From positions 1,446,048 through 1,510,047 of the forward strand of contig JAYPQE010000003.1 of NCBI GenBank assembly GCA_038131795.1: a stretch of 64,000 nt of DNA, in the 5' to 3' direction. Shown in pieces: positions 1 through 64,000 of the stretch (positions are counted from its first letter, which is position 1; the number at the start of each line of letters is the position of its first letter). A program made the translations under genes and the position numbers. Under the pieces are notes generated by a model. That model saw only the letters and a program-made list of their open reading frames with translations, did no database searches and had not been told where the DNA came from. The DNA is from Candidatus Eutrophobius brisbanensis (lineage in GTDB: Bacteria > Pseudomonadota > Gammaproteobacteria > Eutrophobiales > Eutrophobiaceae).

Positions 1-470
1 GAATTCATAATCCATACCGGCGTATGGGCCGCCAGGGCAACCGCACCATCGATCCCATCTGAGAAGTCCTCTGCCGTTGCCAGGGTGACATGCCCTCCCC
101 CTGAACAACCATATTGAATGACTTTATCTGGTGTACCATACTTTTCAACAAACATGTTTTGTACCACCCTCAGATTACCGATCTCATGGGCCGGGTCATA
201 CTGCCATTTGCGCAATGCATGGCGTGCCGTGCCGGCAACTGCATAACCATTCTCCAGTAATCCCATGACACGGTCCTCATTAGGCCCCATCATGTTCGTG
301 ACAAAATCCAGATCCCGTATCAGTACTTTATTCCAGTTATCGGGCACGGTGATTCGATATGCCGTCCCGTCCGCCAAGGTCCCGGATTCATCTTCATACT
401 GTGCGAATACATTTGAACCCCATAAAACCATGGAAAAAATTCCGACAAAAAATAATATGCGTGATTTCAT
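1..470 (-). CDS. Secreted alpha/beta-hydrolase-like protein; the 3' end runs off the window
   Basis: The reverse-complement reading frame starts at the ATG at 470. It encodes the signal peptide MKSRILFFVGIFSMVLWGSNVFAQ and a G-C-S-G-G nucleophile-elbow motif (QYGCSGGGH). The frame stays open to position 1. Confidence 0.5.
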   Translation of the reverse strand, partial: MKSRILFFVGIFSMVLWGSNVFAQYEDESGTLADGTAYRITVPDNWNKVLIRDLDFVTNMMGPNEDRVMGLLENGYAVAGTARHALRKWQYDPAHEIGNLRVVQNMFVEKYGTPDKVIQYGCSGGGHVTLATAEDFSDGIDGAVALAAHTPVWIMN

Positions 471-635
471 AATCAATTTACTCACCCCTTCTCTATGTAA
501 GCTGATAATTGTGTGGAGAGAAATATTCCATTTCTGCCACTGTTAAGATTTAAAATTTATTATCACTTACGTTCACCCATAAGTGAAATATGAATTCATT
601 GAGACAGGAAATATATTGCAGAAAGAGTAAAAGAA

Positions 636-950
636 TTAAGAGTCTGATACTTGCTCAAGATAAGCCCAGAACGACTCACCCTCAATGTGCTCCCTCTGGT
701 CAACAAGTTCTGTCTCAAGATCTGTTAAATATTGATCGAATACAGTCTGCCTTTCATGTTCCAGGGGTGATGGGCAATAACAGGTTTCATACCATTCAAT
801 AATGCCCGGCCCAGTCAATTTGGCGCGTTTCATTGATGACACAATTTCCCTGCCATCGGGTTGTTGATTTAAAACAGTGCCATCAGTTAACGCTTTACAA
901 AATGTCGACATCCTTTCATCTATTATTCTGGCCCTGACTTTATATTCCAT
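636..950 (-). CDS. Hypothetical protein of 104 aa
   Basis: Taken from the ORF track. It lies co-directionally downstream of the BASS transporter gene. I recognised no motif. Confidence 0.3.
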   Translation of the reverse strand: MEYKVRARIIDERMSTFCKALTDGTVLNQQPDGREIVSSMKRAKLTGPGIIEWYETCYCPSPLEHERQTVFDQYLTDLETELVDQREHIEGESFWAYLEQVSDS

Positions 951-958
951 AATGCTTT

Positions 959-2065
959 TTAACTATTCCTGTTTTCTGGGACGCCTTTTCCTCTCCACCA
1001 GGAAGCCAGAGAGGAACCTGTGATGTTCATTATGGGCCCGAATACCGCCGACGCCAGGCCAACGGTCGCAACCTTACCCATCTCCAGTGCAATTCCACTT
1101 GCCAGGCCGCCGTTTTGCAGTCCGACCTCCAGGGCAATGGTACGACAGGACTGTTCATCCATTTTCAATAACCTGCAGCCCCAGTATCCAAAGAGGTAGC
1201 CAGCCAGATTATGTATTAAACAGGCAAGGATCAGCAGGAACCCGATGCTCAACAGGCTGTCCCTTCCTGCAGCAGTAATAATGGAGATGATGACCGCAAT
1301 ACCCACCATGGAGAGCATAGACATAATCCGGTTTATCAATTCCTTTCTCCCCTTCTGGTCAAACCGGACTACCAGGGCATTGAATATCAATCCGGCGATG
1401 ATGGGTAAAATAACAATCTTGATGATGGTCATCATCATGCCACCCAATTCAATGGGTACATACTGACCGGCAAGCATCTTCATGAGGAGCGGAGTCATCA
1501 ATGGTGCCATTAAAGTGGCCACTGCAGTCAAGGTCACGGAGAGCGCCAGGTTGGCCCGGGCAATATAGGCCATGACATTGGATGCCAATCCACTGGGCGA
1601 GGCCCCCACCAGGATTATTCCGGCTGCAATTTCAGGTGGAAAACCAAAACCCTTGGCGATACTGAAACCCAATAAGGGCATGATACTGAACTGACAGACT
1701 ATACCCACAAATACGCCCTTTGGCATTCTCACTACATCAACAAAATTACTGAGACTGAGTTGAGAGCCCATGCCAAACATTATAATCTGGATTAATGGGA
1801 CGATTAACGTTTTAAGTTCAAAGTCACCAATTTTCTGAAACGGCCCGGGATAGGTCATGGCAGTGGTCACTGCAGCAAATATCCAGATAGTAAACGCGAG
1901 ATTATTTAGCTTTTTATTGCTGTGAAAGCTGAGTGCGAGCAAAATGAAAAAAACCGCCAGCATTGGGCCGATGAGCCCTGATCTATCTGAAAATATAGAA
2001 AGGATAGCGCCCAGTAGGAATATCAATGCAATACAGAGGAGGATTTTAAAACTGTTTCTGGGCAT
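959..2065 (-). CDS. Bile acid:sodium symporter (BASS) family transporter
   Basis: Multi-pass membrane protein carrying the BASS signature GASPSGLASNVMAYIARANLALSVTLTAVATLMAPLMTPLL. Confidence 0.8.
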   Translation of the reverse strand: MPRNSFKILLCIALIFLLGAILSIFSDRSGLIGPMLAVFFILLALSFHSNKKLNNLAFTIWIFAAVTTAMTYPGPFQKIGDFELKTLIVPLIQIIMFGMGSQLSLSNFVDVVRMPKGVFVGIVCQFSIMPLLGFSIAKGFGFPPEIAAGIILVGASPSGLASNVMAYIARANLALSVTLTAVATLMAPLMTPLLMKMLAGQYVPIELGGMMMTIIKIVILPIIAGLIFNALVVRFDQKGRKELINRIMSMLSMVGIAVIISIITAAGRDSLLSIGFLLILACLIHNLAGYLFGYWGCRLLKMDEQSCRTIALEVGLQNGGLASGIALEMGKVATVGLASAVFGPIMNITGSSLASWWRGKGVPENRNS

Positions 2066-2150
2066 AATTAATTTCTGATAGCTTAATAAATATAAACTAT
2101 ATCAGCCTGACCAATACAAGTCTCACCATAAATATTATATATTCTGAACC

Positions 2151-2927
2151 ATGAGCGAACTGGAAAATAAAATTGCAATTGTCACTGGTGGTGGCAGTGG
2201 TATAGGTAAGGCTACCGCCGAGGCCCTTGCTGCTAAAGGTGCGACGGTATACATACTGGATGTCCAGCCGGAACAAGGACAGGAAACCGAAACAATTATC
2301 AAAAACAACGGTCACCAGTCCCGGTTTCTTGCCGCTGATGTCACGAATCATCAGGAAACACAGAGTGTAATTGAGCAAATATTTTCAGATTCAGGCCGGC
2401 TCGATATATTGGTCAATAATGCGGGGATAGCCCACATTGGAACTATTGAAACCACCTCGGAAACTGATTTTGATAAAGTCTATCAGGTGAATGTCAAAGG
2501 AATGTATAACTGCATGCACGCCTGTATTCCTTATATGAAAAAATCAGGAGGCGGTGTGATCATCAACATGGCATCTATCGCAGCATCCGTCGGGCTGCCT
2601 GACCGCTTTGCCTATTCCATGAGCAAGGGTGCCGTGGTATCCATGACCTATTCAGTTGCAAGAGACTATATCAATGACAACATCCGGTGTAATGCCATCT
2701 CCCCAGCGCGGGTACATACTGCATTGGTTGATGGCTACCTCAAGAATAACTATCCTGGCCAGGAAAAAGAAATGTTTGAAAAACTTTCAAAAACGCAACC
2801 CATTGGACGGATGGGCAAACCCGAAGAAGTTGCTGCGCTCATCTCATATTTATGCAGCGACGAAGCTGCTTTTATTACTGGAAGTGTCTATCCCCTGGAT
2901 GGCGGATTTGTTACATTAAATACCTAA
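2151..2927 (+). CDS. Short-chain dehydrogenase/reductase (SDR) family oxidoreductase
   Basis: TGGGSGIG Rossmann motif, NNAG motif, and a Tyr/Lys catalytic pair (YSMSKGA). Confidence 0.9.
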   Translation: MSELENKIAIVTGGGSGIGKATAEALAAKGATVYILDVQPEQGQETETIIKNNGHQSRFLAADVTNHQETQSVIEQIFSDSGRLDILVNNAGIAHIGTIETTSETDFDKVYQVNVKGMYNCMHACIPYMKKSGGGVIINMASIAASVGLPDRFAYSMSKGAVVSMTYSVARDYINDNIRCNAISPARVHTALVDGYLKNNYPGQEKEMFEKLSKTQPIGRMGKPEEVAALISYLCSDEAAFITGSVYPLDGGFVTLNT

Positions 2928-2947
2928 CCATATAAAAGAAATATACT

Positions 2948-3802
2948 ATGAAATTAATCAGATTTGGTGATAAAGGCGCAGAAAAACCCGGCGTCATTGT
3001 TAATGGCGAGCGCAAGGACTGCTCTGGACATTTCGAAGACTGGAACCAGAAATTCTTCATGGACGACGGGCTTGAAAGGCTCTCTCAACTTATCGATGCT
3101 GAAGGTGACAATCTACCTACTGTGCCCGATACCAGCCGTTGGGGATCCTGCGTGGCCCGACCTAATATGATCATTTGTGTGGGGCTTAACTATTCAGACC
3201 ATGCCATTGAATCCGGCATGGATCTACCCAGAGAACCCGTCATATTTATGAAGGCGAACAATACCATTGCCGGCCCATATGATGACATTACCATTCCAAA
3301 AAACAGTGTAAAGACTGACTGGGAAGTGGAACTGGCCATTGTCATAGGCAAGGACAGTCTGTACCTGGAAAGTGAAGAAGAGGCAAAAGACTCTATCGCG
3401 GGTTATTGTGTGATGAATGATATTTCCGAGCGAGAATTCCAGATGGAGCGAGAAGGTCAATGGGTAAAAGGGAAATCCTGTCCGGACTTCAGTCCCGTCG
3501 GACCTTACCTGACTACTCAGGACGAAATTGATAACATTGAAAACCTGCAGTTGAAATTGTCAGTCAATGACAAGGTGATGCAAAACGGTAATACCAACAA
3601 AATGGTCTTCAAGCCCTATTTTCTGGTCTATTACATTTCCCAATTCATGAAACTGGAAGCCGGCGACATTATCTCAACAGGGACACCCCCTGGCGTTGGT
3701 TTTGGAATGAATCCTCCAATCTACCTTAAGCCTGGTGATTTGGTGGCGCTATCTATTGAGGGACTTGGGGAACAGAAACAGAGATTCATAGCGTATAATT
3801 AA
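2948..3802 (+). CDS. Fumarylacetoacetate hydrolase (FAH) family protein (2-keto-4-pentenoate hydratase/HpcE-like)
   Basis: Conserved FAH-fold blocks: ICVGLNYSDHA, EVELAIVIGK, MNDISEREFQ, GKSCPDFSPVGP. Confidence 0.85.
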   Translation: MKLIRFGDKGAEKPGVIVNGERKDCSGHFEDWNQKFFMDDGLERLSQLIDAEGDNLPTVPDTSRWGSCVARPNMIICVGLNYSDHAIESGMDLPREPVIFMKANNTIAGPYDDITIPKNSVKTDWEVELAIVIGKDSLYLESEEEAKDSIAGYCVMNDISEREFQMEREGQWVKGKSCPDFSPVGPYLTTQDEIDNIENLQLKLSVNDKVMQNGNTNKMVFKPYFLVYYISQFMKLEAGDIISTGTPPGVGFGMNPPIYLKPGDLVALSIEGLGEQKQRFIAYN

Positions 3803-3813
3803 TCTAAGCAATT

Positions 3814-3857
3814 GCCGCGCCCGGAAGGATTCGAACCTCCGACCCCCTAGTTCGTAG
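3814..3857 (-). repeat. 44-nt duplicate of the 3' half of a tRNA-Arg (att-like direct repeat; the left boundary of the islet)
   Basis: tgccgcgcccggaaggattcgaacctccgaccccctagttcgtag matches the minus-strand tRNA-Arg at 5884-5927, covering the T-arm and acceptor 3' strand down to the anticodon stem. The T-stem carries compensatory changes. The match diverges into AT-rich DNA immediately after the anticodon-stem position. Confidence 0.6.
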
Positions 3858-4005
3858 ATATATAGTTAATTTCCTAAATAACTAATACTAATAATAAGTT
3901 ATTAAATGATAATGTCCCAAAAATCCGCATCAACGTGTTCTGTAACTAATTGATATTTCTCTGGTGACATTAAACCAATGGGACAACACAGTAGGCTTAC
4001 TGACT

Positions 4006-4284
4006 TCACTCGGCCATGTTTTTTAATTCTTCTACCTCATCTTCAGATAACTCATATTCGCCGAATGCAAGAGAGGTCTTATTCCCATTTACAGCTGCAA
4101 TAAGCGCTGTTGCAATTTCGTTTTCTATTTGCGTTCCATTACCATCAGGAAAATAGAGTAGCCAATATACCCCTCCATGGAAACTATACTCGAGCTCCAA
4201 GTACGCTTCGTTACCTAACTCTATTTGAATGGTTTGAACCCTGGTCTCAATACTTTTGAGAAATTCATCAGTCTCTGTTGTCAT
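4006..4284 (-). CDS. Small acidic hypothetical protein of 92 aa (companion to the DGQHR protein)
   Basis: ORF with Glu/Asp-rich ends, co-directional with and 79 bp downstream of the DGQHR gene. The flanks are AT-rich. Confidence 0.4.
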   Translation of the reverse strand: MTTETDEFLKSIETRVQTIQIELGNEAYLELEYSFHGGVYWLLYFPDGNGTQIENEIATALIAAVNGNKTSLAFGEYELSEDEVEELKNMAE

Positions 4285-4362
4285 TTAAAATATTTCTCCT
4301 GATATTATTCAGAATAGTTGCCCTGCCAGCCTAACTGAATACAGGGCAACTTGACATGCACC

Positions 4363-5607
4363 CTATGCAGCTTCTAATGCTATTTCTTGGCCTGTTGGAT
4401 CTATATGCGAATAGATTAGCTTGTATAATGCCGTATACAATTGCTTCTGACCCGCAAAGCCTGCCTGTGACGCCATCCAGGGATTGTCTTCCCTCTTCTC
4501 CCAATCTATTAGTTCAAGGGGTTTCATTTTCTTATGCATAGCCTTGTCGATATTAATATCATAGTCTTGATGAGCCTCCAGTGCGCTTGTGACAATATCC
4601 CTACCCAACCTTGACAAAGAAGCAACGCCCACCAATTCTTTCAAGCGATATTTAATTTCCACTTCCTCTTCTTCACCGGTATCCGGGTCTACTTCAATTC
4701 TTGTTTTACCGTTCCATGCATCTGGAGAAAACTCAGAGATTAACTTCCAAAATGGTTTTGCAAAATCCTCTAGCGGATTCATACTCAACGATTCAATCCT
4801 TTCAAGAACCTCATTTGTAAACATATTTGAAACAGAACGCCTTAAACCTTCATAGGTAACTGCATAGTTAGGATTCCTGGCGCCTGTCATGTTTACGCTT
4901 TCAAACCATACGGAATTTTTGTCTCTTACAAGGCCAAATGCTATCTCTCGAATCTTCTGAGAATGAGATTTATCAGAAGTTTCAGTAATATCACCTTTCG
5001 TGACTTCAATTAACGCTTTCGGCAGCTTTCTCTGAGTGCTGTTAATGACATTAAATATTTCTGCTTCATCCTCAATGTTAAGTCTGAAAAAAAACTCAAT
5101 AGGCACAACGGGGTCAAAATCATCATAGTGTTGACGTGCCCACAATAAACCTCCCCTTCTATGTTGACCATCAATAACAGACATTACAGCCCCTCCCCAC
5201 TTCTTTTTAATAGCTTTGTATTCCTTATCCTGAAATAACCCTACGAATTCGCTAATGTCTGCATCAGACTTTAGCCTAACCGAGATTAGCAAAGGAGGAA
5301 TATTGGCTTTGTGGTCATAGTAGTATCTACCGATCTGAGGAAACCGCTTCTCATCAGGATTCCTTTGATAACCATGATTTCTTGGGGCAGGTGAATCAGG
5401 ATCATTAGAATCATATGTGCTAATAAAAAGCTCTTTTAAATCATAGGCTTCCAAGCAACTACTTGCTTGACGGAATGGTGATGTCCACGTCACCTTATTT
5501 GGTACTGGCAAAATATCTATATTATTCATGGGCTTATCTCCTAAATTATAATTAGTAACAATGTGCATGCTTGCGATAAGTTTGCTTAACGTTTTGTACA
5601 ATGTCAA
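4363..5607 (-). CDS. DGQHR-domain protein (DndB-like, ParB/Srx nuclease-like superfamily)
   Basis: Contains the literal motif VIDGQHRRGG. Its length (414 aa) is typical for DndB-like DGQHR proteins. It lies inside the tRNA-Arg-bounded AT-rich islet, and no dndACDE or ssp genes are nearby. Confidence 0.7.
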   Translation of the reverse strand: MTLYKTLSKLIASMHIVTNYNLGDKPMNNIDILPVPNKVTWTSPFRQASSCLEAYDLKELFISTYDSNDPDSPAPRNHGYQRNPDEKRFPQIGRYYYDHKANIPPLLISVRLKSDADISEFVGLFQDKEYKAIKKKWGGAVMSVIDGQHRRGGLLWARQHYDDFDPVVPIEFFFRLNIEDEAEIFNVINSTQRKLPKALIEVTKGDITETSDKSHSQKIREIAFGLVRDKNSVWFESVNMTGARNPNYAVTYEGLRRSVSNMFTNEVLERIESLSMNPLEDFAKPFWKLISEFSPDAWNGKTRIEVDPDTGEEEEVEIKYRLKELVGVASLSRLGRDIVTSALEAHQDYDINIDKAMHKKMKPLELIDWEKREDNPWMASQAGFAGQKQLYTALYKLIYSHIDPTGQEIALEAA

Positions 5608-5883
5608 TTATTAATTTATTTACATTGTTCCGATTATTGTATATTTTAAAATTACAGGTAATTTATTCAAATTTCTGTATATTTTTAGGGACTCATTACC
5701 TATGGATAACATATGTATACAGGCAAAGATTACGAAAATAACCTTAAAAAACTCCACACCTTAAGCCCGAGACAAAAGTCAGATCTCCATGAAATTGAGC
5801 AAAAAGCCATTGCAAGATTTCAGGGCATGTTCGATGAACTGGAGGCTGCCTTAGGCATGCTAAGGATTGGGCATCATGTAGGT

Positions 5884-5960
5884 TGGCGCGCCCGGAGAGA
5901 TTCGAACTCCCGACCCCCTAGTTCGTAGCCAGGTACTCTATCCAACTGAGCTACGGGCGC
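5884..5960 (-). tRNA. tRNA-Arg (anticodon ACG)
   Basis: Reverse complement: GCGCCCGTAGCTCAGTTGGATAGAGTACCTGGCTACGAACTAGGGGGTCGGGAGTTCGAATCTCTCCGGGCGCGCCA. It folds as a cloverleaf with a GGTTCGAATC T-loop and an encoded CCA. The anticodon loop reads CT-ACG-AA. Confidence 0.9.
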
Positions 5961-6060
5961 GTATCTGGTAATGCAGAGGGGGAATTCTAGCATTGTTATT
6001 CGATTGATTCACTACGTCATATTCCATTAATTATGTGCCTGCGGCACGATAAATTGATTA

Positions 6061-6129
6061 GATTCTGGCTTTCGCCAGAATGATGAGTTTATTTTTACAA
6101 TGAGTTTCCCGCTTTCGCGGGAATGACGG
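6061..6129. repeat. Two adjacent small palindromic repeat units (GATTCTGGCTTTCGCCAGAATGA and TTCCCGCTTTCGCGGGAATGAC)
   Basis: Inverted repeats ttctggc/gccagaa and tcccgc/gcgggaa with a gaaagc-type loop, flanked by the gaatgac motif. The same family recurs at 12742, 13186, 13267, 13378 and 15182. Confidence 0.6.
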
Positions 6130-6155
6130 TGGGGGCGTGGAATGACAAGAAACTG

Positions 6156-7094
6156 TTAAATCGACTGCATGAATTCCAGCATATGCCGACGTTCTGTCTG
6201 ATCCGGGAGTCTGCCATACCCTGCCCAGGCATTGTCCAGCATGTGTCCTGCATTACTGGTAGCGGGGATGGCGCAGGTGATGTCTGGATTACCCAGAATC
6301 CATTTCAGAGTAAATTGCGCCCAGCTATCGCAATCAAAATCTTTGGCCCATTCCGGTAATGTCTTCCCCCGCACACGCCTGAAATAACCACCATTACCAA
6401 AGGGACGGTTGGTGACGATGGCGGCCCCCTTGTCCCTGGCTAGTGGGATGAGTAATTCATCTGCCCGGGGTTCTAAAATGGAGTAGTTAATCTGCATAAA
6501 GTCTATACCACTGGCACTTCTAAGGAATGCTTCCATTTCGTCAAAATTTCGATAGCTGGATATGGTAACGCCTATGTATCGCACCTTCCCTGCCGCCTTC
6601 CATTCCTGCAGGTTTTGCCACTGGGTATCAAGGTCATTCAGGTTATGAACATAAATAAGATCCAGCGGTGCCTTTACCATGACCCTGGCGGATTCTAGCA
6701 TCTGATCTATACCTGCCTGTTTGGTATTAAACAACACACGCCTCAAGCTGATCTTGGTGGCAATGAATAGTTGCTGCTGAATATTCATTTCAGAAAAAAG
6801 TTTGCCGAGTACCGATTCTGAATTGCCGTAGGTCGGGGCGGTATCCACCATATTAGCTCCATTATCGAGCAGGATATTTAATACCGCTTTGAGATCATCC
6901 AGATTTTCAGAAGTATTTCGTTCGAACTCATCGGAGGTACCTAGGCCTATCACCGGAATAGATTCACCGCTGGAGGGAATTTCTCTATGCATCATGGTCT
7001 GCTGTGCAATAGATTTATGGGCTGTTGCAAGGGACATGGCGCTTCCTGCGGAGACTTGTAGAAACTGACGCCTGTTTAAACCTGATATCACCAT
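6156..7094 (-). CDS. Aldo/keto reductase with a Tat (twin-arginine) signal peptide
   Basis: N-terminal NRRQFLQVSAGSAMSLATA Tat motif, then an AKR (beta/alpha)8 fold with blocks such as GANMVDTAPTYGNSE and IGVTISSYR. Confidence 0.85.
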   Translation of the reverse strand: MVISGLNRRQFLQVSAGSAMSLATAHKSIAQQTMMHREIPSSGESIPVIGLGTSDEFERNTSENLDDLKAVLNILLDNGANMVDTAPTYGNSESVLGKLFSEMNIQQQLFIATKISLRRVLFNTKQAGIDQMLESARVMVKAPLDLIYVHNLNDLDTQWQNLQEWKAAGKVRYIGVTISSYRNFDEMEAFLRSASGIDFMQINYSILEPRADELLIPLARDKGAAIVTNRPFGNGGYFRRVRGKTLPEWAKDFDCDSWAQFTLKWILGNPDITCAIPATSNAGHMLDNAWAGYGRLPDQTERRHMLEFMQSI

Positions 7095-7261
7095 TAATCA
7101 CTCCTGATGTTAGTTTTATGGATATGTTTGCTATTTATACAATTAAATCATGTCAAAACCGGATTCAATTTGTCCATGTTCAATATTGTAAATATCATGA
7201 ATCTCACGAAAAGTGTAAAAATTGCGGGTAAAATATCAAAAAACTTTATCGATGGTGTTAG

Positions 7262-7945
7262 ATGATTGAATTAAAAGACCTGGGTATGTCCTACACCCTG
7301 GAATCAGGGACATTAAATGTCCTCAACAGTGTTGAGGTATTTATTGGTGATGGCGAGACCGTCGCCATAGTTGGCCCCTCAGGTTCTGGAAAGACCACAT
7401 TATTATTATTACTGGCAGGGCTGGAGTTACCTCAGCAGGGCGATATCAAGCTGGATGGGATCAGTTTGAGTGAACTGTCTTCCGATGAACTGGCCGATGT
7501 TCGCCGGGACAACCTGGGGATCATCTTTCAGTCATTTCACCTGGTCCCCAGCCTGACGGCTTTGGGCAATGTGACCTTACCCCTGGAGATCGCAGGCAAG
7601 GAAAATGCAAAACAACGGGCCAGTGAGTTACTTGAAAAAGTTGGTCTGGCTGAGCGCATGGACCATTACCCATCACAGTTGTCTGGTGGAGAGCAACAAC
7701 GCGTCGCCATTGCCCGTGCACTGGTGCATGCACCAAAGATGGTTCTGGCCGATGAACCTACCGGTAACCTTGATATAAAAACCGGTGCAAAAATCATCGA
7801 ACTTCTGTTTAATCTGAATGCAGATGCCAGCTCCACTCTGGTACTAGTGACCCATGATGAGGCCATTGCCAGGCGCTGCCAGCGGGTGCTCAGGCTCCAT
7901 GAGGGCAAATTGATTGAGGATGAATCCCATGCCCTTTCTAATTAA
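7262..7945 (+). CDS. ABC transporter ATP-binding protein (LolD/YbbA-like)
   Basis: Walker A GPSGSGKTT, signature LSGGEQQRVAIARAL, Walker B LADEPTGNLD. It overlaps the downstream permease gene by 32 nt. Confidence 0.9.
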   Translation: MIELKDLGMSYTLESGTLNVLNSVEVFIGDGETVAIVGPSGSGKTTLLLLLAGLELPQQGDIKLDGISLSELSSDELADVRRDNLGIIFQSFHLVPSLTALGNVTLPLEIAGKENAKQRASELLEKVGLAERMDHYPSQLSGGEQQRVAIARALVHAPKMVLADEPTGNLDIKTGAKIIELLFNLNADASSTLVLVTHDEAIARRCQRVLRLHEGKLIEDESHALSN

Positions 7946-10445
7946 CCTTGCCTGGCGGGACCTGAAATCCAGCGGCCGGTCTCTGTGGATCTTCTGTGCC
8001 TGCCTGGTATTGGGGGTAACCCTGGTATCGGCTTCCAGTGGTCTGTATCAACTCATTAACATAGGTCTACTTGCCGACACCCGTGCCTATATGGGGGGCG
8101 ATGTGGAAGTGGATTCCAAGCAACCCTTACCCGAATATGTAATCGACTGGATGAACCAGAATGGTGACGTCTCCATGGTCACTGAAGTGGACACCATGCT
8201 GGGTACCGATACCGGTTTCTTACGAGTGGAGCTGCAGAGTATGGACGAGCTGTACCCATTATATGGGGAGCTGGTCCTGGATCCTGCAAAACCCCTGCAG
8301 GAGATCACGGCCTTTGCAGATGGCTACTGGGGCGTCGCCATAGACCCTGTCCTGGCAGACCGGTTGGAGCTCGGGCTCGGTGACAGTGTATATGTAGGTG
8401 CATTAGAGATGAAGGTGCGGGCAATGGTGCTTAACCAGCCGGACCGTAATCTCAGTGCTGACTGGCGGGGCACACCGGTATTATTGAGTGAGACTGCATT
8501 ACAGGAATCAGAACTCATCCAGCCGGGCAGCAGAATTGATTATGACTATCACGTCAGGACAGACATGAATGCCTATACCTGGCAGGCCATGTTTTATGAT
8601 CAATACCCCTATGAAATCTGGGAAGTTCGTACATTCTATGACCGTAGCCGCAGGATCTCCGAGCGCCTGGGACAGATCGCATCGGGTCTTTTGATCATTG
8701 GTTTTAGTACCCTGTTTATCGGTGGCCTGGGGGTATTTAACAGTATCCAGACCTATCTGCAGGGCAAGCTGAAAACCATCGCTACCTTGAGGTCATTGGG
8801 GCTGCGAAATCGTCGCCTGGCCATTGTTTATCTGTTACAGGTGGGAATACTCAGTGGAGGTGCAAGTCTGTTTGGTGTTTTTCTTGGTGGTGGCCTGTCA
8901 TTAATCGGCGCAAAGGTGGTGGCTACCCAGATACCGGTGGCCATGACGGTATCGAGCTTGATCATTCCTAACCTTATTGCCCTGTTCTTTGGACTGTCTA
9001 CTGCGTACACCTTTGCCTTACCGGCAATCGGTCGCGCCCTGTCTGTCAAACCGGCGACCCTGTTCCGGGGCAGCGCGGAGACAGATAAAGGCACACCTTA
9101 TATGTGGCGAATCGCTACTATGACCTGTGGAATTTCTATCGTGTTGCTTGTCATTATCGCCCTTCCCGATCCCCTGTTTGGCCTGGGCTTTGTTTCAGTG
9201 GTGGGATTGTTGCTGTTATTACTGGATATGGTCGTCAAATTTATCCGCAATACCGCCAGGAAACTGGACCAATATCCGCTGGTAAACAATAAATTTGTGT
9301 TAAGGCTGGCCATCGCCAACCTGCACCGACCCGGTGCCCCGCTGAGGATTTCATTGTTATCACTGGGTTCTGCTTTGACCCTGCTGGTAGCATGTACCCT
9401 GGTGGTCACGTCCCTGGTCAGGACCATCAACGAAACTATCCCTGCGGAGTCCCCTGCCCTGGTGCTGTATGACGCCTCCAACGATCAGGTGGACGCGGTG
9501 GTCGCTGCCATAGAAGAATCGTCCAGTACCCGCCGGGTGGATACCACACCGCTGGTTCGTTCACGAATCTCAGCAGTTAATGGTATGGGTCTTGCGGAAC
9601 GTTATGACCTAAGTGAAGAACAGTTTCGGGATGCCTCCCAGGATGAATACAAACTGAGTTATTCATCCAATAATATCGATAATGTCACCCTGGTGGACGG
9701 TGCGTGGTGGGAAGGTGACATCACCGGGTTGCCGAAGATGGCCATGGAAGACCGCGAGGCGGGCCAACTGGACCTGAAGGTGGGGGACGTGATTACCTTT
9801 GACATAGAAGGTCGTACTCTTGATGCTGAGATCGCTGCTATCTTCAGTCAAAAGGGTGTGCAGACCAAGTTCTGGTTTGAAGGTATTCTGTCCAATGGCG
9901 CCCTGGACAGTTTCATCAACCGCCATGTGGGTGCGGCGTATATGGATGATAACGAGGCCATTGCCGCCCAGCAAAGGATTGCGAGAGTTGCACCTAATGT
10001 AATTTCTGTGCGCACCGCCTCCCTGCTGGCATCCGCCCGGAACATACTGGGCAAGGCCACGGCAGGCCTGACCGTGGTTGCCGCCGTCAGTCTGAGTGCC
10101 AGCCTCCTGGTATTGATAAGCGTCATGGCAGCCGGGCGAACGAGACAGATCTATGACGCCACGGTGTTATATTCTCTTGGGACCCGCATGTCGGCAATCA
10201 AGAAGAGCCTGCACATGGAATATATCCTGCTGGCAATTGTGACTTCCCTGTTTGCAGTGTTACTGGGTGCCGCCATTGCCCTGCCCTTATTACACATTCG
10301 GCTAAAACTCCCGTCAGAAGACCTGCTCTGGGTGGGCCTCCTGGTTGCGGTATCTGTCAGTGGAATTTCCCTCAGCCTGGGATCGAAATATTTATTGAAA
10401 AGATTGCAGGTTAAACCTGCCGTCCTGTTACGTGGCGGAAACTGA
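7914..10445 (+). CDS. ABC transporter permease with duplicated FtsX domains (YbbP-like)
   Basis: 843-aa protein with two FtsX-type four-helix transmembrane blocks and large periplasmic loops. It is translationally coupled to the ATPase. Confidence 0.85.
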   Translation: MRMNPMPFLINLAWRDLKSSGRSLWIFCACLVLGVTLVSASSGLYQLINIGLLADTRAYMGGDVEVDSKQPLPEYVIDWMNQNGDVSMVTEVDTMLGTDTGFLRVELQSMDELYPLYGELVLDPAKPLQEITAFADGYWGVAIDPVLADRLELGLGDSVYVGALEMKVRAMVLNQPDRNLSADWRGTPVLLSETALQESELIQPGSRIDYDYHVRTDMNAYTWQAMFYDQYPYEIWEVRTFYDRSRRISERLGQIASGLLIIGFSTLFIGGLGVFNSIQTYLQGKLKTIATLRSLGLRNRRLAIVYLLQVGILSGGASLFGVFLGGGLSLIGAKVVATQIPVAMTVSSLIIPNLIALFFGLSTAYTFALPAIGRALSVKPATLFRGSAETDKGTPYMWRIATMTCGISIVLLVIIALPDPLFGLGFVSVVGLLLLLLDMVVKFIRNTARKLDQYPLVNNKFVLRLAIANLHRPGAPLRISLLSLGSALTLLVACTLVVTSLVRTINETIPAESPALVLYDASNDQVDAVVAAIEESSSTRRVDTTPLVRSRISAVNGMGLAERYDLSEEQFRDASQDEYKLSYSSNNIDNVTLVDGAWWEGDITGLPKMAMEDREAGQLDLKVGDVITFDIEGRTLDAEIAAIFSQKGVQTKFWFEGILSNGALDSFINRHVGAAYMDDNEAIAAQQRIARVAPNVISVRTASLLASARNILGKATAGLTVVAAVSLSASLLVLISVMAAGRTRQIYDATVLYSLGTRMSAIKKSLHMEYILLAIVTSLFAVLLGAAIALPLLHIRLKLPSEDLLWVGLLVAVSVSGISLSLGSKYLLKRLQVKPAVLLRGGN

Positions 10446-10456
10446 TTATTTAGTAA

Positions 10457-10485
10457 AAGGGGGCAAACTTATGTCTGTCCCCCTT
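10457..10485. repeat. Imperfect palindrome GGGGGCAAACTTATGTCTGTCCCCC (a terminator-like stem-loop that belongs to a repeat family with 13422-13445)
   Basis: Stem ggggg...ccccc with one mismatch and no T-tract. It lies 10 bp after the permease stop. A near-identical perfect palindrome sits at 13422-13445. Confidence 0.4.
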
Positions 10486-10560
10486 GTCCCAGATCATGGC
10501 GGTTCAGACTGAGAAATGCTTTAATTCAGCCAATTAAATATAGAACTTACGGAGTGACTT

Positions 10561-11193
10561 ATGAAAATTCTTATAAACTCGATTCTACTTACATTTATTG
10601 GTTTGTCCCTGTCATGTGCCCAGACACAGAAGCAAAATGTACACGAGGCCCATCACGCCAGTCTCGATGCCCATCTAACCCATATTCAACAGATCAAAGA
10701 CCCTGCAGAACGTAAAAGGATGTTACGTATGCATATACAGATGATGAAGGAACAGATGGAATCCATGGCATCAATGGGACATGGCGGAATGGGCGGTGGC
10801 ATGGACCATGGCGGTGGCGGTATGGGCGGTGGTATGGGCGGCATGGACCACGGTGAAGGTGGTATGGGTGGATGTAACATGTGTAGCGGTGGTATGGATG
10901 GTATGAACATGGGAGGTGATGGCCCAAGTGGCGGCATGGGAGGTATGGGTCAGGGTAGCAGTGCCCCTGTCACCCCTCCCCATGGAGACAGGGGAGAATG
11001 CTCAAATTGCCATAGTGATGGCCGGGGCCAGGCTTCAGGTAATATGAGCGGTGGCATGGGCGGCATGGACCACGGCGGTGGCGGTATGGGTGGTGGCATG
11101 GGCGGTATGATGCAACACCATAATATGATGGTAAACATGATGAAACAGATGATCAGTGTCCAGGAGTTACTACTGGATATGGTAGATGATTAG
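10561..11193 (+). CDS. Periplasmic ZraP/CpxP/Spy-family-like protein with Gly-Met-His-rich metal-binding repeats
   Basis: Signal peptide, then an N-terminal helical region with LTHIQQ- and MxxM-type motifs. The tail carries GGMGGGMDHGGGGMGGGMGGMDHGEGGMGG repeated twice, plus CNMCSGG and CSNCH. This resembles the GMGMGYGGCGGGGHMGMGHW tail of ZraP. Confidence 0.45.
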   Translation: MKILINSILLTFIGLSLSCAQTQKQNVHEAHHASLDAHLTHIQQIKDPAERKRMLRMHIQMMKEQMESMASMGHGGMGGGMDHGGGGMGGGMGGMDHGEGGMGGCNMCSGGMDGMNMGGDGPSGGMGGMGQGSSAPVTPPHGDRGECSNCHSDGRGQASGNMSGGMGGMDHGGGGMGGGMGGMMQHHNMMVNMMKQMISVQELLLDMVDD

Positions 11194-11249
11194 TCTGTCC
11201 AGATAACCGGGCCACCCTCTACTCAGGAGAGGCCACAAGCAGTACATTA

Positions 11250-11278
11250 ATGTGCGCCTACGGCGCACATATTTTTTA
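11250..11278 (+). terminator. Rho-independent terminator
   Basis: Perfect hairpin ATGTGCGCC-tac-GGCGCACAT followed by TTTTTT, 57 bp after the stop of the Gly/Met-rich protein gene. Confidence 0.7.
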
Positions 11279-11486
11279 TTGGGCCCTGATTTGAAGTGCA
11301 TGCCCATCGTTTTAGTAACAGGGTGACGGGTTTTGCTTTTACTGGAATAAAGTGTAGAAGAGACTTGCCAAAAAATCATAATCGACATTTTAGCCCTTAC
11401 TCTTCACTCGTCACACCTCACTCCTAACTTATCACCTACTCATGTACAATACGCTCATTAGATGAAGTTAACCCAAGGACAACCCA

Positions 11487-12728
11487 TTGACCAACGGACC
11501 TGACGAGCGCACTGATCGCGCATTTAAATACCCAAATTTTAGAAATTTTGTAGTTGCAAAGTTCTGTACGATCTTTGCGGTACAGATGCAAAGTGTCGCC
11601 ATTGGCTGGCAGGTCTATGAAATTACCGGAGACCCCCTGGACCTTGGTTTAATCGGTCTCGCGCAGTTTCTACCTTTTGTGATTTTGATTCTCCCTGCAG
11701 GACAGGTGGCCGATAGATTAAACCGACGATTGATACTGGGTTTTTGTTATGCAACTGAGGCCATTTGTGCCGCGTTATTACTTGCATTGACCTTTATTGG
11801 TATTACCACCGTCTGGCCGGTACTTGCGGTGCTAGTATTGTTCGGCTCGGCCCGTGCATTTTCCCAGCCTGCCTCACAGGCCATAACCCCAAACCTGGTT
11901 CCCGCATCAGCGTTCCCAAATGCTATTGCGCTGAATTCGTCTTCTGGACATGTTGCAAGAATAGCCGGACCTGCGGCAGGTGGAATGTTATATATCCTGG
12001 GACCTAATGTCGTCTATTCCAGTGTTGCATTCATGCTCTGCTGTTCAGTCTTCCTGATGACCAGGGTCAAACTACCGGAAATCATTCGCGCAAAAGAGCC
12101 GGCCAGCTGGCATACCGTATTTGAAGGTTTACGTTTCGTAAAATCCCGTCCCATGATCCTGGGGGCAATCTCTCTGGATTTATTTGCGGTTTTATTTGGT
12201 GGCGCGGTGGCATTATTACCTGCATATGCCAGTGACATTCTGCACACCGGGCCAGAGGGGCTGGGGATATTACGTACAGCACCAGCCATCGGTGCGGCCA
12301 TCACCGCAGCAATTCTTGCCTATAGTCCCGTTATTCGAAATGTAGGTAACTGGTTATTTGGTGGTGTGGCTGTATTTGGCGTGGCGATTATTGTTTTTGG
12401 TCTTTCTGAAACGTTTCTATTATCACTTGCTGCCCTGATTGTTATGGGTGCAGGAGACATGGTTAGTGTGTATATCCGTCATATGCTGGTACAGCTTGAA
12501 ACACCGGATGAGATCCGTGGCCGGGTCAGTGCAGTAAATGGGGTGTTCATTGGTGCTTCGAATGAATTAGGTGAGTTTGAATCCGGCGTCACCGCCGCCT
12601 GGTTTGGCCTGGTACCTGCCGTTGTCATTGGTGGTGCGGCCACCTTGATAGTGACCGGGCTGTGGATGAAATTTTTTCCGCAACTGAGCAAAATGGACAG
12701 ACTGCCGGGGCATTATAAGGACAGGTAG
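11487..12728 (+). CDS. MFS transporter (EntS/enterobactin-exporter-like)
   Basis: 12-TM MFS fold. The N-terminal region resembles the EntS family (QVADRLNRRLIL motif between TM2 and TM3). Confidence 0.75.
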   Translation: MTNGPDERTDRAFKYPNFRNFVVAKFCTIFAVQMQSVAIGWQVYEITGDPLDLGLIGLAQFLPFVILILPAGQVADRLNRRLILGFCYATEAICAALLLALTFIGITTVWPVLAVLVLFGSARAFSQPASQAITPNLVPASAFPNAIALNSSSGHVARIAGPAAGGMLYILGPNVVYSSVAFMLCCSVFLMTRVKLPEIIRAKEPASWHTVFEGLRFVKSRPMILGAISLDLFAVLFGGAVALLPAYASDILHTGPEGLGILRTAPAIGAAITAAILAYSPVIRNVGNWLFGGVAVFGVAIIVFGLSETFLLSLAALIVMGAGDMVSVYIRHMLVQLETPDEIRGRVSAVNGVFIGASNELGEFESGVTAAWFGLVPAVVIGGAATLIVTGLWMKFFPQLSKMDRLPGHYKDR

Positions 12729-12741
12729 AATATCTCTCCTT

Positions 12742-12757
12742 CGTCATTCCCGCGAAG
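12742..12757. repeat. Half unit of the palindromic repeat family (CGTCATTCCCGCGAAG)
   Basis: It matches the left arm of the unit at 6103-6129 and lies 14 bp after the MFS transporter stop. Confidence 0.4.
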
Positions 12758-12794
12758 AGTAATATTGAATTATTTATTATCCTGTAATTCCTTT

Positions 12795-12829
12795 TAAATC
12801 CTGTTAATCCTGTCTATTTTTTTCATAAA
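12795..12829. repeat. First copy of a ~26-bp direct repeat (ATCCTGTTAATCCTGTCTATTTTTTT)
   Basis: Second copy at 13309-13344 (ATCTTGTTAATCCTGTCTATTTTTTT, 25/26 identical). Together they flank phhB and a cluster of palindromic units. Confidence 0.5.
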
Positions 12830-13157
12830 CAGCATCTGTCCTGGCTGCCATAATAAAATCATTTTGGTGCAGGCCACCTATCTTGTGTGTCCACCAGGAG
12901 ACTTCCACACTGCCCCATTCTATTAGTACTGCAGGATGATGGTCTTCAGCTTCTGCCAATTCTCCCACCTGGTTGGTAAACGCCAGTGCAGTAACAAAAT
13001 TGTTAAAGATGTATTTTCGGACCAGGCGTTTAATACCGTCGACTTCGATGACATTCCACCTCGGAACTTCGGGTTTAAGGTCATTAATTTCGTCATCGGT
13101 TAATCTGGGAGCGTCCACCCGGCAGGCTTCGCAGTGTTGTGAGGTTAGATTAGACAT
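12804..13157 (-). CDS. phhB: Pterin-4a-carbinolamine dehydratase
   Basis: [12 protein letters not shown]...[23 protein letters not shown]...[10 protein letters not shown] aligns along its whole length with PhhB/PCD. I placed the start at the second ATG (13157) on the basis of that homology. The upstream ATG at 13190 lies inside a repeat unit. Confidence 0.75.
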
Positions 13158-13185
13158 TTTTGGTTCGCCATGATTTTTATTAGCC

Positions 13186-13222
13186 GTCATTCCGGAATTT
13201 GCATAGCAAGTATCCGGAATCC
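13186..13222. repeat. Palindromic repeat unit variant (GTCATTCCGGAAT...TCCGGAATCC)
   Basis: Two copies of the self-complementary ATTCCGGAAT separated by a 16-nt loop, with a GTCATTC flank. Confidence 0.5.
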
Positions 13223-13266
13223 AGTTTAATTAAAGAACGCCCATAGGGCGTATATATTAATTATTG

Positions 13267-13290
13267 GATTCTGGCTTTCGCCAGAATGAC
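13267..13290. repeat. Palindromic repeat unit (GATTCTGGCTTTCGCCAGAATGAC)
   Basis: Identical to the unit at 6061-6084 except for the last base. Confidence 0.6.
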
Positions 13291-13308
13291 GTTATTTTTC
13301 TTTTTTAA

Positions 13309-13344
13309 AATCCTGTCAATCTTGTTAATCCTGTCTATTTTTTT
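13309..13344. repeat. Second copy of the ~26-bp direct repeat
   Basis: See 12795-12829. Confidence 0.5.
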
Positions 13345-13377
13345 ATGTTTGCCCTTCGGGCAATTTTTGTTTACTGG

Positions 13378-13400
13378 ATACTGGCATTCGTCAGTATGAC
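13378..13400. repeat. Degenerate palindromic repeat unit (ATACTGGCATTCGTCAGTATGAC)
   Basis: Same architecture (stem actggc/gtcagt, loop attc, GAATGAC-like flank) as the other units. Confidence 0.4.
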
Positions 13401-13421
13401 GGTAACAACCTATAAGGGGAC

Positions 13422-13445
13422 AGACTTAAGTCTGTCCCCTATACA
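13422..13445. repeat. Perfect 24-bp palindrome GGGGACAGACTTAAGTCTGTCCCC
   Basis: It lies immediately after the PQQ-dehydrogenase stop and has no T-tract. It is related to the stem-loop at 10457-10485. Confidence 0.5.
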
Positions 13446-15140
13446 TTATTCAGGCAACGCAAACACCATCAACATACTGCTGCCAAACTGAACATTCAGT
13501 TCCGGATACATGGTGGCAAAGTGGCGGGTACCGGCAGAACCACCGCCTATGGCAACGGCCACATACTGCTTGCCATTGGCTTCATAACTGATGGGATAAC
13601 CGGTAATGGCAGACCCCAGGCCAATCTCCCAGAGTTCCTCTCCGGATTCGGCATCCACGGCACGAAAATAACGGTGCAGATCACCGTAAAACACCAGGTT
13701 ACCGCCTGTTGCCAGCACCGATCCCAACGCAGCCCGTTGGTCCAGGTTCCAAAGCAGATTCCCGGTATTTGCCGATATAGCCGACAGCCTGCCCACCTGT
13801 TCATTGGTGCCTTGCATGAAATGCAGACCACCATAATCCAGACCGGAACGGCTTTGTTCTAACGGGACAACCTTGAATTCTGAACAGGAACTGGAGATTG
13901 GGCTATACACAACCTGGGTCTTTGGACTATAGGCGTTAGTCTGAAATAATTTCCCGCCTCGCATACCGGGACAGACCAGGTGAACATCCCCTACCTGCCT
14001 GGGAATAATGGCCTCATTGGGTGTAATTGCACCGGTCTCAGGATCAATATTGGAATATAGATTCTGGTATTCCACCAGTTGCTTGTTCCACAGGTGTTCA
14101 CCAGTCTCGCGGTCAAATGCCCAGAGGATGCCGGGCTTACCCAGAAGATAAATCACCTTGCGCATGGTGCCGCCGATCATGACATCGGCCAGGATGGGGT
14201 TGTCCTGGTGGTCCATGTCGTAATTGTCCCGTGGCTGCATCTGGTAAAACCACCGAATCTTTCCGGTCTCTGCTTCCAGTGCGAGGACAGAGTTGGTGTA
14301 AAGCAGATCACCGTCCCCTGTGCCTTTGAGAATACCCGGATAGGGATAGGGACTGGCAGTAGACCAGTAAACCAGTTTCAAATCCGGATCATAACTGCCG
14401 GATAACCAGAATGAGGCCTTCCTTCTACCTTCATAAGGTACCCCACCCCAGCTATTGAAGTGTTCTGGCGGATCATCGGGACCAGCGACGGAGGAACGAC
14501 GCCATAATTCCTGACCGGTATTGGCATCATGGGCAATGAGGGCACAGGCTTTGGATGTTCCCACACCGCAGGTCTGGCCGGCAAATATAATCCCATCGCC
14601 CACAATGGGTGGCGATGAATAATTGACCCGATCATCTGGATCCCCGGTCTGGATCTCCCAGACCATCTCCCCTGTTTTTGCATCCAGGGCAACGAGAAAG
14701 GCATCATCTGTAGTGAATAAAATCTTTTCCTGGTAGATGGCCAACCCACGGGTGGTACCATTCATACCCCTGGGCAGGCGGCGCTGGTATTCCCAAATCA
14801 AATTTCCATTACTGGCGTCCAGGGCCTGGACCTTACCACCAGCATGGGAAAGAAACATGATACCGTTATAAACGATTGGCTCCTGCTCGGTTTCACCATC
14901 ATTAAGATTCCATGCCCACGCCAACTGCAGGTTTTTAACATTGTCAGCATTGATCTGCTCCAGCGGACTATATCCATTGGCATTATGGTTTCCGCGCCAG
15001 CGTAACCAGTTGGCAGGATCGGGATTATTAATGGCCGCATCATTGACCGGCGTAAAGTCCTGTAACTGCGCGAAACTGATCTGAGAAAAAAAAGTTAATA
15101 TTGCAAAAACCAGAAGTGTGCCTCTTCGAATTAAAGTCAT
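13446..15140 (-). CDS. PQQ-dependent dehydrogenase (quinoprotein alcohol/sugar dehydrogenase family), periplasmic
   Basis: Signal peptide, then W-rich eight-bladed beta-propeller repeats typical of PQQ enzymes (LQLAWAWNLNDGE, GNLIWEY, GEMVWEIQTGD, GQELWRR, GKIRWFYQ, GEHLWNKQ, GNLLWNL, GEELWEIGLG). The adjacent-Cys pair of MxaF/ExaA is not visible. Confidence 0.7.
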   Translation of the reverse strand: MTLIRRGTLLVFAILTFFSQISFAQLQDFTPVNDAAINNPDPANWLRWRGNHNANGYSPLEQINADNVKNLQLAWAWNLNDGETEQEPIVYNGIMFLSHAGGKVQALDASNGNLIWEYQRRLPRGMNGTTRGLAIYQEKILFTTDDAFLVALDAKTGEMVWEIQTGDPDDRVNYSSPPIVGDGIIFAGQTCGVGTSKACALIAHDANTGQELWRRSSVAGPDDPPEHFNSWGGVPYEGRRKASFWLSGSYDPDLKLVYWSTASPYPYPGILKGTGDGDLLYTNSVLALEAETGKIRWFYQMQPRDNYDMDHQDNPILADVMIGGTMRKVIYLLGKPGILWAFDRETGEHLWNKQLVEYQNLYSNIDPETGAITPNEAIIPRQVGDVHLVCPGMRGGKLFQTNAYSPKTQVVYSPISSSCSEFKVVPLEQSRSGLDYGGLHFMQGTNEQVGRLSAISANTGNLLWNLDQRAALGSVLATGGNLVFYGDLHRYFRAVDAESGEELWEIGLGSAITGYPISYEANGKQYVAVAIGGGSAGTRHFATMYPELNVQFGSSMLMVFALPE

Positions 15141-15181
15141 TCCTGCTCCTCCACTATTTTAAAGTATTATTATTTTGACTA

Positions 15182-15205
15182 GATTCTGACTTTCGCCAGA
15201 ATGAC
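15182..15205. repeat. Palindromic repeat unit (GATTCTGACTTTCGCCAGAATGAC)
   Basis: One mismatch from the units at 6061 and 13267. It sits between the cytochrome c gene and the PQQ dehydrogenase gene. Confidence 0.55.
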
Positions 15206-15248
15206 GACGAAGTTTTTATTCTTGTTCTATAGTCTTAAGATCGCCGTA

Positions 15249-15524
15249 TTACTTTTTCAAACCAAAATTATTTGAAAGATAGTCGACTACGATATCTATT
15301 TCATAGTCCTGTAACGGTGCACCCTGCATGACCATCTGGTTAACCACAAAGCGCCATTGTTCAGGACTACGACTTGAGTCTGTGATATTTGTCAGGTCAT
15401 GACACATGGTACAGACATCATCAACGATATCACTGCCCTCACCTTCCGGCAGGGCCGTTTGTGAAATTACGGGCGTTGTAAAAATATACAACAATAGCAG
15501 GGAAAGGATACGTCCTGTTTGCAT
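15249..15524 (-). CDS. Small periplasmic mono-haem cytochrome c
   Basis: Signal peptide plus a single CTMCH (CxxCH) haem-binding motif in a 91-aa protein. It lies 14 bp downstream of the ankyrin gene and upstream of the PQQ dehydrogenase. Confidence 0.65.
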   Translation of the reverse strand: MQTGRILSLLLLYIFTTPVISQTALPEGEGSDIVDDVCTMCHDLTNITDSSRSPEQWRFVVNQMVMQGAPLQDYEIDIVVDYLSNNFGLKK

Positions 15525-15538
15525 GCTCCCGGCCCGTG

Positions 15539-17137
15539 TTATTGAGGCTGAGCGGTGGCATCACCGTAATCGATGCTGATATCCCGACCAAAAAAGTTAG
15601 AATAGGCATCAGGAGTGTTCATTTCATCACGGGAAATTACTGTCGCGCCTAGCTTGACAAGTAATTCGGCTGTGTCTTCATGTACACCATATGCGCCCAC
15701 ATTATTGAAAGAGGGGGCAATACCCATAGACATACTCCACGCAGTCTCACCATTGGTATTTCTGGCATCCACCTCGGCACCGTGATCGACGAGATACTGA
15801 ACAACATTGGTGGTCCCGGTAAACGCGGCTTTGTGTAATGCAGTTTCACCATCTTCATTGACCTCGTTAACATCAACTCCCTGGGCCAGAATGGCCTTGA
15901 CAGCTTCCAGGGCCCGCGCCCTTTTTGCAGGGGAGGTATTGTCCTCCTGGTTCATACCGGTACAGGATGACCGGGCAGCCACCATTAATGGGGTATTGCC
16001 ATTTTTGGTGGTGATGGTCGCGTCTGCCTCGTATTTACTCAACATTTGTAGTAATTCTGCATCAGCGGAAACGGCGGCCAGGAAATAAGGTGTCGCACCC
16101 ACCATATTACTGACACTTTCACAGGAACTTCTAATGGCCGGTCCAATTAAATAACTCTTCTCAATCTGTGCATTGGGATCGGCACCGGCGTCCAACAGGG
16201 CCTTGACCAATTTAGGCTGGTTGCTTGGGCGAACCCGGTAGGAAGGATCATAGGTAATGCCATGCATGTACGACAGACCGTTCTGATGGGCATGATGCAG
16301 GGCCGTTACTCCATTCTCATCTTTGGATTCATGATCGGCACCGGACTTAAGAAGAAAAATTGCCAGATCTTCGTGACCGCTGGCAGTGGCGATTACCAGC
16401 GGGTTTCCGTATTCAGCTGTTGCTTCATTGATATTGGCACCGGCATCAAGTAACAAGCTTGCGGTTTCAATATCACCGGCACGGGCAGCATACATCATTG
16501 CAGTAAATCCACCGGGCGAGGGTTTCCATTCACATATACGACAGGTATTGGGAACTCGTTCCTCTGACGGTAAGGTTTTTGGAGAAATATCAGCACCGTG
16601 CTCCAATAACAACCGGGTGATTTCAGCGTAACCACCTGCAGCCGCCCACATTAGCGGTGTCTGCCCCATTTTGTTTTCAGCTACATTCGGATTGGCACCG
16701 GCTTTCAATAACGCCGCCACAGCATCGGTGGTCCCGGTACGAACACAATCCATAAGCAAGGTTTCACCTGACCATTTTTCGGCATTGGCATCGGCACCGG
16801 CATCCAGCAAAATCTTCACCACTTCACTGTTGCGGTTGGTGCAGGCCAGGGATGCAGGCGTTACACCATACACGTTCTCCGCATCCGGGTCTGCGCCTTT
16901 CTTTACCAGTGCTTTAATCGTATCGATATCATTCCGATGCACAGCGTAGTGTAATGCCGTTGTGCCATCTGCTTTCTTGCTATTGACATCAAGCTTTGAT
17001 TTCAGCATTGCCTGAATAATTTCCGAATCACCTTTCTTAACGGCATTGATAAATTCCATTCCGGAATCTGCAAGTACTGTTGTAGAAATGGCTGAAAACA
17101 GAAATACTGATAATGCATTTCGTAAAGACTGGTTCAT
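15539..17137 (-). CDS. Secreted ankyrin-repeat protein (third gene of module 1)
   Basis: Multiple 33-aa ANK repeats (e.g. DGTTALHYAVHRNDIDTIKALVKKGADPD). I placed the start at the ATG at 17137, which begins a signal peptide (MNQSLRNALSVFLFSAISTTVLA) and is preceded by the Shine-Dalgarno sequence GGGAGA. The ORF track extends to 17188. It is paralogous to 30033-31514 and 35450-36931. Confidence 0.8.
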   Translation of the reverse strand: MNQSLRNALSVFLFSAISTTVLADSGMEFINAVKKGDSEIIQAMLKSKLDVNSKKADGTTALHYAVHRNDIDTIKALVKKGADPDAENVYGVTPASLACTNRNSEVVKILLDAGADANAEKWSGETLLMDCVRTGTTDAVAALLKAGANPNVAENKMGQTPLMWAAAGGYAEITRLLLEHGADISPKTLPSEERVPNTCRICEWKPSPGGFTAMMYAARAGDIETASLLLDAGANINEATAEYGNPLVIATASGHEDLAIFLLKSGADHESKDENGVTALHHAHQNGLSYMHGITYDPSYRVRPSNQPKLVKALLDAGADPNAQIEKSYLIGPAIRSSCESVSNMVGATPYFLAAVSADAELLQMLSKYEADATITTKNGNTPLMVAARSSCTGMNQEDNTSPAKRARALEAVKAILAQGVDVNEVNEDGETALHKAAFTGTTNVVQYLVDHGAEVDARNTNGETAWSMSMGIAPSFNNVGAYGVHEDTAELLVKLGATVISRDEMNTPDAYSNFFGRDISIDYGDATAQPQ

Positions 17138-17168
17138 AAGGTCTCCCTGCTCTGTCTCTCGTAATTGT

Positions 17169-18506
17169 TTATGATACGGACAAGGCATTCAACGTGCCTG
17201 TACTGTCACCAAAGTTCTCGATTTCCAGACCGAGCTTATCTAACAAGGTCAGGTAAAGATTGCTGATTGGTGTGTCATCCGTATAGCGGATATGTTTACC
17301 ACCTTTCAATTGACCTGATCCGCCGCCAAAGAGAATACATGGCAGGTCTTGCAACAGATGATCATTACCATCACTCATTGAACATGCATACATGAGCATC
17401 ATATTATCCAGCAGGTTTCCTTCGATATCAGGGGTTGAGGCCAGTTTATCGAGGTAATGGACCATTAACTCTGAGTGATAAAGGTTAATCTTGTACAGTT
17501 TCTCCAGGCTGATCTCATTGCCCTGGTGGTGTGACAGAGAATGGTGAACGTCTGGCACGCCAATCTCAGGATAGGTGCGGTTACTCTGCTCCGGTCCCGT
17601 CATCAAGGTAATCACCCGGGTCATGTCCGTTTGATAGGCCATAACATTGAGATCAAACATCAATTTCAGGTGCTCGGCAAAATCTTCCGGGATTCCGGCC
17701 GGTGGTGATTCCAGTGACAGGCCCTGGCCCGTCTGTTGCTCGGCCAGTTCGATTCGATGTTCGATATCACGCATGCCGTCCATATATTCTGTCAGTCTCA
17801 GCTTGTCTTCTGGACTGACCTGTTTCATCAGGTCTTTCGCTGCCTCACTGACTGAATCCAGGATGCTCTGCTCTTTCTTGATCCGTTCCAGTCTCATGGC
17901 AGGATTGGTGCTGTCGCCAAAAAGGCGCTCGAAGACAGCACGTGGACGGTTTTCGATCGGCAGTGGCTGGGTGGGTGTCTTCCAGGAAAGGGTACTGATA
18001 AAGGCGCAGCTCCAGCCCTTCTCACATTGACCCACGGCATCGCTGCTGTGCAGGCCCAGTTCCAGTGACGCCAGCTGGGTCTTTTTACCCAGTTCCTGTG
18101 CAGCAATCTGGTCGATTGACGTTCCTACCACGCCCTCCCGTTTGGGATGAACACCCGTGAGGAATACCGCACCGGCACGTTCGTGGGGTGCCGATTCACC
18201 TTCACCAGGTTTGGCATAGCCCTCCATATTGGCCATACCACTTAGGACGGTCATTCTGTCCTTGTACGCCGCCAATGGCTGCATGATGGGTGTCAGTTCA
18301 TAGTTCGTACCTGTTTCCGTGGGTGTCCATTTAGTCATGTTCATGCCATTCGGTGCATAAACAATGGACAGCCTTCTTGGTATCTCTGCCCGATCTTTGA
18401 CAGATGCCAATGCAGGAAACATGGCATCCAGGACCGGCAAGGCGATGCTTGCACCCGCGCCTTTTAAAAATGTCCTTCTGGGGATAGATTTCTTAAATAT
18501 CAACAC
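17169..18506 (-). CDS. DUF1552 (HXXSHH) family protein with a Tat signal (second gene of module 1)
   Basis: Tat motif SIPRRTFLKGAGASIALPVLDA and the HXXSHH motif (DVHHSLSHH). GTG start, preceded by GAGGAGGG. It overlaps the upstream gene by 14 nt. Confidence 0.8.
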   Translation of the reverse strand: MLIFKKSIPRRTFLKGAGASIALPVLDAMFPALASVKDRAEIPRRLSIVYAPNGMNMTKWTPTETGTNYELTPIMQPLAAYKDRMTVLSGMANMEGYAKPGEGESAPHERAGAVFLTGVHPKREGVVGTSIDQIAAQELGKKTQLASLELGLHSSDAVGQCEKGWSCAFISTLSWKTPTQPLPIENRPRAVFERLFGDSTNPAMRLERIKKEQSILDSVSEAAKDLMKQVSPEDKLRLTEYMDGMRDIEHRIELAEQQTGQGLSLESPPAGIPEDFAEHLKLMFDLNVMAYQTDMTRVITLMTGPEQSNRTYPEIGVPDVHHSLSHHQGNEISLEKLYKINLYHSELMVHYLDKLASTPDIEGNLLDNMMLMYACSMSDGNDHLLQDLPCILFGGGSGQLKGGKHIRYTDDTPISNLYLTLLDKLGLEIENFGDSTGTLNALSVS

Positions 18507-20901
18507 GGTCCGGGACCCTCCTCGTTTGATAAGATGAACTGTTTACAATGGCAACAACCAGAGACGGCAGGCTGTGTTGCTCGGCCTTTGTCTCCTCAAT
18601 AATTGATCTGATTATAGGTGCATCGGTATGGCGAATTTCCCTGCCCAATGCATAGGTGAGCATTTTTTCAACCAGGGTAAAGGTAAAGTCATACTGCCTT
18701 TTTTCACTGAGCACCTGTTTGAGCTCTGATGGTCCTTCAAATGCTGTTCCATCTGGCAGGGCGCCTGTGGAATTAATAGGTGCAGCTGATTCACCATCAA
18801 CTGTTCGCCATTTACCAATGGCGTCAAAGTTTTCCAGGGCAAACCCCAGTGGATCCATGATCTTGTGGCAACTGGCACAAACTGGGTTTGCGCGGTGCAT
18901 TTCCATACGTTCGCGCATGGTCAATATCACACCTGCTTCGTTTTTGTCCTGTAGTCCTGGGACATCATTTGGCGGTGGCGGTGGCGGTACACCCAGTATG
19001 TTCTCCAGAATCCACTTGCCGCGTATAGTCGGTGCGGTGCGGTTGGCATAGGACGTCACCGTCAGGATGCTTCCCTGGCCCAGTAATCCACCACGGCCTT
19101 CACCATCCAATGCTACTTTACGAAAATGGTTTCCAAAGATACCGTCGATTCCATAGTGACCCGCAAGCCTTTCATTTAGAAAGGTGTAGTCAGCCGTCAA
19201 CATTTCCATTAACGGGCGTTCTTCACGCATGATATGGTCGATAAACAACTCAGTCTCTGTACGAAAAGCCTCTCTCAAGTTATCGTCAAAATACGGGAAG
19301 ATATCGATGTCCGGTGCAGCCACATTCAATTTCCCAAGTGTCAGCCATTGGGAGGCGAAGTTTTTCACCAGGGCAATCGAGCGCGGGTCATCAAGCATAC
19401 GCCTGACCTGCTTTTCCAGAACTTTCGGGTCGTTTAACTCACCTGACTCGGCCGCGGCCAGGAGTTCCTCATCAGGAATACTGCTCCAGATAAACAATGA
19501 CAGGCGGCTTGCCAATTCGAGATCGGGTAAATCATAAATCTCACCTTTAGCCACGTTCACAGGGACTTTTTCGGTAATAAATAAAAACTCAGGTCCTGCC
19601 AGCATTCTTTCGATGGCAACACCGATGCCCTGTTCAAATCCACCATTGGCAACTCCCTGGTCAAAAAATCCCATCAAGACGTCAACTTCTTTTACGGTGG
19701 GTGACCGACGGTAGGCCTTGCGTGCCAGGGACGAAAGGATGGCCCTGGCACAATCTGTGTCCTGGTTATTTTGCGGACTGCAGATAAGAATTTTTTCCCT
19801 GCTCGCTGTCTCCCCCGGACCGCGAACCTCATAGGGACCGCCTATGGCAATGGTCCGAACACCAGGATTCCCTCCCTTAAACTGGGTGTAGTCGTACATG
19901 GTATGGTCAGGAATTAGTGGCCCTTCCGGTAAAAATATATCTTGCAAGAAAGAAGCAGTAATCAACTGTTCACCGGCCTTTGCAGTAAACCGCACTTCAA
20001 GGTCCTGATCGGAATAGCGTTCATAGGCCTCCTGCCTGATATCCCCCTGTGCCGAGGTGGAATACAACTGGGATGATTTACCGAATTTCTGTCCGCCTAC
20101 GGTATACAGCTTCAAGCGTTCATCATTCATCCGAATATCAAGCTGGTGCGGCCGGTTGGTCATCCCGCGAATATAGTCGCGGTAGTTTCGCTGCAGCCTG
20201 ACCTGGATCACATACTCACCATCCATGGGAAAATGATGCCGAACTGCCATGCCTCCACGGGAACCAAACGGCATGTCTTCATTCATGCGCTCGTCCTGCT
20301 TTAAGGCCTGGGGTAATGTGTAATATTCAAATGCAGGTGTGATATCAGGATCACCCAGGGCCTGGTTACGGACCTTACGTGCAGCGGCAATATAGCGCTC
20401 AATCAATAACGGTGACAGGGTCAATACACCGCCGATGTTATCAAAATTGAACATGATGGCATCAGGTGGCAATAAGGTGTCACCATTGATGTCTACCGCA
20501 AACAGATCCCGGATGGCATTGACATACTCTGTCCTGTTCAGGCGCCGCATGGACGGCCTGCCAGGCTCAGGATTTTGTCTGGCGTGTCGGTTCAGGCCAT
20601 TTTCAAGGAAGCTGACAAAAGATTCATAGGTGGCTTCATCTGGTCTTGGCATGCCCGATGGCGGCATGGCCTTGGCACGCAATTTACGTAACACCTTCTC
20701 CCAGCTTTCACCATCAGCACCCAGATTGCTGGTATCAACTTGCTGTAGACTAAATGCCGCTGTCTTTAATGTATCGTTATGGCAACCAACACAATATTGG
20801 TTGACCGTATCTTGATAAAACCCGGCATCCTGTTGTGCCAGGACTGAGTTTGAAATAAGTAGCAGCGCGCTGCCCAAGAATGCGATAAGACCTTTTACCA
20901 T
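18493..20901 (-). CDS. Secreted DUF1587/DUF1592/DUF1595/DUF1588/DUF1585-type protein with two CxxCH motifs (first gene of module 1)
   Basis: Signal peptide, N-terminal CVGCHND and C-proximal CASCHKIMDPLGFALENFD motifs, and a G/P-rich linker (PPPPPP). It is 802 aa long. The family is planctomycete-type and typically pairs with DUF1552. Confidence 0.8.
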   Translation of the reverse strand: MVKGLIAFLGSALLLISNSVLAQQDAGFYQDTVNQYCVGCHNDTLKTAAFSLQQVDTSNLGADGESWEKVLRKLRAKAMPPSGMPRPDEATYESFVSFLENGLNRHARQNPEPGRPSMRRLNRTEYVNAIRDLFAVDINGDTLLPPDAIMFNFDNIGGVLTLSPLLIERYIAAARKVRNQALGDPDITPAFEYYTLPQALKQDERMNEDMPFGSRGGMAVRHHFPMDGEYVIQVRLQRNYRDYIRGMTNRPHQLDIRMNDERLKLYTVGGQKFGKSSQLYSTSAQGDIRQEAYERYSDQDLEVRFTAKAGEQLITASFLQDIFLPEGPLIPDHTMYDYTQFKGGNPGVRTIAIGGPYEVRGPGETASREKILICSPQNNQDTDCARAILSSLARKAYRRSPTVKEVDVLMGFFDQGVANGGFEQGIGVAIERMLAGPEFLFITEKVPVNVAKGEIYDLPDLELASRLSLFIWSSIPDEELLAAAESGELNDPKVLEKQVRRMLDDPRSIALVKNFASQWLTLGKLNVAAPDIDIFPYFDDNLREAFRTETELFIDHIMREERPLMEMLTADYTFLNERLAGHYGIDGIFGNHFRKVALDGEGRGGLLGQGSILTVTSYANRTAPTIRGKWILENILGVPPPPPPNDVPGLQDKNEAGVILTMRERMEMHRANPVCASCHKIMDPLGFALENFDAIGKWRTVDGESAAPINSTGALPDGTAFEGPSELKQVLSEKRQYDFTFTLVEKMLTYALGREIRHTDAPIIRSIIEETKAEQHSLPSLVVAIVNSSSYQTRRVPDRVDI

Positions 20902-21100
20902 TACCTTAAGCCCCCGGTTGGTATTAATTACATTGGAATCGTTAGAATTATAGCGGATTAACCGTTATACATTAAATAAGATTAGCCGGGATGAGAATGA
21001 TTCTCTATAACTCACTAGTTTATATTTTTACATATATTTCAGTATGTTATATATAATTCATGTTGAATGTGAAGCAATTATGACCATCCCTTTAAATTGC

Positions 21101-22861
21101 TTAATCCGGTCTAACCATCAGATTGATGGGATTGGATATACCGCCCTCCGGTGGCGGGTTATAGGCATGGATTTCAATTCCCCGGAATCCCACAATATTA
21201 AACTCCTGAAAGGGACCCGGTGACCGGTAGGGATCCGGTGTCGCCTTCGCAAATAGACCGGTAGGTAGGTCAAACTCTACCCGTCTTGGACTTATAAATT
21301 CCGTCTTAACTGAGATCCCATTCACCCTCACCAGGGTTGTCATCTGAAAGCCGCTACCCTCCAGGGCAATACGCCGATCTTCTCCTCCCGCCACCACATA
21401 GGAAGGGAGTACAGAACTGATGACAGGGGCAAAGGTGGAACCGGCGATTGACCGTGGGGGCTTTGTGAATGTGTAATATTCTGGATGGTAACCCAGCTCA
21501 ACCCATTCACCATTTTTCATCACACTCGATACTGATCTGGAATGATAGATATCCACCAGGGGATTTTTGTCCAAAACCACCAGATCGGCAAACTTCCCTG
21601 GCTCAATAGAACCTACATTTGCTGCCCCCCGTTTCCCGTCAATGCCTTCCAGTTGCTCCGCAGACCAGCGGGTAGCAGATTTGATGGCCTGCATGGGAGT
21701 TAATCCTGTCTCCACCAGCATACGCATTTCCTGGTGCAGCCCCAGACCCGGGACACCGGCAGTAATGGCATCAGTCCCGGCCTGGACTTTACCGCCTGCT
21801 GCCATCCAGCGGCCCATAAATTCCTTGATATTTTCAAAACCTTTCTCAAATTCAAGCCGGTCTGCTTGAGGTAATTTATTTACCATGGGCAGGTTTCCGT
21901 AACGTTTTGAAAAATTCTTGATTTGCCGGTGCTTGGCAAACAGACTGAATTTAATATTATCTGGAAAATAAACAAGATCTGGGTCACGCAGGGTCAGATA
22001 GTCATCTATTTCGCGTTGCGTGGCATCACGACTCATCCCGCCCCATTCGTAGACCAGGGTAGGATTTAAATACTTATCCTGCGCTACGGCATCCTCAATG
22101 ATCTTATCGATATCATCCCAGCGTTCTGACATGAATGTGGCCCAGGTTAGATGCTCCCCACCCTGAAAGGCAGCGAGTTCTTGATCGGGCATGACTGCCT
22201 GGGTAAACCCCCAGATATGCTCAATAATATCGTGACCATCCCGGGTGCTATTGGGGACGTTTTCAGCATGACCAAAGACCATAAAACCATGCCGCTGAAC
22301 TTCGCGGGCAGCCAGGGCATAAGCCTCACTGATCTGCTCATTGTGGGTGGGAAAATGGGCGATGTCCGGTTCGTTCTCAAGCCACTGGTCTATGATCTGG
22401 CGCATCTCCCGTTGCGTGGTATCAGCATTAAAGGGTGGACGATTGCCACTATGAAACAGTCTTGGCAGACCATGTGAACTTTGACTTTCAGTACGCATGG
22501 ATTTTTCAAGATTTGTCAGGGCAATGACAGAGGTTACACCATGATTAACATATAGCTCACCCATCCAGTCCAACCAATGGACGTGAGAGTCTATCAGGCC
22601 AGGGATAATATATTTTCCTTCCAGGTCAATCCGTTCCAGATTACCTTCTGCGGATTCACCCGGGGGCAGGATTTCCTTTATCAGGTTATCTTCAATCAGG
22701 ATCGAATAACCTCTTAATGGTGAGTCTGATACGCCATCTATAATGGTCGCCCCTTCAAGGAGTAACCTTGACGTGTTCTCCTGTGCCGATACTGGTGTGA
22801 CGAATAAAATAAAGATAAGTAATGTATGTATTAACTGAAAAGGACTGCCAAACTTTTTCAT
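21101..22861 (-). CDS. Secreted amidohydrolase-family metallo-hydrolase with a C-terminal Ig-like domain
   Basis: Signal peptide, an IDSHVHW metal-binding motif, and a C-terminal beta-rich domain (IPT/TIG-like). Confidence 0.7.
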   Translation of the reverse strand: MKKFGSPFQLIHTLLIFILFVTPVSAQENTSRLLLEGATIIDGVSDSPLRGYSILIEDNLIKEILPPGESAEGNLERIDLEGKYIIPGLIDSHVHWLDWMGELYVNHGVTSVIALTNLEKSMRTESQSSHGLPRLFHSGNRPPFNADTTQREMRQIIDQWLENEPDIAHFPTHNEQISEAYALAAREVQRHGFMVFGHAENVPNSTRDGHDIIEHIWGFTQAVMPDQELAAFQGGEHLTWATFMSERWDDIDKIIEDAVAQDKYLNPTLVYEWGGMSRDATQREIDDYLTLRDPDLVYFPDNIKFSLFAKHRQIKNFSKRYGNLPMVNKLPQADRLEFEKGFENIKEFMGRWMAAGGKVQAGTDAITAGVPGLGLHQEMRMLVETGLTPMQAIKSATRWSAEQLEGIDGKRGAANVGSIEPGKFADLVVLDKNPLVDIYHSRSVSSVMKNGEWVELGYHPEYYTFTKPPRSIAGSTFAPVISSVLPSYVVAGGEDRRIALEGSGFQMTTLVRVNGISVKTEFISPRRVEFDLPTGLFAKATPDPYRSPGPFQEFNIVGFRGIEIHAYNPPPEGGISNPINLMVRPD

Positions 22862-22974
22862 TATGCTCCCCCGCGTAAATTCAAACTACTGTACCTGGAC
22901 CATTTCTGGTTAAATACTCATATAATTGTAAAATTATAAATATTTACGGGCACAATTAGAACTCAATCATTGCC

Positions 22975-24261
22975 ATGGACCCAAAATTAATCACACCATT
23001 AAACCGTAAATCCAGGGTGGTGATCATTGGCTCTGGATTTGTCGGACTGGCAGCGACTAAACAACTGGCTTCAACAAATGTAGACATCACTCTGATTGAC
23101 AAGAATAATCATCATGTCTTTCAACCATTGCTTTACCAGGTTGCTACCGCTGCACTGTCCCCTGCATAGATTGCCCAACCCATCAGGACGATCGTAAAAA
23201 ATCAGAAAAATTGTACCGTAGAGCTTGCCGAGGTGATAGATATAGATACACACCAGAAACAGGTAATCTGTAAAGACTTTTCAGTTCACTATGACTACCT
23301 GGTAATCGCGACCGGGGCCACCCATACCTACTTTAACCATGATGAATGGTCGAGGTTTGCACCGGGGATTAAATCCATAGATGACGCTCTGCATGTTAGA
23401 AAAAAAATCCTGTGTGCATTTGAATGGGCTGAAATTAGCATCGATCCTGAGGTCCGAAAGAAATATATGACATTCGTCCTTATTGGTGGCGGCCCCACTG
23501 GGGTTGAAATGGCCGGTGCCATTGCAGAGCTTGCAAGGCATACCCTGGTTGAAGAATTTCGCAATATTAATACAGCAGATGCCAGAGTTATATTAATCGA
23601 GGGAGATAAAAGGATATTACCAGCATTCCCGAAACCATTATCAGTCCGGTCTCAGCAGGACCTGGAAGAACTGGGCGTAGAAGTCATTACCGGGGAGGTA
23701 GTAACCGATTGCAATAATAACGGCGTCATTATCAATGATGAATTCGTTGCCTGTCACACCATCATCTGGTGCGCCGGCGTCAAGGCATCACCCGCGGCGG
23801 ACTGGTTAAACGTTAAGCCTGATTACGCAGGGCGTGTGATTGTCAATCCGGACCTGTCTATCCCGGATCACCCTGATGTATTCGTGGTGGGTGATACCGC
23901 CCATGTGATAGATGATACCGGCAGGCAGGTACCGGGATTATGCCCCGCCGCCGTACAGCAGGGACAATATGTGGCACGGGTCATAACTCAAAAACTAAAC
24001 AATCAAACGCAACCCAGACCATTTCGCTATCAAGACAAGGGAATCATGGCAACGATTGGTCGCGGCAAGGCCGTAGCCCATTTAAAAATCATGAATGTCA
24101 TCGGTTTCATTGCCTGGTGCATGTGGGGGGCAATCCACCTGGTGCCGCTGGTGGGATTTCGTAACCGGTTAGTTGTGGCTTTGGACTGGTTGTGGTCATA
24201 TCTAACCAGTGACCGGGGGGTAAGATTAATTACCACAACCACTGATCAAGATATAGAATAA
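22975..24261 (+). pseudogene. ndh: Type II NADH:quinone oxidoreductase (NDH-2), interrupted by a single in-frame TAG
   Basis: 22975-23166 encodes VVIIGSGFVGLAA...HHVFQPLLYQVATAALSPA, then TAG at 23167-23169. The same frame continues IAQPIRTIVKNQKNCTVELAEV...GGGPTGVEMAGA... through to 24261. Canonical Ndh reads LSPxDIAQPIRS across this point. Confidence 0.7.
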
Positions 24262-24263
24262 TT

Positions 24264-25205
24264 TCAGGTAATCAGGTTGATGGGTTTGTTGTCCAGCCAG
24301 GCAAGCAGGTTATCGTAAGTTTGTTGATAAAACACTTTGAAGGTATCCACACTGCAATAGCCCTTATGTGGCGACAGGATGACGTTAGGTAAGGTACGCA
24401 GTTCATCATCTTCACCAAGTGGTTCTGTCTCAAATACATCCAGCGCAGCGCATATCCTGCCGGTCTGCAGTTCACTTAATAATGCCGACATGTCAATAAT
24501 GGGGGCCCGCGAGGTATTGATGATCCAGCTGCCTTCCTTCATCATGGCGAGGTCCTCAGCTTTAACCAGGTGGTGGGTATGGTCTGACAACCGCAAATGG
24601 ATAGTCATGAAGTCGCTCCGGGACATCAGTTCCTGCTTACTAACATACTCAACGCCACACTCCTCCGTTCGTTCCCTGGTAAGGTTCGTGCTCCAGGCAA
24701 TAACATTCATCTCCATTGCCTGCGCATACTTGGCCACCAGTCCACCGATCCTGCCAAGGCCCATCACACCCAATGTGCGGCCTTTCAAATTCCCCCCCAG
24801 GGCCGACTGCCAACCACCGCCTCGCATATGATTATGCTCGGTGATTACACCTTTCGCTGCTGCCAGTATCAATGCGAATGTCAGTTCGGCAGTACCGTAA
24901 CCAGGCGAATCGGTACCACATACGGTTATGCCTGCTGATTTGCAGGCGTCCATGTCAATGACATCGTTGCGCCTGCCGGTGGTAACGATTAATTTTAGAT
25001 TAGGTAATTGCTCAATGACCTGTGCCGGGAAGGCTGTCCTCTCCCGCATCACCAAGAGGACATCAAACCCACGCAGTGTTTTAACTAAATCGTCCCCGGC
25101 AATACCTTCAGAAAACACACTGAGTTGATGTGCCGGTCCCAGGTCTTGAAATGGCGCATACTTCAGCGCCACCTCAAGATAATCATCCAGAATTGCAATT
25201 TTCAT
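24264..25205 (-). CDS. D-isomer-specific 2-hydroxyacid dehydrogenase (NAD-binding)
   Basis: GVMGLGRIGGLVA Rossmann motif and the catalytic-domain blocks of the 2-Hacid_dh family. Confidence 0.85.
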   Translation of the reverse strand: MKIAILDDYLEVALKYAPFQDLGPAHQLSVFSEGIAGDDLVKTLRGFDVLLVMRERTAFPAQVIEQLPNLKLIVTTGRRNDVIDMDACKSAGITVCGTDSPGYGTAELTFALILAAAKGVITEHNHMRGGGWQSALGGNLKGRTLGVMGLGRIGGLVAKYAQAMEMNVIAWSTNLTRERTEECGVEYVSKQELMSRSDFMTIHLRLSDHTHHLVKAEDLAMMKEGSWIINTSRAPIIDMSALLSELQTGRICAALDVFETEPLGEDDELRTLPNVILSPHKGYCSVDTFKVFYQQTYDNLLAWLDNKPINLIT

Positions 25206-25226
25206 CTTTCTTCCCTGATCTGTAAA

Positions 25227-25910
25227 TTATTGTAAAGTTGATGGCCTGTCGTACGGCAGATGGACATCGAACATAAACAACAGAAAAAAACTGTTCATAC
25301 CCCCACCCATTAATTCGGTGATTTGAATCAGGTCTTTACGACCAAAATGTTCAGTCAGTTCTGCATAGGTCTCGGAGCTAACCTCATGATCCTGGAACAC
25401 CTCTCTAACCATCTGAATAACGGCTGCCTCATCCTCCGGCACACCCGACAATGATCGCTTGTACTTAATGACATCGATGGTTTGCTGACTCAGACCTTCT
25501 TTCAGCGCCACCGGCTCATGCATGGTCCATTCAAAATCCTGATCCATCTCCCGAGAAATAGCCAGTCTCACCAGTTCGCGAATCCGGGGCGTCACTTTGG
25601 ATGGGCTTTTATCTGTACTGGCATGCAATCTGATGCCTCCCGGACCCTGTATACCGGCAAGTGAGGTTGAATCTGGTGACATATAACGGTCATACCGTGT
25701 CTTGCCATCATCATCCAGATCAGCGCGATTGACAATGGATAGCCGCCCCCTTGATTCCGGGTGGACATCATCCGGCAGTGATGCGTTAAATTCGGCCTCG
25801 GTTATGGGCCTGTCTGTCGTTATATCTTCATAGTAGGTCTTAACCGTAGAACACCCATAAAGCCCTGCAGATATTAAAAAAACTAAAATCCTGTAATGTT
25901 TGTTATTCAT
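25227..25910 (-). CDS. Lipoprotein/secreted protein, one of a tandem paralog pair (fold possibly CMD/AhpD-like)
   Basis: Lipobox-like LYGCST. It is about 45% identical to the neighbour at 25944-26639 (shared EFNASLPDDV, ELVRL..SREM, FEWT.HEPVALK blocks). Confidence 0.45.
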   Translation of the reverse strand: MNNKHYRILVFLISAGLYGCSTVKTYYEDITTDRPITEAEFNASLPDDVHPESRGRLSIVNRADLDDDGKTRYDRYMSPDSTSLAGIQGPGGIRLHASTDKSPSKVTPRIRELVRLAISREMDQDFEWTMHEPVALKEGLSQQTIDVIKYKRSLSGVPEDEAAVIQMVREVFQDHEVSSETYAELTEHFGRKDLIQITELMGGGMNSFFLLFMFDVHLPYDRPSTLQ

Positions 25911-25943
25911 TATGATTCCCCCTGATAAATTAATATAATCAAA

Positions 25944-26639
25944 CTATGGAAGTGGTAACAAAGGCTCCCGTTGGTAAGGCAGATGTGCGTCAATAGTATG
26001 TAATAATATTGCAGTAGTAGCGTAATTTCCCATGTAAGTAGTGAGATCAATAAGATCGCGTTTACCTACATTCTTTAATACCCGTGCAAATGTTTCAGGT
26101 GTAACACTGTATGTTTGAAACAATTCCCTTCCCCACTGGATTAAAGAGGCCTCACGCTCAGGCACACCATCCAGCGGTTTCCGGTATCTAATTACATCAA
26201 TTATCTTAGGCTCAAGGCCATTCTTGAGGGCAACCGGTTCATGCAGGGTCCACTCAAATGGCTGATTCATCTCTCGTGAGACGACCAACCTCACCAGTTC
26301 CTGTGTGCGTTTATCAACCCTGGATTCCCTTAAACTGGGGCTACCATGTAATCTAACCGAGCCCGGTCCCCGGATTCCACCCAGGGATGTTGAGCCCGAT
26401 GCCCGTCGACTATCGTAAAACTCACGTTGTTCATCCGACAGGAGTTTATCGCGTTTAACGAAAGGCAGACGACTCCCCGAGTCGGGATCCACATCATCTG
26501 GTAATGATGCTGCATATTCTTCTTGTGTCACAGGCCAGTCGAGTTTGTAATATGCCGGTACCATGGTGTTCCCTGCGCAGCCATAGGTAAGAACAGAAAG
26601 AACTACCATTAATAATTTGATATTATTCTGCATATTCAA
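25944..26639 (-). CDS. Lipoprotein/secreted protein, tandem paralog of 25227-25910
   Basis: LTYGCAGN lipobox-like start, and the same conserved blocks as its neighbour. Confidence 0.45.
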   Translation of the reverse strand: MNMQNNIKLLMVVLSVLTYGCAGNTMVPAYYKLDWPVTQEEYAASLPDDVDPDSGSRLPFVKRDKLLSDEQREFYDSRRASGSTSLGGIRGPGSVRLHGSPSLRESRVDKRTQELVRLVVSREMNQPFEWTLHEPVALKNGLEPKIIDVIRYRKPLDGVPEREASLIQWGRELFQTYSVTPETFARVLKNVGKRDLIDLTTYMGNYATTAILLHTIDAHLPYQREPLLPLP

Positions 26640-26731
26640 TCTCCATGAATATTATTACTGTTTTAATTATTATCCAATATAACCATACATAAATAAAAAA
26701 AATAATAAACCAATCAAAATACGGGTGAATC

Positions 26732-27652
26732 TTGCAACCGATAATTTCCGTCAAGGAACTCAACAAAACCTACAGTAATAATTTCGTCGCCCTGGAAAAT
26801 ATCGATCTAGATATCTTTAAAGGCGAGATTTTTGCCTTACTTGGGCCGAATGGCGCGGGAAAAACAACCTTAATCAATATCATTTGTGGAATCATCAATC
26901 CATCTTCCGGAACTATTCAGGCTAATGGATACGATATTATCTCAGACTATCGAAAGGCCCGAAGTGAGATTGGCCTGGTTCCGCAGGAACTCTCCACGGA
27001 TACGTTTGAAACTGTACTAGCATCCGTCAATTTCACTCGTGGTCTGTTTGGGAAATCACCAAACCCTGAATTAGTGGAAAAAATCCTCAGACAATTGTCA
27101 TTATGGGACAAAAGAAACTCAAGAATTATGACCCTTTCAGGCGGAATGAAGCGCCGGGTCATGATCGCCAAGGCCCTGTCACACGAGCCCAAGATACTTT
27201 TTCTTGATGAGCCAACCGCCGGGGTGGATGTGGATCTGCGCCAGGGCATGTGGGAAATGGTCAGGGAACTGCGCGAAAATGGCGTGACGATCATTCTCAC
27301 CACACACTACATCGAGGAAGCCGAAGACATGGCTGATCGCATAGGCATTATCAGCAAGGGAAAGATAATCCTGGTAGATGAAAAACATACACTTATGCAA
27401 AAGCTGGGAAAAAAACAGTTAAAACTCCATCTGCAGTCTGCATTAACCGATCTGCCGTCTGAACTAAGTGAATTTAACCTTGAGCTGACCAATGACGGGG
27501 TTGAATTGATTTATACATTCGATTCGCAAAGTGAACATACTGGCATTGCAATACTGCTAAGAAAATTAAACGAACATGGAATCGACTTCAAAGATTTACA
27601 ATCAACTGAAAGTTCATTGGAAGAAATCTTCGTGAGCCTGGTACGTAACTAG
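26732..27652 (+). CDS. ABC transporter ATP-binding protein (ABC-2 type exporter)
   Basis: Walker [10 protein letters not shown], signature LSGGMKRRV, Walker [15 protein letters not shown] start. It is followed 2 bp later by an ABC-2 permease gene. Confidence 0.9.
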
Positions 27653-27654
27653 CT

Positions 27655-28416
27655 ATGAATATCTACGCCATCATTGCCATATTTAAATTTGAAATATCCC
27701 GCACCAGGCGGACCCTGATGCAGAGTATCGCCTCCCCGGTAATTTCAACATCGTTATATTTTGTCGTATTTGGCGCGGCCATTGGTTCACGTATGGGACA
27801 GATTGAAGGGGTTAGTTATGGTGCCTTCATCATTCCTGGACTAATCATGTTGTCCATATTAAATGAAAGTATTTCCAATGCTGCATTTGGAATTTACCTG
27901 CCGCGATTTATGGGAACCATATACGAATTATTTTCAGCCCCGGTCTCATACATTGAAATCGTAATCGGTTATGTGGGGGCCGCGGCAACCAAATCCCTGA
28001 TACTGGGTATTTTAATCCTTATCACCGCAAAGTTTTTTGTCAATTATGAGGTGCTTCACCCGGTATGGATGTTTTGCTTTTTGTTTCTCACCGCCATCAC
28101 CTTCAGCCTGCTGGGATTTATCATTGGCATCTGGGCAGACGGATTTGAAAAACTACAAATTGTGCCATTGATGATCATCACACCATTGACATTTCTGGGC
28201 GGCAGCTTTTATACCATTGATATGCTTCCTCCTGTCTGGCAAAAGATTACCCTGTTAAATCCAGTGGTATATCTTATTAGTGGTTTTCGCTGGAGCTTTT
28301 ATGGTATCTCAGATGTCCAGGTTGGCATCAGCCTGGGCATGATTATGGTGTTTCTTGTTATATGCCTGACACTGGTGTGGTGGATATTCAAGACTGGCTA
28401 TCGTATCAAACAATAA
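27655..28416 (+). CDS. ABC-2 family transporter permease
   Basis: Six-TM hydrophobic protein immediately downstream of the ATPase. Confidence 0.85.
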
Positions 28417-28437
28417 TTTTTACCTTCGGAGAATATT

Positions 28438-28791
28438 ATGCACTATGTAATATCAACCACCTGGGGCCCAACCGATCCAACCCGTGCCTCTCTACCATTT
28501 ATCTTCGCTGATACTGCCCTGCAGGCAGGTGATACAGTGACGATTATGTTATTTCATGATTCAGTCACCGTGGCAGTAAAAGGTTCACATGAAAAAATGA
28601 TCCCGGTAGGACCATCGCAAAAATTCGAACCCGTGCTAAATCATCCCAATGCCAGGGTGCTGGTGTGTAAACCCTGCGCTGATGCCAGGGGAATCACAGT
28701 TGATATGCTAGTAGAAAATACTAACATGGCAGGCATGAATGATTACCACGCCGAATTGTCCAGACAAGACAGCAAAGCAGTCAACTTTTAG
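28438..28791 (+). CDS. DsrE/DsrF (YchN)-like family protein
   Basis: The size (~117 aa) and a C-terminal VLVCKPCADARGI block resemble the DsrE-like sulfur-relay fold. This call is tentative. Confidence 0.4.
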   Translation: MHYVISTTWGPTDPTRASLPFIFADTALQAGDTVTIMLFHDSVTVAVKGSHEKMIPVGPSQKFEPVLNHPNARVLVCKPCADARGITVDMLVENTNMAGMNDYHAELSRQDSKAVNF

Positions 28792-28799
28792 TACATATT

Positions 28800-29444
28800 C
28801 TATTTCGCTTTATTCTGATACTTTGGATCAGCATATTTATCCATGGCCGAGATCCTTTTGATTATTCCTTTTTCCAGTAATAATTGAGATATTTGCCGGT
28901 ATCCATCCGGACTGAGAGTACCGTACCTGACGATGCCATGCTTTACAAAGGCCTCATAGCCCCCATTGAGGGTATCCCTTTTATCACCTCCGATATTCAC
29001 GGCAATATCCATGGCCTCTTCCCGGTTGGCCTCATCAAGCAACCATTCCGTAGCTCGGATATATGCTGTTAAGTACTTCACAAGTATATCTTCATTAGCT
29101 TCAGCCCAGTCCCTGCGTGTGGCAATGGAAGAGGCAGGAAACTCTGGATAATGTTCTGACAGACTGGTCAGCCGGGTATAGCCTTCGGCTTCAATACTGG
29201 CGGGTGGGTTCATATAGGTCACGTCGGCCCTACCCTCACGCAGGACTTGCATGCGCATTGCCGGACCACCGGAATTGGCAATTACCTGATAGTCGCCTGG
29301 GTTGACCCCATTTGCTCTCAGAACTTTATCAAACATTAACCAGTAACTGACATTCAGATTTGCCAGGGCAAAAGTTTTGCCTCTTAGATCGCGATAAGAT
29401 TTGATACCAGGACCAACCAACAGGTCATTTGTCGCCTCTTTCAA
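28800..29444 (-). CDS. ABC-type substrate-binding protein (NMT1/SsuA-like), C-terminal segment of a split gene
   Basis: It starts in a region homologous to the end of the ORF at 29508-29909 (SYRDLRGKTFALA compared with SYEDLRGKTIALL) and continues through the second lobe of the binding protein. Confidence 0.5.
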   Translation of the reverse strand: MKEATNDLLVGPGIKSYRDLRGKTFALANLNVSYWLMFDKVLRANGVNPGDYQVIANSGGPAMRMQVLREGRADVTYMNPPASIEAEGYTRLTSLSEHYPEFPASSIATRRDWAEANEDILVKYLTAYIRATEWLLDEANREEAMDIAVNIGGDKRDTLNGGYEAFVKHGIVRYGTLSPDGYRQISQLLLEKGIIKRISAMDKYADPKYQNKAK

Positions 29445-29507
29445 TGGCCCGAACGATATGGCCTGCTGCCTGGTGTCCGAATTCCAGTTCCTTATTTCTC
29501 AACATAG

Positions 29508-29909
29508 CTAATTGAACAGTAGCAGGGCGATTGTCTTCCCCCTGAGATCTTCATAACTGTCATATTTCGGTCGCACGATTAAATCATTGGCCGCGCGGGT
29601 GATGGTATGCAGGATAACGTATTCTTTTCCGTCTTCTATCTCGCGTACAAAATGATCAGCCGCCTGATGGAAGATCTCCAGCTGCTCAGAATCCACCATA
29701 TCCAGCTGGTGTTCCGATTCACCCGTTACTGTGACCTGGACATCAAGCCCTTCAGCATCAAAGAAACCTTTAGATTCAGCAATCCATAATGGCCAGTTAT
29801 TGATGGACTGGCTGATAGTACCAACACGGATAGTCTGGGCAGATAATCCAGACGACAGAAAGGAAAAACAAATTAAAAATCCAGCACACAAAATATCGTG
29901 CATTTTCAT
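29508..29909 (-). CDS. ABC-type substrate-binding protein (NMT1/SsuA-like), N-terminal segment with signal peptide
   Basis: Signal peptide and the first lobe, ending just after the DLRGKT motif. A stop follows, then a 63-bp gap before the next ORF. Confidence 0.5.
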   Translation of the reverse strand: MKMHDILCAGFLICFSFLSSGLSAQTIRVGTISQSINNWPLWIAESKGFFDAEGLDVQVTVTGESEHQLDMVDSEQLEIFHQAADHFVREIEDGKEYVILHTITRAANDLIVRPKYDSYEDLRGKTIALLLFN

Positions 29910-30032
29910 TTACATTCCTCCACATATTTAACACTTGGTTTAAAAGCCACAGAGGGCACAGAGTTCATAGAGTTGATATCTTTTCTCTGTGTGCTCTGTG
30001 CCCTGTGTGGCTAATTAATTCTTTTGGGATTT

Positions 30033-31514
30033 TTACTGGCCTGGCGGCGGTGGGGCATTGGAATCCATCGCATCCCGGCTGGTGGTATTGGCACCAAGTT
30101 GTTCAAGGAGTTTGGCCGTACTTTCATGATAGCCGTAAAGACCTCGATACCTGAGCACAGGACTTATGCCGGACGCCATGCTCCAGGGGGTTTCCCCATA
30201 GTTATCTGTTACATTGATGTCAGCCCCCATCTCAGCAAGATATTTGACCACCATATCATTTCCGGTAAATGCCGCCATATGCATAGCAGTCTGGCCTTCT
30301 TCATTTTTAGCGTCAATATCAATCCCTATTTCAACAACAGCCTTCACGGCTTCAAAGGATTTCTGAATGTCCTTATCATTGGCCTGGTTGCCACCTTTAA
30401 AGGCACACGCCCCGGTACATGCGGCGCGGGCTGCCGCCATTAACGAGTTAATCCCGCCCTTTGCAGCAATATTCTGATCTGCTTCATACGATTTGAGCAT
30501 TTCCATCATCTGGATATCGGCAGAAATGGATGCAAGTAGAAAGGGGGTTGCCCCGACCATATCAAAAGGGCTACCGTCCGGCCCAAGGCGTTTACTTTTT
30601 TTGATCTGAATATTCGGATCAGCGCCTGCCTCAAGAAGAGCATGTACTAACCTGTGTAAATTATCAGGGATTTGTCTGTATACGGGGTCATAACGGACAC
30701 CATTCAAGGCGGCCATACCACTCGCCATGGAATGATGCAGCGCAGAAATACCATTTTCATCCGTCGCATCCGGGTCTGCTCCCACACTCAACAGATATAG
30801 CCCCAGGTCTTCATGACCTCCTGCAGCGGTGATAACCAGTGCAGTCCCATACTCTGGCGTAGATTCATTGGGATCGGCACCTGCATCTATGATTGCCCGG
30901 GCTGAAACAACATCACCGGAACGGGCGGCAAACAGCAGTGGCGTAAACCCGGAACTCGATCTGGCGTGGATATCTGCACCATGTTCCACCAGCAGCTGAC
31001 TGATTTCACCATGACCTTCTGCCGCTGCCCACATAAGGGCCGTTTGGTCCTTCTTGGTTTCCTTTGCATTTGGATCAGCGCCTTTTGCAAGTAGTGCAGC
31101 AACTGCCTCCGTTGCCCCAGTCTTGGAACAATTCATCAATACAGTTTCACTACTCCACAATGCAGCATTAGGGTTGGCACCAGCAACAAGCAGTTTTTTT
31201 GCCAACTCATTATTACGATTAGTGCAGGCAAGATATAAAGGTGTTACTCCATAATCATTTGTCGCATTAACATCAGCATCAGCAAACAGCAACTTTTCAG
31301 AAATCTCCATGTCATTTCGATGAACCGCCCAATGTAATGCGGTGGTCCCATCTGCCTCTGCTTGATTGATGCCTGCAGATTGACCAATCAATTCGCCCGC
31401 TGCTGCAGAGTCTCTCCTTTTAACTGCATCGATCAATGGATGGTCGCCAACAGCATATGCGGGCGCCGTTATAATACAAATTAAAATATATCGGTATAAC
31501 CAGTTCATCATCAA
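30033..31514 (-). CDS. Secreted ankyrin-repeat protein (third gene of module 2)
   Basis: Signal peptide plus ANK repeats. It shares the ACTGxC...GGNQ block with its paralogs. Confidence 0.8.
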   Translation of the reverse strand: MMMNWLYRYILICIITAPAYAVGDHPLIDAVKRRDSAAAGELIGQSAGINQAEADGTTALHWAVHRNDMEISEKLLFADADVNATNDYGVTPLYLACTNRNNELAKKLLVAGANPNAALWSSETVLMNCSKTGATEAVAALLAKGADPNAKETKKDQTALMWAAAEGHGEISQLLVEHGADIHARSSSGFTPLLFAARSGDVVSARAIIDAGADPNESTPEYGTALVITAAGGHEDLGLYLLSVGADPDATDENGISALHHSMASGMAALNGVRYDPVYRQIPDNLHRLVHALLEAGADPNIQIKKSKRLGPDGSPFDMVGATPFLLASISADIQMMEMLKSYEADQNIAAKGGINSLMAAARAACTGACAFKGGNQANDKDIQKSFEAVKAVVEIGIDIDAKNEEGQTAMHMAAFTGNDMVVKYLAEMGADINVTDNYGETPWSMASGISPVLRYRGLYGYHESTAKLLEQLGANTTSRDAMDSNAPPPPGQ

Positions 31515-31522
31515 AATTCCTT

Positions 31523-32860
31523 TTATACGTTTAACAGATTGACCAATCCGATACTGTCACCAAACTTTCCTTCCTGCACACCCAGTTTGTCCATAATCGT
31601 CAGGTATAGATTTGAAATGGGTGTCTCATCCGGATACCTGATGTGCTGGTTACCTTTCAATTGGCCTGAACCGCCACCCACCAGCATGATGGGCAGGTTC
31701 TGCAGCAGATGCTCATTACCATCACTCATGGCGCTGCCGTACATAACGATCATATTGTCCAGCAGGTTTCCTTCTATATCCGGTGTTGCCCTTAACTTAT
31801 CCAGGTAGTATGAGAATAACTGTGTGTGATAGACATCAATCTTGGCAATCTTCTCCAGAAATACAGGGTCATTCCGGTGGTGTGACAGGGAATGATGTAC
31901 ATCGGGAATACCGATTTCTTCATAGGTTCTGTTGCTCTGTTCGGGACCGGTCATAAAGGTAATCATTCGGGTCATATCCGTCTGGAAGGCCAATACCTGC
32001 AGGTCGTACATCAGTTTCAGGTGGTCGGCAAACTCTGATGGCACACCAGAAGGTCTTTCAAAGGAAGGGATTTCTCTGCCGGATTGTTGCTCGGCCAGCT
32101 GGATACGCCTCTCCACATCACGCATACCCTCCATATATTCAGTAAGACGGGACTTGTCCTCCACACCAACCTTTTTCATTAAACGGTTGGTCGCATCGGT
32201 CACCGAATCAAGGATACTCTGCTCTTTTTGAATACGTGCAAGCCTGATTGCAGGGTCAGTGCTACTATTGTCCCCGAATAATCTCTCAAACACGGCCCGT
32301 GGTCGGTACTCTATGGGTAATGGGGTGGTTGGAGACCGCCAGCTCAGTGTCATACGATAGGCGCAGCTCCAGCCTTTTTCACAACTCCCTACCACGTCTG
32401 TATTGTGTAGCCCCAGTTCCAGAGAGGCCAGCTGGGTTTTCTGCCCAAGTTCCCGCGCAATGATCTGATCTACAGACGTACCAACATGACCTTCTCTTAA
32501 TGGATGGACCCCGGTCAGGAAGACACCACCGGCCCTTTCGTGAGGTGCTGATTCACCTTCACCGGGTAACGCGTCCCCCTCACTATTATTCATCCCACCA
32601 AGCACCAGCATCTGGTCCTGAAAGGCGGCAAGTGGTTGCATGGTCCGGGGTAATTTGAAACCTGCCCCGGTCTGTTCCGGCGTCCAGTACTGCATGTTCA
32701 TTCCATTGGGAGAATAGACAATGGAAAAACGCCTGGGTATCTCTGCCTGTTTTCCAGCCGCAAGTGCTGGAAACATGGCATCCATCACTGGCAATGCAAT
32801 GCATGCGCCTGCACCACGAAGGAATGTACGGCGAGGTATGGATCGTTTAAATATCATCAT
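31523..32860 (-). CDS. DUF1552 (HXXSHH) family protein with a Tat signal (second gene of module 2)
   Basis: HHSLSHH motif and a Tat motif. I placed the start at ATGATG (32860), which is preceded by AGAGGAGGG. The ORF track extends to 32902. Confidence 0.8.
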   Translation of the reverse strand: MMIFKRSIPRRTFLRGAGACIALPVMDAMFPALAAGKQAEIPRRFSIVYSPNGMNMQYWTPEQTGAGFKLPRTMQPLAAFQDQMLVLGGMNNSEGDALPGEGESAPHERAGGVFLTGVHPLREGHVGTSVDQIIARELGQKTQLASLELGLHNTDVVGSCEKGWSCAYRMTLSWRSPTTPLPIEYRPRAVFERLFGDNSSTDPAIRLARIQKEQSILDSVTDATNRLMKKVGVEDKSRLTEYMEGMRDVERRIQLAEQQSGREIPSFERPSGVPSEFADHLKLMYDLQVLAFQTDMTRMITFMTGPEQSNRTYEEIGIPDVHHSLSHHRNDPVFLEKIAKIDVYHTQLFSYYLDKLRATPDIEGNLLDNMIVMYGSAMSDGNEHLLQNLPIMLVGGGSGQLKGNQHIRYPDETPISNLYLTIMDKLGVQEGKFGDSIGLVNLLNV

Positions 32861-35255
32861 GGCCGGGGGCCCTCCTCTTCTTAAACGGTGTACTCTCAAC
32901 AATCTCCAGGATCATCGAGGTAAGTTTGTAATCATTTTTTGCAGATTGCTTCAATATGGAACGCATAATAGGGGCGTCACGGTAATCCACTCCCCTGCCC
33001 AGTGCATAGGTCATCAACTTTTCAATGGAAGTCAGAACAAAATCCTCATAACGATTTTCTACCAGGACTTCCTTTAATTGAGCCATCCCTTCAAATGGCG
33101 TGCCGTCAGGTAATGCGCCAGTTGCGTCGATGGCAGAATCTGAAGCAGCGTCCACTAATCGCCATTTACCTATGGCATCATAGTTTTCCAGTGCAAACCC
33201 AAGGGGGTCCATGATCTTATGACAGCTTGCACATACCGGGTTGGCACGGTGCTGTTCCATCTGCTGACGCATATTCAGGACCTTGCCCTGTTCATTGGTG
33301 TCTTTGAGCGCAGGGATATTCGCCGGCGGTGGCGGTGGTGGTGCTCCAAGAATATTTTCCAGTACCCATTTCCCCCGTATGGTGGGGGCTGTCCTGTTGG
33401 GATAGGAAGTCAATGTCAGGATGCTGCCCTGGCCAAGCAGGCCTCCACGTGATGCGTCGGGCAGGTTCACCTTTCTGAAGTGGCTGCCATAAACACCGGG
33501 TATTCCATAGTGTCTCGCCAGTCGCTCATTCACGAAGGTATAGTCGGCATTGAGCAATTCCAGTACAGAACGATCATTCCTGAAGATATAATCGAAGAAA
33601 AGTTCAGTCTCTTTCTGAAAGGCCTGCCTAAGATTATCTTCGAAATAAGGGAACAGATCCGTGTTAGGTGCAGCTGCGTTTAAATTACCCAACTGCAGCC
33701 ATTGCGAGGCAAACTTCGATATGATGACTTCGGATCTGGGGTCTGACAGCATTCGCCTGACCTGTCCTTCCAGAACTTCCCGGTCTGATAACCTTCCGGC
33801 TTCGGCCAGGGCCAACAACTCATCATCGGGAGAAGACCGCCACAGGAAAAAGGATAATTCACTGGCGAGTTCCAGGTCTGAAATACTGAATATCTCGCCT
33901 GGCTTCACATCATCAGGACGATCAACAATGACAAACAGGAATTCAGGCCCTGCCAGCATACGTTCCATGGCAAGACCAATCCCTTCTTCAAAACTGGTGG
34001 ATTTCCCCTGGTGATAAAAGCCCATCAGGTCTTCCACTTCCTGGTTTGTTGGCGGCCTGCGATATGCCCTGTGAGCAAGGCTGGAAATAATTTCTTTTGC
34101 ACACTCTGCATCATTATTGTTTTTTGGCTTACATATTAGAATCTTGTCACGGCTTTCGGTCTGTCCAATACCTTTTGCATTATAGGGACCGCCTACGGCA
34201 ACGGTATGCACAGCGGGGACCCCGCCTTTATATTGTGCGTAGTCGTATAAGGTATGTCGCGGGTATTCAGGTTCTGCCGGGATAGTGGATTCTTTCAGGA
34301 CAGTGACCGTCAATTTATGCGTGCCTGCCTTTGAAGTAAAGCGTGCCTCCAGCGCATCATCCGCTGTCCTCTCATAATGCTCCTGTTCCACATCACCCGA
34401 CGAGCCTGATGAAAAGATGCCGGCTGAGCGACCATAAGTTTCCCCACCAATCGTAATCAGTTTTATCCTTTCACCATCGAGCCTAATATCAAACTGGTAA
34501 GGCTCTGTTAGCCCCCGTATGTATTCTCTTGAATTGCGTTGTAACTTGACCTGAACCACATATTCCCCGTCCATAGGAAAGTTATGGTTGACCGAGGTTC
34601 CACCCATGGAACCAAACGGCATGTCATCTCCCATGCGGTCATCCTGCATCAGGTAACCTGAAACTGTATAGATATCAAATACCGGCTGCATTTCAGGCTC
34701 ACCCAGGGCAAGTTTCCTGACCTTTCTGGCTGCCGAGATATACTGTTCTGTCAATAACGGTGAAAGTGTTAATACTTCACCGATATTATCAAAACCGTAC
34801 ATGGTGTCATCTGAAGGTAATATCGTGTCATTGGTAATCTCTATCGCAAACAGATCTCGCACGATATTGATATATTCAGTCTTGTTTAATCTTCGTATCG
34901 TTGGACCACCCGGCCTGGGGTCTGTCATGGCAAGTGAATCCAGCGAGGTTGTAATATAACTGGCCATAGACTGGTAGGTAGAGTCATCCGGCCTCGGCAT
35001 CCCCGATGGCGGCATCGACCTGGCCTTTAATTTACGTAGCACTTTTTCCCAGATTTCTGCATCTTCACCAACATTACTGGCATCCACGCCTTGTAGTGAA
35101 AGCCCTGCAGTGCGCAAGGCGTCATTATGGCAACCGACACAAAATTGATTAACTGTGGCCTGGTGCTCATCACCTGCAGATGATTGCTGAGCGCTTGCTC
35201 CCATGCTGACCAACAAAGAAAAAGCGATCAGACAAATCCTGAAAGATAAGGACAT
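32847..35255 (-). CDS. Secreted DUF1587/1592/1595/1588/1585-type di-CxxCH protein (first gene of module 2)
   Basis: CVGCHND and CASCHKIMDPLGFALENYD motifs. It is 802 aa long with a signal peptide. Confidence 0.8.
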   Translation of the reverse strand: MSLSFRICLIAFSLLVSMGASAQQSSAGDEHQATVNQFCVGCHNDALRTAGLSLQGVDASNVGEDAEIWEKVLRKLKARSMPPSGMPRPDDSTYQSMASYITTSLDSLAMTDPRPGGPTIRRLNKTEYINIVRDLFAIEITNDTILPSDDTMYGFDNIGEVLTLSPLLTEQYISAARKVRKLALGEPEMQPVFDIYTVSGYLMQDDRMGDDMPFGSMGGTSVNHNFPMDGEYVVQVKLQRNSREYIRGLTEPYQFDIRLDGERIKLITIGGETYGRSAGIFSSGSSGDVEQEHYERTADDALEARFTSKAGTHKLTVTVLKESTIPAEPEYPRHTLYDYAQYKGGVPAVHTVAVGGPYNAKGIGQTESRDKILICKPKNNNDAECAKEIISSLAHRAYRRPPTNQEVEDLMGFYHQGKSTSFEEGIGLAMERMLAGPEFLFVIVDRPDDVKPGEIFSISDLELASELSFFLWRSSPDDELLALAEAGRLSDREVLEGQVRRMLSDPRSEVIISKFASQWLQLGNLNAAAPNTDLFPYFEDNLRQAFQKETELFFDYIFRNDRSVLELLNADYTFVNERLARHYGIPGVYGSHFRKVNLPDASRGGLLGQGSILTLTSYPNRTAPTIRGKWVLENILGAPPPPPPANIPALKDTNEQGKVLNMRQQMEQHRANPVCASCHKIMDPLGFALENYDAIGKWRLVDAASDSAIDATGALPDGTPFEGMAQLKEVLVENRYEDFVLTSIEKLMTYALGRGVDYRDAPIMRSILKQSAKNDYKLTSMILEIVESTPFKKRRAPGHDDI

Positions 35256-35449
35256 TTAAAACCCCCGGTTTTTAAGACATAACAATTCGATATATACACG
35301 AGTAAGTATATAGCCTTTAATCTGAAAAATTAACTGAAACCCCTGGGTGACTTATGAAATTTCCGTGCATTTTCCCAGAGAAATGGGGGCTTGAATGAGA
35401 ATTACTCTCATATCCGAAAAAGCAACTGACTGTAATCAGGACGGGTGGT

Positions 35450-36931
35450 TTATTGGCCTGGAGGGGGCGGCGAACGATCGTCCATCTGGTCACGGGTGAC
35501 TACTTTTGCCCCCAGCTTACGCAATAATGCTGCTGTGCTTTCGTGGTTGCCGTACAGGCCCTGGTAACGGATCACCGGGCTGATTCCGGATGCCATACTC
35601 CAGGGGGTTTCTCCATAATTATCAGATACGTTTACCTCGGCGCCCTGATCATATAAATACTGGACAATTTCATCGGCACCAATAAATGCCGCCATGTGCA
35701 TTGCCGTTTGACCTTTTTCGGTCCTGGCATTGACGTCCACTCCCATCTCAACCGCTGTTTTCACTGCCTCCAGGGCTAGGCGACTTCTCTCACTATCTGA
35801 CTGGTTGCCCCCCTGAAAGGTACAGGACCCGGTACAGGCGGCCTGGGCTGCAGCGATTAACGGAGTAATACCTCCCTTTGCCACCAGACTGGGATTCGCT
35901 TCATATTCAGCCAACAGATTCATAAGTTCAACATCTGATGACAGGGCGGCAAGCATTAAAGGCGTGGCATAGGTCATCTCAAAGGCACTGCCGTCCGGGC
36001 CTAGCCTATGGCTTTTTTGAATCTGGGCATTAGGATCGGCACCGGCTTCAAGCAGGCTTTTAGTCAACCCCTGCATGTTCTTGGGCCTTACCCTGTACAC
36101 TGAATCGTAACGGACGCCATTGACAGTGGACATGCCATTACGAATGGAGTTATGCAATGCAGTGACGCCGTATTCATCGCCCGAATCGGGATTGGCCCCT
36201 TGTTGTAGTAAATATATAGACAATGCTTCATGACCACTGGCACTGGCAATCACCAGGGTGTTTCCCTGCTCTGGTGTACTTTCATTGGGGTTGGCGCCGG
36301 CTTCTATGAGATGCTTAGCCGTTTCAACATCACCCGATCGCGCGGCAAATAACAATGGTGTGAATCCATTATTCGATACTGCCTTTATATTAGCCCCATT
36401 GTCCAACAGTTGATGGACGACATCGGCGTGCCCCCCTGCTGCTGCCCACATGAGTACAGTCTGGCCTTTCTCTGTTTCACTTGCGTTAACATCTGCGCCG
36501 GCATTAATCATTGCGATGACTGCATCTGTTGCCCCTCTTTTCGCACAGTTCATCAAGGGGGTCTCACCAGACCAGAGGGCAACATTGGGGTTTGCCTTTG
36601 CCTTCAATAATATCCCTACCATTGCTGAACTCTTATTGGTACAGGCCAGATACAATGGTGTAATACCATAGTCATTGGCGATATTGACATCGGCCTTTTG
36701 TCGTACGAGCAGTTTAGCCAACTCCAGGTTGTCCCAGTGAGCCGCCCAGTGCAGCGCAGTGGTCCCATCATTATGGGCGGTATTTACATCCAGGCCATCG
36801 GCTTTAAGCAACACAGTGAACTTATCATTATCATTTTGTTTTGCAGCCTCAACCAATGGGGGAAGAGATGAGGCGATACTCACATATGTAATGCTGGAGA
36901 TGAGTAAAAACAGTAAAAATTTAATGTTCAT
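35450..36931 (-). CDS. Secreted ankyrin-repeat protein (third gene of module 3)
   Basis: Signal peptide plus ANK repeats. It is a paralog of 30033-31514. Confidence 0.8.
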   Translation of the reverse strand: MNIKFLLFLLISSITYVSIASSLPPLVEAAKQNDNDKFTVLLKADGLDVNTAHNDGTTALHWAAHWDNLELAKLLVRQKADVNIANDYGITPLYLACTNKSSAMVGILLKAKANPNVALWSGETPLMNCAKRGATDAVIAMINAGADVNASETEKGQTVLMWAAAGGHADVVHQLLDNGANIKAVSNNGFTPLLFAARSGDVETAKHLIEAGANPNESTPEQGNTLVIASASGHEALSIYLLQQGANPDSGDEYGVTALHNSIRNGMSTVNGVRYDSVYRVRPKNMQGLTKSLLEAGADPNAQIQKSHRLGPDGSAFEMTYATPLMLAALSSDVELMNLLAEYEANPSLVAKGGITPLIAAAQAACTGSCTFQGGNQSDSERSRLALEAVKTAVEMGVDVNARTEKGQTAMHMAAFIGADEIVQYLYDQGAEVNVSDNYGETPWSMASGISPVIRYQGLYGNHESTAALLRKLGAKVVTRDQMDDRSPPPPGQ

Positions 36932-36934
36932 AGG

Positions 36935-38275
36935 CTAGGCCGTCTCAATATCCAGGCGACCCGTGCTGTCTCCAAATGACTCCAGGTGCACACCCAGTTT
37001 GTCTAACAGGGTAAGGTACAGATTGGCAACCGGTGTCTTCTCCTGGTACCTGATGTGGATGCCACCATTTAGCTGACCTGCACCGCCACCGATAACAACC
37101 AGTGGCAGGTTTTGCATGAGGTGGTCGTTGCCATCACTAATGCCACTGCCATACAGGACAATGATGTTATCCAGCAATGTACCTTCCATATCCGGGGTGT
37201 CAGCCAGGCGGTCCAGATAATATCGCATTAACTCCATGTGATAATTATCTATTTTCTTAAGCTTGCCGAGTTTTTCAGGGCTACCCTGGTGATGGGAAAG
37301 GGAATGATGCACGTCAGGGATTCCAATCTCCTTGTAGGTGCGGTTACTCTGTTCCGGCCCCATCATAAAGGTAATGATACGGGTCATATCCGTCTGGTAC
37401 GCCAGTACCTGTAAATCAAACATTAATTTAAGGTGATCGGCAAAATTTGCCGGGACACCTGAAGGGCGTTCCACGGTTGGAATCTCACGGTCTGATTGCT
37501 GCTCAGCCATCTGGATCCTGCGTTCCACATCCCGCATTCCATCAAGGTATTCTGTAATCCTGACCCGGTCCTGGGGACCTACTTTCTTCATCATCCTTGA
37601 GGCGGCATCAGTTACCGCATCCAAAAGGCTCTTGTCTTTCTCTAACCTGGCCATCCGTACTTTGGGATCGGTGCTGTTATTATCACCAAATAACCTTTCA
37701 AATACTGCCCGGGGACGGTATTCAATGGGTAATGGTGTGGTGGGATTACGCCATGACAGGGTGTTCATAAAGGCGCAACTCCAACCTTTTTCACAGTGAC
37801 CGGTGACATCTGTTGAATGTAAACCCAGTTCCAGTGAGGCCAGCTGGGTATGTTGTCCAAGTTCCCTGGCAACGATTTGATCAACTGATATACCCGTCTC
37901 TCCGTAACGCAATGGATGCACACCGGTCAAAAATACACCACCTGCTCGTTCATGGGGTGCAGTTTCACCTTCCCCAGGTAGCGCATCACCTTCATTATTG
38001 TCCAACCCGGTGAGGACATGCAACTTGTCTTTATATTTTGCTATCGGTTCAAGAGAAGGACTTAATTCAAAATTTCTACCCGTAGCCTCAGGTGTCCACT
38101 GGGACATGTTCATACCATTAGGGGTATAGATGATAGAGAACCGGTTTACCTGGTCATGTTTATCTTTCGCAGCAGCCAGGGCGGGCACCATGGCATCGAG
38201 AAACGGTAATGCAATACTTGCACCGGTACCTTTGAGAAATGTTCTACGATCAATAGCTTTTTTAAATATCATCAT
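36935..38275 (-). CDS. DUF1552 (HXXSHH) family protein with a Tat signal (second gene of module 3)
   Basis: HHSLSHH motif. The start is at ATGATG (38275), preceded by GAGGAGGG. The ORF track extends to 38314. Confidence 0.8.
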   Translation of the reverse strand: MMIFKKAIDRRTFLKGTGASIALPFLDAMVPALAAAKDKHDQVNRFSIIYTPNGMNMSQWTPEATGRNFELSPSLEPIAKYKDKLHVLTGLDNNEGDALPGEGETAPHERAGGVFLTGVHPLRYGETGISVDQIVARELGQHTQLASLELGLHSTDVTGHCEKGWSCAFMNTLSWRNPTTPLPIEYRPRAVFERLFGDNNSTDPKVRMARLEKDKSLLDAVTDAASRMMKKVGPQDRVRITEYLDGMRDVERRIQMAEQQSDREIPTVERPSGVPANFADHLKLMFDLQVLAYQTDMTRIITFMMGPEQSNRTYKEIGIPDVHHSLSHHQGSPEKLGKLKKIDNYHMELMRYYLDRLADTPDMEGTLLDNIIVLYGSGISDGNDHLMQNLPLVVIGGGAGQLNGGIHIRYQEKTPVANLYLTLLDKLGVHLESFGDSTGRLDIETA

Positions 38276-40658
38276 GGCTGACGGCCCTCCTCGTCTGGAA
38301 AGGTGTACTTTCAACGATTGCTGTAATTAAAGAAGAAATCTTGTGTTTGTCATTTTTGGTCTTGCGCATAATCTCACGCATCGTGGCGGCATCCCGGTAA
38401 TTGACCTCTCTCCCCAACCCGTACGTCAGGATCTTTTCAACAAAGGTCAATATAAAATCTTCGCTGCGTTTTTCCAGAATGACCTCTTTGAGACCAGCAG
38501 GACCTGAAAATGGGGTACTGTCCGGCAATTCACCTGAGGGGTCAATGACTGAATCAGATGCAGCATCAACCGTCCGCCATTTGCCGATACCATCGTAATT
38601 TTCCAGGGCAAACCCAATGGGATCCATGACCTTGTGACAACTGGCACAGACCGGGTTGGCGCGGTGCTGTTCCATCCGCGCGCGCATGGACAACACCTTA
38701 CCCTGGTCATTTTTATCTCTTAATCCGGGTACATTAGGTGGCGGTGGTGGGGGGGGGGATCCCAGCAGGTTCTCCAGCACCCATTTACCCCGAATCACCG
38801 GTGATGTCCGGTTTGCATAGGAAGTAATGGTGAGTATGCTGCCCTGCCCCATCAGGCCACCCCTTGCCCTATCATCCAGATAGACCTTTCTAAAATGACT
38901 GCCATGAACATCCGGGATCCCATAAAAATTGGCCAGGCGTTCATTGACAAATGTATAGGGCGCATCAAGCATTTCCAGCAATGGTCGATCCTGCTTAATA
39001 ATATAATCAACAAACAACTCAGTTTCCTTTTTGAATGCGGCCCGCAAATTATCATCAAAATAAGGAAATAATTCAGTATCAGGCGCGACGGCATTTAACC
39101 GCCCGAGGTTTAGCCACTGCAGGGCAAAGTTATTCAACAGTGCATCGGCACGTGGATCATTTAACATCCGTTGTACCTGCTGGTTTAACACCTTTGAATT
39201 CTGGATTTTTCCGGACTCGGCTAATGCCAGTAATTCGTCGTCGGGGAAACTGCTCCAGATAAAAAGTGCTAATTTGGTTACCAGTTCATTAGGAGAGATT
39301 TTGAATGTTTCACCCTCTGCCAGACTACCTGGTTGTTCCTCGAGTATGAACAGGAATTCCGGTCCAGCGAGTATCCTTTCAACAGCCAGGCCGATCCCCT
39401 CATCAAAACTACCTTCTGACTGGCCGCGTTTAAAAAATGCCATTAATTCCTGCATCTCGCCATCCGCGGGCTGCCGCCTGAAGGCACGGGTTGCCAGTTT
39501 TCTCAAAATAGATTCCGCACATTTCACATCGTTGATACTCGATGGTTTGCAGCTATAAATCATTTCCCGGCTGATTGTCTCGGCCATGCCATCTCGATTA
39601 AATGGTCCGCCCACTGATACGGAGCGAATACCCGGCAATCCGCCCTTGTACTGTGAAAAATCGTAATTGGTATGCTTGGGATAGACAGGGGTTTCTGCGA
39701 TGGAATTATCTTTCAGGAACGTGGCAACAACCTGATGATACCCGGCTTCACTATAAAACCTGACATATAAAGCATCATCTGCAGACCGTTCATAATGCTC
39801 CTGGGCAATATCACCCTGCGATGCGGTGGAAAAGATCCCGGAAGATCGTCCATGCTTTTCGCCACCTATGCTAATCAGATCTAGTTGCTTGCCATCAAGA
39901 CGAAAATCTACCTTATGCGCGTAATCCTGAAGACCACGTATATAGTCCCGGGAGTTACGTTGTAATCGTACCTGAATTTCATATTCACCATTGGCCGGGA
40001 AGTAATGTTGTACCGCAATGCCTCCACGGGAACCAAAAGGTAGATCTTCACCCAGTCGTTCTTCCTGGCGTGTGTTATTTGTTAAGGTATATATTTCATA
40101 GACAGGTTGAATATTAGAATCGCCCAGGGCCTGCCGCCTGACCTTTCTTGCCGCGGCGATATATTGTTCCGTCAATACCGGTGACAAGGTCAAGACATTA
40201 CCTATATTGTTAAACCCGAACATAATATCATCCGGTGGTAATAAGGACTCTTCCTCGATCTCAACACCCAACAGGTCACGAATAACGTTGGCATACTCGG
40301 TCCGGTTAATCCTGCGCATTGCGGCACGGCCCGGTTGCGGATTGGCTCTGGCATAGTCATCCAGTCCACTTTCCAGAAATTGTGAAAAACCATTATAGGT
40401 TTCAGCATCTGGCCTGGGCATACCTGATGGAGGCATGGATCGTACTTTTAATTTACGTAAAACCTTCTCCCACTTCTCAGCACCGCCGCCTAAATCGCGG
40501 GTATTCACATCCTGTAATGTTAACCCCGCGGTTTTCAACTGGTCGTTATGACAAGTTACGCAATACTGATCCACCACTGACTGGTATTTTTCAGCCAGCG
40601 ACTGGGCTGAGCATGTCACGCTCAATATAGATAGTAGTATGAAATAGTAGATACGCAT
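38262..40658 (-). CDS. Secreted DUF1587/1592/1595/1588/1585-type di-CxxCH protein (first gene of module 3)
   Basis: CVTCHND and CASCHKVMDPIGFALENYD motifs. It is 798 aa long. Confidence 0.8.
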   Translation of the reverse strand: MRIYYFILLSILSVTCSAQSLAEKYQSVVDQYCVTCHNDQLKTAGLTLQDVNTRDLGGGAEKWEKVLRKLKVRSMPPSGMPRPDAETYNGFSQFLESGLDDYARANPQPGRAAMRRINRTEYANVIRDLLGVEIEEESLLPPDDIMFGFNNIGNVLTLSPVLTEQYIAAARKVRRQALGDSNIQPVYEIYTLTNNTRQEERLGEDLPFGSRGGIAVQHYFPANGEYEIQVRLQRNSRDYIRGLQDYAHKVDFRLDGKQLDLISIGGEKHGRSSGIFSTASQGDIAQEHYERSADDALYVRFYSEAGYHQVVATFLKDNSIAETPVYPKHTNYDFSQYKGGLPGIRSVSVGGPFNRDGMAETISREMIYSCKPSSINDVKCAESILRKLATRAFRRQPADGEMQELMAFFKRGQSEGSFDEGIGLAVERILAGPEFLFILEEQPGSLAEGETFKISPNELVTKLALFIWSSFPDDELLALAESGKIQNSKVLNQQVQRMLNDPRADALLNNFALQWLNLGRLNAVAPDTELFPYFDDNLRAAFKKETELFVDYIIKQDRPLLEMLDAPYTFVNERLANFYGIPDVHGSHFRKVYLDDRARGGLMGQGSILTITSYANRTSPVIRGKWVLENLLGSPPPPPPPNVPGLRDKNDQGKVLSMRARMEQHRANPVCASCHKVMDPIGFALENYDGIGKWRTVDAASDSVIDPSGELPDSTPFSGPAGLKEVILEKRSEDFILTFVEKILTYGLGREVNYRDAATMREIMRKTKNDKHKISSLITAIVESTPFQTRRAVSHDDI

Positions 40659-40929
40659 TCAATCCCCCTGCATGACCTGAAAAGATATTATTACTCAGGT
40701 ACTTAATGTCCAAGTATATGAAGTAAAATAGCTGATATCAAACCATACCTGCTAGTTTACCGATTTTATCGGGCGCCCGTTTTTTAACCGTAGGTAATGA
40801 TAAATATAATATTGTTTACTTTGGATAGCGGATATCTTGACATTAATCCGGTAATGGGTCATTTTCAGCTTACAAAGCATCATCATGTCGATCCATTTGA
40901 ATATCAAAATTATGATTGAGGGGCCATAA

Positions 40930-42789
40930 ATGAGCACAGATGAAAAAGGCAGTGAAAATACAATAAAAAGAAGAGAATTTATTAAAGGTGCTGGTATGGG
41001 CGCGGCAGCCGTTGTAGGGGGTAGCGCAATCAATACCGCATCTGCTCAATCAAGCCAGGTACCCGAATCATACAATATCCCTGACAATTGGGACCTTGAA
41101 GCAGATGTGGTCATTATCGGCTCTGGGCCAACTGGACTGGTTGCGGCAAATCGTGCCAGGGATGCAGGGGCCTCAGTCATTGTGGTCGATGCAAACTATG
41201 ATGTTGGTGGTCATGGCCTGATGAATGGTGGTCAAATCCATCTGGGTGGCGGAACGGCCATGCAAAAGAAATACGGGATTGAAGACGATCCGGACACCTA
41301 TTTCAAAGACCTCACTGACTGGTCGGTGGTGGAAACCAATGGCATGCCCGATTACCGTTACAACGACAGGGGTGTACAACGCGCTATTGCAGACAATGCA
41401 GCAGCTACGTTCGATTACCTGGTGGAAAATGGTGTTGAATTTGTAGATATGGCGCCGGCAACTGCCGGTGGGCATGCGGTGGGACTATCAGCACCTCGTG
41501 GACATTATGTAATCTGGACCAAAGGTCAAAGTGCAGAAAGCCCAAGGGGCGGCGGGGGTACGGCCATTTATCGAGCCCTGGAAGTCAGTGCCAGAAATAA
41601 AGGGGTAAAATTTGTCCTTAATTACCACATGGACGTTATCTACCGCGAACAACCCAACAAAGGACGGGTTCTGGGAATCAAGGCCCATCATTCCCCACGT
41701 TACCTCCCGGGTGAATCCACACCCATGAAGAGTTTTCACTCAAAAGGGAATGTTGATATGGACCGGCCACATATTACTGTGAAGGCCAAAAAATCTATCC
41801 TGGTGGGGACCGGTGGTCATACGGGCAACCTGAATTTTAGACGTATTTTTGATCCCAGGATGACTGAAGAATATCAACTGGCTGGCAGCCCCTTTTCGGA
41901 CCAAGATGCCAGCGGTGAAATCGCCGCCATGGAAATCGGCGCTTCGATATGGGGAGCAGCAAACCAGGTCATGGAACGAAACGGTTATTTCAGGAAACGT
42001 CCAGTCATTGGCTGTAAACATACCTATATTGAATGGACTCCGGACAGCATCCTGTTTCCATTTGTCAAAGCCACTGGCCTTAAGGTCAGGAGTTTCAGAA
42101 ATATGATCCTGGTCAACCAGATGGGTAAGCGATTCTACAATGAATTGGGGGCAAGCTGGCCCTACGGCACCCACCATGGAGACATTGATGGATATAAACA
42201 GGGTGACTGGCGCAACCCCATGAAACGACCATATAAACCTGACAACTGGCTGGATGCCGCCATTGCACCCAATGAAGGGTCAACTCCCCCTGATTATGCT
42301 GCTGGACCAATCTGGGCCATCTTTGATTCAGAAGCAGTTGCAAGGGAAAAATGGGACCTATCACCACCGGCAACGGACCCTGAATATTTCTTCAGCGCTG
42401 ATACGATTGAAGAATTGGCAAGAAAGATCAAAAAAAACCCGTATCAAAAAGTAGATATGCCGGAAGACAATCTCACTGCCACGGTAAAACGCTTTAACCA
42501 GATCGTGGAGTTTGGCTACGACCCTGATTTTGAGCAACCCAATCCCCGGTATAAGTTTAATGCCCCACCCTATTATGCTGCCTGGGCCACTCCGGTGATT
42601 CATGACACCTATGCAGGACTTCGCATTAATATGAAATGCCAGGTAGTAGATATGAATGGTGAAGTGATTGAAGGTCTGTACTGCGGCGGTGAATCTGCCG
42701 GCGGTTGCAGTCAGCACGGTCAGGGGCGATGTACCACCCAGGGTTATATCGCCGGCGGCCACCTTGCAAAAGAAAAGGCATGGAGCTAA
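40930..42789 (+). CDS. Tat-exported FAD-dependent oxidoreductase (fumarate reductase/KstD-like flavoprotein family)
   Basis: Tat motif RREFIKGAGMGAAAVV, the dinucleotide-binding motif VIIGSGPTGLVAA, and a C-terminal GGESAGG flavoprotein block. Confidence 0.75.
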   Translation: MSTDEKGSENTIKRREFIKGAGMGAAAVVGGSAINTASAQSSQVPESYNIPDNWDLEADVVIIGSGPTGLVAANRARDAGASVIVVDANYDVGGHGLMNGGQIHLGGGTAMQKKYGIEDDPDTYFKDLTDWSVVETNGMPDYRYNDRGVQRAIADNAAATFDYLVENGVEFVDMAPATAGGHAVGLSAPRGHYVIWTKGQSAESPRGGGGTAIYRALEVSARNKGVKFVLNYHMDVIYREQPNKGRVLGIKAHHSPRYLPGESTPMKSFHSKGNVDMDRPHITVKAKKSILVGTGGHTGNLNFRRIFDPRMTEEYQLAGSPFSDQDASGEIAAMEIGASIWGAANQVMERNGYFRKRPVIGCKHTYIEWTPDSILFPFVKATGLKVRSFRNMILVNQMGKRFYNELGASWPYGTHHGDIDGYKQGDWRNPMKRPYKPDNWLDAAIAPNEGSTPPDYAAGPIWAIFDSEAVAREKWDLSPPATDPEYFFSADTIEELARKIKKNPYQKVDMPEDNLTATVKRFNQIVEFGYDPDFEQPNPRYKFNAPPYYAAWATPVIHDTYAGLRINMKCQVVDMNGEVIEGLYCGGESAGGCSQHGQGRCTTQGYIAGGHLAKEKAWS

Positions 42790-42875
42790 TAACACGGGGC
42801 AAGGGTAAATACATATTCAATCTATAATAAAACCTGAACCGTCAGGACGGCATGGTTTGTCCTGAACAAAATCTA

Positions 42876-43346
42876 ATGGTGACGATAAAACAGTCTGGCC
42901 AATACCAACCTGGATTTACCCTGGTCGAGTTCTCCATCGCCATACTTGTGGCTGCCCTGGTAATCGGTACGGCAACACCAGCATACATTTATCTCGTCAA
43001 CAAAGCGCGTACAACTAAAACCATTGATGAAATTAGAAGTATGCAACGGAAAATTGATCGCTACGAAAGAAAGAATAATCGCTATCCCGATTCTTTACTG
43101 GATATATACCCTCAACAACCCATGGATGCCTGGGGTAATTTTTATGAGTACCTGAATATCAGGAATGCAACAAATCCAAATCTGATTAACCCTAGAACTG
43201 ATAATAATTTTAAAAAATTAAATATCGATTATGACCTCTTTAGTACAGGCGCAGATGCCCTTAGCCTGGGTCCCATTGGCGCCAGTGAAAGTCAGGACGA
43301 TATATTACGCGGTGATAATGGTGATTATATCGGTCTGGCCAGATAA
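42876..43346 (+). CDS. Prepilin-type N-terminal cleavage/methylation domain protein (pseudopilin/pilin-like)
   Basis: Class III leader ...QPG|FTLVEFSIAILVAALVIG, with Gly at -1 and Glu at +5. It stands alone, with no secretion genes adjacent. Confidence 0.6.
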   Translation: MVTIKQSGQYQPGFTLVEFSIAILVAALVIGTATPAYIYLVNKARTTKTIDEIRSMQRKIDRYERKNNRYPDSLLDIYPQQPMDAWGNFYEYLNIRNATNPNLINPRTDNNFKKLNIDYDLFSTGADALSLGPIGASESQDDILRGDNGDYIGLAR

Positions 43347-43448
43347 TATTAGTCCATAATCCATATTATTTTCACTTATTTAGTCAGCAATAAAGACTTA
43401 TATTAGGTATTATTGCGCCACTTTTTTCTTGTCTGAGGTCAGGCCCGC

Positions 43449-45560
43449 ATGAAGTCGATTTGTCGCAATTCGAAATTTATATGTATATATCTTATCGCCT
43501 ATTCTGTATCTGTCTTTTCCCAGACCAGCGAAGTCTCCCCCCCTGATGATAGCGATGCTCAGGTTGTCAGTTACCCTGCGTCTTTTTTTGAACGATACCA
43601 ACCCAGTACTGCACTGGAGATCGTCAACCAGGTCCCGGGGTTTATTTTAAATGATGGAGATTCCGAACGGGGGTTTGGCGGTTCAGTAGGAAATGTACTC
43701 ATCAACGACAGACGACCCAGTGCCAAACAGGACCCTCCTTCTCAAATCCTCAGCCGTATCCCGGCCAGCCTGGTTGAACGGGTGGAATTAATCAGGGGGC
43801 AGGTTAGAAATATCGACCTTCAGGGATTTACCGTAGTGGCCAATGTTATCATCCTGCAGGATGCAGAAGCCGCGGCACGCTGGGAGTCAGCGATGCGATA
43901 TAACTTTTCTGTTTTCCCGGTGACCTGGTCAGGTGGTGTCTCTGTATCTGATAAATGGGGTGATATTGAGTTCAATGCAGGAATAAGCGGCAGGACGGGT
44001 TCATCCGGTGACTCCGGCACGGATGATGAATTTGATGCAACAGGCACACTGACAGAATCTATCATTGAAAGCTTTATAAACAAAGCGGACAGTGGATCAG
44101 GCAACCTGAATGCATCCACCTGGTTTGGAGAAACCTTTGTCCAGCTAAATACCGAATTATTTTTTGAACAGCGGGATATGCATCGCAGCACTCATATCTT
44201 CCCTCAACTCCTGGGAGAATCCCAAAGCAGGGAAACCATAGATGGCGATTCAAACCTCTACCGTTTTGAACTGGGCATGGATGCGGAACGCCTGCTACAG
44301 ACAGACCTTCTGGGAAAGGCCATCTTTCTTTTTTCATATGAAGATTATGAACGAGTGAATGATGAGCTGAATTTCAATGCCTCAAACATCGAAGTCCTGC
44401 AACAAATTGCTGATGAAGATACCGAGACAACAGAGATCATCTCAAGACTGGAGTTTGATTGGGTCAGGTGGCAGAACCATACAGTGCAGGCAAACTTTGA
44501 AGTTGCCTACAACGTTCTGGACAACTCGCTGGCACAGACACGAGATACTGGCGCAGGTCCGGTTGAACGCGTAGTTCCTGGAGCAAACTCCAAGGTGAAG
44601 GAAATTCGTGGGGATTTTGAAGTACAGGACACCTGGTCACTGGGGGCATTTGAACTGGAGCTGGGACTGGGTGGAGAAGTTTCCAATATCTCGCAGTCAG
44701 GGGATGCGGTTGAAGAACGAGACTTTTTCTTCTTGAAGCCCCTGGCCAATTTCACCTATTCACCAAATCAACAATCGCAGACCCGGGTAAGGCTGTTTAG
44801 AGAAGTCGCCCAACTAGACTTTAATGATTTTGTCAGTACGGTAGTATTTGAGGATGATGAACGGGCACTGGGTAATCCCAATCTCAGACCCGAAACCACC
44901 TGGATAAGTGAAGCAAGTCATGAACGACGGTTCGGAGATGTTGGTGTGGTAACTGTAACGGCCTTTCATCACTGGATATCTGATGTTCAGGACTTGTTAC
45001 CAGTCACGGAAGAAGATGAAGTGCCAGGCAATATTGGAAATGGCCGACGTTGGGGACTGGAACTGGAGAGCGCATTTCCACTGGACTGGATTGGTCTTGA
45101 AAGCAGTCGATTGGATATTCAAACAAGATGGCAGGATTCATCAGTTACCGATCCCGTGACTAACCAGAAACGGGTCTTAACCTCCTCACGAGGATACCCC
45201 AAACCCCTGCCCTTCAGAGATGAACTGGAGTTCATTATCATTGCCAAATTCAGACAGGATTTTAAAGACGCCAAAGTCTCATGGGGAATTGAAGGTAGAG
45301 AACGCAGCAGTCGTCCTATCTTCAGAGTGGATGAACTGGAAGTATTCAATGAAACTACAGAGGTTAATGCCTTTATCGAGACAACACGTTTCTGGGATAT
45401 GAAGATCCGCCTGGAAGGACAGGATATTCTCGATTTCAACCAATGGCGAAACCGTACGTTTTTTGCCGGCAGACGGGATTTAACGCCCGTTCAAAGTCGA
45501 ATGCGTATTTTGCGACACGATGGCGCAAGATTGTTTTTATCGGTTAGCGGCAACTTCTGA
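43449..45560 (+). CDS. TonB-dependent outer-membrane receptor
   Basis: Signal peptide, plug-domain blocks (ALEIVNQVPGF, NVLINDRRP, VERVELIRG), a long beta-barrel region, and a C-terminal aromatic residue (GNF). Confidence 0.75.
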   Translation: MKSICRNSKFICIYLIAYSVSVFSQTSEVSPPDDSDAQVVSYPASFFERYQPSTALEIVNQVPGFILNDGDSERGFGGSVGNVLINDRRPSAKQDPPSQILSRIPASLVERVELIRGQVRNIDLQGFTVVANVIILQDAEAAARWESAMRYNFSVFPVTWSGGVSVSDKWGDIEFNAGISGRTGSSGDSGTDDEFDATGTLTESIIESFINKADSGSGNLNASTWFGETFVQLNTELFFEQRDMHRSTHIFPQLLGESQSRETIDGDSNLYRFELGMDAERLLQTDLLGKAIFLFSYEDYERVNDELNFNASNIEVLQQIADEDTETTEIISRLEFDWVRWQNHTVQANFEVAYNVLDNSLAQTRDTGAGPVERVVPGANSKVKEIRGDFEVQDTWSLGAFELELGLGGEVSNISQSGDAVEERDFFFLKPLANFTYSPNQQSQTRVRLFREVAQLDFNDFVSTVVFEDDERALGNPNLRPETTWISEASHERRFGDVGVVTVTAFHHWISDVQDLLPVTEEDEVPGNIGNGRRWGLELESAFPLDWIGLESSRLDIQTRWQDSSVTDPVTNQKRVLTSSRGYPKPLPFRDELEFIIIAKFRQDFKDAKVSWGIEGRERSSRPIFRVDELEVFNETTEVNAFIETTRFWDMKIRLEGQDILDFNQWRNRTFFAGRRDLTPVQSRMRILRHDGARLFLSVSGNF

Positions 45561-46598
45561 GTTGATTTTTATATCAGCAACTACTCGAATAATATGGTCT
45601 TCAATCAGGTCGGTTAATATCCGCCTATGACTGCGGCGCTCCTGGTGTGGCGTGCTGCTTGATGTAGTTACGATCACCAGATCAAGTTTCGGTACCAGGA
45701 TGATGTATTGCCCGCCATATCCCCAGGCATAACTCGTCTCAAAACCGGCCATTTGTTTAAGCCACCAGCCATAGCCGTAGTAACGGCCTCTTTCCCGCGT
45801 GGAAATGGCATGCTTTTGAAATGATCGACTTATCCAGTCTACAGTTACAATCTGTTGGTTTTTAAATTGTCCGCCATTTAGAAATAACTCGCCGAATTTC
45901 AACATTTGCCTGGCCGTCATTTCCATATCATTACCACCGAAATAAATACCTTGCGGGTCCTGTGGCCAGGACGCCAGCCTAAACTCCAATGGTTTCCCCA
46001 GGTATTCCCTTGCAAACTCCAGCGTACTTATACCAGTTGCCCTCGTTAATATGGCAGATAACAAATGTGTGTTAGCGGTACTGTAGCGCATTACCGTACC
46101 CGGGCTGGCTTCCATGGGCTGTGAAAGTGCGAATTCTATCCAGTCTTTACTCAGGACCCATGCGCCATAATTTCTATTACTGGTAGGCCTTAACCCTGAT
46201 TGCATAGTGAGTAGATCTGCGATCGTGATATTATTTTTTTCATCGCTAAAATTATCTGCAGGTATATTATCGAAATACTTATTGATCGGCTCATTCACGC
46301 CTTGTATATACCCTTGCTCTACAGCGATACCAATTAATGCAGAAATTATACTTTTTGATGCAGATTTAATATTGAACAGTTTATTTTTGTTACTGCCATT
46401 AAAATATTCTTCCAGATAAATGTCACCATCCACACTGACGATGACACCATATAATCTGTCCATTTCGCTGGCCACCTTCAGGAACTGACTAAAATCAACA
46501 GCATGATGGGAGCGCGCTTCCTGCTCTGCAATCACCAAATTTGGCAAAAAACTACAGACAGCAAGTATCAATCCGAAAATATATTTTTCTATTCGCAT
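45537..46598 (-). CDS. Serine hydrolase of the beta-lactamase/transpeptidase-like fold
   Basis: Signal peptide and an S-x-x-K active-site motif (KSASKSI). It converges on and overlaps the TonB receptor gene by 24 nt. Confidence 0.75.
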   Translation of the reverse strand: MRIEKYIFGLILAVCSFLPNLVIAEQEARSHHAVDFSQFLKVASEMDRLYGVIVSVDGDIYLEEYFNGSNKNKLFNIKSASKSIISALIGIAVEQGYIQGVNEPINKYFDNIPADNFSDEKNNITIADLLTMQSGLRPTSNRNYGAWVLSKDWIEFALSQPMEASPGTVMRYSTANTHLLSAILTRATGISTLEFAREYLGKPLEFRLASWPQDPQGIYFGGNDMEMTARQMLKFGELFLNGGQFKNQQIVTVDWISRSFQKHAISTRERGRYYGYGWWLKQMAGFETSYAWGYGGQYIILVPKLDLVIVTTSSSTPHQERRSHRRILTDLIEDHIIRVVADIKINSEVAANR

Positions 46599-46680
46599 AT
46601 TTATCTACAATTAGTTTTACAAACAGGAACAAAATACAATCATATTGTAAATCTCATCAATATTCATTAATTTAGGGCCA

Positions 46681-47300
46681 TGTCTGATTTGATTAACGGG
46701 AAAAGTAATTACCTATTTCTGGCGGGAAATGAGAATGCTGTTATCAGATAACATACCGGAGACAGACTACTAAATGAACGCCAATTAACCAAATAGGTTA
46801 ATGTAATACAAAACCGAAAAATATATTTAGATAATAATAGTATTAATTATTACTTACAAGTGATTCCGGATAAACATGCTGTCTACACACAATTTCTTCC
46901 TGACGATATCATATTTGGAAAGAGATGTAATATAGACTTATTTCTGGAAGCCGTCAGTCCAGTCTTGCAAACCCGTTTAAATTATCCACTTGATGTAATC
47001 AAAGCTGAAAGTACTCAACATCAGGTTTATTTCAAATAGGATCCCCATTGGACTGACAGTGGAGCATATATAGCTTACCTAGAATTAATGAAAATAATAT
47101 AAGAGGATTTACATGAGTTAAATATCATAGACAACCCTGTCTTTACTCCTGGCACATTCTAGGGTGACCTTGCAAGAATGGCGGAAATTGAGACTGAAGT
47201 CGGCGTGACCATATTGGCCGAACCTCGTTCATCTCCCGCCCCCCATTTGGATGGACAGCGCTCAGCTTCACTGGCGATTTCCCAATCTTGTGCCATTACA
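46681..47300 (+). pseudogene. Decayed AlgJ/AlgX-like (DHHW-motif, SGNH-like) O-acyltransferase gene remnant
   Basis: Across frames 1 and 3 (one frameshift) I read KSNYLFLAGNENAVIR*, then ...VIPDKHAVYTQFLPDDI...QVYFK*DPHWTDSGAYIAYLELMKII*. These resemble the conserved blocks of AlgJ/DHHW-family proteins, but several stops and a frameshift interrupt them. The region is AT-rich and has no intact ORF. Confidence 0.4.
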
Positions 47301-47359
47301 TTTGTTTGAAGAAAAAAAAGAGGCATAAATGCAATGCCTATCATTTGGAATCTAGACAT
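47159..47359 (-). CDS. Possible small secreted protein of 66 aa
   Basis: It has a signal-peptide-like N-terminus and lies directly downstream of the amidase gene. I have no other support for it. Confidence 0.2.
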   Translation of the reverse strand: MSRFQMIGIAFMPLFFLQTNVMAQDWEIASEAERCPSKWGAGDERGSANMVTPTSVSISAILARSP

Positions 47360-47382
47360 GGTCGAAGCTCCTTATCATTTGC

Positions 47383-49032
47383 TCATTTAATAATAGCAGG
47401 TAATAGTGGTGGAGCTTTACGTTTATTACTTGCCTGTTCATAGGCATAAGCATAGCCAATGATGGGTCCATCATCATAGGGTTTGCCGAAGAATGCCAAG
47501 GCCATTGGTAACCCCTGGCTACCGTGCCCCATAGGCACAACGATGCATGGAAAACCAATCGAGTTGTAACCAGCGAGTGTGGAAGGCACGGGCACATCTG
47601 AATCGACAAAACTGGGATCCTCCAATGAATATACCGGGTTACTGATGACGCTTGCAAAACGGGTTTCATACGGGAAGACCAGGACATCCAGATCATTCGA
47701 GTTAAAAATTTCCAGTTTATCTGCTGTGGCCTTAGGTAAGAGAACCTTAACAAGGTTTTGATAAGCTTCCTCTTCAGTAGAATGTTCCAATGAAGTTCTA
47801 AGCAGTCTCATAACACTCTCTCGAACGGGAAGATCTGATTGATTAACTACGGTCTCATAAATTTCAATAAACTCTTCAACGGTTTTTGGCGCACCTGGTA
47901 ATGTTTCCAGATAGGACTCCCAGTCTCTACGAAATCGATAGTCTGCGGTCCGGCGAATATAGCGACTACCTTCTCCGAGATATCGCTTAATAAAATCTTC
48001 ACTTAGTTCCACATTTACAAGGACACCGCCAAGATTCTCAATGACGTCTAGTGCTTCTTCAGCCATATTGTCTATCTCGGGATCACCTCCAAACAGCGTT
48101 CTGACCACACCTATCCTTTTACCCTTAATTGCCTGCTTATCCAGATATTGTGTGAAATCGACATGACCGCCAGTGACATTGTATTTATTTCTTACCTTGG
48201 ACCACACATCAGAACTGATTGGGTCTACGCTATCTTCTACAGCAATGGTACTTAGCATATAGGCCACGTCTGTCACAGTCCGCGCCATAGGGCCGGCGCT
48301 ATCAAACTCCAGATCTTTCGGTGCTATTCCATCACGGCTGATTAATCCCGTGGTAGGCCTTAAACCAACAATGCCATTAAATGCCGCCGGCCCTCTGACA
48401 GAAGTACTGGTATCGGTACCGACTGCAAGGACAGCAAAATTTGCTGCAATTGCAGATGCCGAACCACTGCTGGACCCACCAGTATCACGTTTTAAGTTAT
48501 AGGGATTCACCTGCTGACCGATTACAGTGTTATAACTGCCGCTAGCAAACTCTCCCATTGCAGCCTTACCTAGAATTATGGCACCGGCTTCCCTCAGTTC
48601 TCTTGTCAACGTTGCATCATCGGGTGGAATGATGTCTTTAAGGATAGCGGATCCATTACTGGTAGGCATATCATATGTGTCAATATTGTCCTTGAGCAGT
48701 ACCGGTATGCCATGTAACGGCCCCCTGCTTCTTCCAGCCTGACGTTCCCTGTCCAGCTGTTCAGCAATCTGTAACGCATCAGGGTGAACGGTAATAATAG
48801 AATTAATCTCAGGCCCGCTTTTATCATATTCATTAATGCGGTCCAGGTAACTTTCGATCAGTTCAATTGTTGTCAATTCACCAGCATCATATGCTGACTG
48901 GATATCTTCAATAGTCGTCTCAAGTAAGGTGAATTGCCGATTGTTGGTTTTCTTATCTGCGGTCATTACGCACCCGGACAAACCAAAAATAAGAATGGAG
49001 AAACATAAAATACGATTAATTTTAGTATTCAC
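47383..49032 (-). CDS. Amidase (amidase-signature family), lipoprotein
   Basis: Amidase-signature block GGSSSGSASAIAANFAVLAVGTDTSTSVRGPAAFNGIVGLRPT, and a lipobox LSGCV. Confidence 0.85.
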   Translation of the reverse strand: MNTKINRILCFSILIFGLSGCVMTADKKTNNRQFTLLETTIEDIQSAYDAGELTTIELIESYLDRINEYDKSGPEINSIITVHPDALQIAEQLDRERQAGRSRGPLHGIPVLLKDNIDTYDMPTSNGSAILKDIIPPDDATLTRELREAGAIILGKAAMGEFASGSYNTVIGQQVNPYNLKRDTGGSSSGSASAIAANFAVLAVGTDTSTSVRGPAAFNGIVGLRPTTGLISRDGIAPKDLEFDSAGPMARTVTDVAYMLSTIAVEDSVDPISSDVWSKVRNKYNVTGGHVDFTQYLDKQAIKGKRIGVVRTLFGGDPEIDNMAEEALDVIENLGGVLVNVELSEDFIKRYLGEGSRYIRRTADYRFRRDWESYLETLPGAPKTVEEFIEIYETVVNQSDLPVRESVMRLLRTSLEHSTEEEAYQNLVKVLLPKATADKLEIFNSNDLDVLVFPYETRFASVISNPVYSLEDPSFVDSDVPVPSTLAGYNSIGFPCIVVPMGHGSQGLPMALAFFGKPYDDGPIIGYAYAYEQASNKRKAPPLLPAIIK

Positions 49033-49489
49033 TGATTAAATACCTTTGTGAATTTAATCTAATACTAACGAGGAATTAATGATAAGTCATTAACCAGGAT
49101 AACGAGATGAATTTATAGTGAAATAGCCCTTGAAATAATTATATTTCAGTCAGATTTTCTAAAACCCTGATTCCCTAATAAAAACGGAGGCGACAGTTTT
49201 ATAGAAATAACGTAATAAACTTTCCGCGCGACCTTCTATATACATATTGCCAACGACAACCTTATCAATAGGCCCTGGGTCTTCTGTCGGCACAAGTTTT
49301 ACATTGATTTTATTATTTTTTTGAACAACGGAATAAATAGCAAATTGGTCCCATTGCACTTCAGGGCGTGAAGATGTATTAGATGCTTTTATGCGTACTC
49401 GAAATGAGTGAGAAAAGCCTGCATTAATAGAAGAAATTAATCGGAAGGTTTTAAATCAAAAATACTTTATCTTTTTGTTTTTAATATAT

Positions 49490-49861
49490 TTATTTCTCTC
49501 GGGTAAAGATTTTAACGCCCCCCAACACTATCATCAAGGATGTGAAGATCAGTACAAGAATTAGTCCAACAGATGTGCTTTTAGAATCTCCCTCAAAATT
49601 ATCTGCCAGGGTATTTTTATTAATACTTTCAGCAAGTTGTGTAATATTCGCTGGCGGGTTGTCAGTTACAGACAATTCATCGGGCGGTAGGAAAAATCCG
49701 GTCTCAGGGTCAAATTCTGCATAGGGCGTCAGCATATCTTCGTCCCCTGCTTCTGCCGGTTGCAAAAGCAGGGGTGTCAGACAAAAAAGCAAAAAAATCA
49801 CTCTATACATGGTCTTAAATCCGCCCTGGAAATCCATCGGGCCTGATGGCAGGACAGACAT
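49490..49861 (-). CDS. Hypothetical small protein with a C-terminal membrane anchor
   Basis: ORF with an N-terminal signal and a C-terminal hydrophobic helix. It overlaps the start of the upstream amidohydrolase by 47 nt. Confidence 0.3.
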   Translation of the reverse strand: MSVLPSGPMDFQGGFKTMYRVIFLLFCLTPLLLQPAEAGDEDMLTPYAEFDPETGFFLPPDELSVTDNPPANITQLAESINKNTLADNFEGDSKSTSVGLILVLIFTSLMIVLGGVKIFTREK

Positions 49862-51716
49862 TCGGTGGGCCTTTAAATATGAACCGGGTCTCCAGTGGTC
49901 TTAATGGCCAGGTCGCAGGTCCCACCGGATCCATTCCAAGTTCATCACCCAGCCCCTCTAGGAGATGCAGGGTTTTACCTCCCAATACTGTCATTTGCAC
50001 CTTTACATGAGGTATGTCCTCGGTGGGAATTGTCATAATATCTCTATCCAGCACCATAAAATCAGCCAGCTTACCCTGTTCAAGGGATCCTATGCGATTT
50101 TCTCTTAGTAAATAATATGCACCCCAGATGGTTGATGCCTTTAATTGGGTGACGAGATCTGTCCCTTCTTCTTCTGCATAGTACCGTCCGCAGGGTTCAT
50201 TGTACCGTGTCATACCCACCCAGATGTTGTAGAACATAAAATGGGGTAATGGTCGATCGATTTCCTGGCTGTTCATAATCCCGGCCTTTGTTACACTATT
50301 TCTGGGGACGATATAGTGTGCATATTCCTCACCGTAATTCTTTACCCGGTAAGATGCATCATAACCACGATTATTTTCCCATAACATGGTATTTAACATG
50401 CTGATCATCATGCCCAGGCGTTTGATCCTTGGCATCTGATCGGGACGAGGTGCACCTGATGCATGATCAAATCCGTGTCTAAGAGCACGTATCTGATCCA
50501 GGGTAAATCCAGCAGCTGCGCTTTGCTCTTCAATGATATCCATTAGGTAATCAATGTCCTTATCGCCACCAGAATGCATCGCTGCAATCCTGCCGCCGCT
50601 ACGGACAATATCTTCCTTTACCCTTCTTCCCTGGGTACCATGTTCAAGATTACATCGCTCTATTTGTTTAATCCTTTCTGATGCAGGCAATGTGGTACAA
50701 CTGCCGCCGGAAAATTCACCATGGGCACCGATGTTCCATAAATAATCTGAGCCTGTGCCGAGCAAGGCAGACACCAGTCTAATGGTATGATAGTGCAGGT
50801 CCGGCCCCGTATAACTCCATCCAAAGCGCCCTGTCATGCGGTTTTCATTGTCCAATTTGGTTAAAGCAGCAAGGTTATTAATGGTATAAGGCGCTGATCC
50901 AAATGAAGTTATTCCATGGGCCGTCCACAGCTCCAGTTCTGCTTCAAGAAGATTGGCATTAACATCGACCTTGTTGTGCAGCATAACATCGGGTTCCAGC
51001 ATTCTACCGGTTGGACCTCGATTTCCCCTGGCAGTGTAATTAGGAAATACTCGTTTTGATTCCTCCATCCCCCGGGTATTGAGCATCCCATCAACCGTAC
51101 TGTTTTTTATACGAACGGGGTTGTTTGGTGCCAATTCATCCAGCCTTTCTACTGTAATATGACGCCAGAAATCCACAATCAATTTGGGCATATGTTCATA
51201 ATTCCCCCCCCAGTTACTGCCCAATAAAATCCACTGACCAGGTTTCGCAACTTCTACTGCTTCCTGTAATACAGTTTCCCAACTGGCAATTTGTTGTTCT
51301 GCGGTGCCTTCAAGAATTCGAACCACCATATGTTCATTTCCTTCTGGCAACACATGGCGCAGAGCATAACCACCCGCCTCCCAGATCCTGTCGGTGGGAT
51401 GGCCATGGGTTAGAATAAAACCAGGTAAGACTGTTCGCCCAGCAAGGTCAATCACCTGGGTTGATGGTCCGACCAATTTAAGCATGTCATCACTACTGCC
51501 CAGGGCAAGAATTTCTCCGCCTCTAACGACCAATGCCTCAACAATAGTCCCCGGGTTTAAGGTAAAGGAATCATCATCCATGGTGACTATTTTTGCATTA
51601 TGAATAATCATATCCGGATAGCCCAGGATGGAAGTAATTGAACGATCCTGTGCAGACGATATCGATGGAAAGGTGCAATAAATTAAAAGCAAGAAAATAT
51701 TAAAGATAATTTTCAT
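49815..51716 (-). CDS. Secreted amidohydrolase-family protein (Amidohydro_3-like)
   Basis: Signal peptide, an N-terminal HxH-type metal motif (ILTHGHP), and a size and block order typical of large amidohydrolases. Confidence 0.65.
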   Translation of the reverse strand: MKIIFNIFLLLIYCTFPSISSAQDRSITSILGYPDMIIHNAKIVTMDDDSFTLNPGTIVEALVVRGGEILALGSSDDMLKLVGPSTQVIDLAGRTVLPGFILTHGHPTDRIWEAGGYALRHVLPEGNEHMVVRILEGTAEQQIASWETVLQEAVEVAKPGQWILLGSNWGGNYEHMPKLIVDFWRHITVERLDELAPNNPVRIKNSTVDGMLNTRGMEESKRVFPNYTARGNRGPTGRMLEPDVMLHNKVDVNANLLEAELELWTAHGITSFGSAPYTINNLAALTKLDNENRMTGRFGWSYTGPDLHYHTIRLVSALLGTGSDYLWNIGAHGEFSGGSCTTLPASERIKQIERCNLEHGTQGRRVKEDIVRSGGRIAAMHSGGDKDIDYLMDIIEEQSAAAGFTLDQIRALRHGFDHASGAPRPDQMPRIKRLGMMISMLNTMLWENNRGYDASYRVKNYGEEYAHYIVPRNSVTKAGIMNSQEIDRPLPHFMFYNIWVGMTRYNEPCGRYYAEEEGTDLVTQLKASTIWGAYYLLRENRIGSLEQGKLADFMVLDRDIMTIPTEDIPHVKVQMTVLGGKTLHLLEGLGDELGMDPVGPATWPLRPLETRFIFKGPPNVCPAIRPDGFPGRI

Positions 51717-51940
51717 AATTAATCCCCCTCGAATATTTCAATAAACTTTAGCACAAGATGCTTACAGCGACACAAGATAGTAAGGAATAAATATGTACAA
51801 TCAAACGAAATACAAATTACATTTATCATGATGGAAAGAGCGGATTAGAATTGCACCATCAATTGCGTGCGTCCAAGTCTGCTCCCGGCAGATTTGTCGA
51901 ACCGAAGGGCCCTCATCAAACCTATGCACTCAGCAGATAT

Positions 51941-51970
51941 AAAAAAGGGGACCGTTGGTCCCCTTTTTTA
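51941..51970. terminator. Bidirectional rho-independent terminator
   Basis: AAAAAA-GGGGACC-gtt-GGTCCCC-TTTTTT. It lies immediately downstream of tRNA-Ser on the minus strand. Confidence 0.65.
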
Positions 51971-51974
51971 TATC

Positions 51975-52065
51975 TGGCGGAGAGAGAGGGATTCGAACCC
52001 TCGATGGGCTTTTGACCCATACTCCCTTAGCAGGGGAGCGCCTTCAGCCACTCGGCCATCTCTCC
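51975..52065 (-). tRNA. tRNA-Ser (anticodon GCT)
   Basis: Reverse complement: GGAGAGATGGCCGAGTGGCTGAAGGCGCTCCCCTGCTAAGGGAGTATGGGTCAAAAGCCCATCGAGGGTTCGAATCCCTCTCTCTCCGCCA. It has a long variable arm, the anticodon loop CT-GCT-AA, and an encoded CCA. Confidence 0.9.
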
Positions 52066-52141
52066 GATTAATTTAATGATTAAACAATAACAGCTGGAAT
52101 TACCAAACCTTTCAACAAACTATTATTAACAAATGATCTAA

Positions 52142-52351
52142 TTATTCCTCGGGATCATTTTCTGTTTTGCTTCCTTGCCCATCAGGTGTTTCATGTTGAA
52201 TCTTATCGTAGATTTCTTCACGATGGACTGCAATATCTTTAGGTGCGTTTACACCTATACGTACCTGGTTCCCTCTAATCCCCAACACTGTGACATTGAT
52301 ATTGTCTCCAATCATCAATGATTCACCTATCCTACGTGTCAATATTAACAT
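52142..52351 (-). CDS. csrA: Carbon storage regulator CsrA/RsmA
   Basis: [48 protein letters not shown] is canonical CsrA. Confidence 0.95.
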
Positions 52352-52528
52352 GGCTGTTAACTCCTTTATGTCCCTGATACATCCGATTGTAACCCAATGA
52401 GAATTCTATAATAACTATTTCATATTATAGATGGTGATTTATTTAGCTTCAGACACTGATTCGAGCTGACAAGTTTATGAATCACAGACTTGTAAAAATA
52501 ACCAAAATCAGCTAACAAAGGGCTATTT

Positions 52529-53755
52529 TTATACAAAGCCATCCTTCTCAAGGCCAAATGCAGTATGCAAAGTCCTGACACCCAGTTCCAAATACTTCTC
52601 ATCAACCACAACCGACACTTTAATCTCTGAGGTTGAAATCATTTGTATATTGATCCCTTCATCAGCCAATGCCTTGAACATATTGCTGGCAATCCCCGCA
52701 TGGGAACGCATACCAACCCCAACAATTGAAAGCTTTGCAATTTTACTATCGCCAGTGACTGCCCTTGCACCTAGATCCCTTGCAAGTTTATCCAGTATGT
52801 CCATGGCCTTATCAAAGTCATTTCGATGTACGGTAAACGTGAAGTCTGTTGTACTATCTTCACCCACGTTTTGGACAATCATGTCCACTTCTATATTGGC
52901 TTCGGCAATAGGCCCCAGAATATTATGGGCAATACCTGGCTTGTCTGGCACGCCTACCATTGTGAGTTTTGCTTCATCTCGATTATGTGCAATACCTGAT
53001 ATTAATGCTTGTTCCATTTCTTCATCCTCATCAGTTATCAATGTACCATCGCCCGGATTGAAACTCGACAATACCCTCAAGGGAACTTTATATTTGTTTG
53101 CGAACTCAACGGAACGTATCTGCAATACTTTTGAACCCAGGCTGGCCATCTCCAGCATTTCCTCATAGCTGACCCTGGACATACGGCGGGCATCCGGGAC
53201 AATCCTGGGATCTGCGGTGTACACACCATCTACATCTGTATAAATCCTGCATTCATCTGCCTTCATTGCAGCTGCCAGCGCCACTGCGCTGGTATCACTA
53301 CCACCCCTGCCCAGGGTAGTAATATTTCCTTCATTGTCTATCCCCTGAAATCCGGCTACCACAACAATCTGTCCATTATCCAGGGCCTGCTGAATATTCT
53401 GTGTATCAATTTTTTCTATGCGTGCCTTATTGTGAGCATTATCAGTGTGGATACTGATCTGACTCCCGGTAAATGATTTTGCGGCAATACCTTTGGATTG
53501 TAATGCGATGCACAACAATGCGATGGAGACCTGTTCACCCGTGGATAACAAGACATCCATTTCTCTGGGGACCGGATTGGCAGAAATTTCCTTTGCCAGT
53601 GAAATCAGGCGATCAGTTTCCCCCGCCATGGCAGACAAAACAACTATTACCTGGTTTCCCCCATTGTAGGTTTCCAGGACACGATCCGCCACCGACTGAA
53701 TCCGTTCGATGGATCCGACTGAGGTACCACCATATTTTTCGACAATGAGTGCCAT
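52529..53755 (-). CDS. lysC: Aspartate kinase
   Basis: N-terminal KYGGTSVGS kinase motif plus C-terminal ACT domains. The position between alaS and csrA matches pseudomonad synteny. Confidence 0.9.
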   Translation of the reverse strand: MALIVEKYGGTSVGSIERIQSVADRVLETYNGGNQVIVVLSAMAGETDRLISLAKEISANPVPREMDVLLSTGEQVSIALLCIALQSKGIAAKSFTGSQISIHTDNAHNKARIEKIDTQNIQQALDNGQIVVVAGFQGIDNEGNITTLGRGGSDTSAVALAAAMKADECRIYTDVDGVYTADPRIVPDARRMSRVSYEEMLEMASLGSKVLQIRSVEFANKYKVPLRVLSSFNPGDGTLITDEDEEMEQALISGIAHNRDEAKLTMVGVPDKPGIAHNILGPIAEANIEVDMIVQNVGEDSTTDFTFTVHRNDFDKAMDILDKLARDLGARAVTGDSKIAKLSIVGVGMRSHAGIASNMFKALADEGINIQMISTSEIKVSVVVDEKYLELGVRTLHTAFGLEKDGFV

Positions 53756-53826
53756 ATTAATTTGTTCTGTCTTTGCTAAAAAGGCCGCGAATTCTAACGG
53801 ATTTTAGAGGGAACACAAGTGTTCCT

Positions 53827-56433
53827 TCATGATAGTTGTTGTTTTACCCAATCTGGAACGCCCCTGAGGGCATTGGGTAATGCAGCGGGGTCGTTTCCTC
53901 CTGCCTGTGCCATGTCGGGTCGACCACCCCCGCGGCCACCAACCTGCTCGGCAACAAAATTAACCAGATCGCCTGCCTTAATCTTATTCGTGGCATCCTT
54001 CGTCACCCCGGCTACCATACTGACTTTGCTACCATTGACACTGGCTAGCACTATGGCCCCGGTTCCCAGCTTATTCTTTAACTGATCCAGGGTTTCACGC
54101 AAGGATTTCTGATCGATATCGTCCAGAGATTTTGCCAGTACCTTGATACCATCAATTTCAACCGCCTCAGATATCAGATCACCGCCCGCCTTACTGGCCA
54201 TGGATGCCTTGAGCCGGTTGATTTCCTTATCCTGACTCTTGACCTTATCTAATATCTGTTGGAGCTTAGACTCTAAACTCGCCTGATCTGCCTTTAACAA
54301 ATCTGCCAGGGAATGCATGATTGTTTCATTCTCCCGGACATACCGGATGGCCTCATTACCTGTCAGGGCCTCTATACGCCTGACCCCTGCAGCCACACCC
54401 GCTTCAGAAATAATTTTAAACAGGCCAATATCACCGGCGTGATTAACATGGGTACCACCACAGAGCTCAACAGAAAAATCTCCACCGATTTTTAATACCC
54501 TCACAGTTTCACTATACTTCTCACCAAACAGTGACATGGCACCGGATTTTTTTGCTTCGTCCAGGTCCATAATGTCAGTCGTTACACGGGTATTTTCCAG
54601 TATCTTCTGATTGACCAGATCTTCAATCTGAATCAATTCCTCATGGGTAACAGCATCGGCGTGAGAGAAGTCAAACCGTAAGCGCGCGGCTTCCACCAAT
54701 GATCCTTTCTGGGTGACATGTATTCCCAGGACCTGGCGTAATGCAGCATGTAATAAATGTGTGGCTGAATGATTACGAACAATGTCCTGCCTAAGATCGG
54801 CATCGACGACCGCCCTGAGTTTCTGCCCTACTTTAATTGCACCTTGTGCTAAAACTCCATGATGAAAATGGGCATTGCCCGCTTTTTGAGTATTTATAAC
54901 ATTGAAGTTGACATCGTCACATTGAAGCCGCCCTGTATCTCCCACCTGTCCACCGGACTCGGCATAAAATGGTGTCTCACCCAGAATAATGCCCGCCTGA
55001 TCACCTTCATCAATATTATCAACGGGTTTGCCATCCTTTATGAGTGCCACTACTTCCACATCTCCCTGAAGGTTTCCATAACCAGTAAATTGGGTGGTGT
55101 AACTAAACCCGGCACTATCTACAGACATATCCATTTCAAATTTGCTGGCTGCCCGCGCCCGGTCACGTTGGGCCTCCATTGCTTGTTCAAATCCTGCCAT
55201 ATCCATTTCAAGATGACGTTCCCTGGCAATATCCGAGGTCAAGTCCACGGGGAATCCATAGGTATCATATAGCTTGAATATATCTTCACCTGGGATGATA
55301 TTATCTTTCAAGGACGCAATAGAATCTTCCAGGTGTTTCAAACCCAGCTCCAAAGTCTCGGCAAAACGTTCTTCTTCCTGTAGCAGGTTTTTTTCGACGA
55401 ATTCTTTTCTGTCTGCAAGCACTATACCCATATCCCCCATGGCTTCGGCCAGTGGCGTAACCAGTTTAAAGAAAAATGGTTTACTAAATCCCAGCTTATT
55501 CCCATGCCGGATTGCGCGTCGGATAATCCTTCTCAGCACATAACCCCTGCCTTCATTCGACGGCACGACACCATCTGCAATTAAAAACGCACAGGATCGT
55601 ATGTGATCTGCAATTACCCTTTGAGACGTTAAATCTTCTACATTGCACAAACCATCCAAAGATTGAATTGCAGCAATGATATGTTTGAAGGTATCTATGT
55701 CATAATTATTATGGACCCCCTGCATAACCGCTGAGATCCGCTCAAGACCCATGCCGGTATCCACTGACGGTTTAGGTATCTCTGTTAATGTTCCATCCTT
55801 GCTACGATCATATTGCGTAAACACCAGGTTCCAGATCTCAATGTAGCGGTCACCTTCTGCATCTGGACTTCCCGGAGGGCCGCCCGGAATGGACTCGCCA
55901 TGGTCATAAAAGATCTCACTGCAAGGCCCACATGGCCCGGTGTCCCCCATGGCCCAGAAGTTTTCTGATTCTCCGCAACGACTGAATCGGTCTTTGCTAA
56001 CCCCCATATCTTTTAACCAGATATCTGCAGCCTCGTCATCGTTCTCAAAAACGGTAACCCAGAGTTTCTCTTCAGGAATACCTAACTCCTTCGTTAAGAA
56101 TTCCCAGGCAAACTCTATTGCATCCCGCTTGGAATAGTCGCCAAAACTGAAATTACCCAGCATCTCAAAAAAAGTGTGGTGCCTGGCCGTATAACCCACA
56201 TTTTCCAAGTCATTGTGTTTGCCACCGGCCCGGATACAACGCTGGGAACTGGCAGCCCGGCTGTATGACCGGGTTTCCTTGCCTAGAAAAAGTTCCTTGA
56301 ACTGGACCATACCGGCATTAGTAAATAACAAGGTGGGATCGTTAGCGGGCACCAGCGGACTACTGGGAACAACCTCATGTCCCTTTCCCTGGAAGTAATC
56401 CAGAAATGCTTTCCTGATCTCGTTACTGGTCAT
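53827..56433 (-). CDS. alaS: Alanine--tRNA ligase
   Basis: 868 aa carrying class II aaRS motifs, the editing-domain HxxxH/CxxxH blocks, and a C-terminal DHHA1 domain. Confidence 0.95.
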
Positions 56434-56436
56434 TGT

Positions 56437-56805
56437 TCACCGTTGATAAAGTTTTCGAATCTGCTCAGAAGTAAATCCGCGATATTGCAAAAAACGGGAT
56501 TCCTTCGCCTGCTCCTTATAATCCTTTGGTATCGTCTCACCAAATTTTTTCTTTCTCACTTCAGTCAGCCTTTCAGTCCAGTCAATCTCCAGGTTTTCCA
56601 GACTGTTTTCAATGGTTACATCATCGACACCACGTTCTTTTAATTCCTGGTTTAGCCTGACTGGCCCGTAGCCTTTCTGTAAGCGGCTATAAAGATAGGA
56701 ATCAGCATAACGGGCATCGCTTTGCAGGCCTTCCTGGCTTAACTGGTCAAGTAAGGGTTCGACTAACTCTGAGTCATATCCTTTGGCCCTGAGCTTACGA
56801 CTCAA
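56437..56805 (-). CDS. recX: Recombination regulator RecX
   Basis: 122-aa helical repeat protein located between recA and alaS. Confidence 0.8.
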   Translation of the reverse strand: MSRKLRAKGYDSELVEPLLDQLSQEGLQSDARYADSYLYSRLQKGYGPVRLNQELKERGVDDVTIENSLENLEIDWTERLTEVRKKKFGETIPKDYKEQAKESRFLQYRGFTSEQIRKLYQR

Positions 56806-56876
56806 TTCCCTGCGACTGTGTTCCCGACGGGCAAGGAGACCAATGACAATTTCTCTGGCCTGCCGCGTATCATCAC

Positions 56877-57926
56877 TCAGGTTTCTGTCTCCTCTTCTTC
56901 CGGCTTCGGTGACCTGGTGGTTTCTGATAATACCTTTTCACGGATTTTTGCTTCTATTTCTTCAGCAATGTCAGGATTATCTTTTAAATAAACCCTAACA
57001 TTTTCCTTACCCTGTCCAATCCGCTCACCGTTATAACTGTACCAGGCACCGGATTTCTCCAGAATATCATGCTGGGTGCCCAGATTAATGATCTCACTTT
57101 CTCTTGAAATCCCTTCACCATAAAGGATGTCAAATATAACCTCCTTAAATGGTGGTGCCACCTTGTTCTTCAATACCTTGACCCGGGTCTCATTGCCAAT
57201 GATCTCATCTGTCTTTTTAATGGCCCCTATGCGGCGAATATCCAGCCGTACTGACGCATAAAATTTCAAGGCATTACCACCCGTTGTGGTTTCAGGGTTT
57301 CCAAACATCACACCAATCTTCATGCGGATCTGGTTGATAAAGATCACCAGGGTATTTGAACGCTTGATATTGGCTGTGAGTTTTCTTAACGCCTGAGACA
57401 TCAGCCGGGCCTGCAGGCCCATATGACTGTCCCCCATGTCGCCTTCAATTTCCGCCTTGGGTGTCAATGCGGCCACTGAATCGATTATCACCAGATCAAC
57501 CGCACCGGATCTCACCAGCATATCGGTGATTTCCAGGGCCTGTTCACCGGTATCCGGTTGAGAAATCAGTAGATCCTCGATTTTGACTCCCAGTTTTTCA
57601 GCATACTTGGGGTCCAGGGCATGTTCGGCATCAACAAATGCCGCCGTTCCACCGGACTTCTGAATTTCTGCGGCTGCATGTAAAGCAAGGGTGGTCTTAC
57701 CTGAAGATTCCGGACCATATATCTCCACCACCCTGCCACGGGGAAAGCCACCTATCCCCAGGGCAATGTCCAACCCTAATGAACCTGTTGAGACCGCTTC
57801 GACATCCTGAACTATACTGTCTTCGCTCATACGCATTATTGACCCTTTGCCAAACTGCTTTTCAATCTGGCCCAGGGCTATATTTAATGCCTGTTTCTTT
57901 TTCTCATCCATTGATCTAATCTCCAC
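56877..57926 (-). CDS. recA: Recombinase RecA
   Basis: GPESSGKTT Walker A, loop L1/L2 blocks, and conservation along the full length. Confidence 0.95.
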
Positions 57927-57969
57927 GTTATTGGTTTACTGAAGCTGTGATTATCCCATAAAAATGACT

Positions 57970-58482
57970 TCAGGTAAGTGGCCAGGTATGAAGTATTTTG
58001 TAGTTTGCGCCTTGTGGCAGGGTTTTTGATTCCACCAGGTGGAAGTTTGATACTGGCCAGCGCATAGTAACCGGGGGTAATGAGTTGGTTGACCTGGTCT
58101 TTCTCGCGAGTGTGACATGTGGCCGGTAGGGACGCTCATCAATAGAAATATTATTTTTAACTGCAAGATCTGAAAGATTGTTAACAAGTTTGATTAACTC
58201 ACCCGGATAACTATCAGGTGCCAACCAAAAGACACCGGATCGCTTAAAGCTGCCATATTCTGTGAGATTCAGTGTAAATTTCTTTCCCCGTATTGTATTT
58301 GTCCCGGCAACCAGGGAATGACTAATTTCCGCGTTAATTTGCCCCAAAAACAGTAAGGTTATATGGAGATTATCCTTTGGGACAACCTTACCCATCTTTA
58401 TTTGCTTTGAGACTGAGACTAATTGCTTCTGGACATTCATTTCTGGCCAAATGGCATAAAACAGTCTCTTTACAACAGTCAT
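57970..58482 (-). CDS. thpR: RNA 2',3'-cyclic phosphodiesterase (2H family, ThpR/LigT)
   Basis: Two H-x-T-x motifs (HITLLF and HVTLAR) in a ~170-aa protein. Confidence 0.75.
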   Translation of the reverse strand: MTVVKRLFYAIWPEMNVQKQLVSVSKQIKMGKVVPKDNLHITLLFLGQINAEISHSLVAGTNTIRGKKFTLNLTEYGSFKRSGVFWLAPDSYPGELIKLVNNLSDLAVKNNISIDERPYRPHVTLARKTRSTNSLPPVTMRWPVSNFHLVESKTLPQGANYKILHTWPLT

Positions 58483-58528
58483 AAATTATATGCTACAGTC
58501 CTTACTCTTAACTATTTATTGACTTGAA

Positions 58529-59038
58529 TTAGTTATTTTCCAATTTTGTGAGTTTTTCAACCAGTTCTGACAAGCCCTGAATAGCCATCAGGAACGACTG
58601 TTCTCTGACTTCGTTTCTTTCACCATCGAAATTAGATATAGCATGTAATGTTGGAGTATTTCTTGCACCCCAGGCAAAACAAACTGTCCCCACGGGCTTT
58701 TCATCTGTGCCGCCATCCGGGCCGGCAATCCCTGTCACGGCCAGGCCAACGTGAGCATGACTGTTTTGCAAGGCCCCTTCGACCATTTCCGTTGCCGTTT
58801 CTATACTGACGGCACCATGATCATCGAGTGTTTGTCTTGTAACATTTAACATTTCTATTTTCGACTCATTGGAATAAGTTACAAACCCCCTGTCAAACCA
58901 ATTTGAACTGCCGGGCAAACTGGTCATTGCCTTGGCAACACCCCCGCCTGTACAGGACTCTGCCACAACAATTTTCCACTTTCTGGCAATTAATTTTTCT
59001 GCAAGGTCTGTAAGAATTATATCTATTGAATATTCCAT
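58529..59038 (-). CDS. pncC: CinA C-terminal domain protein (nicotinamide-nucleotide amidohydrolase PncC-like)
   Basis: VVAESCTGGGVAKAM motif of the CinA C-terminal domain. Confidence 0.8.
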   Translation of the reverse strand: MEYSIDIILTDLAEKLIARKWKIVVAESCTGGGVAKAMTSLPGSSNWFDRGFVTYSNESKIEMLNVTRQTLDDHGAVSIETATEMVEGALQNSHAHVGLAVTGIAGPDGGTDEKPVGTVCFAWGARNTPTLHAISNFDGERNEVREQSFLMAIQGLSELVEKLTKLENN

Positions 59039-59041
59039 AAC

Positions 59042-59491
59042 TTATCGACGCGCTTGAAAAAACAGTTTTAATAAATCTACACATTCCGATTCTAAAACAC
59101 CGCCACTGATGGTTGCATGGTGATTTATCCTGTTATTCGAAAAAAGATCGATGACGCTTCCTGCACTTCCGGCCTTTGGATCATATGCACCAAAAATGAC
59201 TCGTTGTATACGGGCATGAAAGATTGCCCCGGCACACATCACACACGGCTCCATGGTACAATATAATGTGGCGTTTTCCAGGCGATAGTTGCCTGTTTTG
59301 CTTGTGGCCGATCGAATTGCCTGAATCTCGGCATGGGCTGTGGGATCACTCAGTGAGATAGGTTTGTTCCATCCCTCACAAACCGGTTCATTATCAATGA
59401 CAATTAATGCCCCAACCGGTACCTCACCTTCCTGCTCAGCCTGTTTGGCGTGCGTGATAGCCTGACGCATCCAGTATTCATCATCATGCAT
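59042..59491 (-). CDS. tadA: tRNA-specific adenosine deaminase
   Basis: HAEIQAI and PCVMCAGA zinc-binding motifs of the cytidine/adenosine deaminase fold. Confidence 0.85.
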   Translation of the reverse strand: MHDDEYWMRQAITHAKQAEQEGEVPVGALIVIDNEPVCEGWNKPISLSDPTAHAEIQAIRSATSKTGNYRLENATLYCTMEPCVMCAGAIFHARIQRVIFGAYDPKAGSAGSVIDLFSNNRINHHATISGGVLESECVDLLKLFFQARR

Positions 59492-59524
59492 GGTCTACTG
59501 GCGATACCCGGTTTTTACCGGATG

Positions 59525-61993
59525 TTAGTCCTTGTTGGTAAGTTGAGATGATATATCAGATAACAGGTCATTATTGGCGTCTTCTGCGGCTTTCTTGGCG
59601 GCCATGGCCCGTTCGCGGATACGCTTCATATGTTCCAGCTGGGTGGTTGAATTGGCATATTCGCGCTCCTGCTCTTCAAGCTCCTCTTTAAAGTCTGCAA
59701 GATCTGCCTGAAGTTGTTTGGCCAATGCCTCCTCTTCGGCCTTTTTCTTGACCAGATCTTCCTGGTTGACCTTTTGTGCCACTGCCACTTCTTCTTGCTT
59801 TTTTTCTGCTTCTGTGGCCTTTTCTGAGGCCTTGGCAAGTTTTTCCTGTGCGGTTTTAATCTTGGATTGCATCTGTTCTTTAACCGCATCACTGGTGGTC
59901 ACATCGGCCTTTGATTGCGCCTGTTTGGCTTTGAGCGCAGTCACTTCTGCCAATGCCGCCCTTTTTAATGCTTCTGCTTCCGCCTTGGCCTTATGCACTT
60001 CCTGTAATGCAGCCTGGATCTTTTTCTGCTCTACTTCAAGCTTCAAGCGCTCTTCCCTGAGTTGTTTCTCCTGCTCTTCCTTCGATTGCTCCTGCTTTGA
60101 CTGCATCTCCTTGATCATTAATTCTGCTTCTTGCTTGGCAGCTGCCCTCGCGGCTTCTGCAATGGCCTTTTCCCTGCGCGCCTTTTCAATTTCCTCATTA
60201 TTTTTTGCAACCTGTTCAGCCAGCTTTCGGCGCTCCATTTCAATCTTCTTCCTGGCCTCTATTTCGATCTTCTTGCGCATCTCTTCCTGGGCCTGTTGCT
60301 GTTTTGGCGTGGCCTCCTCCATGGCTTTTTTAGCCGCCTCCATTTCTGCGCGGATCTTCTCAGCATCCTGCTTATTTTTTCTTGCCTCTTCGGCTTCTTT
60401 CTCCAGGCGTTCCTGTTCTGCTTTCAGCTTTGTCTCAGCCTCGGCCTTAAGCTGCTCAAGTTTTTCCATTTCTTCTGCATTTTTGGCATAGACATCTTCG
60501 ATCTTTTTCTTTTCTGCCTGCATGCGTTGTTCAGCTTCCTGCTGAAGTTTTTTGAGCCGCTCTTCCTCCTGTTGACGCATTTGCTGGATTTCAGTTTCAA
60601 ACTTGGCCCTTTCAGCATTTAACCTTGCCTTATCTTCCTCGAGCTTTTTAGCTGCTTCCTGATTCCGAATGACCGTCTGATCTGATTTTTTCGCGCGTTC
60701 AATTTCCATATTGGTCCGGGTCAGTTCAGCCTCAATGACTGTGGCCTTTATTTCCGGATCCATTTCCTCATCATCGTCATCTGCTGGAGGTGGGGGGGCT
60801 TTGACTTCTGGTTTTGCAGATGGTTTGGGCGTCTCTGGTGTAGTTTCCACAGGTGGCGGTTTTGGAATCTGTGTAACCTCATCCTCTGGATTAAGGTCAG
60901 GATGATTAACCAGGCCTCCGTCGAGGTATTGAGCATTGAGTCCACGATCAGTTAACAGAAATGCACCCGCTGAACTTCTCCCTCCGGTATCACAATACAA
61001 TACATAATTAATATTTGGGTCCAACTTGTCTGCCTGCATTCTAAGAATGTTTAGCGGAATATGAATTGCGTCTTCAATATGGCTTCTTTCATATTCATTT
61101 TTGAATCTGACATCCAGCCATTTTCCACCCTGCTCGACAATCTCTTCCGCCTTGTTTGCAGAAACTGTCTGTAACATCGTTTTTTGAATTAAAGAAACAA
61201 AATTTTCCTTTGTCAGATGGGCGACAATACCATCTGTCTTCATTCTGATAGTGGCATTACGGACGGTTTCCGTTATCAATGCCTCTTCACCAAACCCATC
61301 TCCGGCCGACAACTCAGCCAATTTAAGCTCCTTGGCACCGGGTTTGGTTTGACGCAGTACATCACATTTACCTTCCTGGATGATGTAATAATTTTCACCC
61401 GTCTCTCCCTGGATGATAATATTGTCACCTTTTTTATACTCAACCGGTTCTAATAGTGCAAATAGCTGATGCATATTTGAGGTGGGCATACTTGCAAATA
61501 TTTCTGACTGCAACATCCGTGTCATCCAGTCAATACTTTCATCTTCATCACCTTCGATGACATCCACTTCTACGACAGATGATGCGTCACCCAGGCCATC
61601 TCCAAATTCATCTTCAGCACCACCTTGCCCCTGATGTACAACCAGCAACTTATCAAGCGTATTTCGATCAATTCTCATCACCACAGAATTTACATTGGCA
61701 ACTCCGGAAAATTGACGGGGTTGTAACTGGGCCATGGGATATTTTGAGCGATCTGTTGCAGCCTTGATTGAACTGCTTACCTGACCATTTGCAACCAAAT
61801 TGATCTCACCATCAATTAGATAAAATGAATAGCCGTCCCGGTCACCCTGATTAAATACCTGGCCCTTCTTTTTCAGCTCGATTAAGTCGGCCTTGGTAAT
61901 AATGTCATTTTGTACTTGTGCTGGTAATTCATTGATCGGAATCAACTGGCGTATTACATCAGCGTATTGTTGTTTTTCTTCAGGTATGGCCAT
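59525..61993 (-). CDS. Multidomain protein: two cyclic-nucleotide-binding domains, a rhodanese-like domain, a Pro-rich linker and a long Lys/Glu/Ala-rich coiled coil
   Basis: CAP_ED blocks (FGEEALI...RNATIRM), a rhodanese block (YVLYCDTGGRSS), PKPPPVETTPETPKP, then about 400 aa of AEAEAKLKAEQER-type repeats. Confidence 0.65.
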   Translation of the reverse strand: MAIPEEKQQYADVIRQLIPINELPAQVQNDIITKADLIELKKKGQVFNQGDRDGYSFYLIDGEINLVANGQVSSSIKAATDRSKYPMAQLQPRQFSGVANVNSVVMRIDRNTLDKLLVVHQGQGGAEDEFGDGLGDASSVVEVDVIEGDEDESIDWMTRMLQSEIFASMPTSNMHQLFALLEPVEYKKGDNIIIQGETGENYYIIQEGKCDVLRQTKPGAKELKLAELSAGDGFGEEALITETVRNATIRMKTDGIVAHLTKENFVSLIQKTMLQTVSANKAEEIVEQGGKWLDVRFKNEYERSHIEDAIHIPLNILRMQADKLDPNINYVLYCDTGGRSSAGAFLLTDRGLNAQYLDGGLVNHPDLNPEDEVTQIPKPPPVETTPETPKPSAKPEVKAPPPPADDDDEEMDPEIKATVIEAELTRTNMEIERAKKSDQTVIRNQEAAKKLEEDKARLNAERAKFETEIQQMRQQEEERLKKLQQEAEQRMQAEKKKIEDVYAKNAEEMEKLEQLKAEAETKLKAEQERLEKEAEEARKNKQDAEKIRAEMEAAKKAMEEATPKQQQAQEEMRKKIEIEARKKIEMERRKLAEQVAKNNEEIEKARREKAIAEAARAAAKQEAELMIKEMQSKQEQSKEEQEKQLREERLKLEVEQKKIQAALQEVHKAKAEAEALKRAALAEVTALKAKQAQSKADVTTSDAVKEQMQSKIKTAQEKLAKASEKATEAEKKQEEVAVAQKVNQEDLVKKKAEEEALAKQLQADLADFKEELEEQEREYANSTTQLEHMKRIRERAMAAKKAAEDANNDLLSDISSQLTNKD

Positions 61994-62140
61994 TTTTAAA
62001 AAGAATCTGGTGGTTTATTAGAATATTCCTGGAAATTCCATTTCTAGCATTTTATAAAAACGAAATAAAACAGTATGCTTTCATTATATTAGGGGTAAAA
62101 ATGCTACAGTATTCAAAACCTTTGGGAAACCCGTTTTCTG

Positions 62141-62833
62141 GTGAATTTTTCAACTATGTTTGGTAATTTCCCTCAAATTGATAATTTTTTTGTTTTTCCC
62201 GTAATAATCCTAGGGGTGTTTGGCCTGTTGTTTTTCATACTTGGGCTATTTGCCCTGGCCAATAAGCGAATTATCAAATGCTGCACCCTAAGTGCAATTT
62301 CCTTGGGCTTTCTTTTCACCTCAATACTCATCACCTTAATTGGGGTTAATTTTTATACTTATCATAGACTTAACAAAGAGGCACTGATTGCCTCCATAAA
62401 ATTCTGGCAATTCGGCCCACAGCAATTTCTTGCCGTCCTCTCACAGGGATCTGGAGATGACGTACAAAGCTATCTAATTAATGGGGATGAATGGCAGGTT
62501 GATGCTCGTATCTTGAAATTGAAGTCAACAGCGATAATTGCCGGACTGGATTCAAGATACCGACTGGAGAGGTTATCTGGCCGTTACCGGAATATAGATC
62601 AGGAAAGATATGACCAGCGCAGTGTATTTGATCTGTCTACAGAGCCAGGCCTGGATATTTGGCCATTATTACTGACGCTGCAAAATTATCTGGACTGGAT
62701 AGACACATATTACGGTAACAGTGTTTATTTACCCATGGCTGATCAAGCTAATTATCAAATTGTCCTGACACAATCTGGTATTTTAAGTAGACCGGAAAAT
62801 GAACAAGCAAGGCGAGCAGTTGTTAACTGTTAG
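62141..62833 (+). CDS. Hypothetical membrane protein
   Basis: GTG start and two or three N-terminal transmembrane helices. I recognised no motifs. Confidence 0.4.
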   Translation: MNFSTMFGNFPQIDNFFVFPVIILGVFGLLFFILGLFALANKRIIKCCTLSAISLGFLFTSILITLIGVNFYTYHRLNKEALIASIKFWQFGPQQFLAVLSQGSGDDVQSYLINGDEWQVDARILKLKSTAIIAGLDSRYRLERLSGRYRNIDQERYDQRSVFDLSTEPGLDIWPLLLTLQNYLDWIDTYYGNSVYLPMADQANYQIVLTQSGILSRPENEQARRAVVNC

Positions 62834-64000
62834 CTAAGTTATCAGGAAACGCCATTGTAATTTTTACACCGTTGTTCTCAGGCAGGTTCTCTGCCGTTAC
62901 CGTACCACCATGAAACTCAACCACAAGACGTACAATGTACAAGCCGAGACCCAAGTGTGGTTCTATGTCGTCTTTTTTATCCCGAAAAGATATCATAGAG
63001 TTAAATAGTTCTCTATCCATGGATTCTGGCAATACCTGACCAAAATTCTCCACACTAACTATCCAAAAATCTTCATTCTCTTCCAGTCCAATCTGGATTG
63101 GCGAATCAGGAGATTTAAAGTCTATTGCATTCTTGATTACTTTATCCAACATCTGCACAAATATATCTGCCGCTATATTTTTTGAATGCACCTGACCTGT
63201 AATATTCAGAACAAACTCTACATCGGGAAATGCCACTCTATAGCCTTCAGTGCATTTCGTGACAAGATCACCTATTTCCTCCTGGCGAAATTCGGTGGTT
63301 TGCAGGGCCTGTTCAAGTCTGGTGGCCTCACTTAAACGAACCACAATGGTGTTCAGTCTATGTATCCCTTCCCGGGCTCGTTCAAGATAGGTTGTTTTAT
63401 CATGTTCATCATGGGTTTCCTTCAGTTGGTCCAATGATGACTGCACCACCGTCATAGGAGTACGCAATTCATGGGACAACCTGCCGGCCAATTTTTCTAG
63501 ATACTGGTTATACTCCTTCAATCTGTCTAGCATTGCGGCATAATTTCGTGATAAGTCACCGATTTCATCTGTAGACTTGCTGGTTTTAAAACTGCCGACT
63601 ACCCGACCATGTTGATCGATTGCCGATGCAGCATCACGTTCCAGTTGTCTGATACGAATAGATAAGCGGGTGGCAAAGATAAGCAGTAATAAGGTGACGA
63701 ATATAAAAACAAATAATGACTTGTTAAATAATGATGCCATGGCCTGCCGTTGCTGAATCTGAATATGCGAGGTGGTCTCTTCCACCACGACCACTCCGTT
63801 TGGTCTATCATTTATCATGACCGGTGCGGCGGCCGAGACAATGATTGCCCTGTCATCTGGCGAAGTACGCCATCTACTGCCGGGGATTCCCTGTAATGCT
63901 GTACTGATTTCATCGCCTTGTAGTCGGGATGCCCCCGATAGATCATCACTGAATCTTTGATGGACTGGAGGCAACAATAAACTATAGAGCAAATTAAAAG
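62823..64000 (-). CDS. Sensor histidine kinase (5' end probably beyond the window)
   Basis: HisKA H-box SHELRTPM, HATPase_c G-box blocks, and a TM helix LFVFIFVTLLLLIFA. The frame is still open at the window edge. Confidence 0.8.
   Translation of the reverse strand, partial: FNLLYSLLLPPVHQRFSDDLSGASRLQGDEISTALQGIPGSRWRTSPDDRAIIVSAAAPVMINDRPNGVVVVEETTSHIQIQQRQAMASLFNKSLFVFIFVTLLLLIFATRLSIRIRQLERDAASAIDQHGRVVGSFKTSKSTDEIGDLSRNYAAMLDRLKEYNQYLEKLAGRLSHELRTPMTVVQSSLDQLKETHDEHDKTTYLERAREGIHRLNTIVVRLSEATRLEQALQTTEFRQEEIGDLVTKCTEGYRVAFPDVEFVLNITGQVHSKNIAADIFVQMLDKVIKNAIDFKSPDSPIQIGLEENEDFWIVSVENFGQVLPESMDRELFNSMISFRDKKDDIEPHLGLGLYIVRLVVEFHGGTVTAENLPENNGVKITMAFPDNLANS

Follow-up and report, generated by a model that had tools for sequence, protein, structure and literature searches.

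A constant ankyrin-repeat partner of the DUF1592-type cytochrome and DUF1552 gene pair, found as three paralogous modules in a gammaproteobacterial genome

In many environmental bacteria, an ankyrin-repeat gene (here gene C) is a constant and previously undescribed partner of the gene pair that encodes a DUF1592-type cytochrome (gene A) and a DUF1552 protein (gene B). The pairing of PSCyt3, the ‘Group III planctomycete-specific cytochrome’, with DUF1552 was recorded in Planctomycetes and Verrucomicrobia by He et al. 2017 (PMC5615132), the one description of the pair that was found, whose authors know of no function for it, and neither that paper nor its supplement mentions an ankyrin gene, in agreement with the remark of the initial annotation that such a third gene is absent from the usual description of the pair. 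The triad occurs three times in the window, the 64,000-nucleotide stretch of Candidatus Eutrophobius brisbanensis DNA that was analysed.

Three modules and their gene junctions

The recurrence of the same A-B-C order in three modules on the minus strand, proposed from the sequence at the outset, is confirmed by ORF positions and Pfam domains, and the same order with the same domains in nine ORFs excludes a chance pattern. Two copies were described as directly tandem, and M3 and M2 do adjoin, with 194 nt between them. Of the recA-alaS-lysC background that had been noted around the modules, recA, alaS and an aspartate kinase gene were likewise found in the window. The modules, their genes and two neighbours are as follows.

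40658-35450, minus strand: module M3, ORFs A, B and C
38262..40658, minus strand: M3 gene A, 798 aa (Pfam, CxxCH motifs, AF2 model)
36935..38275, minus strand: M3 gene B, 446 aa, DUF1552/HXXSHH, predicted Tat signal
35450..36931, minus strand: M3 gene C, ankyrin-repeat, 493 aa (Pfam Ank families, family alignment)
35255-30033, minus strand: module M2, ORFs A, B and C
32847..35255, minus strand: M2 gene A, 802 aa (Pfam, CxxCH motifs, L002 orthologue)
31523..32860, minus strand: M2 gene B, 445 aa from the ATG at 32860 (Pfam, 310 bits)
30033..31514, minus strand: M2 gene C, ankyrin-repeat, 493 aa (Pfam, alignment, L002 orthologue)
20901-15539, minus strand: module M1, ORFs A, B and C
18493..20901, minus strand: M1 gene A, 802 aa (Pfam, CxxCH motifs, M1-type orthologues)
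17169..18506, minus strand: M1 gene B, 445 aa, GTG start (Pfam, 306 bits; TAT_signal)
15539..17137, minus strand: M1 gene C, ankyrin-repeat variant subclade, 532 aa from its most likely start (Pfam, alignment)
40930..42789, plus strand: Tat FAD_binding_2 flavoprotein, 619 aa, divergent from M3 (Pfam, NCBIfam)
13446..15140, minus strand: PQQ-dependent dehydrogenase, Sec-exported (Pfam, NCBIfam)

Start codons had been described as tightly coupled, by a 14-nt overlap or by short gaps. The overlap stands and is present at all three A-B junctions. The 14-nt overlaps apply with the B starts that the family supports (MMIFK/MLIFK); the start of M2 gene B, MMIFKRSIPRRTFLRG, is in register with the family alignment and overlaps A by 14 nt. 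The ORF of M2 gene B reaches further, to a TTG at 32902, and TTG-initiated B ORFs of 459 aa are probably over-extended. A conserved Shine-Dalgarno sequence had also been claimed, and GAGGAGGG indeed precedes each B start, inside the A-B overlap region. Gaps between B and C measure 3-31 nt across the modules, with M3 gene C starting 3 nt past the stop codon of M3 gene B. The ORF of M1 gene C itself extends to 17188, but its start is most likely 17137 (MNQSLRNALS...), as the signal peptide found there aligns with the family.

Linkage of the ankyrin gene across genomes and metagenomes

A neighbourhood check named beforehand found the ankyrin partner at homologous loci, and it is thus not unique to the source genome. 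In a metagenome sample of 80 loci anchored on B alone, 49 were readable on both sides, and all 49 carry the ankyrin gene. The order is A-B-C at 37 of them, while C stands divergently upstream of A at 11 and convergently downstream at one; no B-anchored locus readable on both sides lacks C. Among species-representative genomes the ankyrin gene accompanies the A-B pair at 8 of 9 loci, and in every ankyrin-anchored look-up the A-B pair adjoins. The linkage is seen across phyla and in soil, marine and freshwater metagenomes, with Gammaproteobacteria, Woeseiaceae, Acidobacteria and Acidimicrobiia among the carriers. The suggestion that the pair is foreign to a gammaproteobacterial background is therefore not supported; the clade is abundant in these groups, and ‘planctomycete-type’ is a historical Pfam name only.

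The divergent placement of C is spread over two or more distinct clusters, with co-directional ones in between, which indicates that the adjacency of A, B and C outlived independent rearrangements. The identity matrices of the three proteins correlate (r = 0.88-0.89), none of 500 permutations in an A-C Mantel test reached the observed value, and A, B and C share the same nearest neighbour in 34 of 44 modules. The three genes are inherited together; these statistics follow from physical linkage, and interaction is not a consequence of them.

Compared with the pair of He et al., the window clade has the same Pfam set (PSD3, PSD5, PSD4, PSCyt3, PSD2) and the same DUF1552 gene directly downstream, and adds the constant exported ankyrin gene and a compact A of ~800 aa. 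In none of six Verrucomicrobia-type DUF1552 contexts examined was an ankyrin gene present: these mostly hold a lone DUF1552 gene, their B is ~40-45% identical to that of the window clade, and the single A found among them, at 1061 aa, exceeds the window's A in length and carries a CBM60-like insert. The occurrence of Verrucomicrobia-type DUF1552 without the ankyrin gene, and often without A, suggests that B can work alone in some lineages. A further pair, PSCyt2/PSD1 (DUF1549/DUF1553) with DUF1501, similarly places a ‘planctomycete’ cytochrome-domain gene beside a Tat-type gene, and no ankyrin link is reported for it (He et al. 2017 supplement, PMC5615132); compared by description, it consists of other Pfam families than the triad and is absent from the window.

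The three proteins and their neighbours

Gene A was assigned to the DUF1592 type on first reading, and Pfam profiles place PSD3/DUF1587, PSD5/DUF1595, PSD4/DUF1592, PSCyt3/DUF1588 and PSD2/DUF1585, in that order, in all three A proteins (60-163 bits, with gathering cut-offs of 23-34). A Cytochrome_CBB3-like N-terminal domain is present in each A, over the gathering score in M2 and M3 only, and the full order runs from the N-terminal cytochrome c domain through PSD3, a beta-sandwich, PSD5, PSD4 and PSCyt3 to PSD2. The two haem motifs described earlier are borne out: each A holds precisely two CxxCH motifs (CVGCH or CVTCH, and CASCH), at residues 33 and 671 in M3, 39 and 675 in M2, and 37 and 675 in M1. 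Across 59 A homologues C33, C36, H37, C671 and H675 are invariant, as is M75-P76-P77, and C674 is kept in at least 90%. These motifs and a Sec export signal mark A as a predicted c-type cytochrome that is exported by Sec and carries two covalent haems. The AF2 model of M3 A (pLDDT 78) has PDB analogues only for the central beta-sandwich, which is CBM6/35/36-like; a search of PDB sequences with the A profile found none, and A has neither the CCP_MauG domain nor the fold of di-haem cytochrome c peroxidase or MauG.

Gene B belongs to DUF1552, as proposed, with PF07586 matching B of all modules at 306-320 bits (cut-off 30); the HHSLSHH motif reported for it recurs as HSLSHH in each B, and HxxSHH in 71 of 71 aligned sequences. 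In keeping with the Tat assignment, B1-B3 bear RRTFLKG or RRTFLRG (residues 10-16), followed by a hydrophobic stretch; the TAT_signal scores of 18-19 bits lie under the gathering score of 22.7, and B is predicted to be Tat-exported. Its predicted fold has the alpha/beta core of the alkaline-phosphatase superfamily, and its structural neighbours are all hydrolases or transferases, at 8-14% sequence identity to superfamily members and without an HMM-level match. The C/S-x-P-x-R...LTG sulfatase signature occurs in 0 of 71 B-family sequences, the Pfam Sulfatase profile has no match in B even at E = 10, and hhalign of B with a sulfatase gives a probability of 0.4%, with no sequence alignment obtainable. 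Unlike NPPs, type I sulfatases, phosphonate monoester hydrolases, LtaS and EptA-type transferases, B has HxxSHH and a cytochrome partner. Placed by secondary-structure position, an invariant Asn, not Asp, follows beta-1, at what we take, by position, to be the metal-binding Asp site of the superfamily, and the helix after beta-2 opens with an invariant H108-x-R110. About 30 polar residues are strictly conserved, the HxxSHH motif among them, and invariant His, Asp and Arg residues persist over 61-71 sequences down to ~40% identity. The His-rich part of this set (H108, H323/H324, S327, H328, H329, H385) suggests that B may bind metal.

The ankyrin assignment of gene C is upheld by matches of Ank, Ank_2, Ank_3, Ank_4 and Ank_5 to all three copies (100-220 bits). 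These proteins of about 490-530 aa begin with a Sec signal peptide and have conserved Cys pairs. The family also shows features foreign to ordinary ankyrin repeats (ACTN, CTGxCAFxGGN, GETPWSMASGISP...YGxHxST and an APPPPGQ tail), which set it apart from generic repeat proteins as a specialised one. The ACTGxC and GGNQ blocks, earlier held to be common to all copies, are present in M2 and M3 but not in M1, where C is without the second Cys, GGN and the PPPPGQ tail. The subclade of M1 C is distinguished by an additional insertion that contains CxxC (NTCRICEWK) and is shared with P0102, P0107, P0119 and P0120. C is the fastest-evolving of the three: its mean pairwise identity is 47%, with A at 54% and B at 57%.

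Genes for other exported oxidoreductases, for hydrolases and for outer-membrane receptors recur beside the triad. Homologues of the flavoprotein beside M3 (Tat motif RREFIKGAG) adjoin the triad at L001, L002, L005, L010-L014, L023 and L026, and a 700-aa gene with a weak FAD_binding_2 match does so at L102. The PQQ dehydrogenase of the window lies ~400 bp downstream of M1 C on the same strand; others directly follow B at L069 and L078 or stand upstream of the triad at L102. The flavoprotein and the PQQ dehydrogenase are recurrent neighbours, not universal parts.

Proposed function and its alternatives

The reading placed first here, to which an even chance is given, is that of a periplasmic three-protein unit with redox activity, composed of a cytochrome A, a catalytic metalloprotein B and an ankyrin binding subunit C. 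The three proteins of each module would act jointly in the periplasm. A would carry one haem in its N-terminal class-I-like domain and the other in its C-terminal PSCyt3/PSD2 region, the two being separated by a CBM-like beta-sandwich and a large body of helices. B would fold in the cytoplasm before Tat export, would have an alkaline-phosphatase-superfamily core devoid of the usual nucleophile motif, and would owe its catalytic role to the His-rich invariant constellation. C may be a disulfide-stabilised ankyrin solenoid that keeps the A-B pair in place or helps it to mature, as a scaffold or assembly factor would. The overall activity would be haem-coupled, and for that reason redox, chemistry on an organic compound that the cell imports, and the paralogous modules, three or four to a genome, may be specificity variants. 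What the data show are the identities of the domains, the export signals, the fold predicted for B, the strict co-occurrence and joint inheritance of the genes and the age of the paralogues; we infer that the proteins form a complex, that B binds metal, that A and B are coupled in redox terms and that C is a scaffold, and likewise the kind of substrate. To our knowledge no member of the alkaline-phosphatase superfamily does redox chemistry, so that a hydrolytic or transferase B, with another role for A, fits the fold equally.

It is possible, if on the unlikely side, that C is not a stoichiometric subunit and serves, like AnkB, as a transient periplasmic factor in the maturation or stabilisation of A or B. 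In the account of Howell et al. 2000 given in PMC12754779, AnkB of P. aeruginosa is a periplasmic ankyrin protein that the haem catalase KatB needs for full activity. As described there, the gene of that exported ankyrin protein shares its operon with the gene of the haem protein, and C likewise has an export signal and a co-encoded haem protein; the system is a working model for C, although its partner is a catalase and not a c-type cytochrome with DUF1552. The faster evolution of C and its transcription apart from A-B at 11-12 loci point the same way. However, gaps of a few nucleotides between B and C at most loci fit equimolar production, and C is large (~470 mature residues), with family-specific surface blocks and a tail that are strongly conserved. 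AnkB is much smaller.

An unlikely reading makes B a non-redox phospho- or sulfo-ester hydrolase or transferase, A a binding or haem-sensing accessory, and C a tether; A would then use its CBM-like beta-sandwich, with the haems outside catalysis. The absence of the C/S-x-P-x-R signature from all 71 B sequences and the invariant Asn where, by position, the superfamily has its metal-binding Asp argue against it, and two conserved haem sites would be costly for a mere substrate binder. Tat export also serves the non-redox phosphatases PhoD and PhoX, which counts in its favour. So do the hydrolase or transferase identity of every structural neighbour of B, the CBM6/35/36-like beta-sandwich of A, and, in PVC-type systems, CBM-like inserts in A and genes near sulfatases (L096; He et al. 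2017, PMC5615132).

Decidedly unlikely, in our estimate, is that A ferries electrons from exported dehydrogenases to the respiratory chain while B and C have structural or docking, non-catalytic roles. PQQ dehydrogenases adjoin the triad in the window, L069, L078 and L102, and Tat FAD_binding_2 flavoproteins do so in the window and about ten loci. Type I quinoprotein dehydrogenases require a dedicated cytochrome c acceptor, which also speaks for such a role. A further point for it is Cbp2D of Cellvibrio japonicus, an extracellular redox protein with CBM2, the c-type cytochrome domains X183 and X132, and DUF1587, whose cytochrome domain passes electrons to LPMOs (PMC8981238). Compared by description, Cbp2D is like A in its DUF1587/PSD3 annotation, single-CxxCH cytochrome domains and association with carbohydrate-binding modules, but its architecture is different, and PMC8981238 reports no DUF1552 or ankyrin partner. 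Most loci, moreover, lack the PQQ and FAD neighbours (each 3-4 of 73 flanking genes), many FAD occurrences reflect synteny among relatives and not independent events, and the ~30 strictly conserved polar residues of B favour a catalytic or ligand site over pure structure.

That C is a secreted effector for a eukaryotic host, as is thought of most bacterial ankyrin proteins, and only incidentally adjacent to A-B is very improbable: its weak NCBIfam matches to Legionella Dot/Icm ankyrin effectors are repeat-driven and far under cut-off, its Sec signal peptide and conserved Cys pairs are typical of periplasmic proteins, the window genes scanned include none for type IV secretion, and its co-occurrence with A-B at 49 of 49 readable loci, across phyla and habitats, effectively refutes the idea.

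The paralogues were initially described as about 60-70% identical and maintained, not recently duplicated. Measured identities are 62-70% for DNA and, in amino acids, 58-60% for A, 65-71% for B and 51-57% for C, so that C is more diverged than the initial figure. Each module has closer orthologues in other genomes, and the duplications are therefore old: L002 carries orthologues of M3 and M2, with the order kept, at 83-93% identity (84% for M2 A, 83% for M2 C), and M1-type modules are found in L012, L024 and L025, the M1 A orthologues of L012 and L024 being 70-72% identical. A recent duplication or assembly artefact, which the tandem position of M3 and M2 might suggest, has a vanishing probability, refuted by the low DNA identity, by these orthologues and by L015, an independent assembly of the same sequence with the same junction.

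Returning to the periplasmic redox unit, its furthest form would be a new class of oxidoreductase, in which DUF1552, with its alkaline-phosphatase fold, would have turned from a hydrolase into a His-ligated metal redox centre, with a dedicated di-haem cytochrome leading to the respiratory chain and an obligatory ankyrin subunit on which the enzyme is assembled. This is unlikely to be the case; if true, C would be the first ankyrin protein with a structural place in a periplasmic enzyme of bacteria, and the triad would give a first way into the function of the ‘planctomycete-specific cytochrome’ families, uncharacterised since they were defined.

Three diverged modules and their proteins

The window carries three modules (M1, M2 and M3), each made up of a gene for a predicted two-haem cytochrome (A), a DUF1552 Tat protein (B) and an exported ankyrin-repeat protein (C). 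An ORF listing recovered all three where the initial annotation had placed them.

Modules in the window
20901-15539, minus strand: M1, co-directional A-B-C triplet
35255-30033, minus strand: M2, co-directional A-B-C triplet
40658-35450, minus strand: M3, co-directional A-B-C triplet

Only 194 nt separate M3 from M2. With family-supported start codons, A and B overlap by 14 nt in all three modules, the sequence GAGGAGGG preceding each of these junctions from within the 3' end of A, and the gaps between B and C range from 3 to about 31 nt. Neither promoter-like sites (22 versus 19.9 in shuffled sequence) nor terminator-like sites (13 versus 10.6) were in excess. The paralogues had been estimated by eye as about 60-70% identical. 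Measured amino-acid identities are 58-60% (A), 65-71% (B) and 51-57% (C), with 62-70% for the DNA, so that C is more diverged than estimated.

The domain assignments proposed for the three proteins were all matched by Pfam HMM searches. Every A (802, 802 and 798 aa) contains PSD3/DUF1587, PSD5/DUF1595, PSD4/DUF1592, PSCyt3/DUF1588 and PSD2/DUF1585, together with an N-terminal Cytochrome_CBB3-like domain; every B matches HXXSHH/DUF1552 (306-320 bits), and every C matches ankyrin families (100-220 bits). NCBIfam holds no model matching A or B. The N-termini of A and C are classical Sec signal peptides, while that of B, (S/A)I(P/D)RRTFL(K/R)G, is a textbook twin-arginine motif. A motif scan found exactly two CxxCH motifs per A, and HSLSHH and RRTF in each B.

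Among homologues of A, residues C33, C36, H37, C671 and H675 of the haem motifs never vary, and C674 is retained in at least 90% of sequences. The alignment also revealed an invariant M-P-P segment, whose sequence would be typical of an axial Met ligand region, an invariant Cys pair (C370/C380) and an invariant PPPPPP stretch. The latter occupies residues ~635-640 (window ~38740-38760 for M3). This poly-proline element and the C-terminal APPPPGQ of C may be docking motifs.

In the family alignment of B, which reaches down to 40% identity, some 30 polar residues do not vary. They include N53 directly after strand 1, H108-x-R110 opening the helix after strand 2, D132-Q133, the C161/C167 pair, D296, R299, R312, H323-H324-x-x-S327-H328-H329 and H385, and we read them as a putative modified metal or ligand site. 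B is predicted to have a fold of the alkaline-phosphatase type, in which the His-rich site is non-canonical. A profile-profile comparison of B with a genuine sulfatase yielded no alignment, Pfam at E = 10 returned DUF1552 alone, and a PDB sequence search gave no meaningful match.

The alignment of C is marked by the blocks ACTN, MNC, AACTGxCAFxGGN and GETPWSMASGISPVLRYRGLYGxHxST and by the C-terminal APPPPGQ tail; because these family-specific features are common to its members, C reads as a specialised family and not as a generic repeat protein. The ACTGxC and GGNQ blocks had been described as shared by the three copies, which does not extend to the C of M1: there the second Cys of ACTGxC, the GGN and the C-terminal tail are all missing, and an extra CxxC insertion is present instead. 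When the family-specific C-terminal 164 residues of C were searched against a library of 1.84 billion representatives, giant multi-repeat ankyrin proteins, whose embedded repeats were matched 10-39 times, swamped the result, so that a count of the C family from this search is unusable.

Constancy and age of the ankyrin partner

The association of the ankyrin gene with the A-B pair was examined from both sides, by anchoring on B alone and then on C. Searching with B through one genome per species gave nine loci, of which tblastn mapping resolved eight as A-B-C. Seven of these come from gammaproteobacterial metagenome-assembled genomes (MAGs), two of which (L003 and L004) are labelled Klebsiella pneumoniae, and several contain tandem arrays. 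In the eighth, from an Acidimicrobiia MAG, the ankyrin protein is only 34% identical. At the ninth locus, in a Verrucomicrobiales MAG, B stands alone. When metagenomes were scanned with a diverse alignment of B, 80 loci came back, with B identities of 51-81%.

Position of C at the 80 metagenome loci
A-B-C arrangement: 37
C divergent, just upstream of A-B: 11
C convergent, downstream: 1
C missing downstream, upstream side cut by the contig end: 11
Contig too short to judge C: 20
Both sides readable, without C: 0

C is thus present at 49 of 49 metagenome loci readable on both sides, and the ankyrin gene is not unique to the source genome, as the initial annotation had allowed it might be. Conversely, the best 120 homologues of C are all full-length (~500 aa), and in C-anchored look-ups the A-B pair adjoined in five of five independent cases, besides the window's own sequence; the carriers include an Acidobacteria MAG and Woeseiaceae MAGs. 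Even B proteins only 42-49% identical to those of the window are still accompanied by C (the Acidimicrobiia locus, L008, and the second modules of L026, L035 and L039). L008 also has an extra DUF1552 gene directly after A-B-C (7938-9347), without an A or C of its own.

Modules with a divergent C fall into at least two separate sequence clusters, interspersed with co-directional modules, and therefore the genes have remained neighbours across independent rearrangements. Among 44 complete modules the pairwise identity matrices of A, B and C correlate with r = 0.88-0.89, the value for A and C being reached in none of 500 label permutations, and in 34 of the 44 the proteins A, B and C share the same nearest neighbour. 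On these sequence comparisons the triad behaves as a unit of inheritance.

The paralogues were proposed to be maintained copies, and each type indeed has orthologues in other genomes. In one homologous locus (L002) the first module is orthologous to M3 (A 91%, B 93%, C 87%) and the second to M2 (A 84%, B 87%, C 83%), in the same order as in the window and with the adjoining flavoprotein gene also shared; these identities of 83-93% effectively exclude an artefact of recent duplication. M1-type modules are found in Woeseiaceae (L012) and in L024 and L025. The duplications are therefore older than the divergence of these lineages. Array copy number varies between relatives, since L001, a related MAG, carries a fourth module type (11027-16249; ~65/72/57% identical to M3) between its M3 and M2 orthologues. 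The two MAGs labelled Klebsiella pneumoniae (L003, CAMDWI010000008.1, and L004, CAMBTO010000019.1) carry the environmental gammaproteobacterial triad at ~80% identity; the label is probably wrong.

The association stops among Verrucomicrobia-type DUF1552 genes, whose products are ~40-45% identical to B of the window. No ankyrin gene was found within 6-8 kb in six independent contexts of this type, five with a lone B and one (L096) with an A of 1061 aa bearing a CBM-like insert. These contexts were picked for their relatedness to a single lone DUF1552 gene from Verrucomicrobia, with L096 the sole A-B pair, and because the sample is small and skewed in this way the boundary of the ankyrin-linked clade is only roughly placed. 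The A-B pairing itself is already on record (He et al. 2017, PMC5615132). The word "ankyrin" is absent from the full text and supplements of that paper and from PMC2754498, in a reading that covered full texts outside subscription journals. This silence of the literature and the small sample together suggest that canonical PVC pairs may have no ankyrin gene. PSCyt/PSD and DUF1552 have thousands of matches in Gammaproteobacteria, Acidobacteria and others; the implied oddity of a gammaproteobacterial host falls away, as the clade is at home there and in other non-PVC phyla.

Genomic surroundings

A batch Pfam scan of the 73 nearest flanking genes revealed no universal fourth gene, no family exceeding four of the 73. 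Several categories of neighbour recur, and all are represented in the window.

Neighbours of the modules in the window
13446-15140, minus strand: PQQ dehydrogenase, methanol/ethanol family, directly beside M1
21101-22861, minus strand: amidohydrolase or amidase
28800-29444, minus strand: NMT1/THI5-like periplasmic binding protein, C-terminal half
29508-29909, minus strand: the same, N-terminal half, in an adjacent ORF
40930-42789, plus strand: FAD_binding_2 flavoprotein (flavocytochrome c/KstD-like), ~620 aa, with a Tat signal
42852-43346, plus strand: lone GspG-like pseudopilin, directly upstream of the next gene
43449-45560, plus strand: divergent TonB-dependent-receptor-like gene
47383-49032, minus strand: amidohydrolase or amidase
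49815-51716, minus strand: amidohydrolase or amidase

The flavoprotein adjoins the triad in L001, L002, L005, L010-L014, L023, L026 and L102, mainly the closest relatives but also one Acidobacteria MAG. Amidohydrolase- or amidase-like genes also flank triads in L103 and L104, and one of the three in the window has a TIG/'choice-of-anchor Z' C-terminal domain. The NMT1/THI5-like gene just downstream of the C of M2 looks split (frameshifted or pseudogenised); an intact NMT1 gene (356 aa) lies at the equivalent position in L104. TonB-type or CarboxypepD_reg outer-membrane proteins are a further recurrent category; in the window the pseudopilin and receptor-like genes follow the flavoprotein gene and separate it from the remainder of the region. 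PQQ dehydrogenases stand beside triads in unrelated loci (L069 5017-7173; L078 7477-9462; L102 1-129) and, as they need a cytochrome c acceptor, may be functionally linked to the triad. Together the neighbours give only a hint of periplasmic catabolism of imported compounds.

Elsewhere in the window, a DGQHR-domain protein (TIGR03187; 4363-5607, minus strand) lies in a low-GC stretch (~40% GC over 4001-6000), and an 822-aa protein with cNMP-binding and rhodanese domains but no NCBIfam model (59525-61993, minus strand) lies in a region of unusually strong AT skew (-0.29).

Probable joint action in the periplasm

The three exported proteins are produced as a set and inherited as one, so it is almost certain that A, B and C cooperate in the periplasm. 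How they do so is less settled, and we regard the following division of labour as evenly poised. B would be the catalytic part, a Tat-exported metalloprotein; A would use its two haems to deliver or withdraw electrons, and its beta-sandwich may bind substrate; and C would serve as an assembly factor or dedicated binding subunit, on the model of AnkB, the periplasmic ankyrin protein of Pseudomonas aeruginosa that the haem catalase KatB requires for full activity (Howell et al. 2000, as cited in PMC12754779). Alternatively, B might be purely hydrolytic, as its predicted alkaline-phosphatase-type fold would permit, with A an accessory; A might be an electron hub serving neighbouring dehydrogenases; or C might be a transient chaperone. 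A role for C as a host-directed effector is effectively excluded.

Of the proteins studied by experiment, Cbp2D of Cellvibrio comes closest; it has a DUF1587 domain and c-type cytochrome domains able to reduce LPMOs (PMC8981238), a partial resemblance drawn from its description. Its identity with the Cellvibrio CBM2-DUF1592 protein (PMC6004670) is not established, Cbp2D being annotated with DUF1587 only, and it is therefore just a loose analogue.

The system is most aptly described as a cytochrome-DUF1552 pair to which an obligatory exported ankyrin partner has been added and which has branched into several paralogues in each genome. Environmental bacteria are rich in PSCyt/PSD and DUF1552 proteins, with tens of copies in some Verrucomicrobia and Planctomycetes. 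The invariable presence of a specialised exported ankyrin protein in one large clade points to a physical complex, which could be pulled down, the predicted fold and His-rich site of B offer defined residues for mutagenesis, and the several old paralogous modules per genome suggest a family of substrate specificities. To our knowledge, dedicated periplasmic ankyrin proteins are rare in free-living bacteria, and C would be a large and widespread example beyond AnkB. A long-standing uncharacterised pair thus becomes a system with clear, testable predictions.
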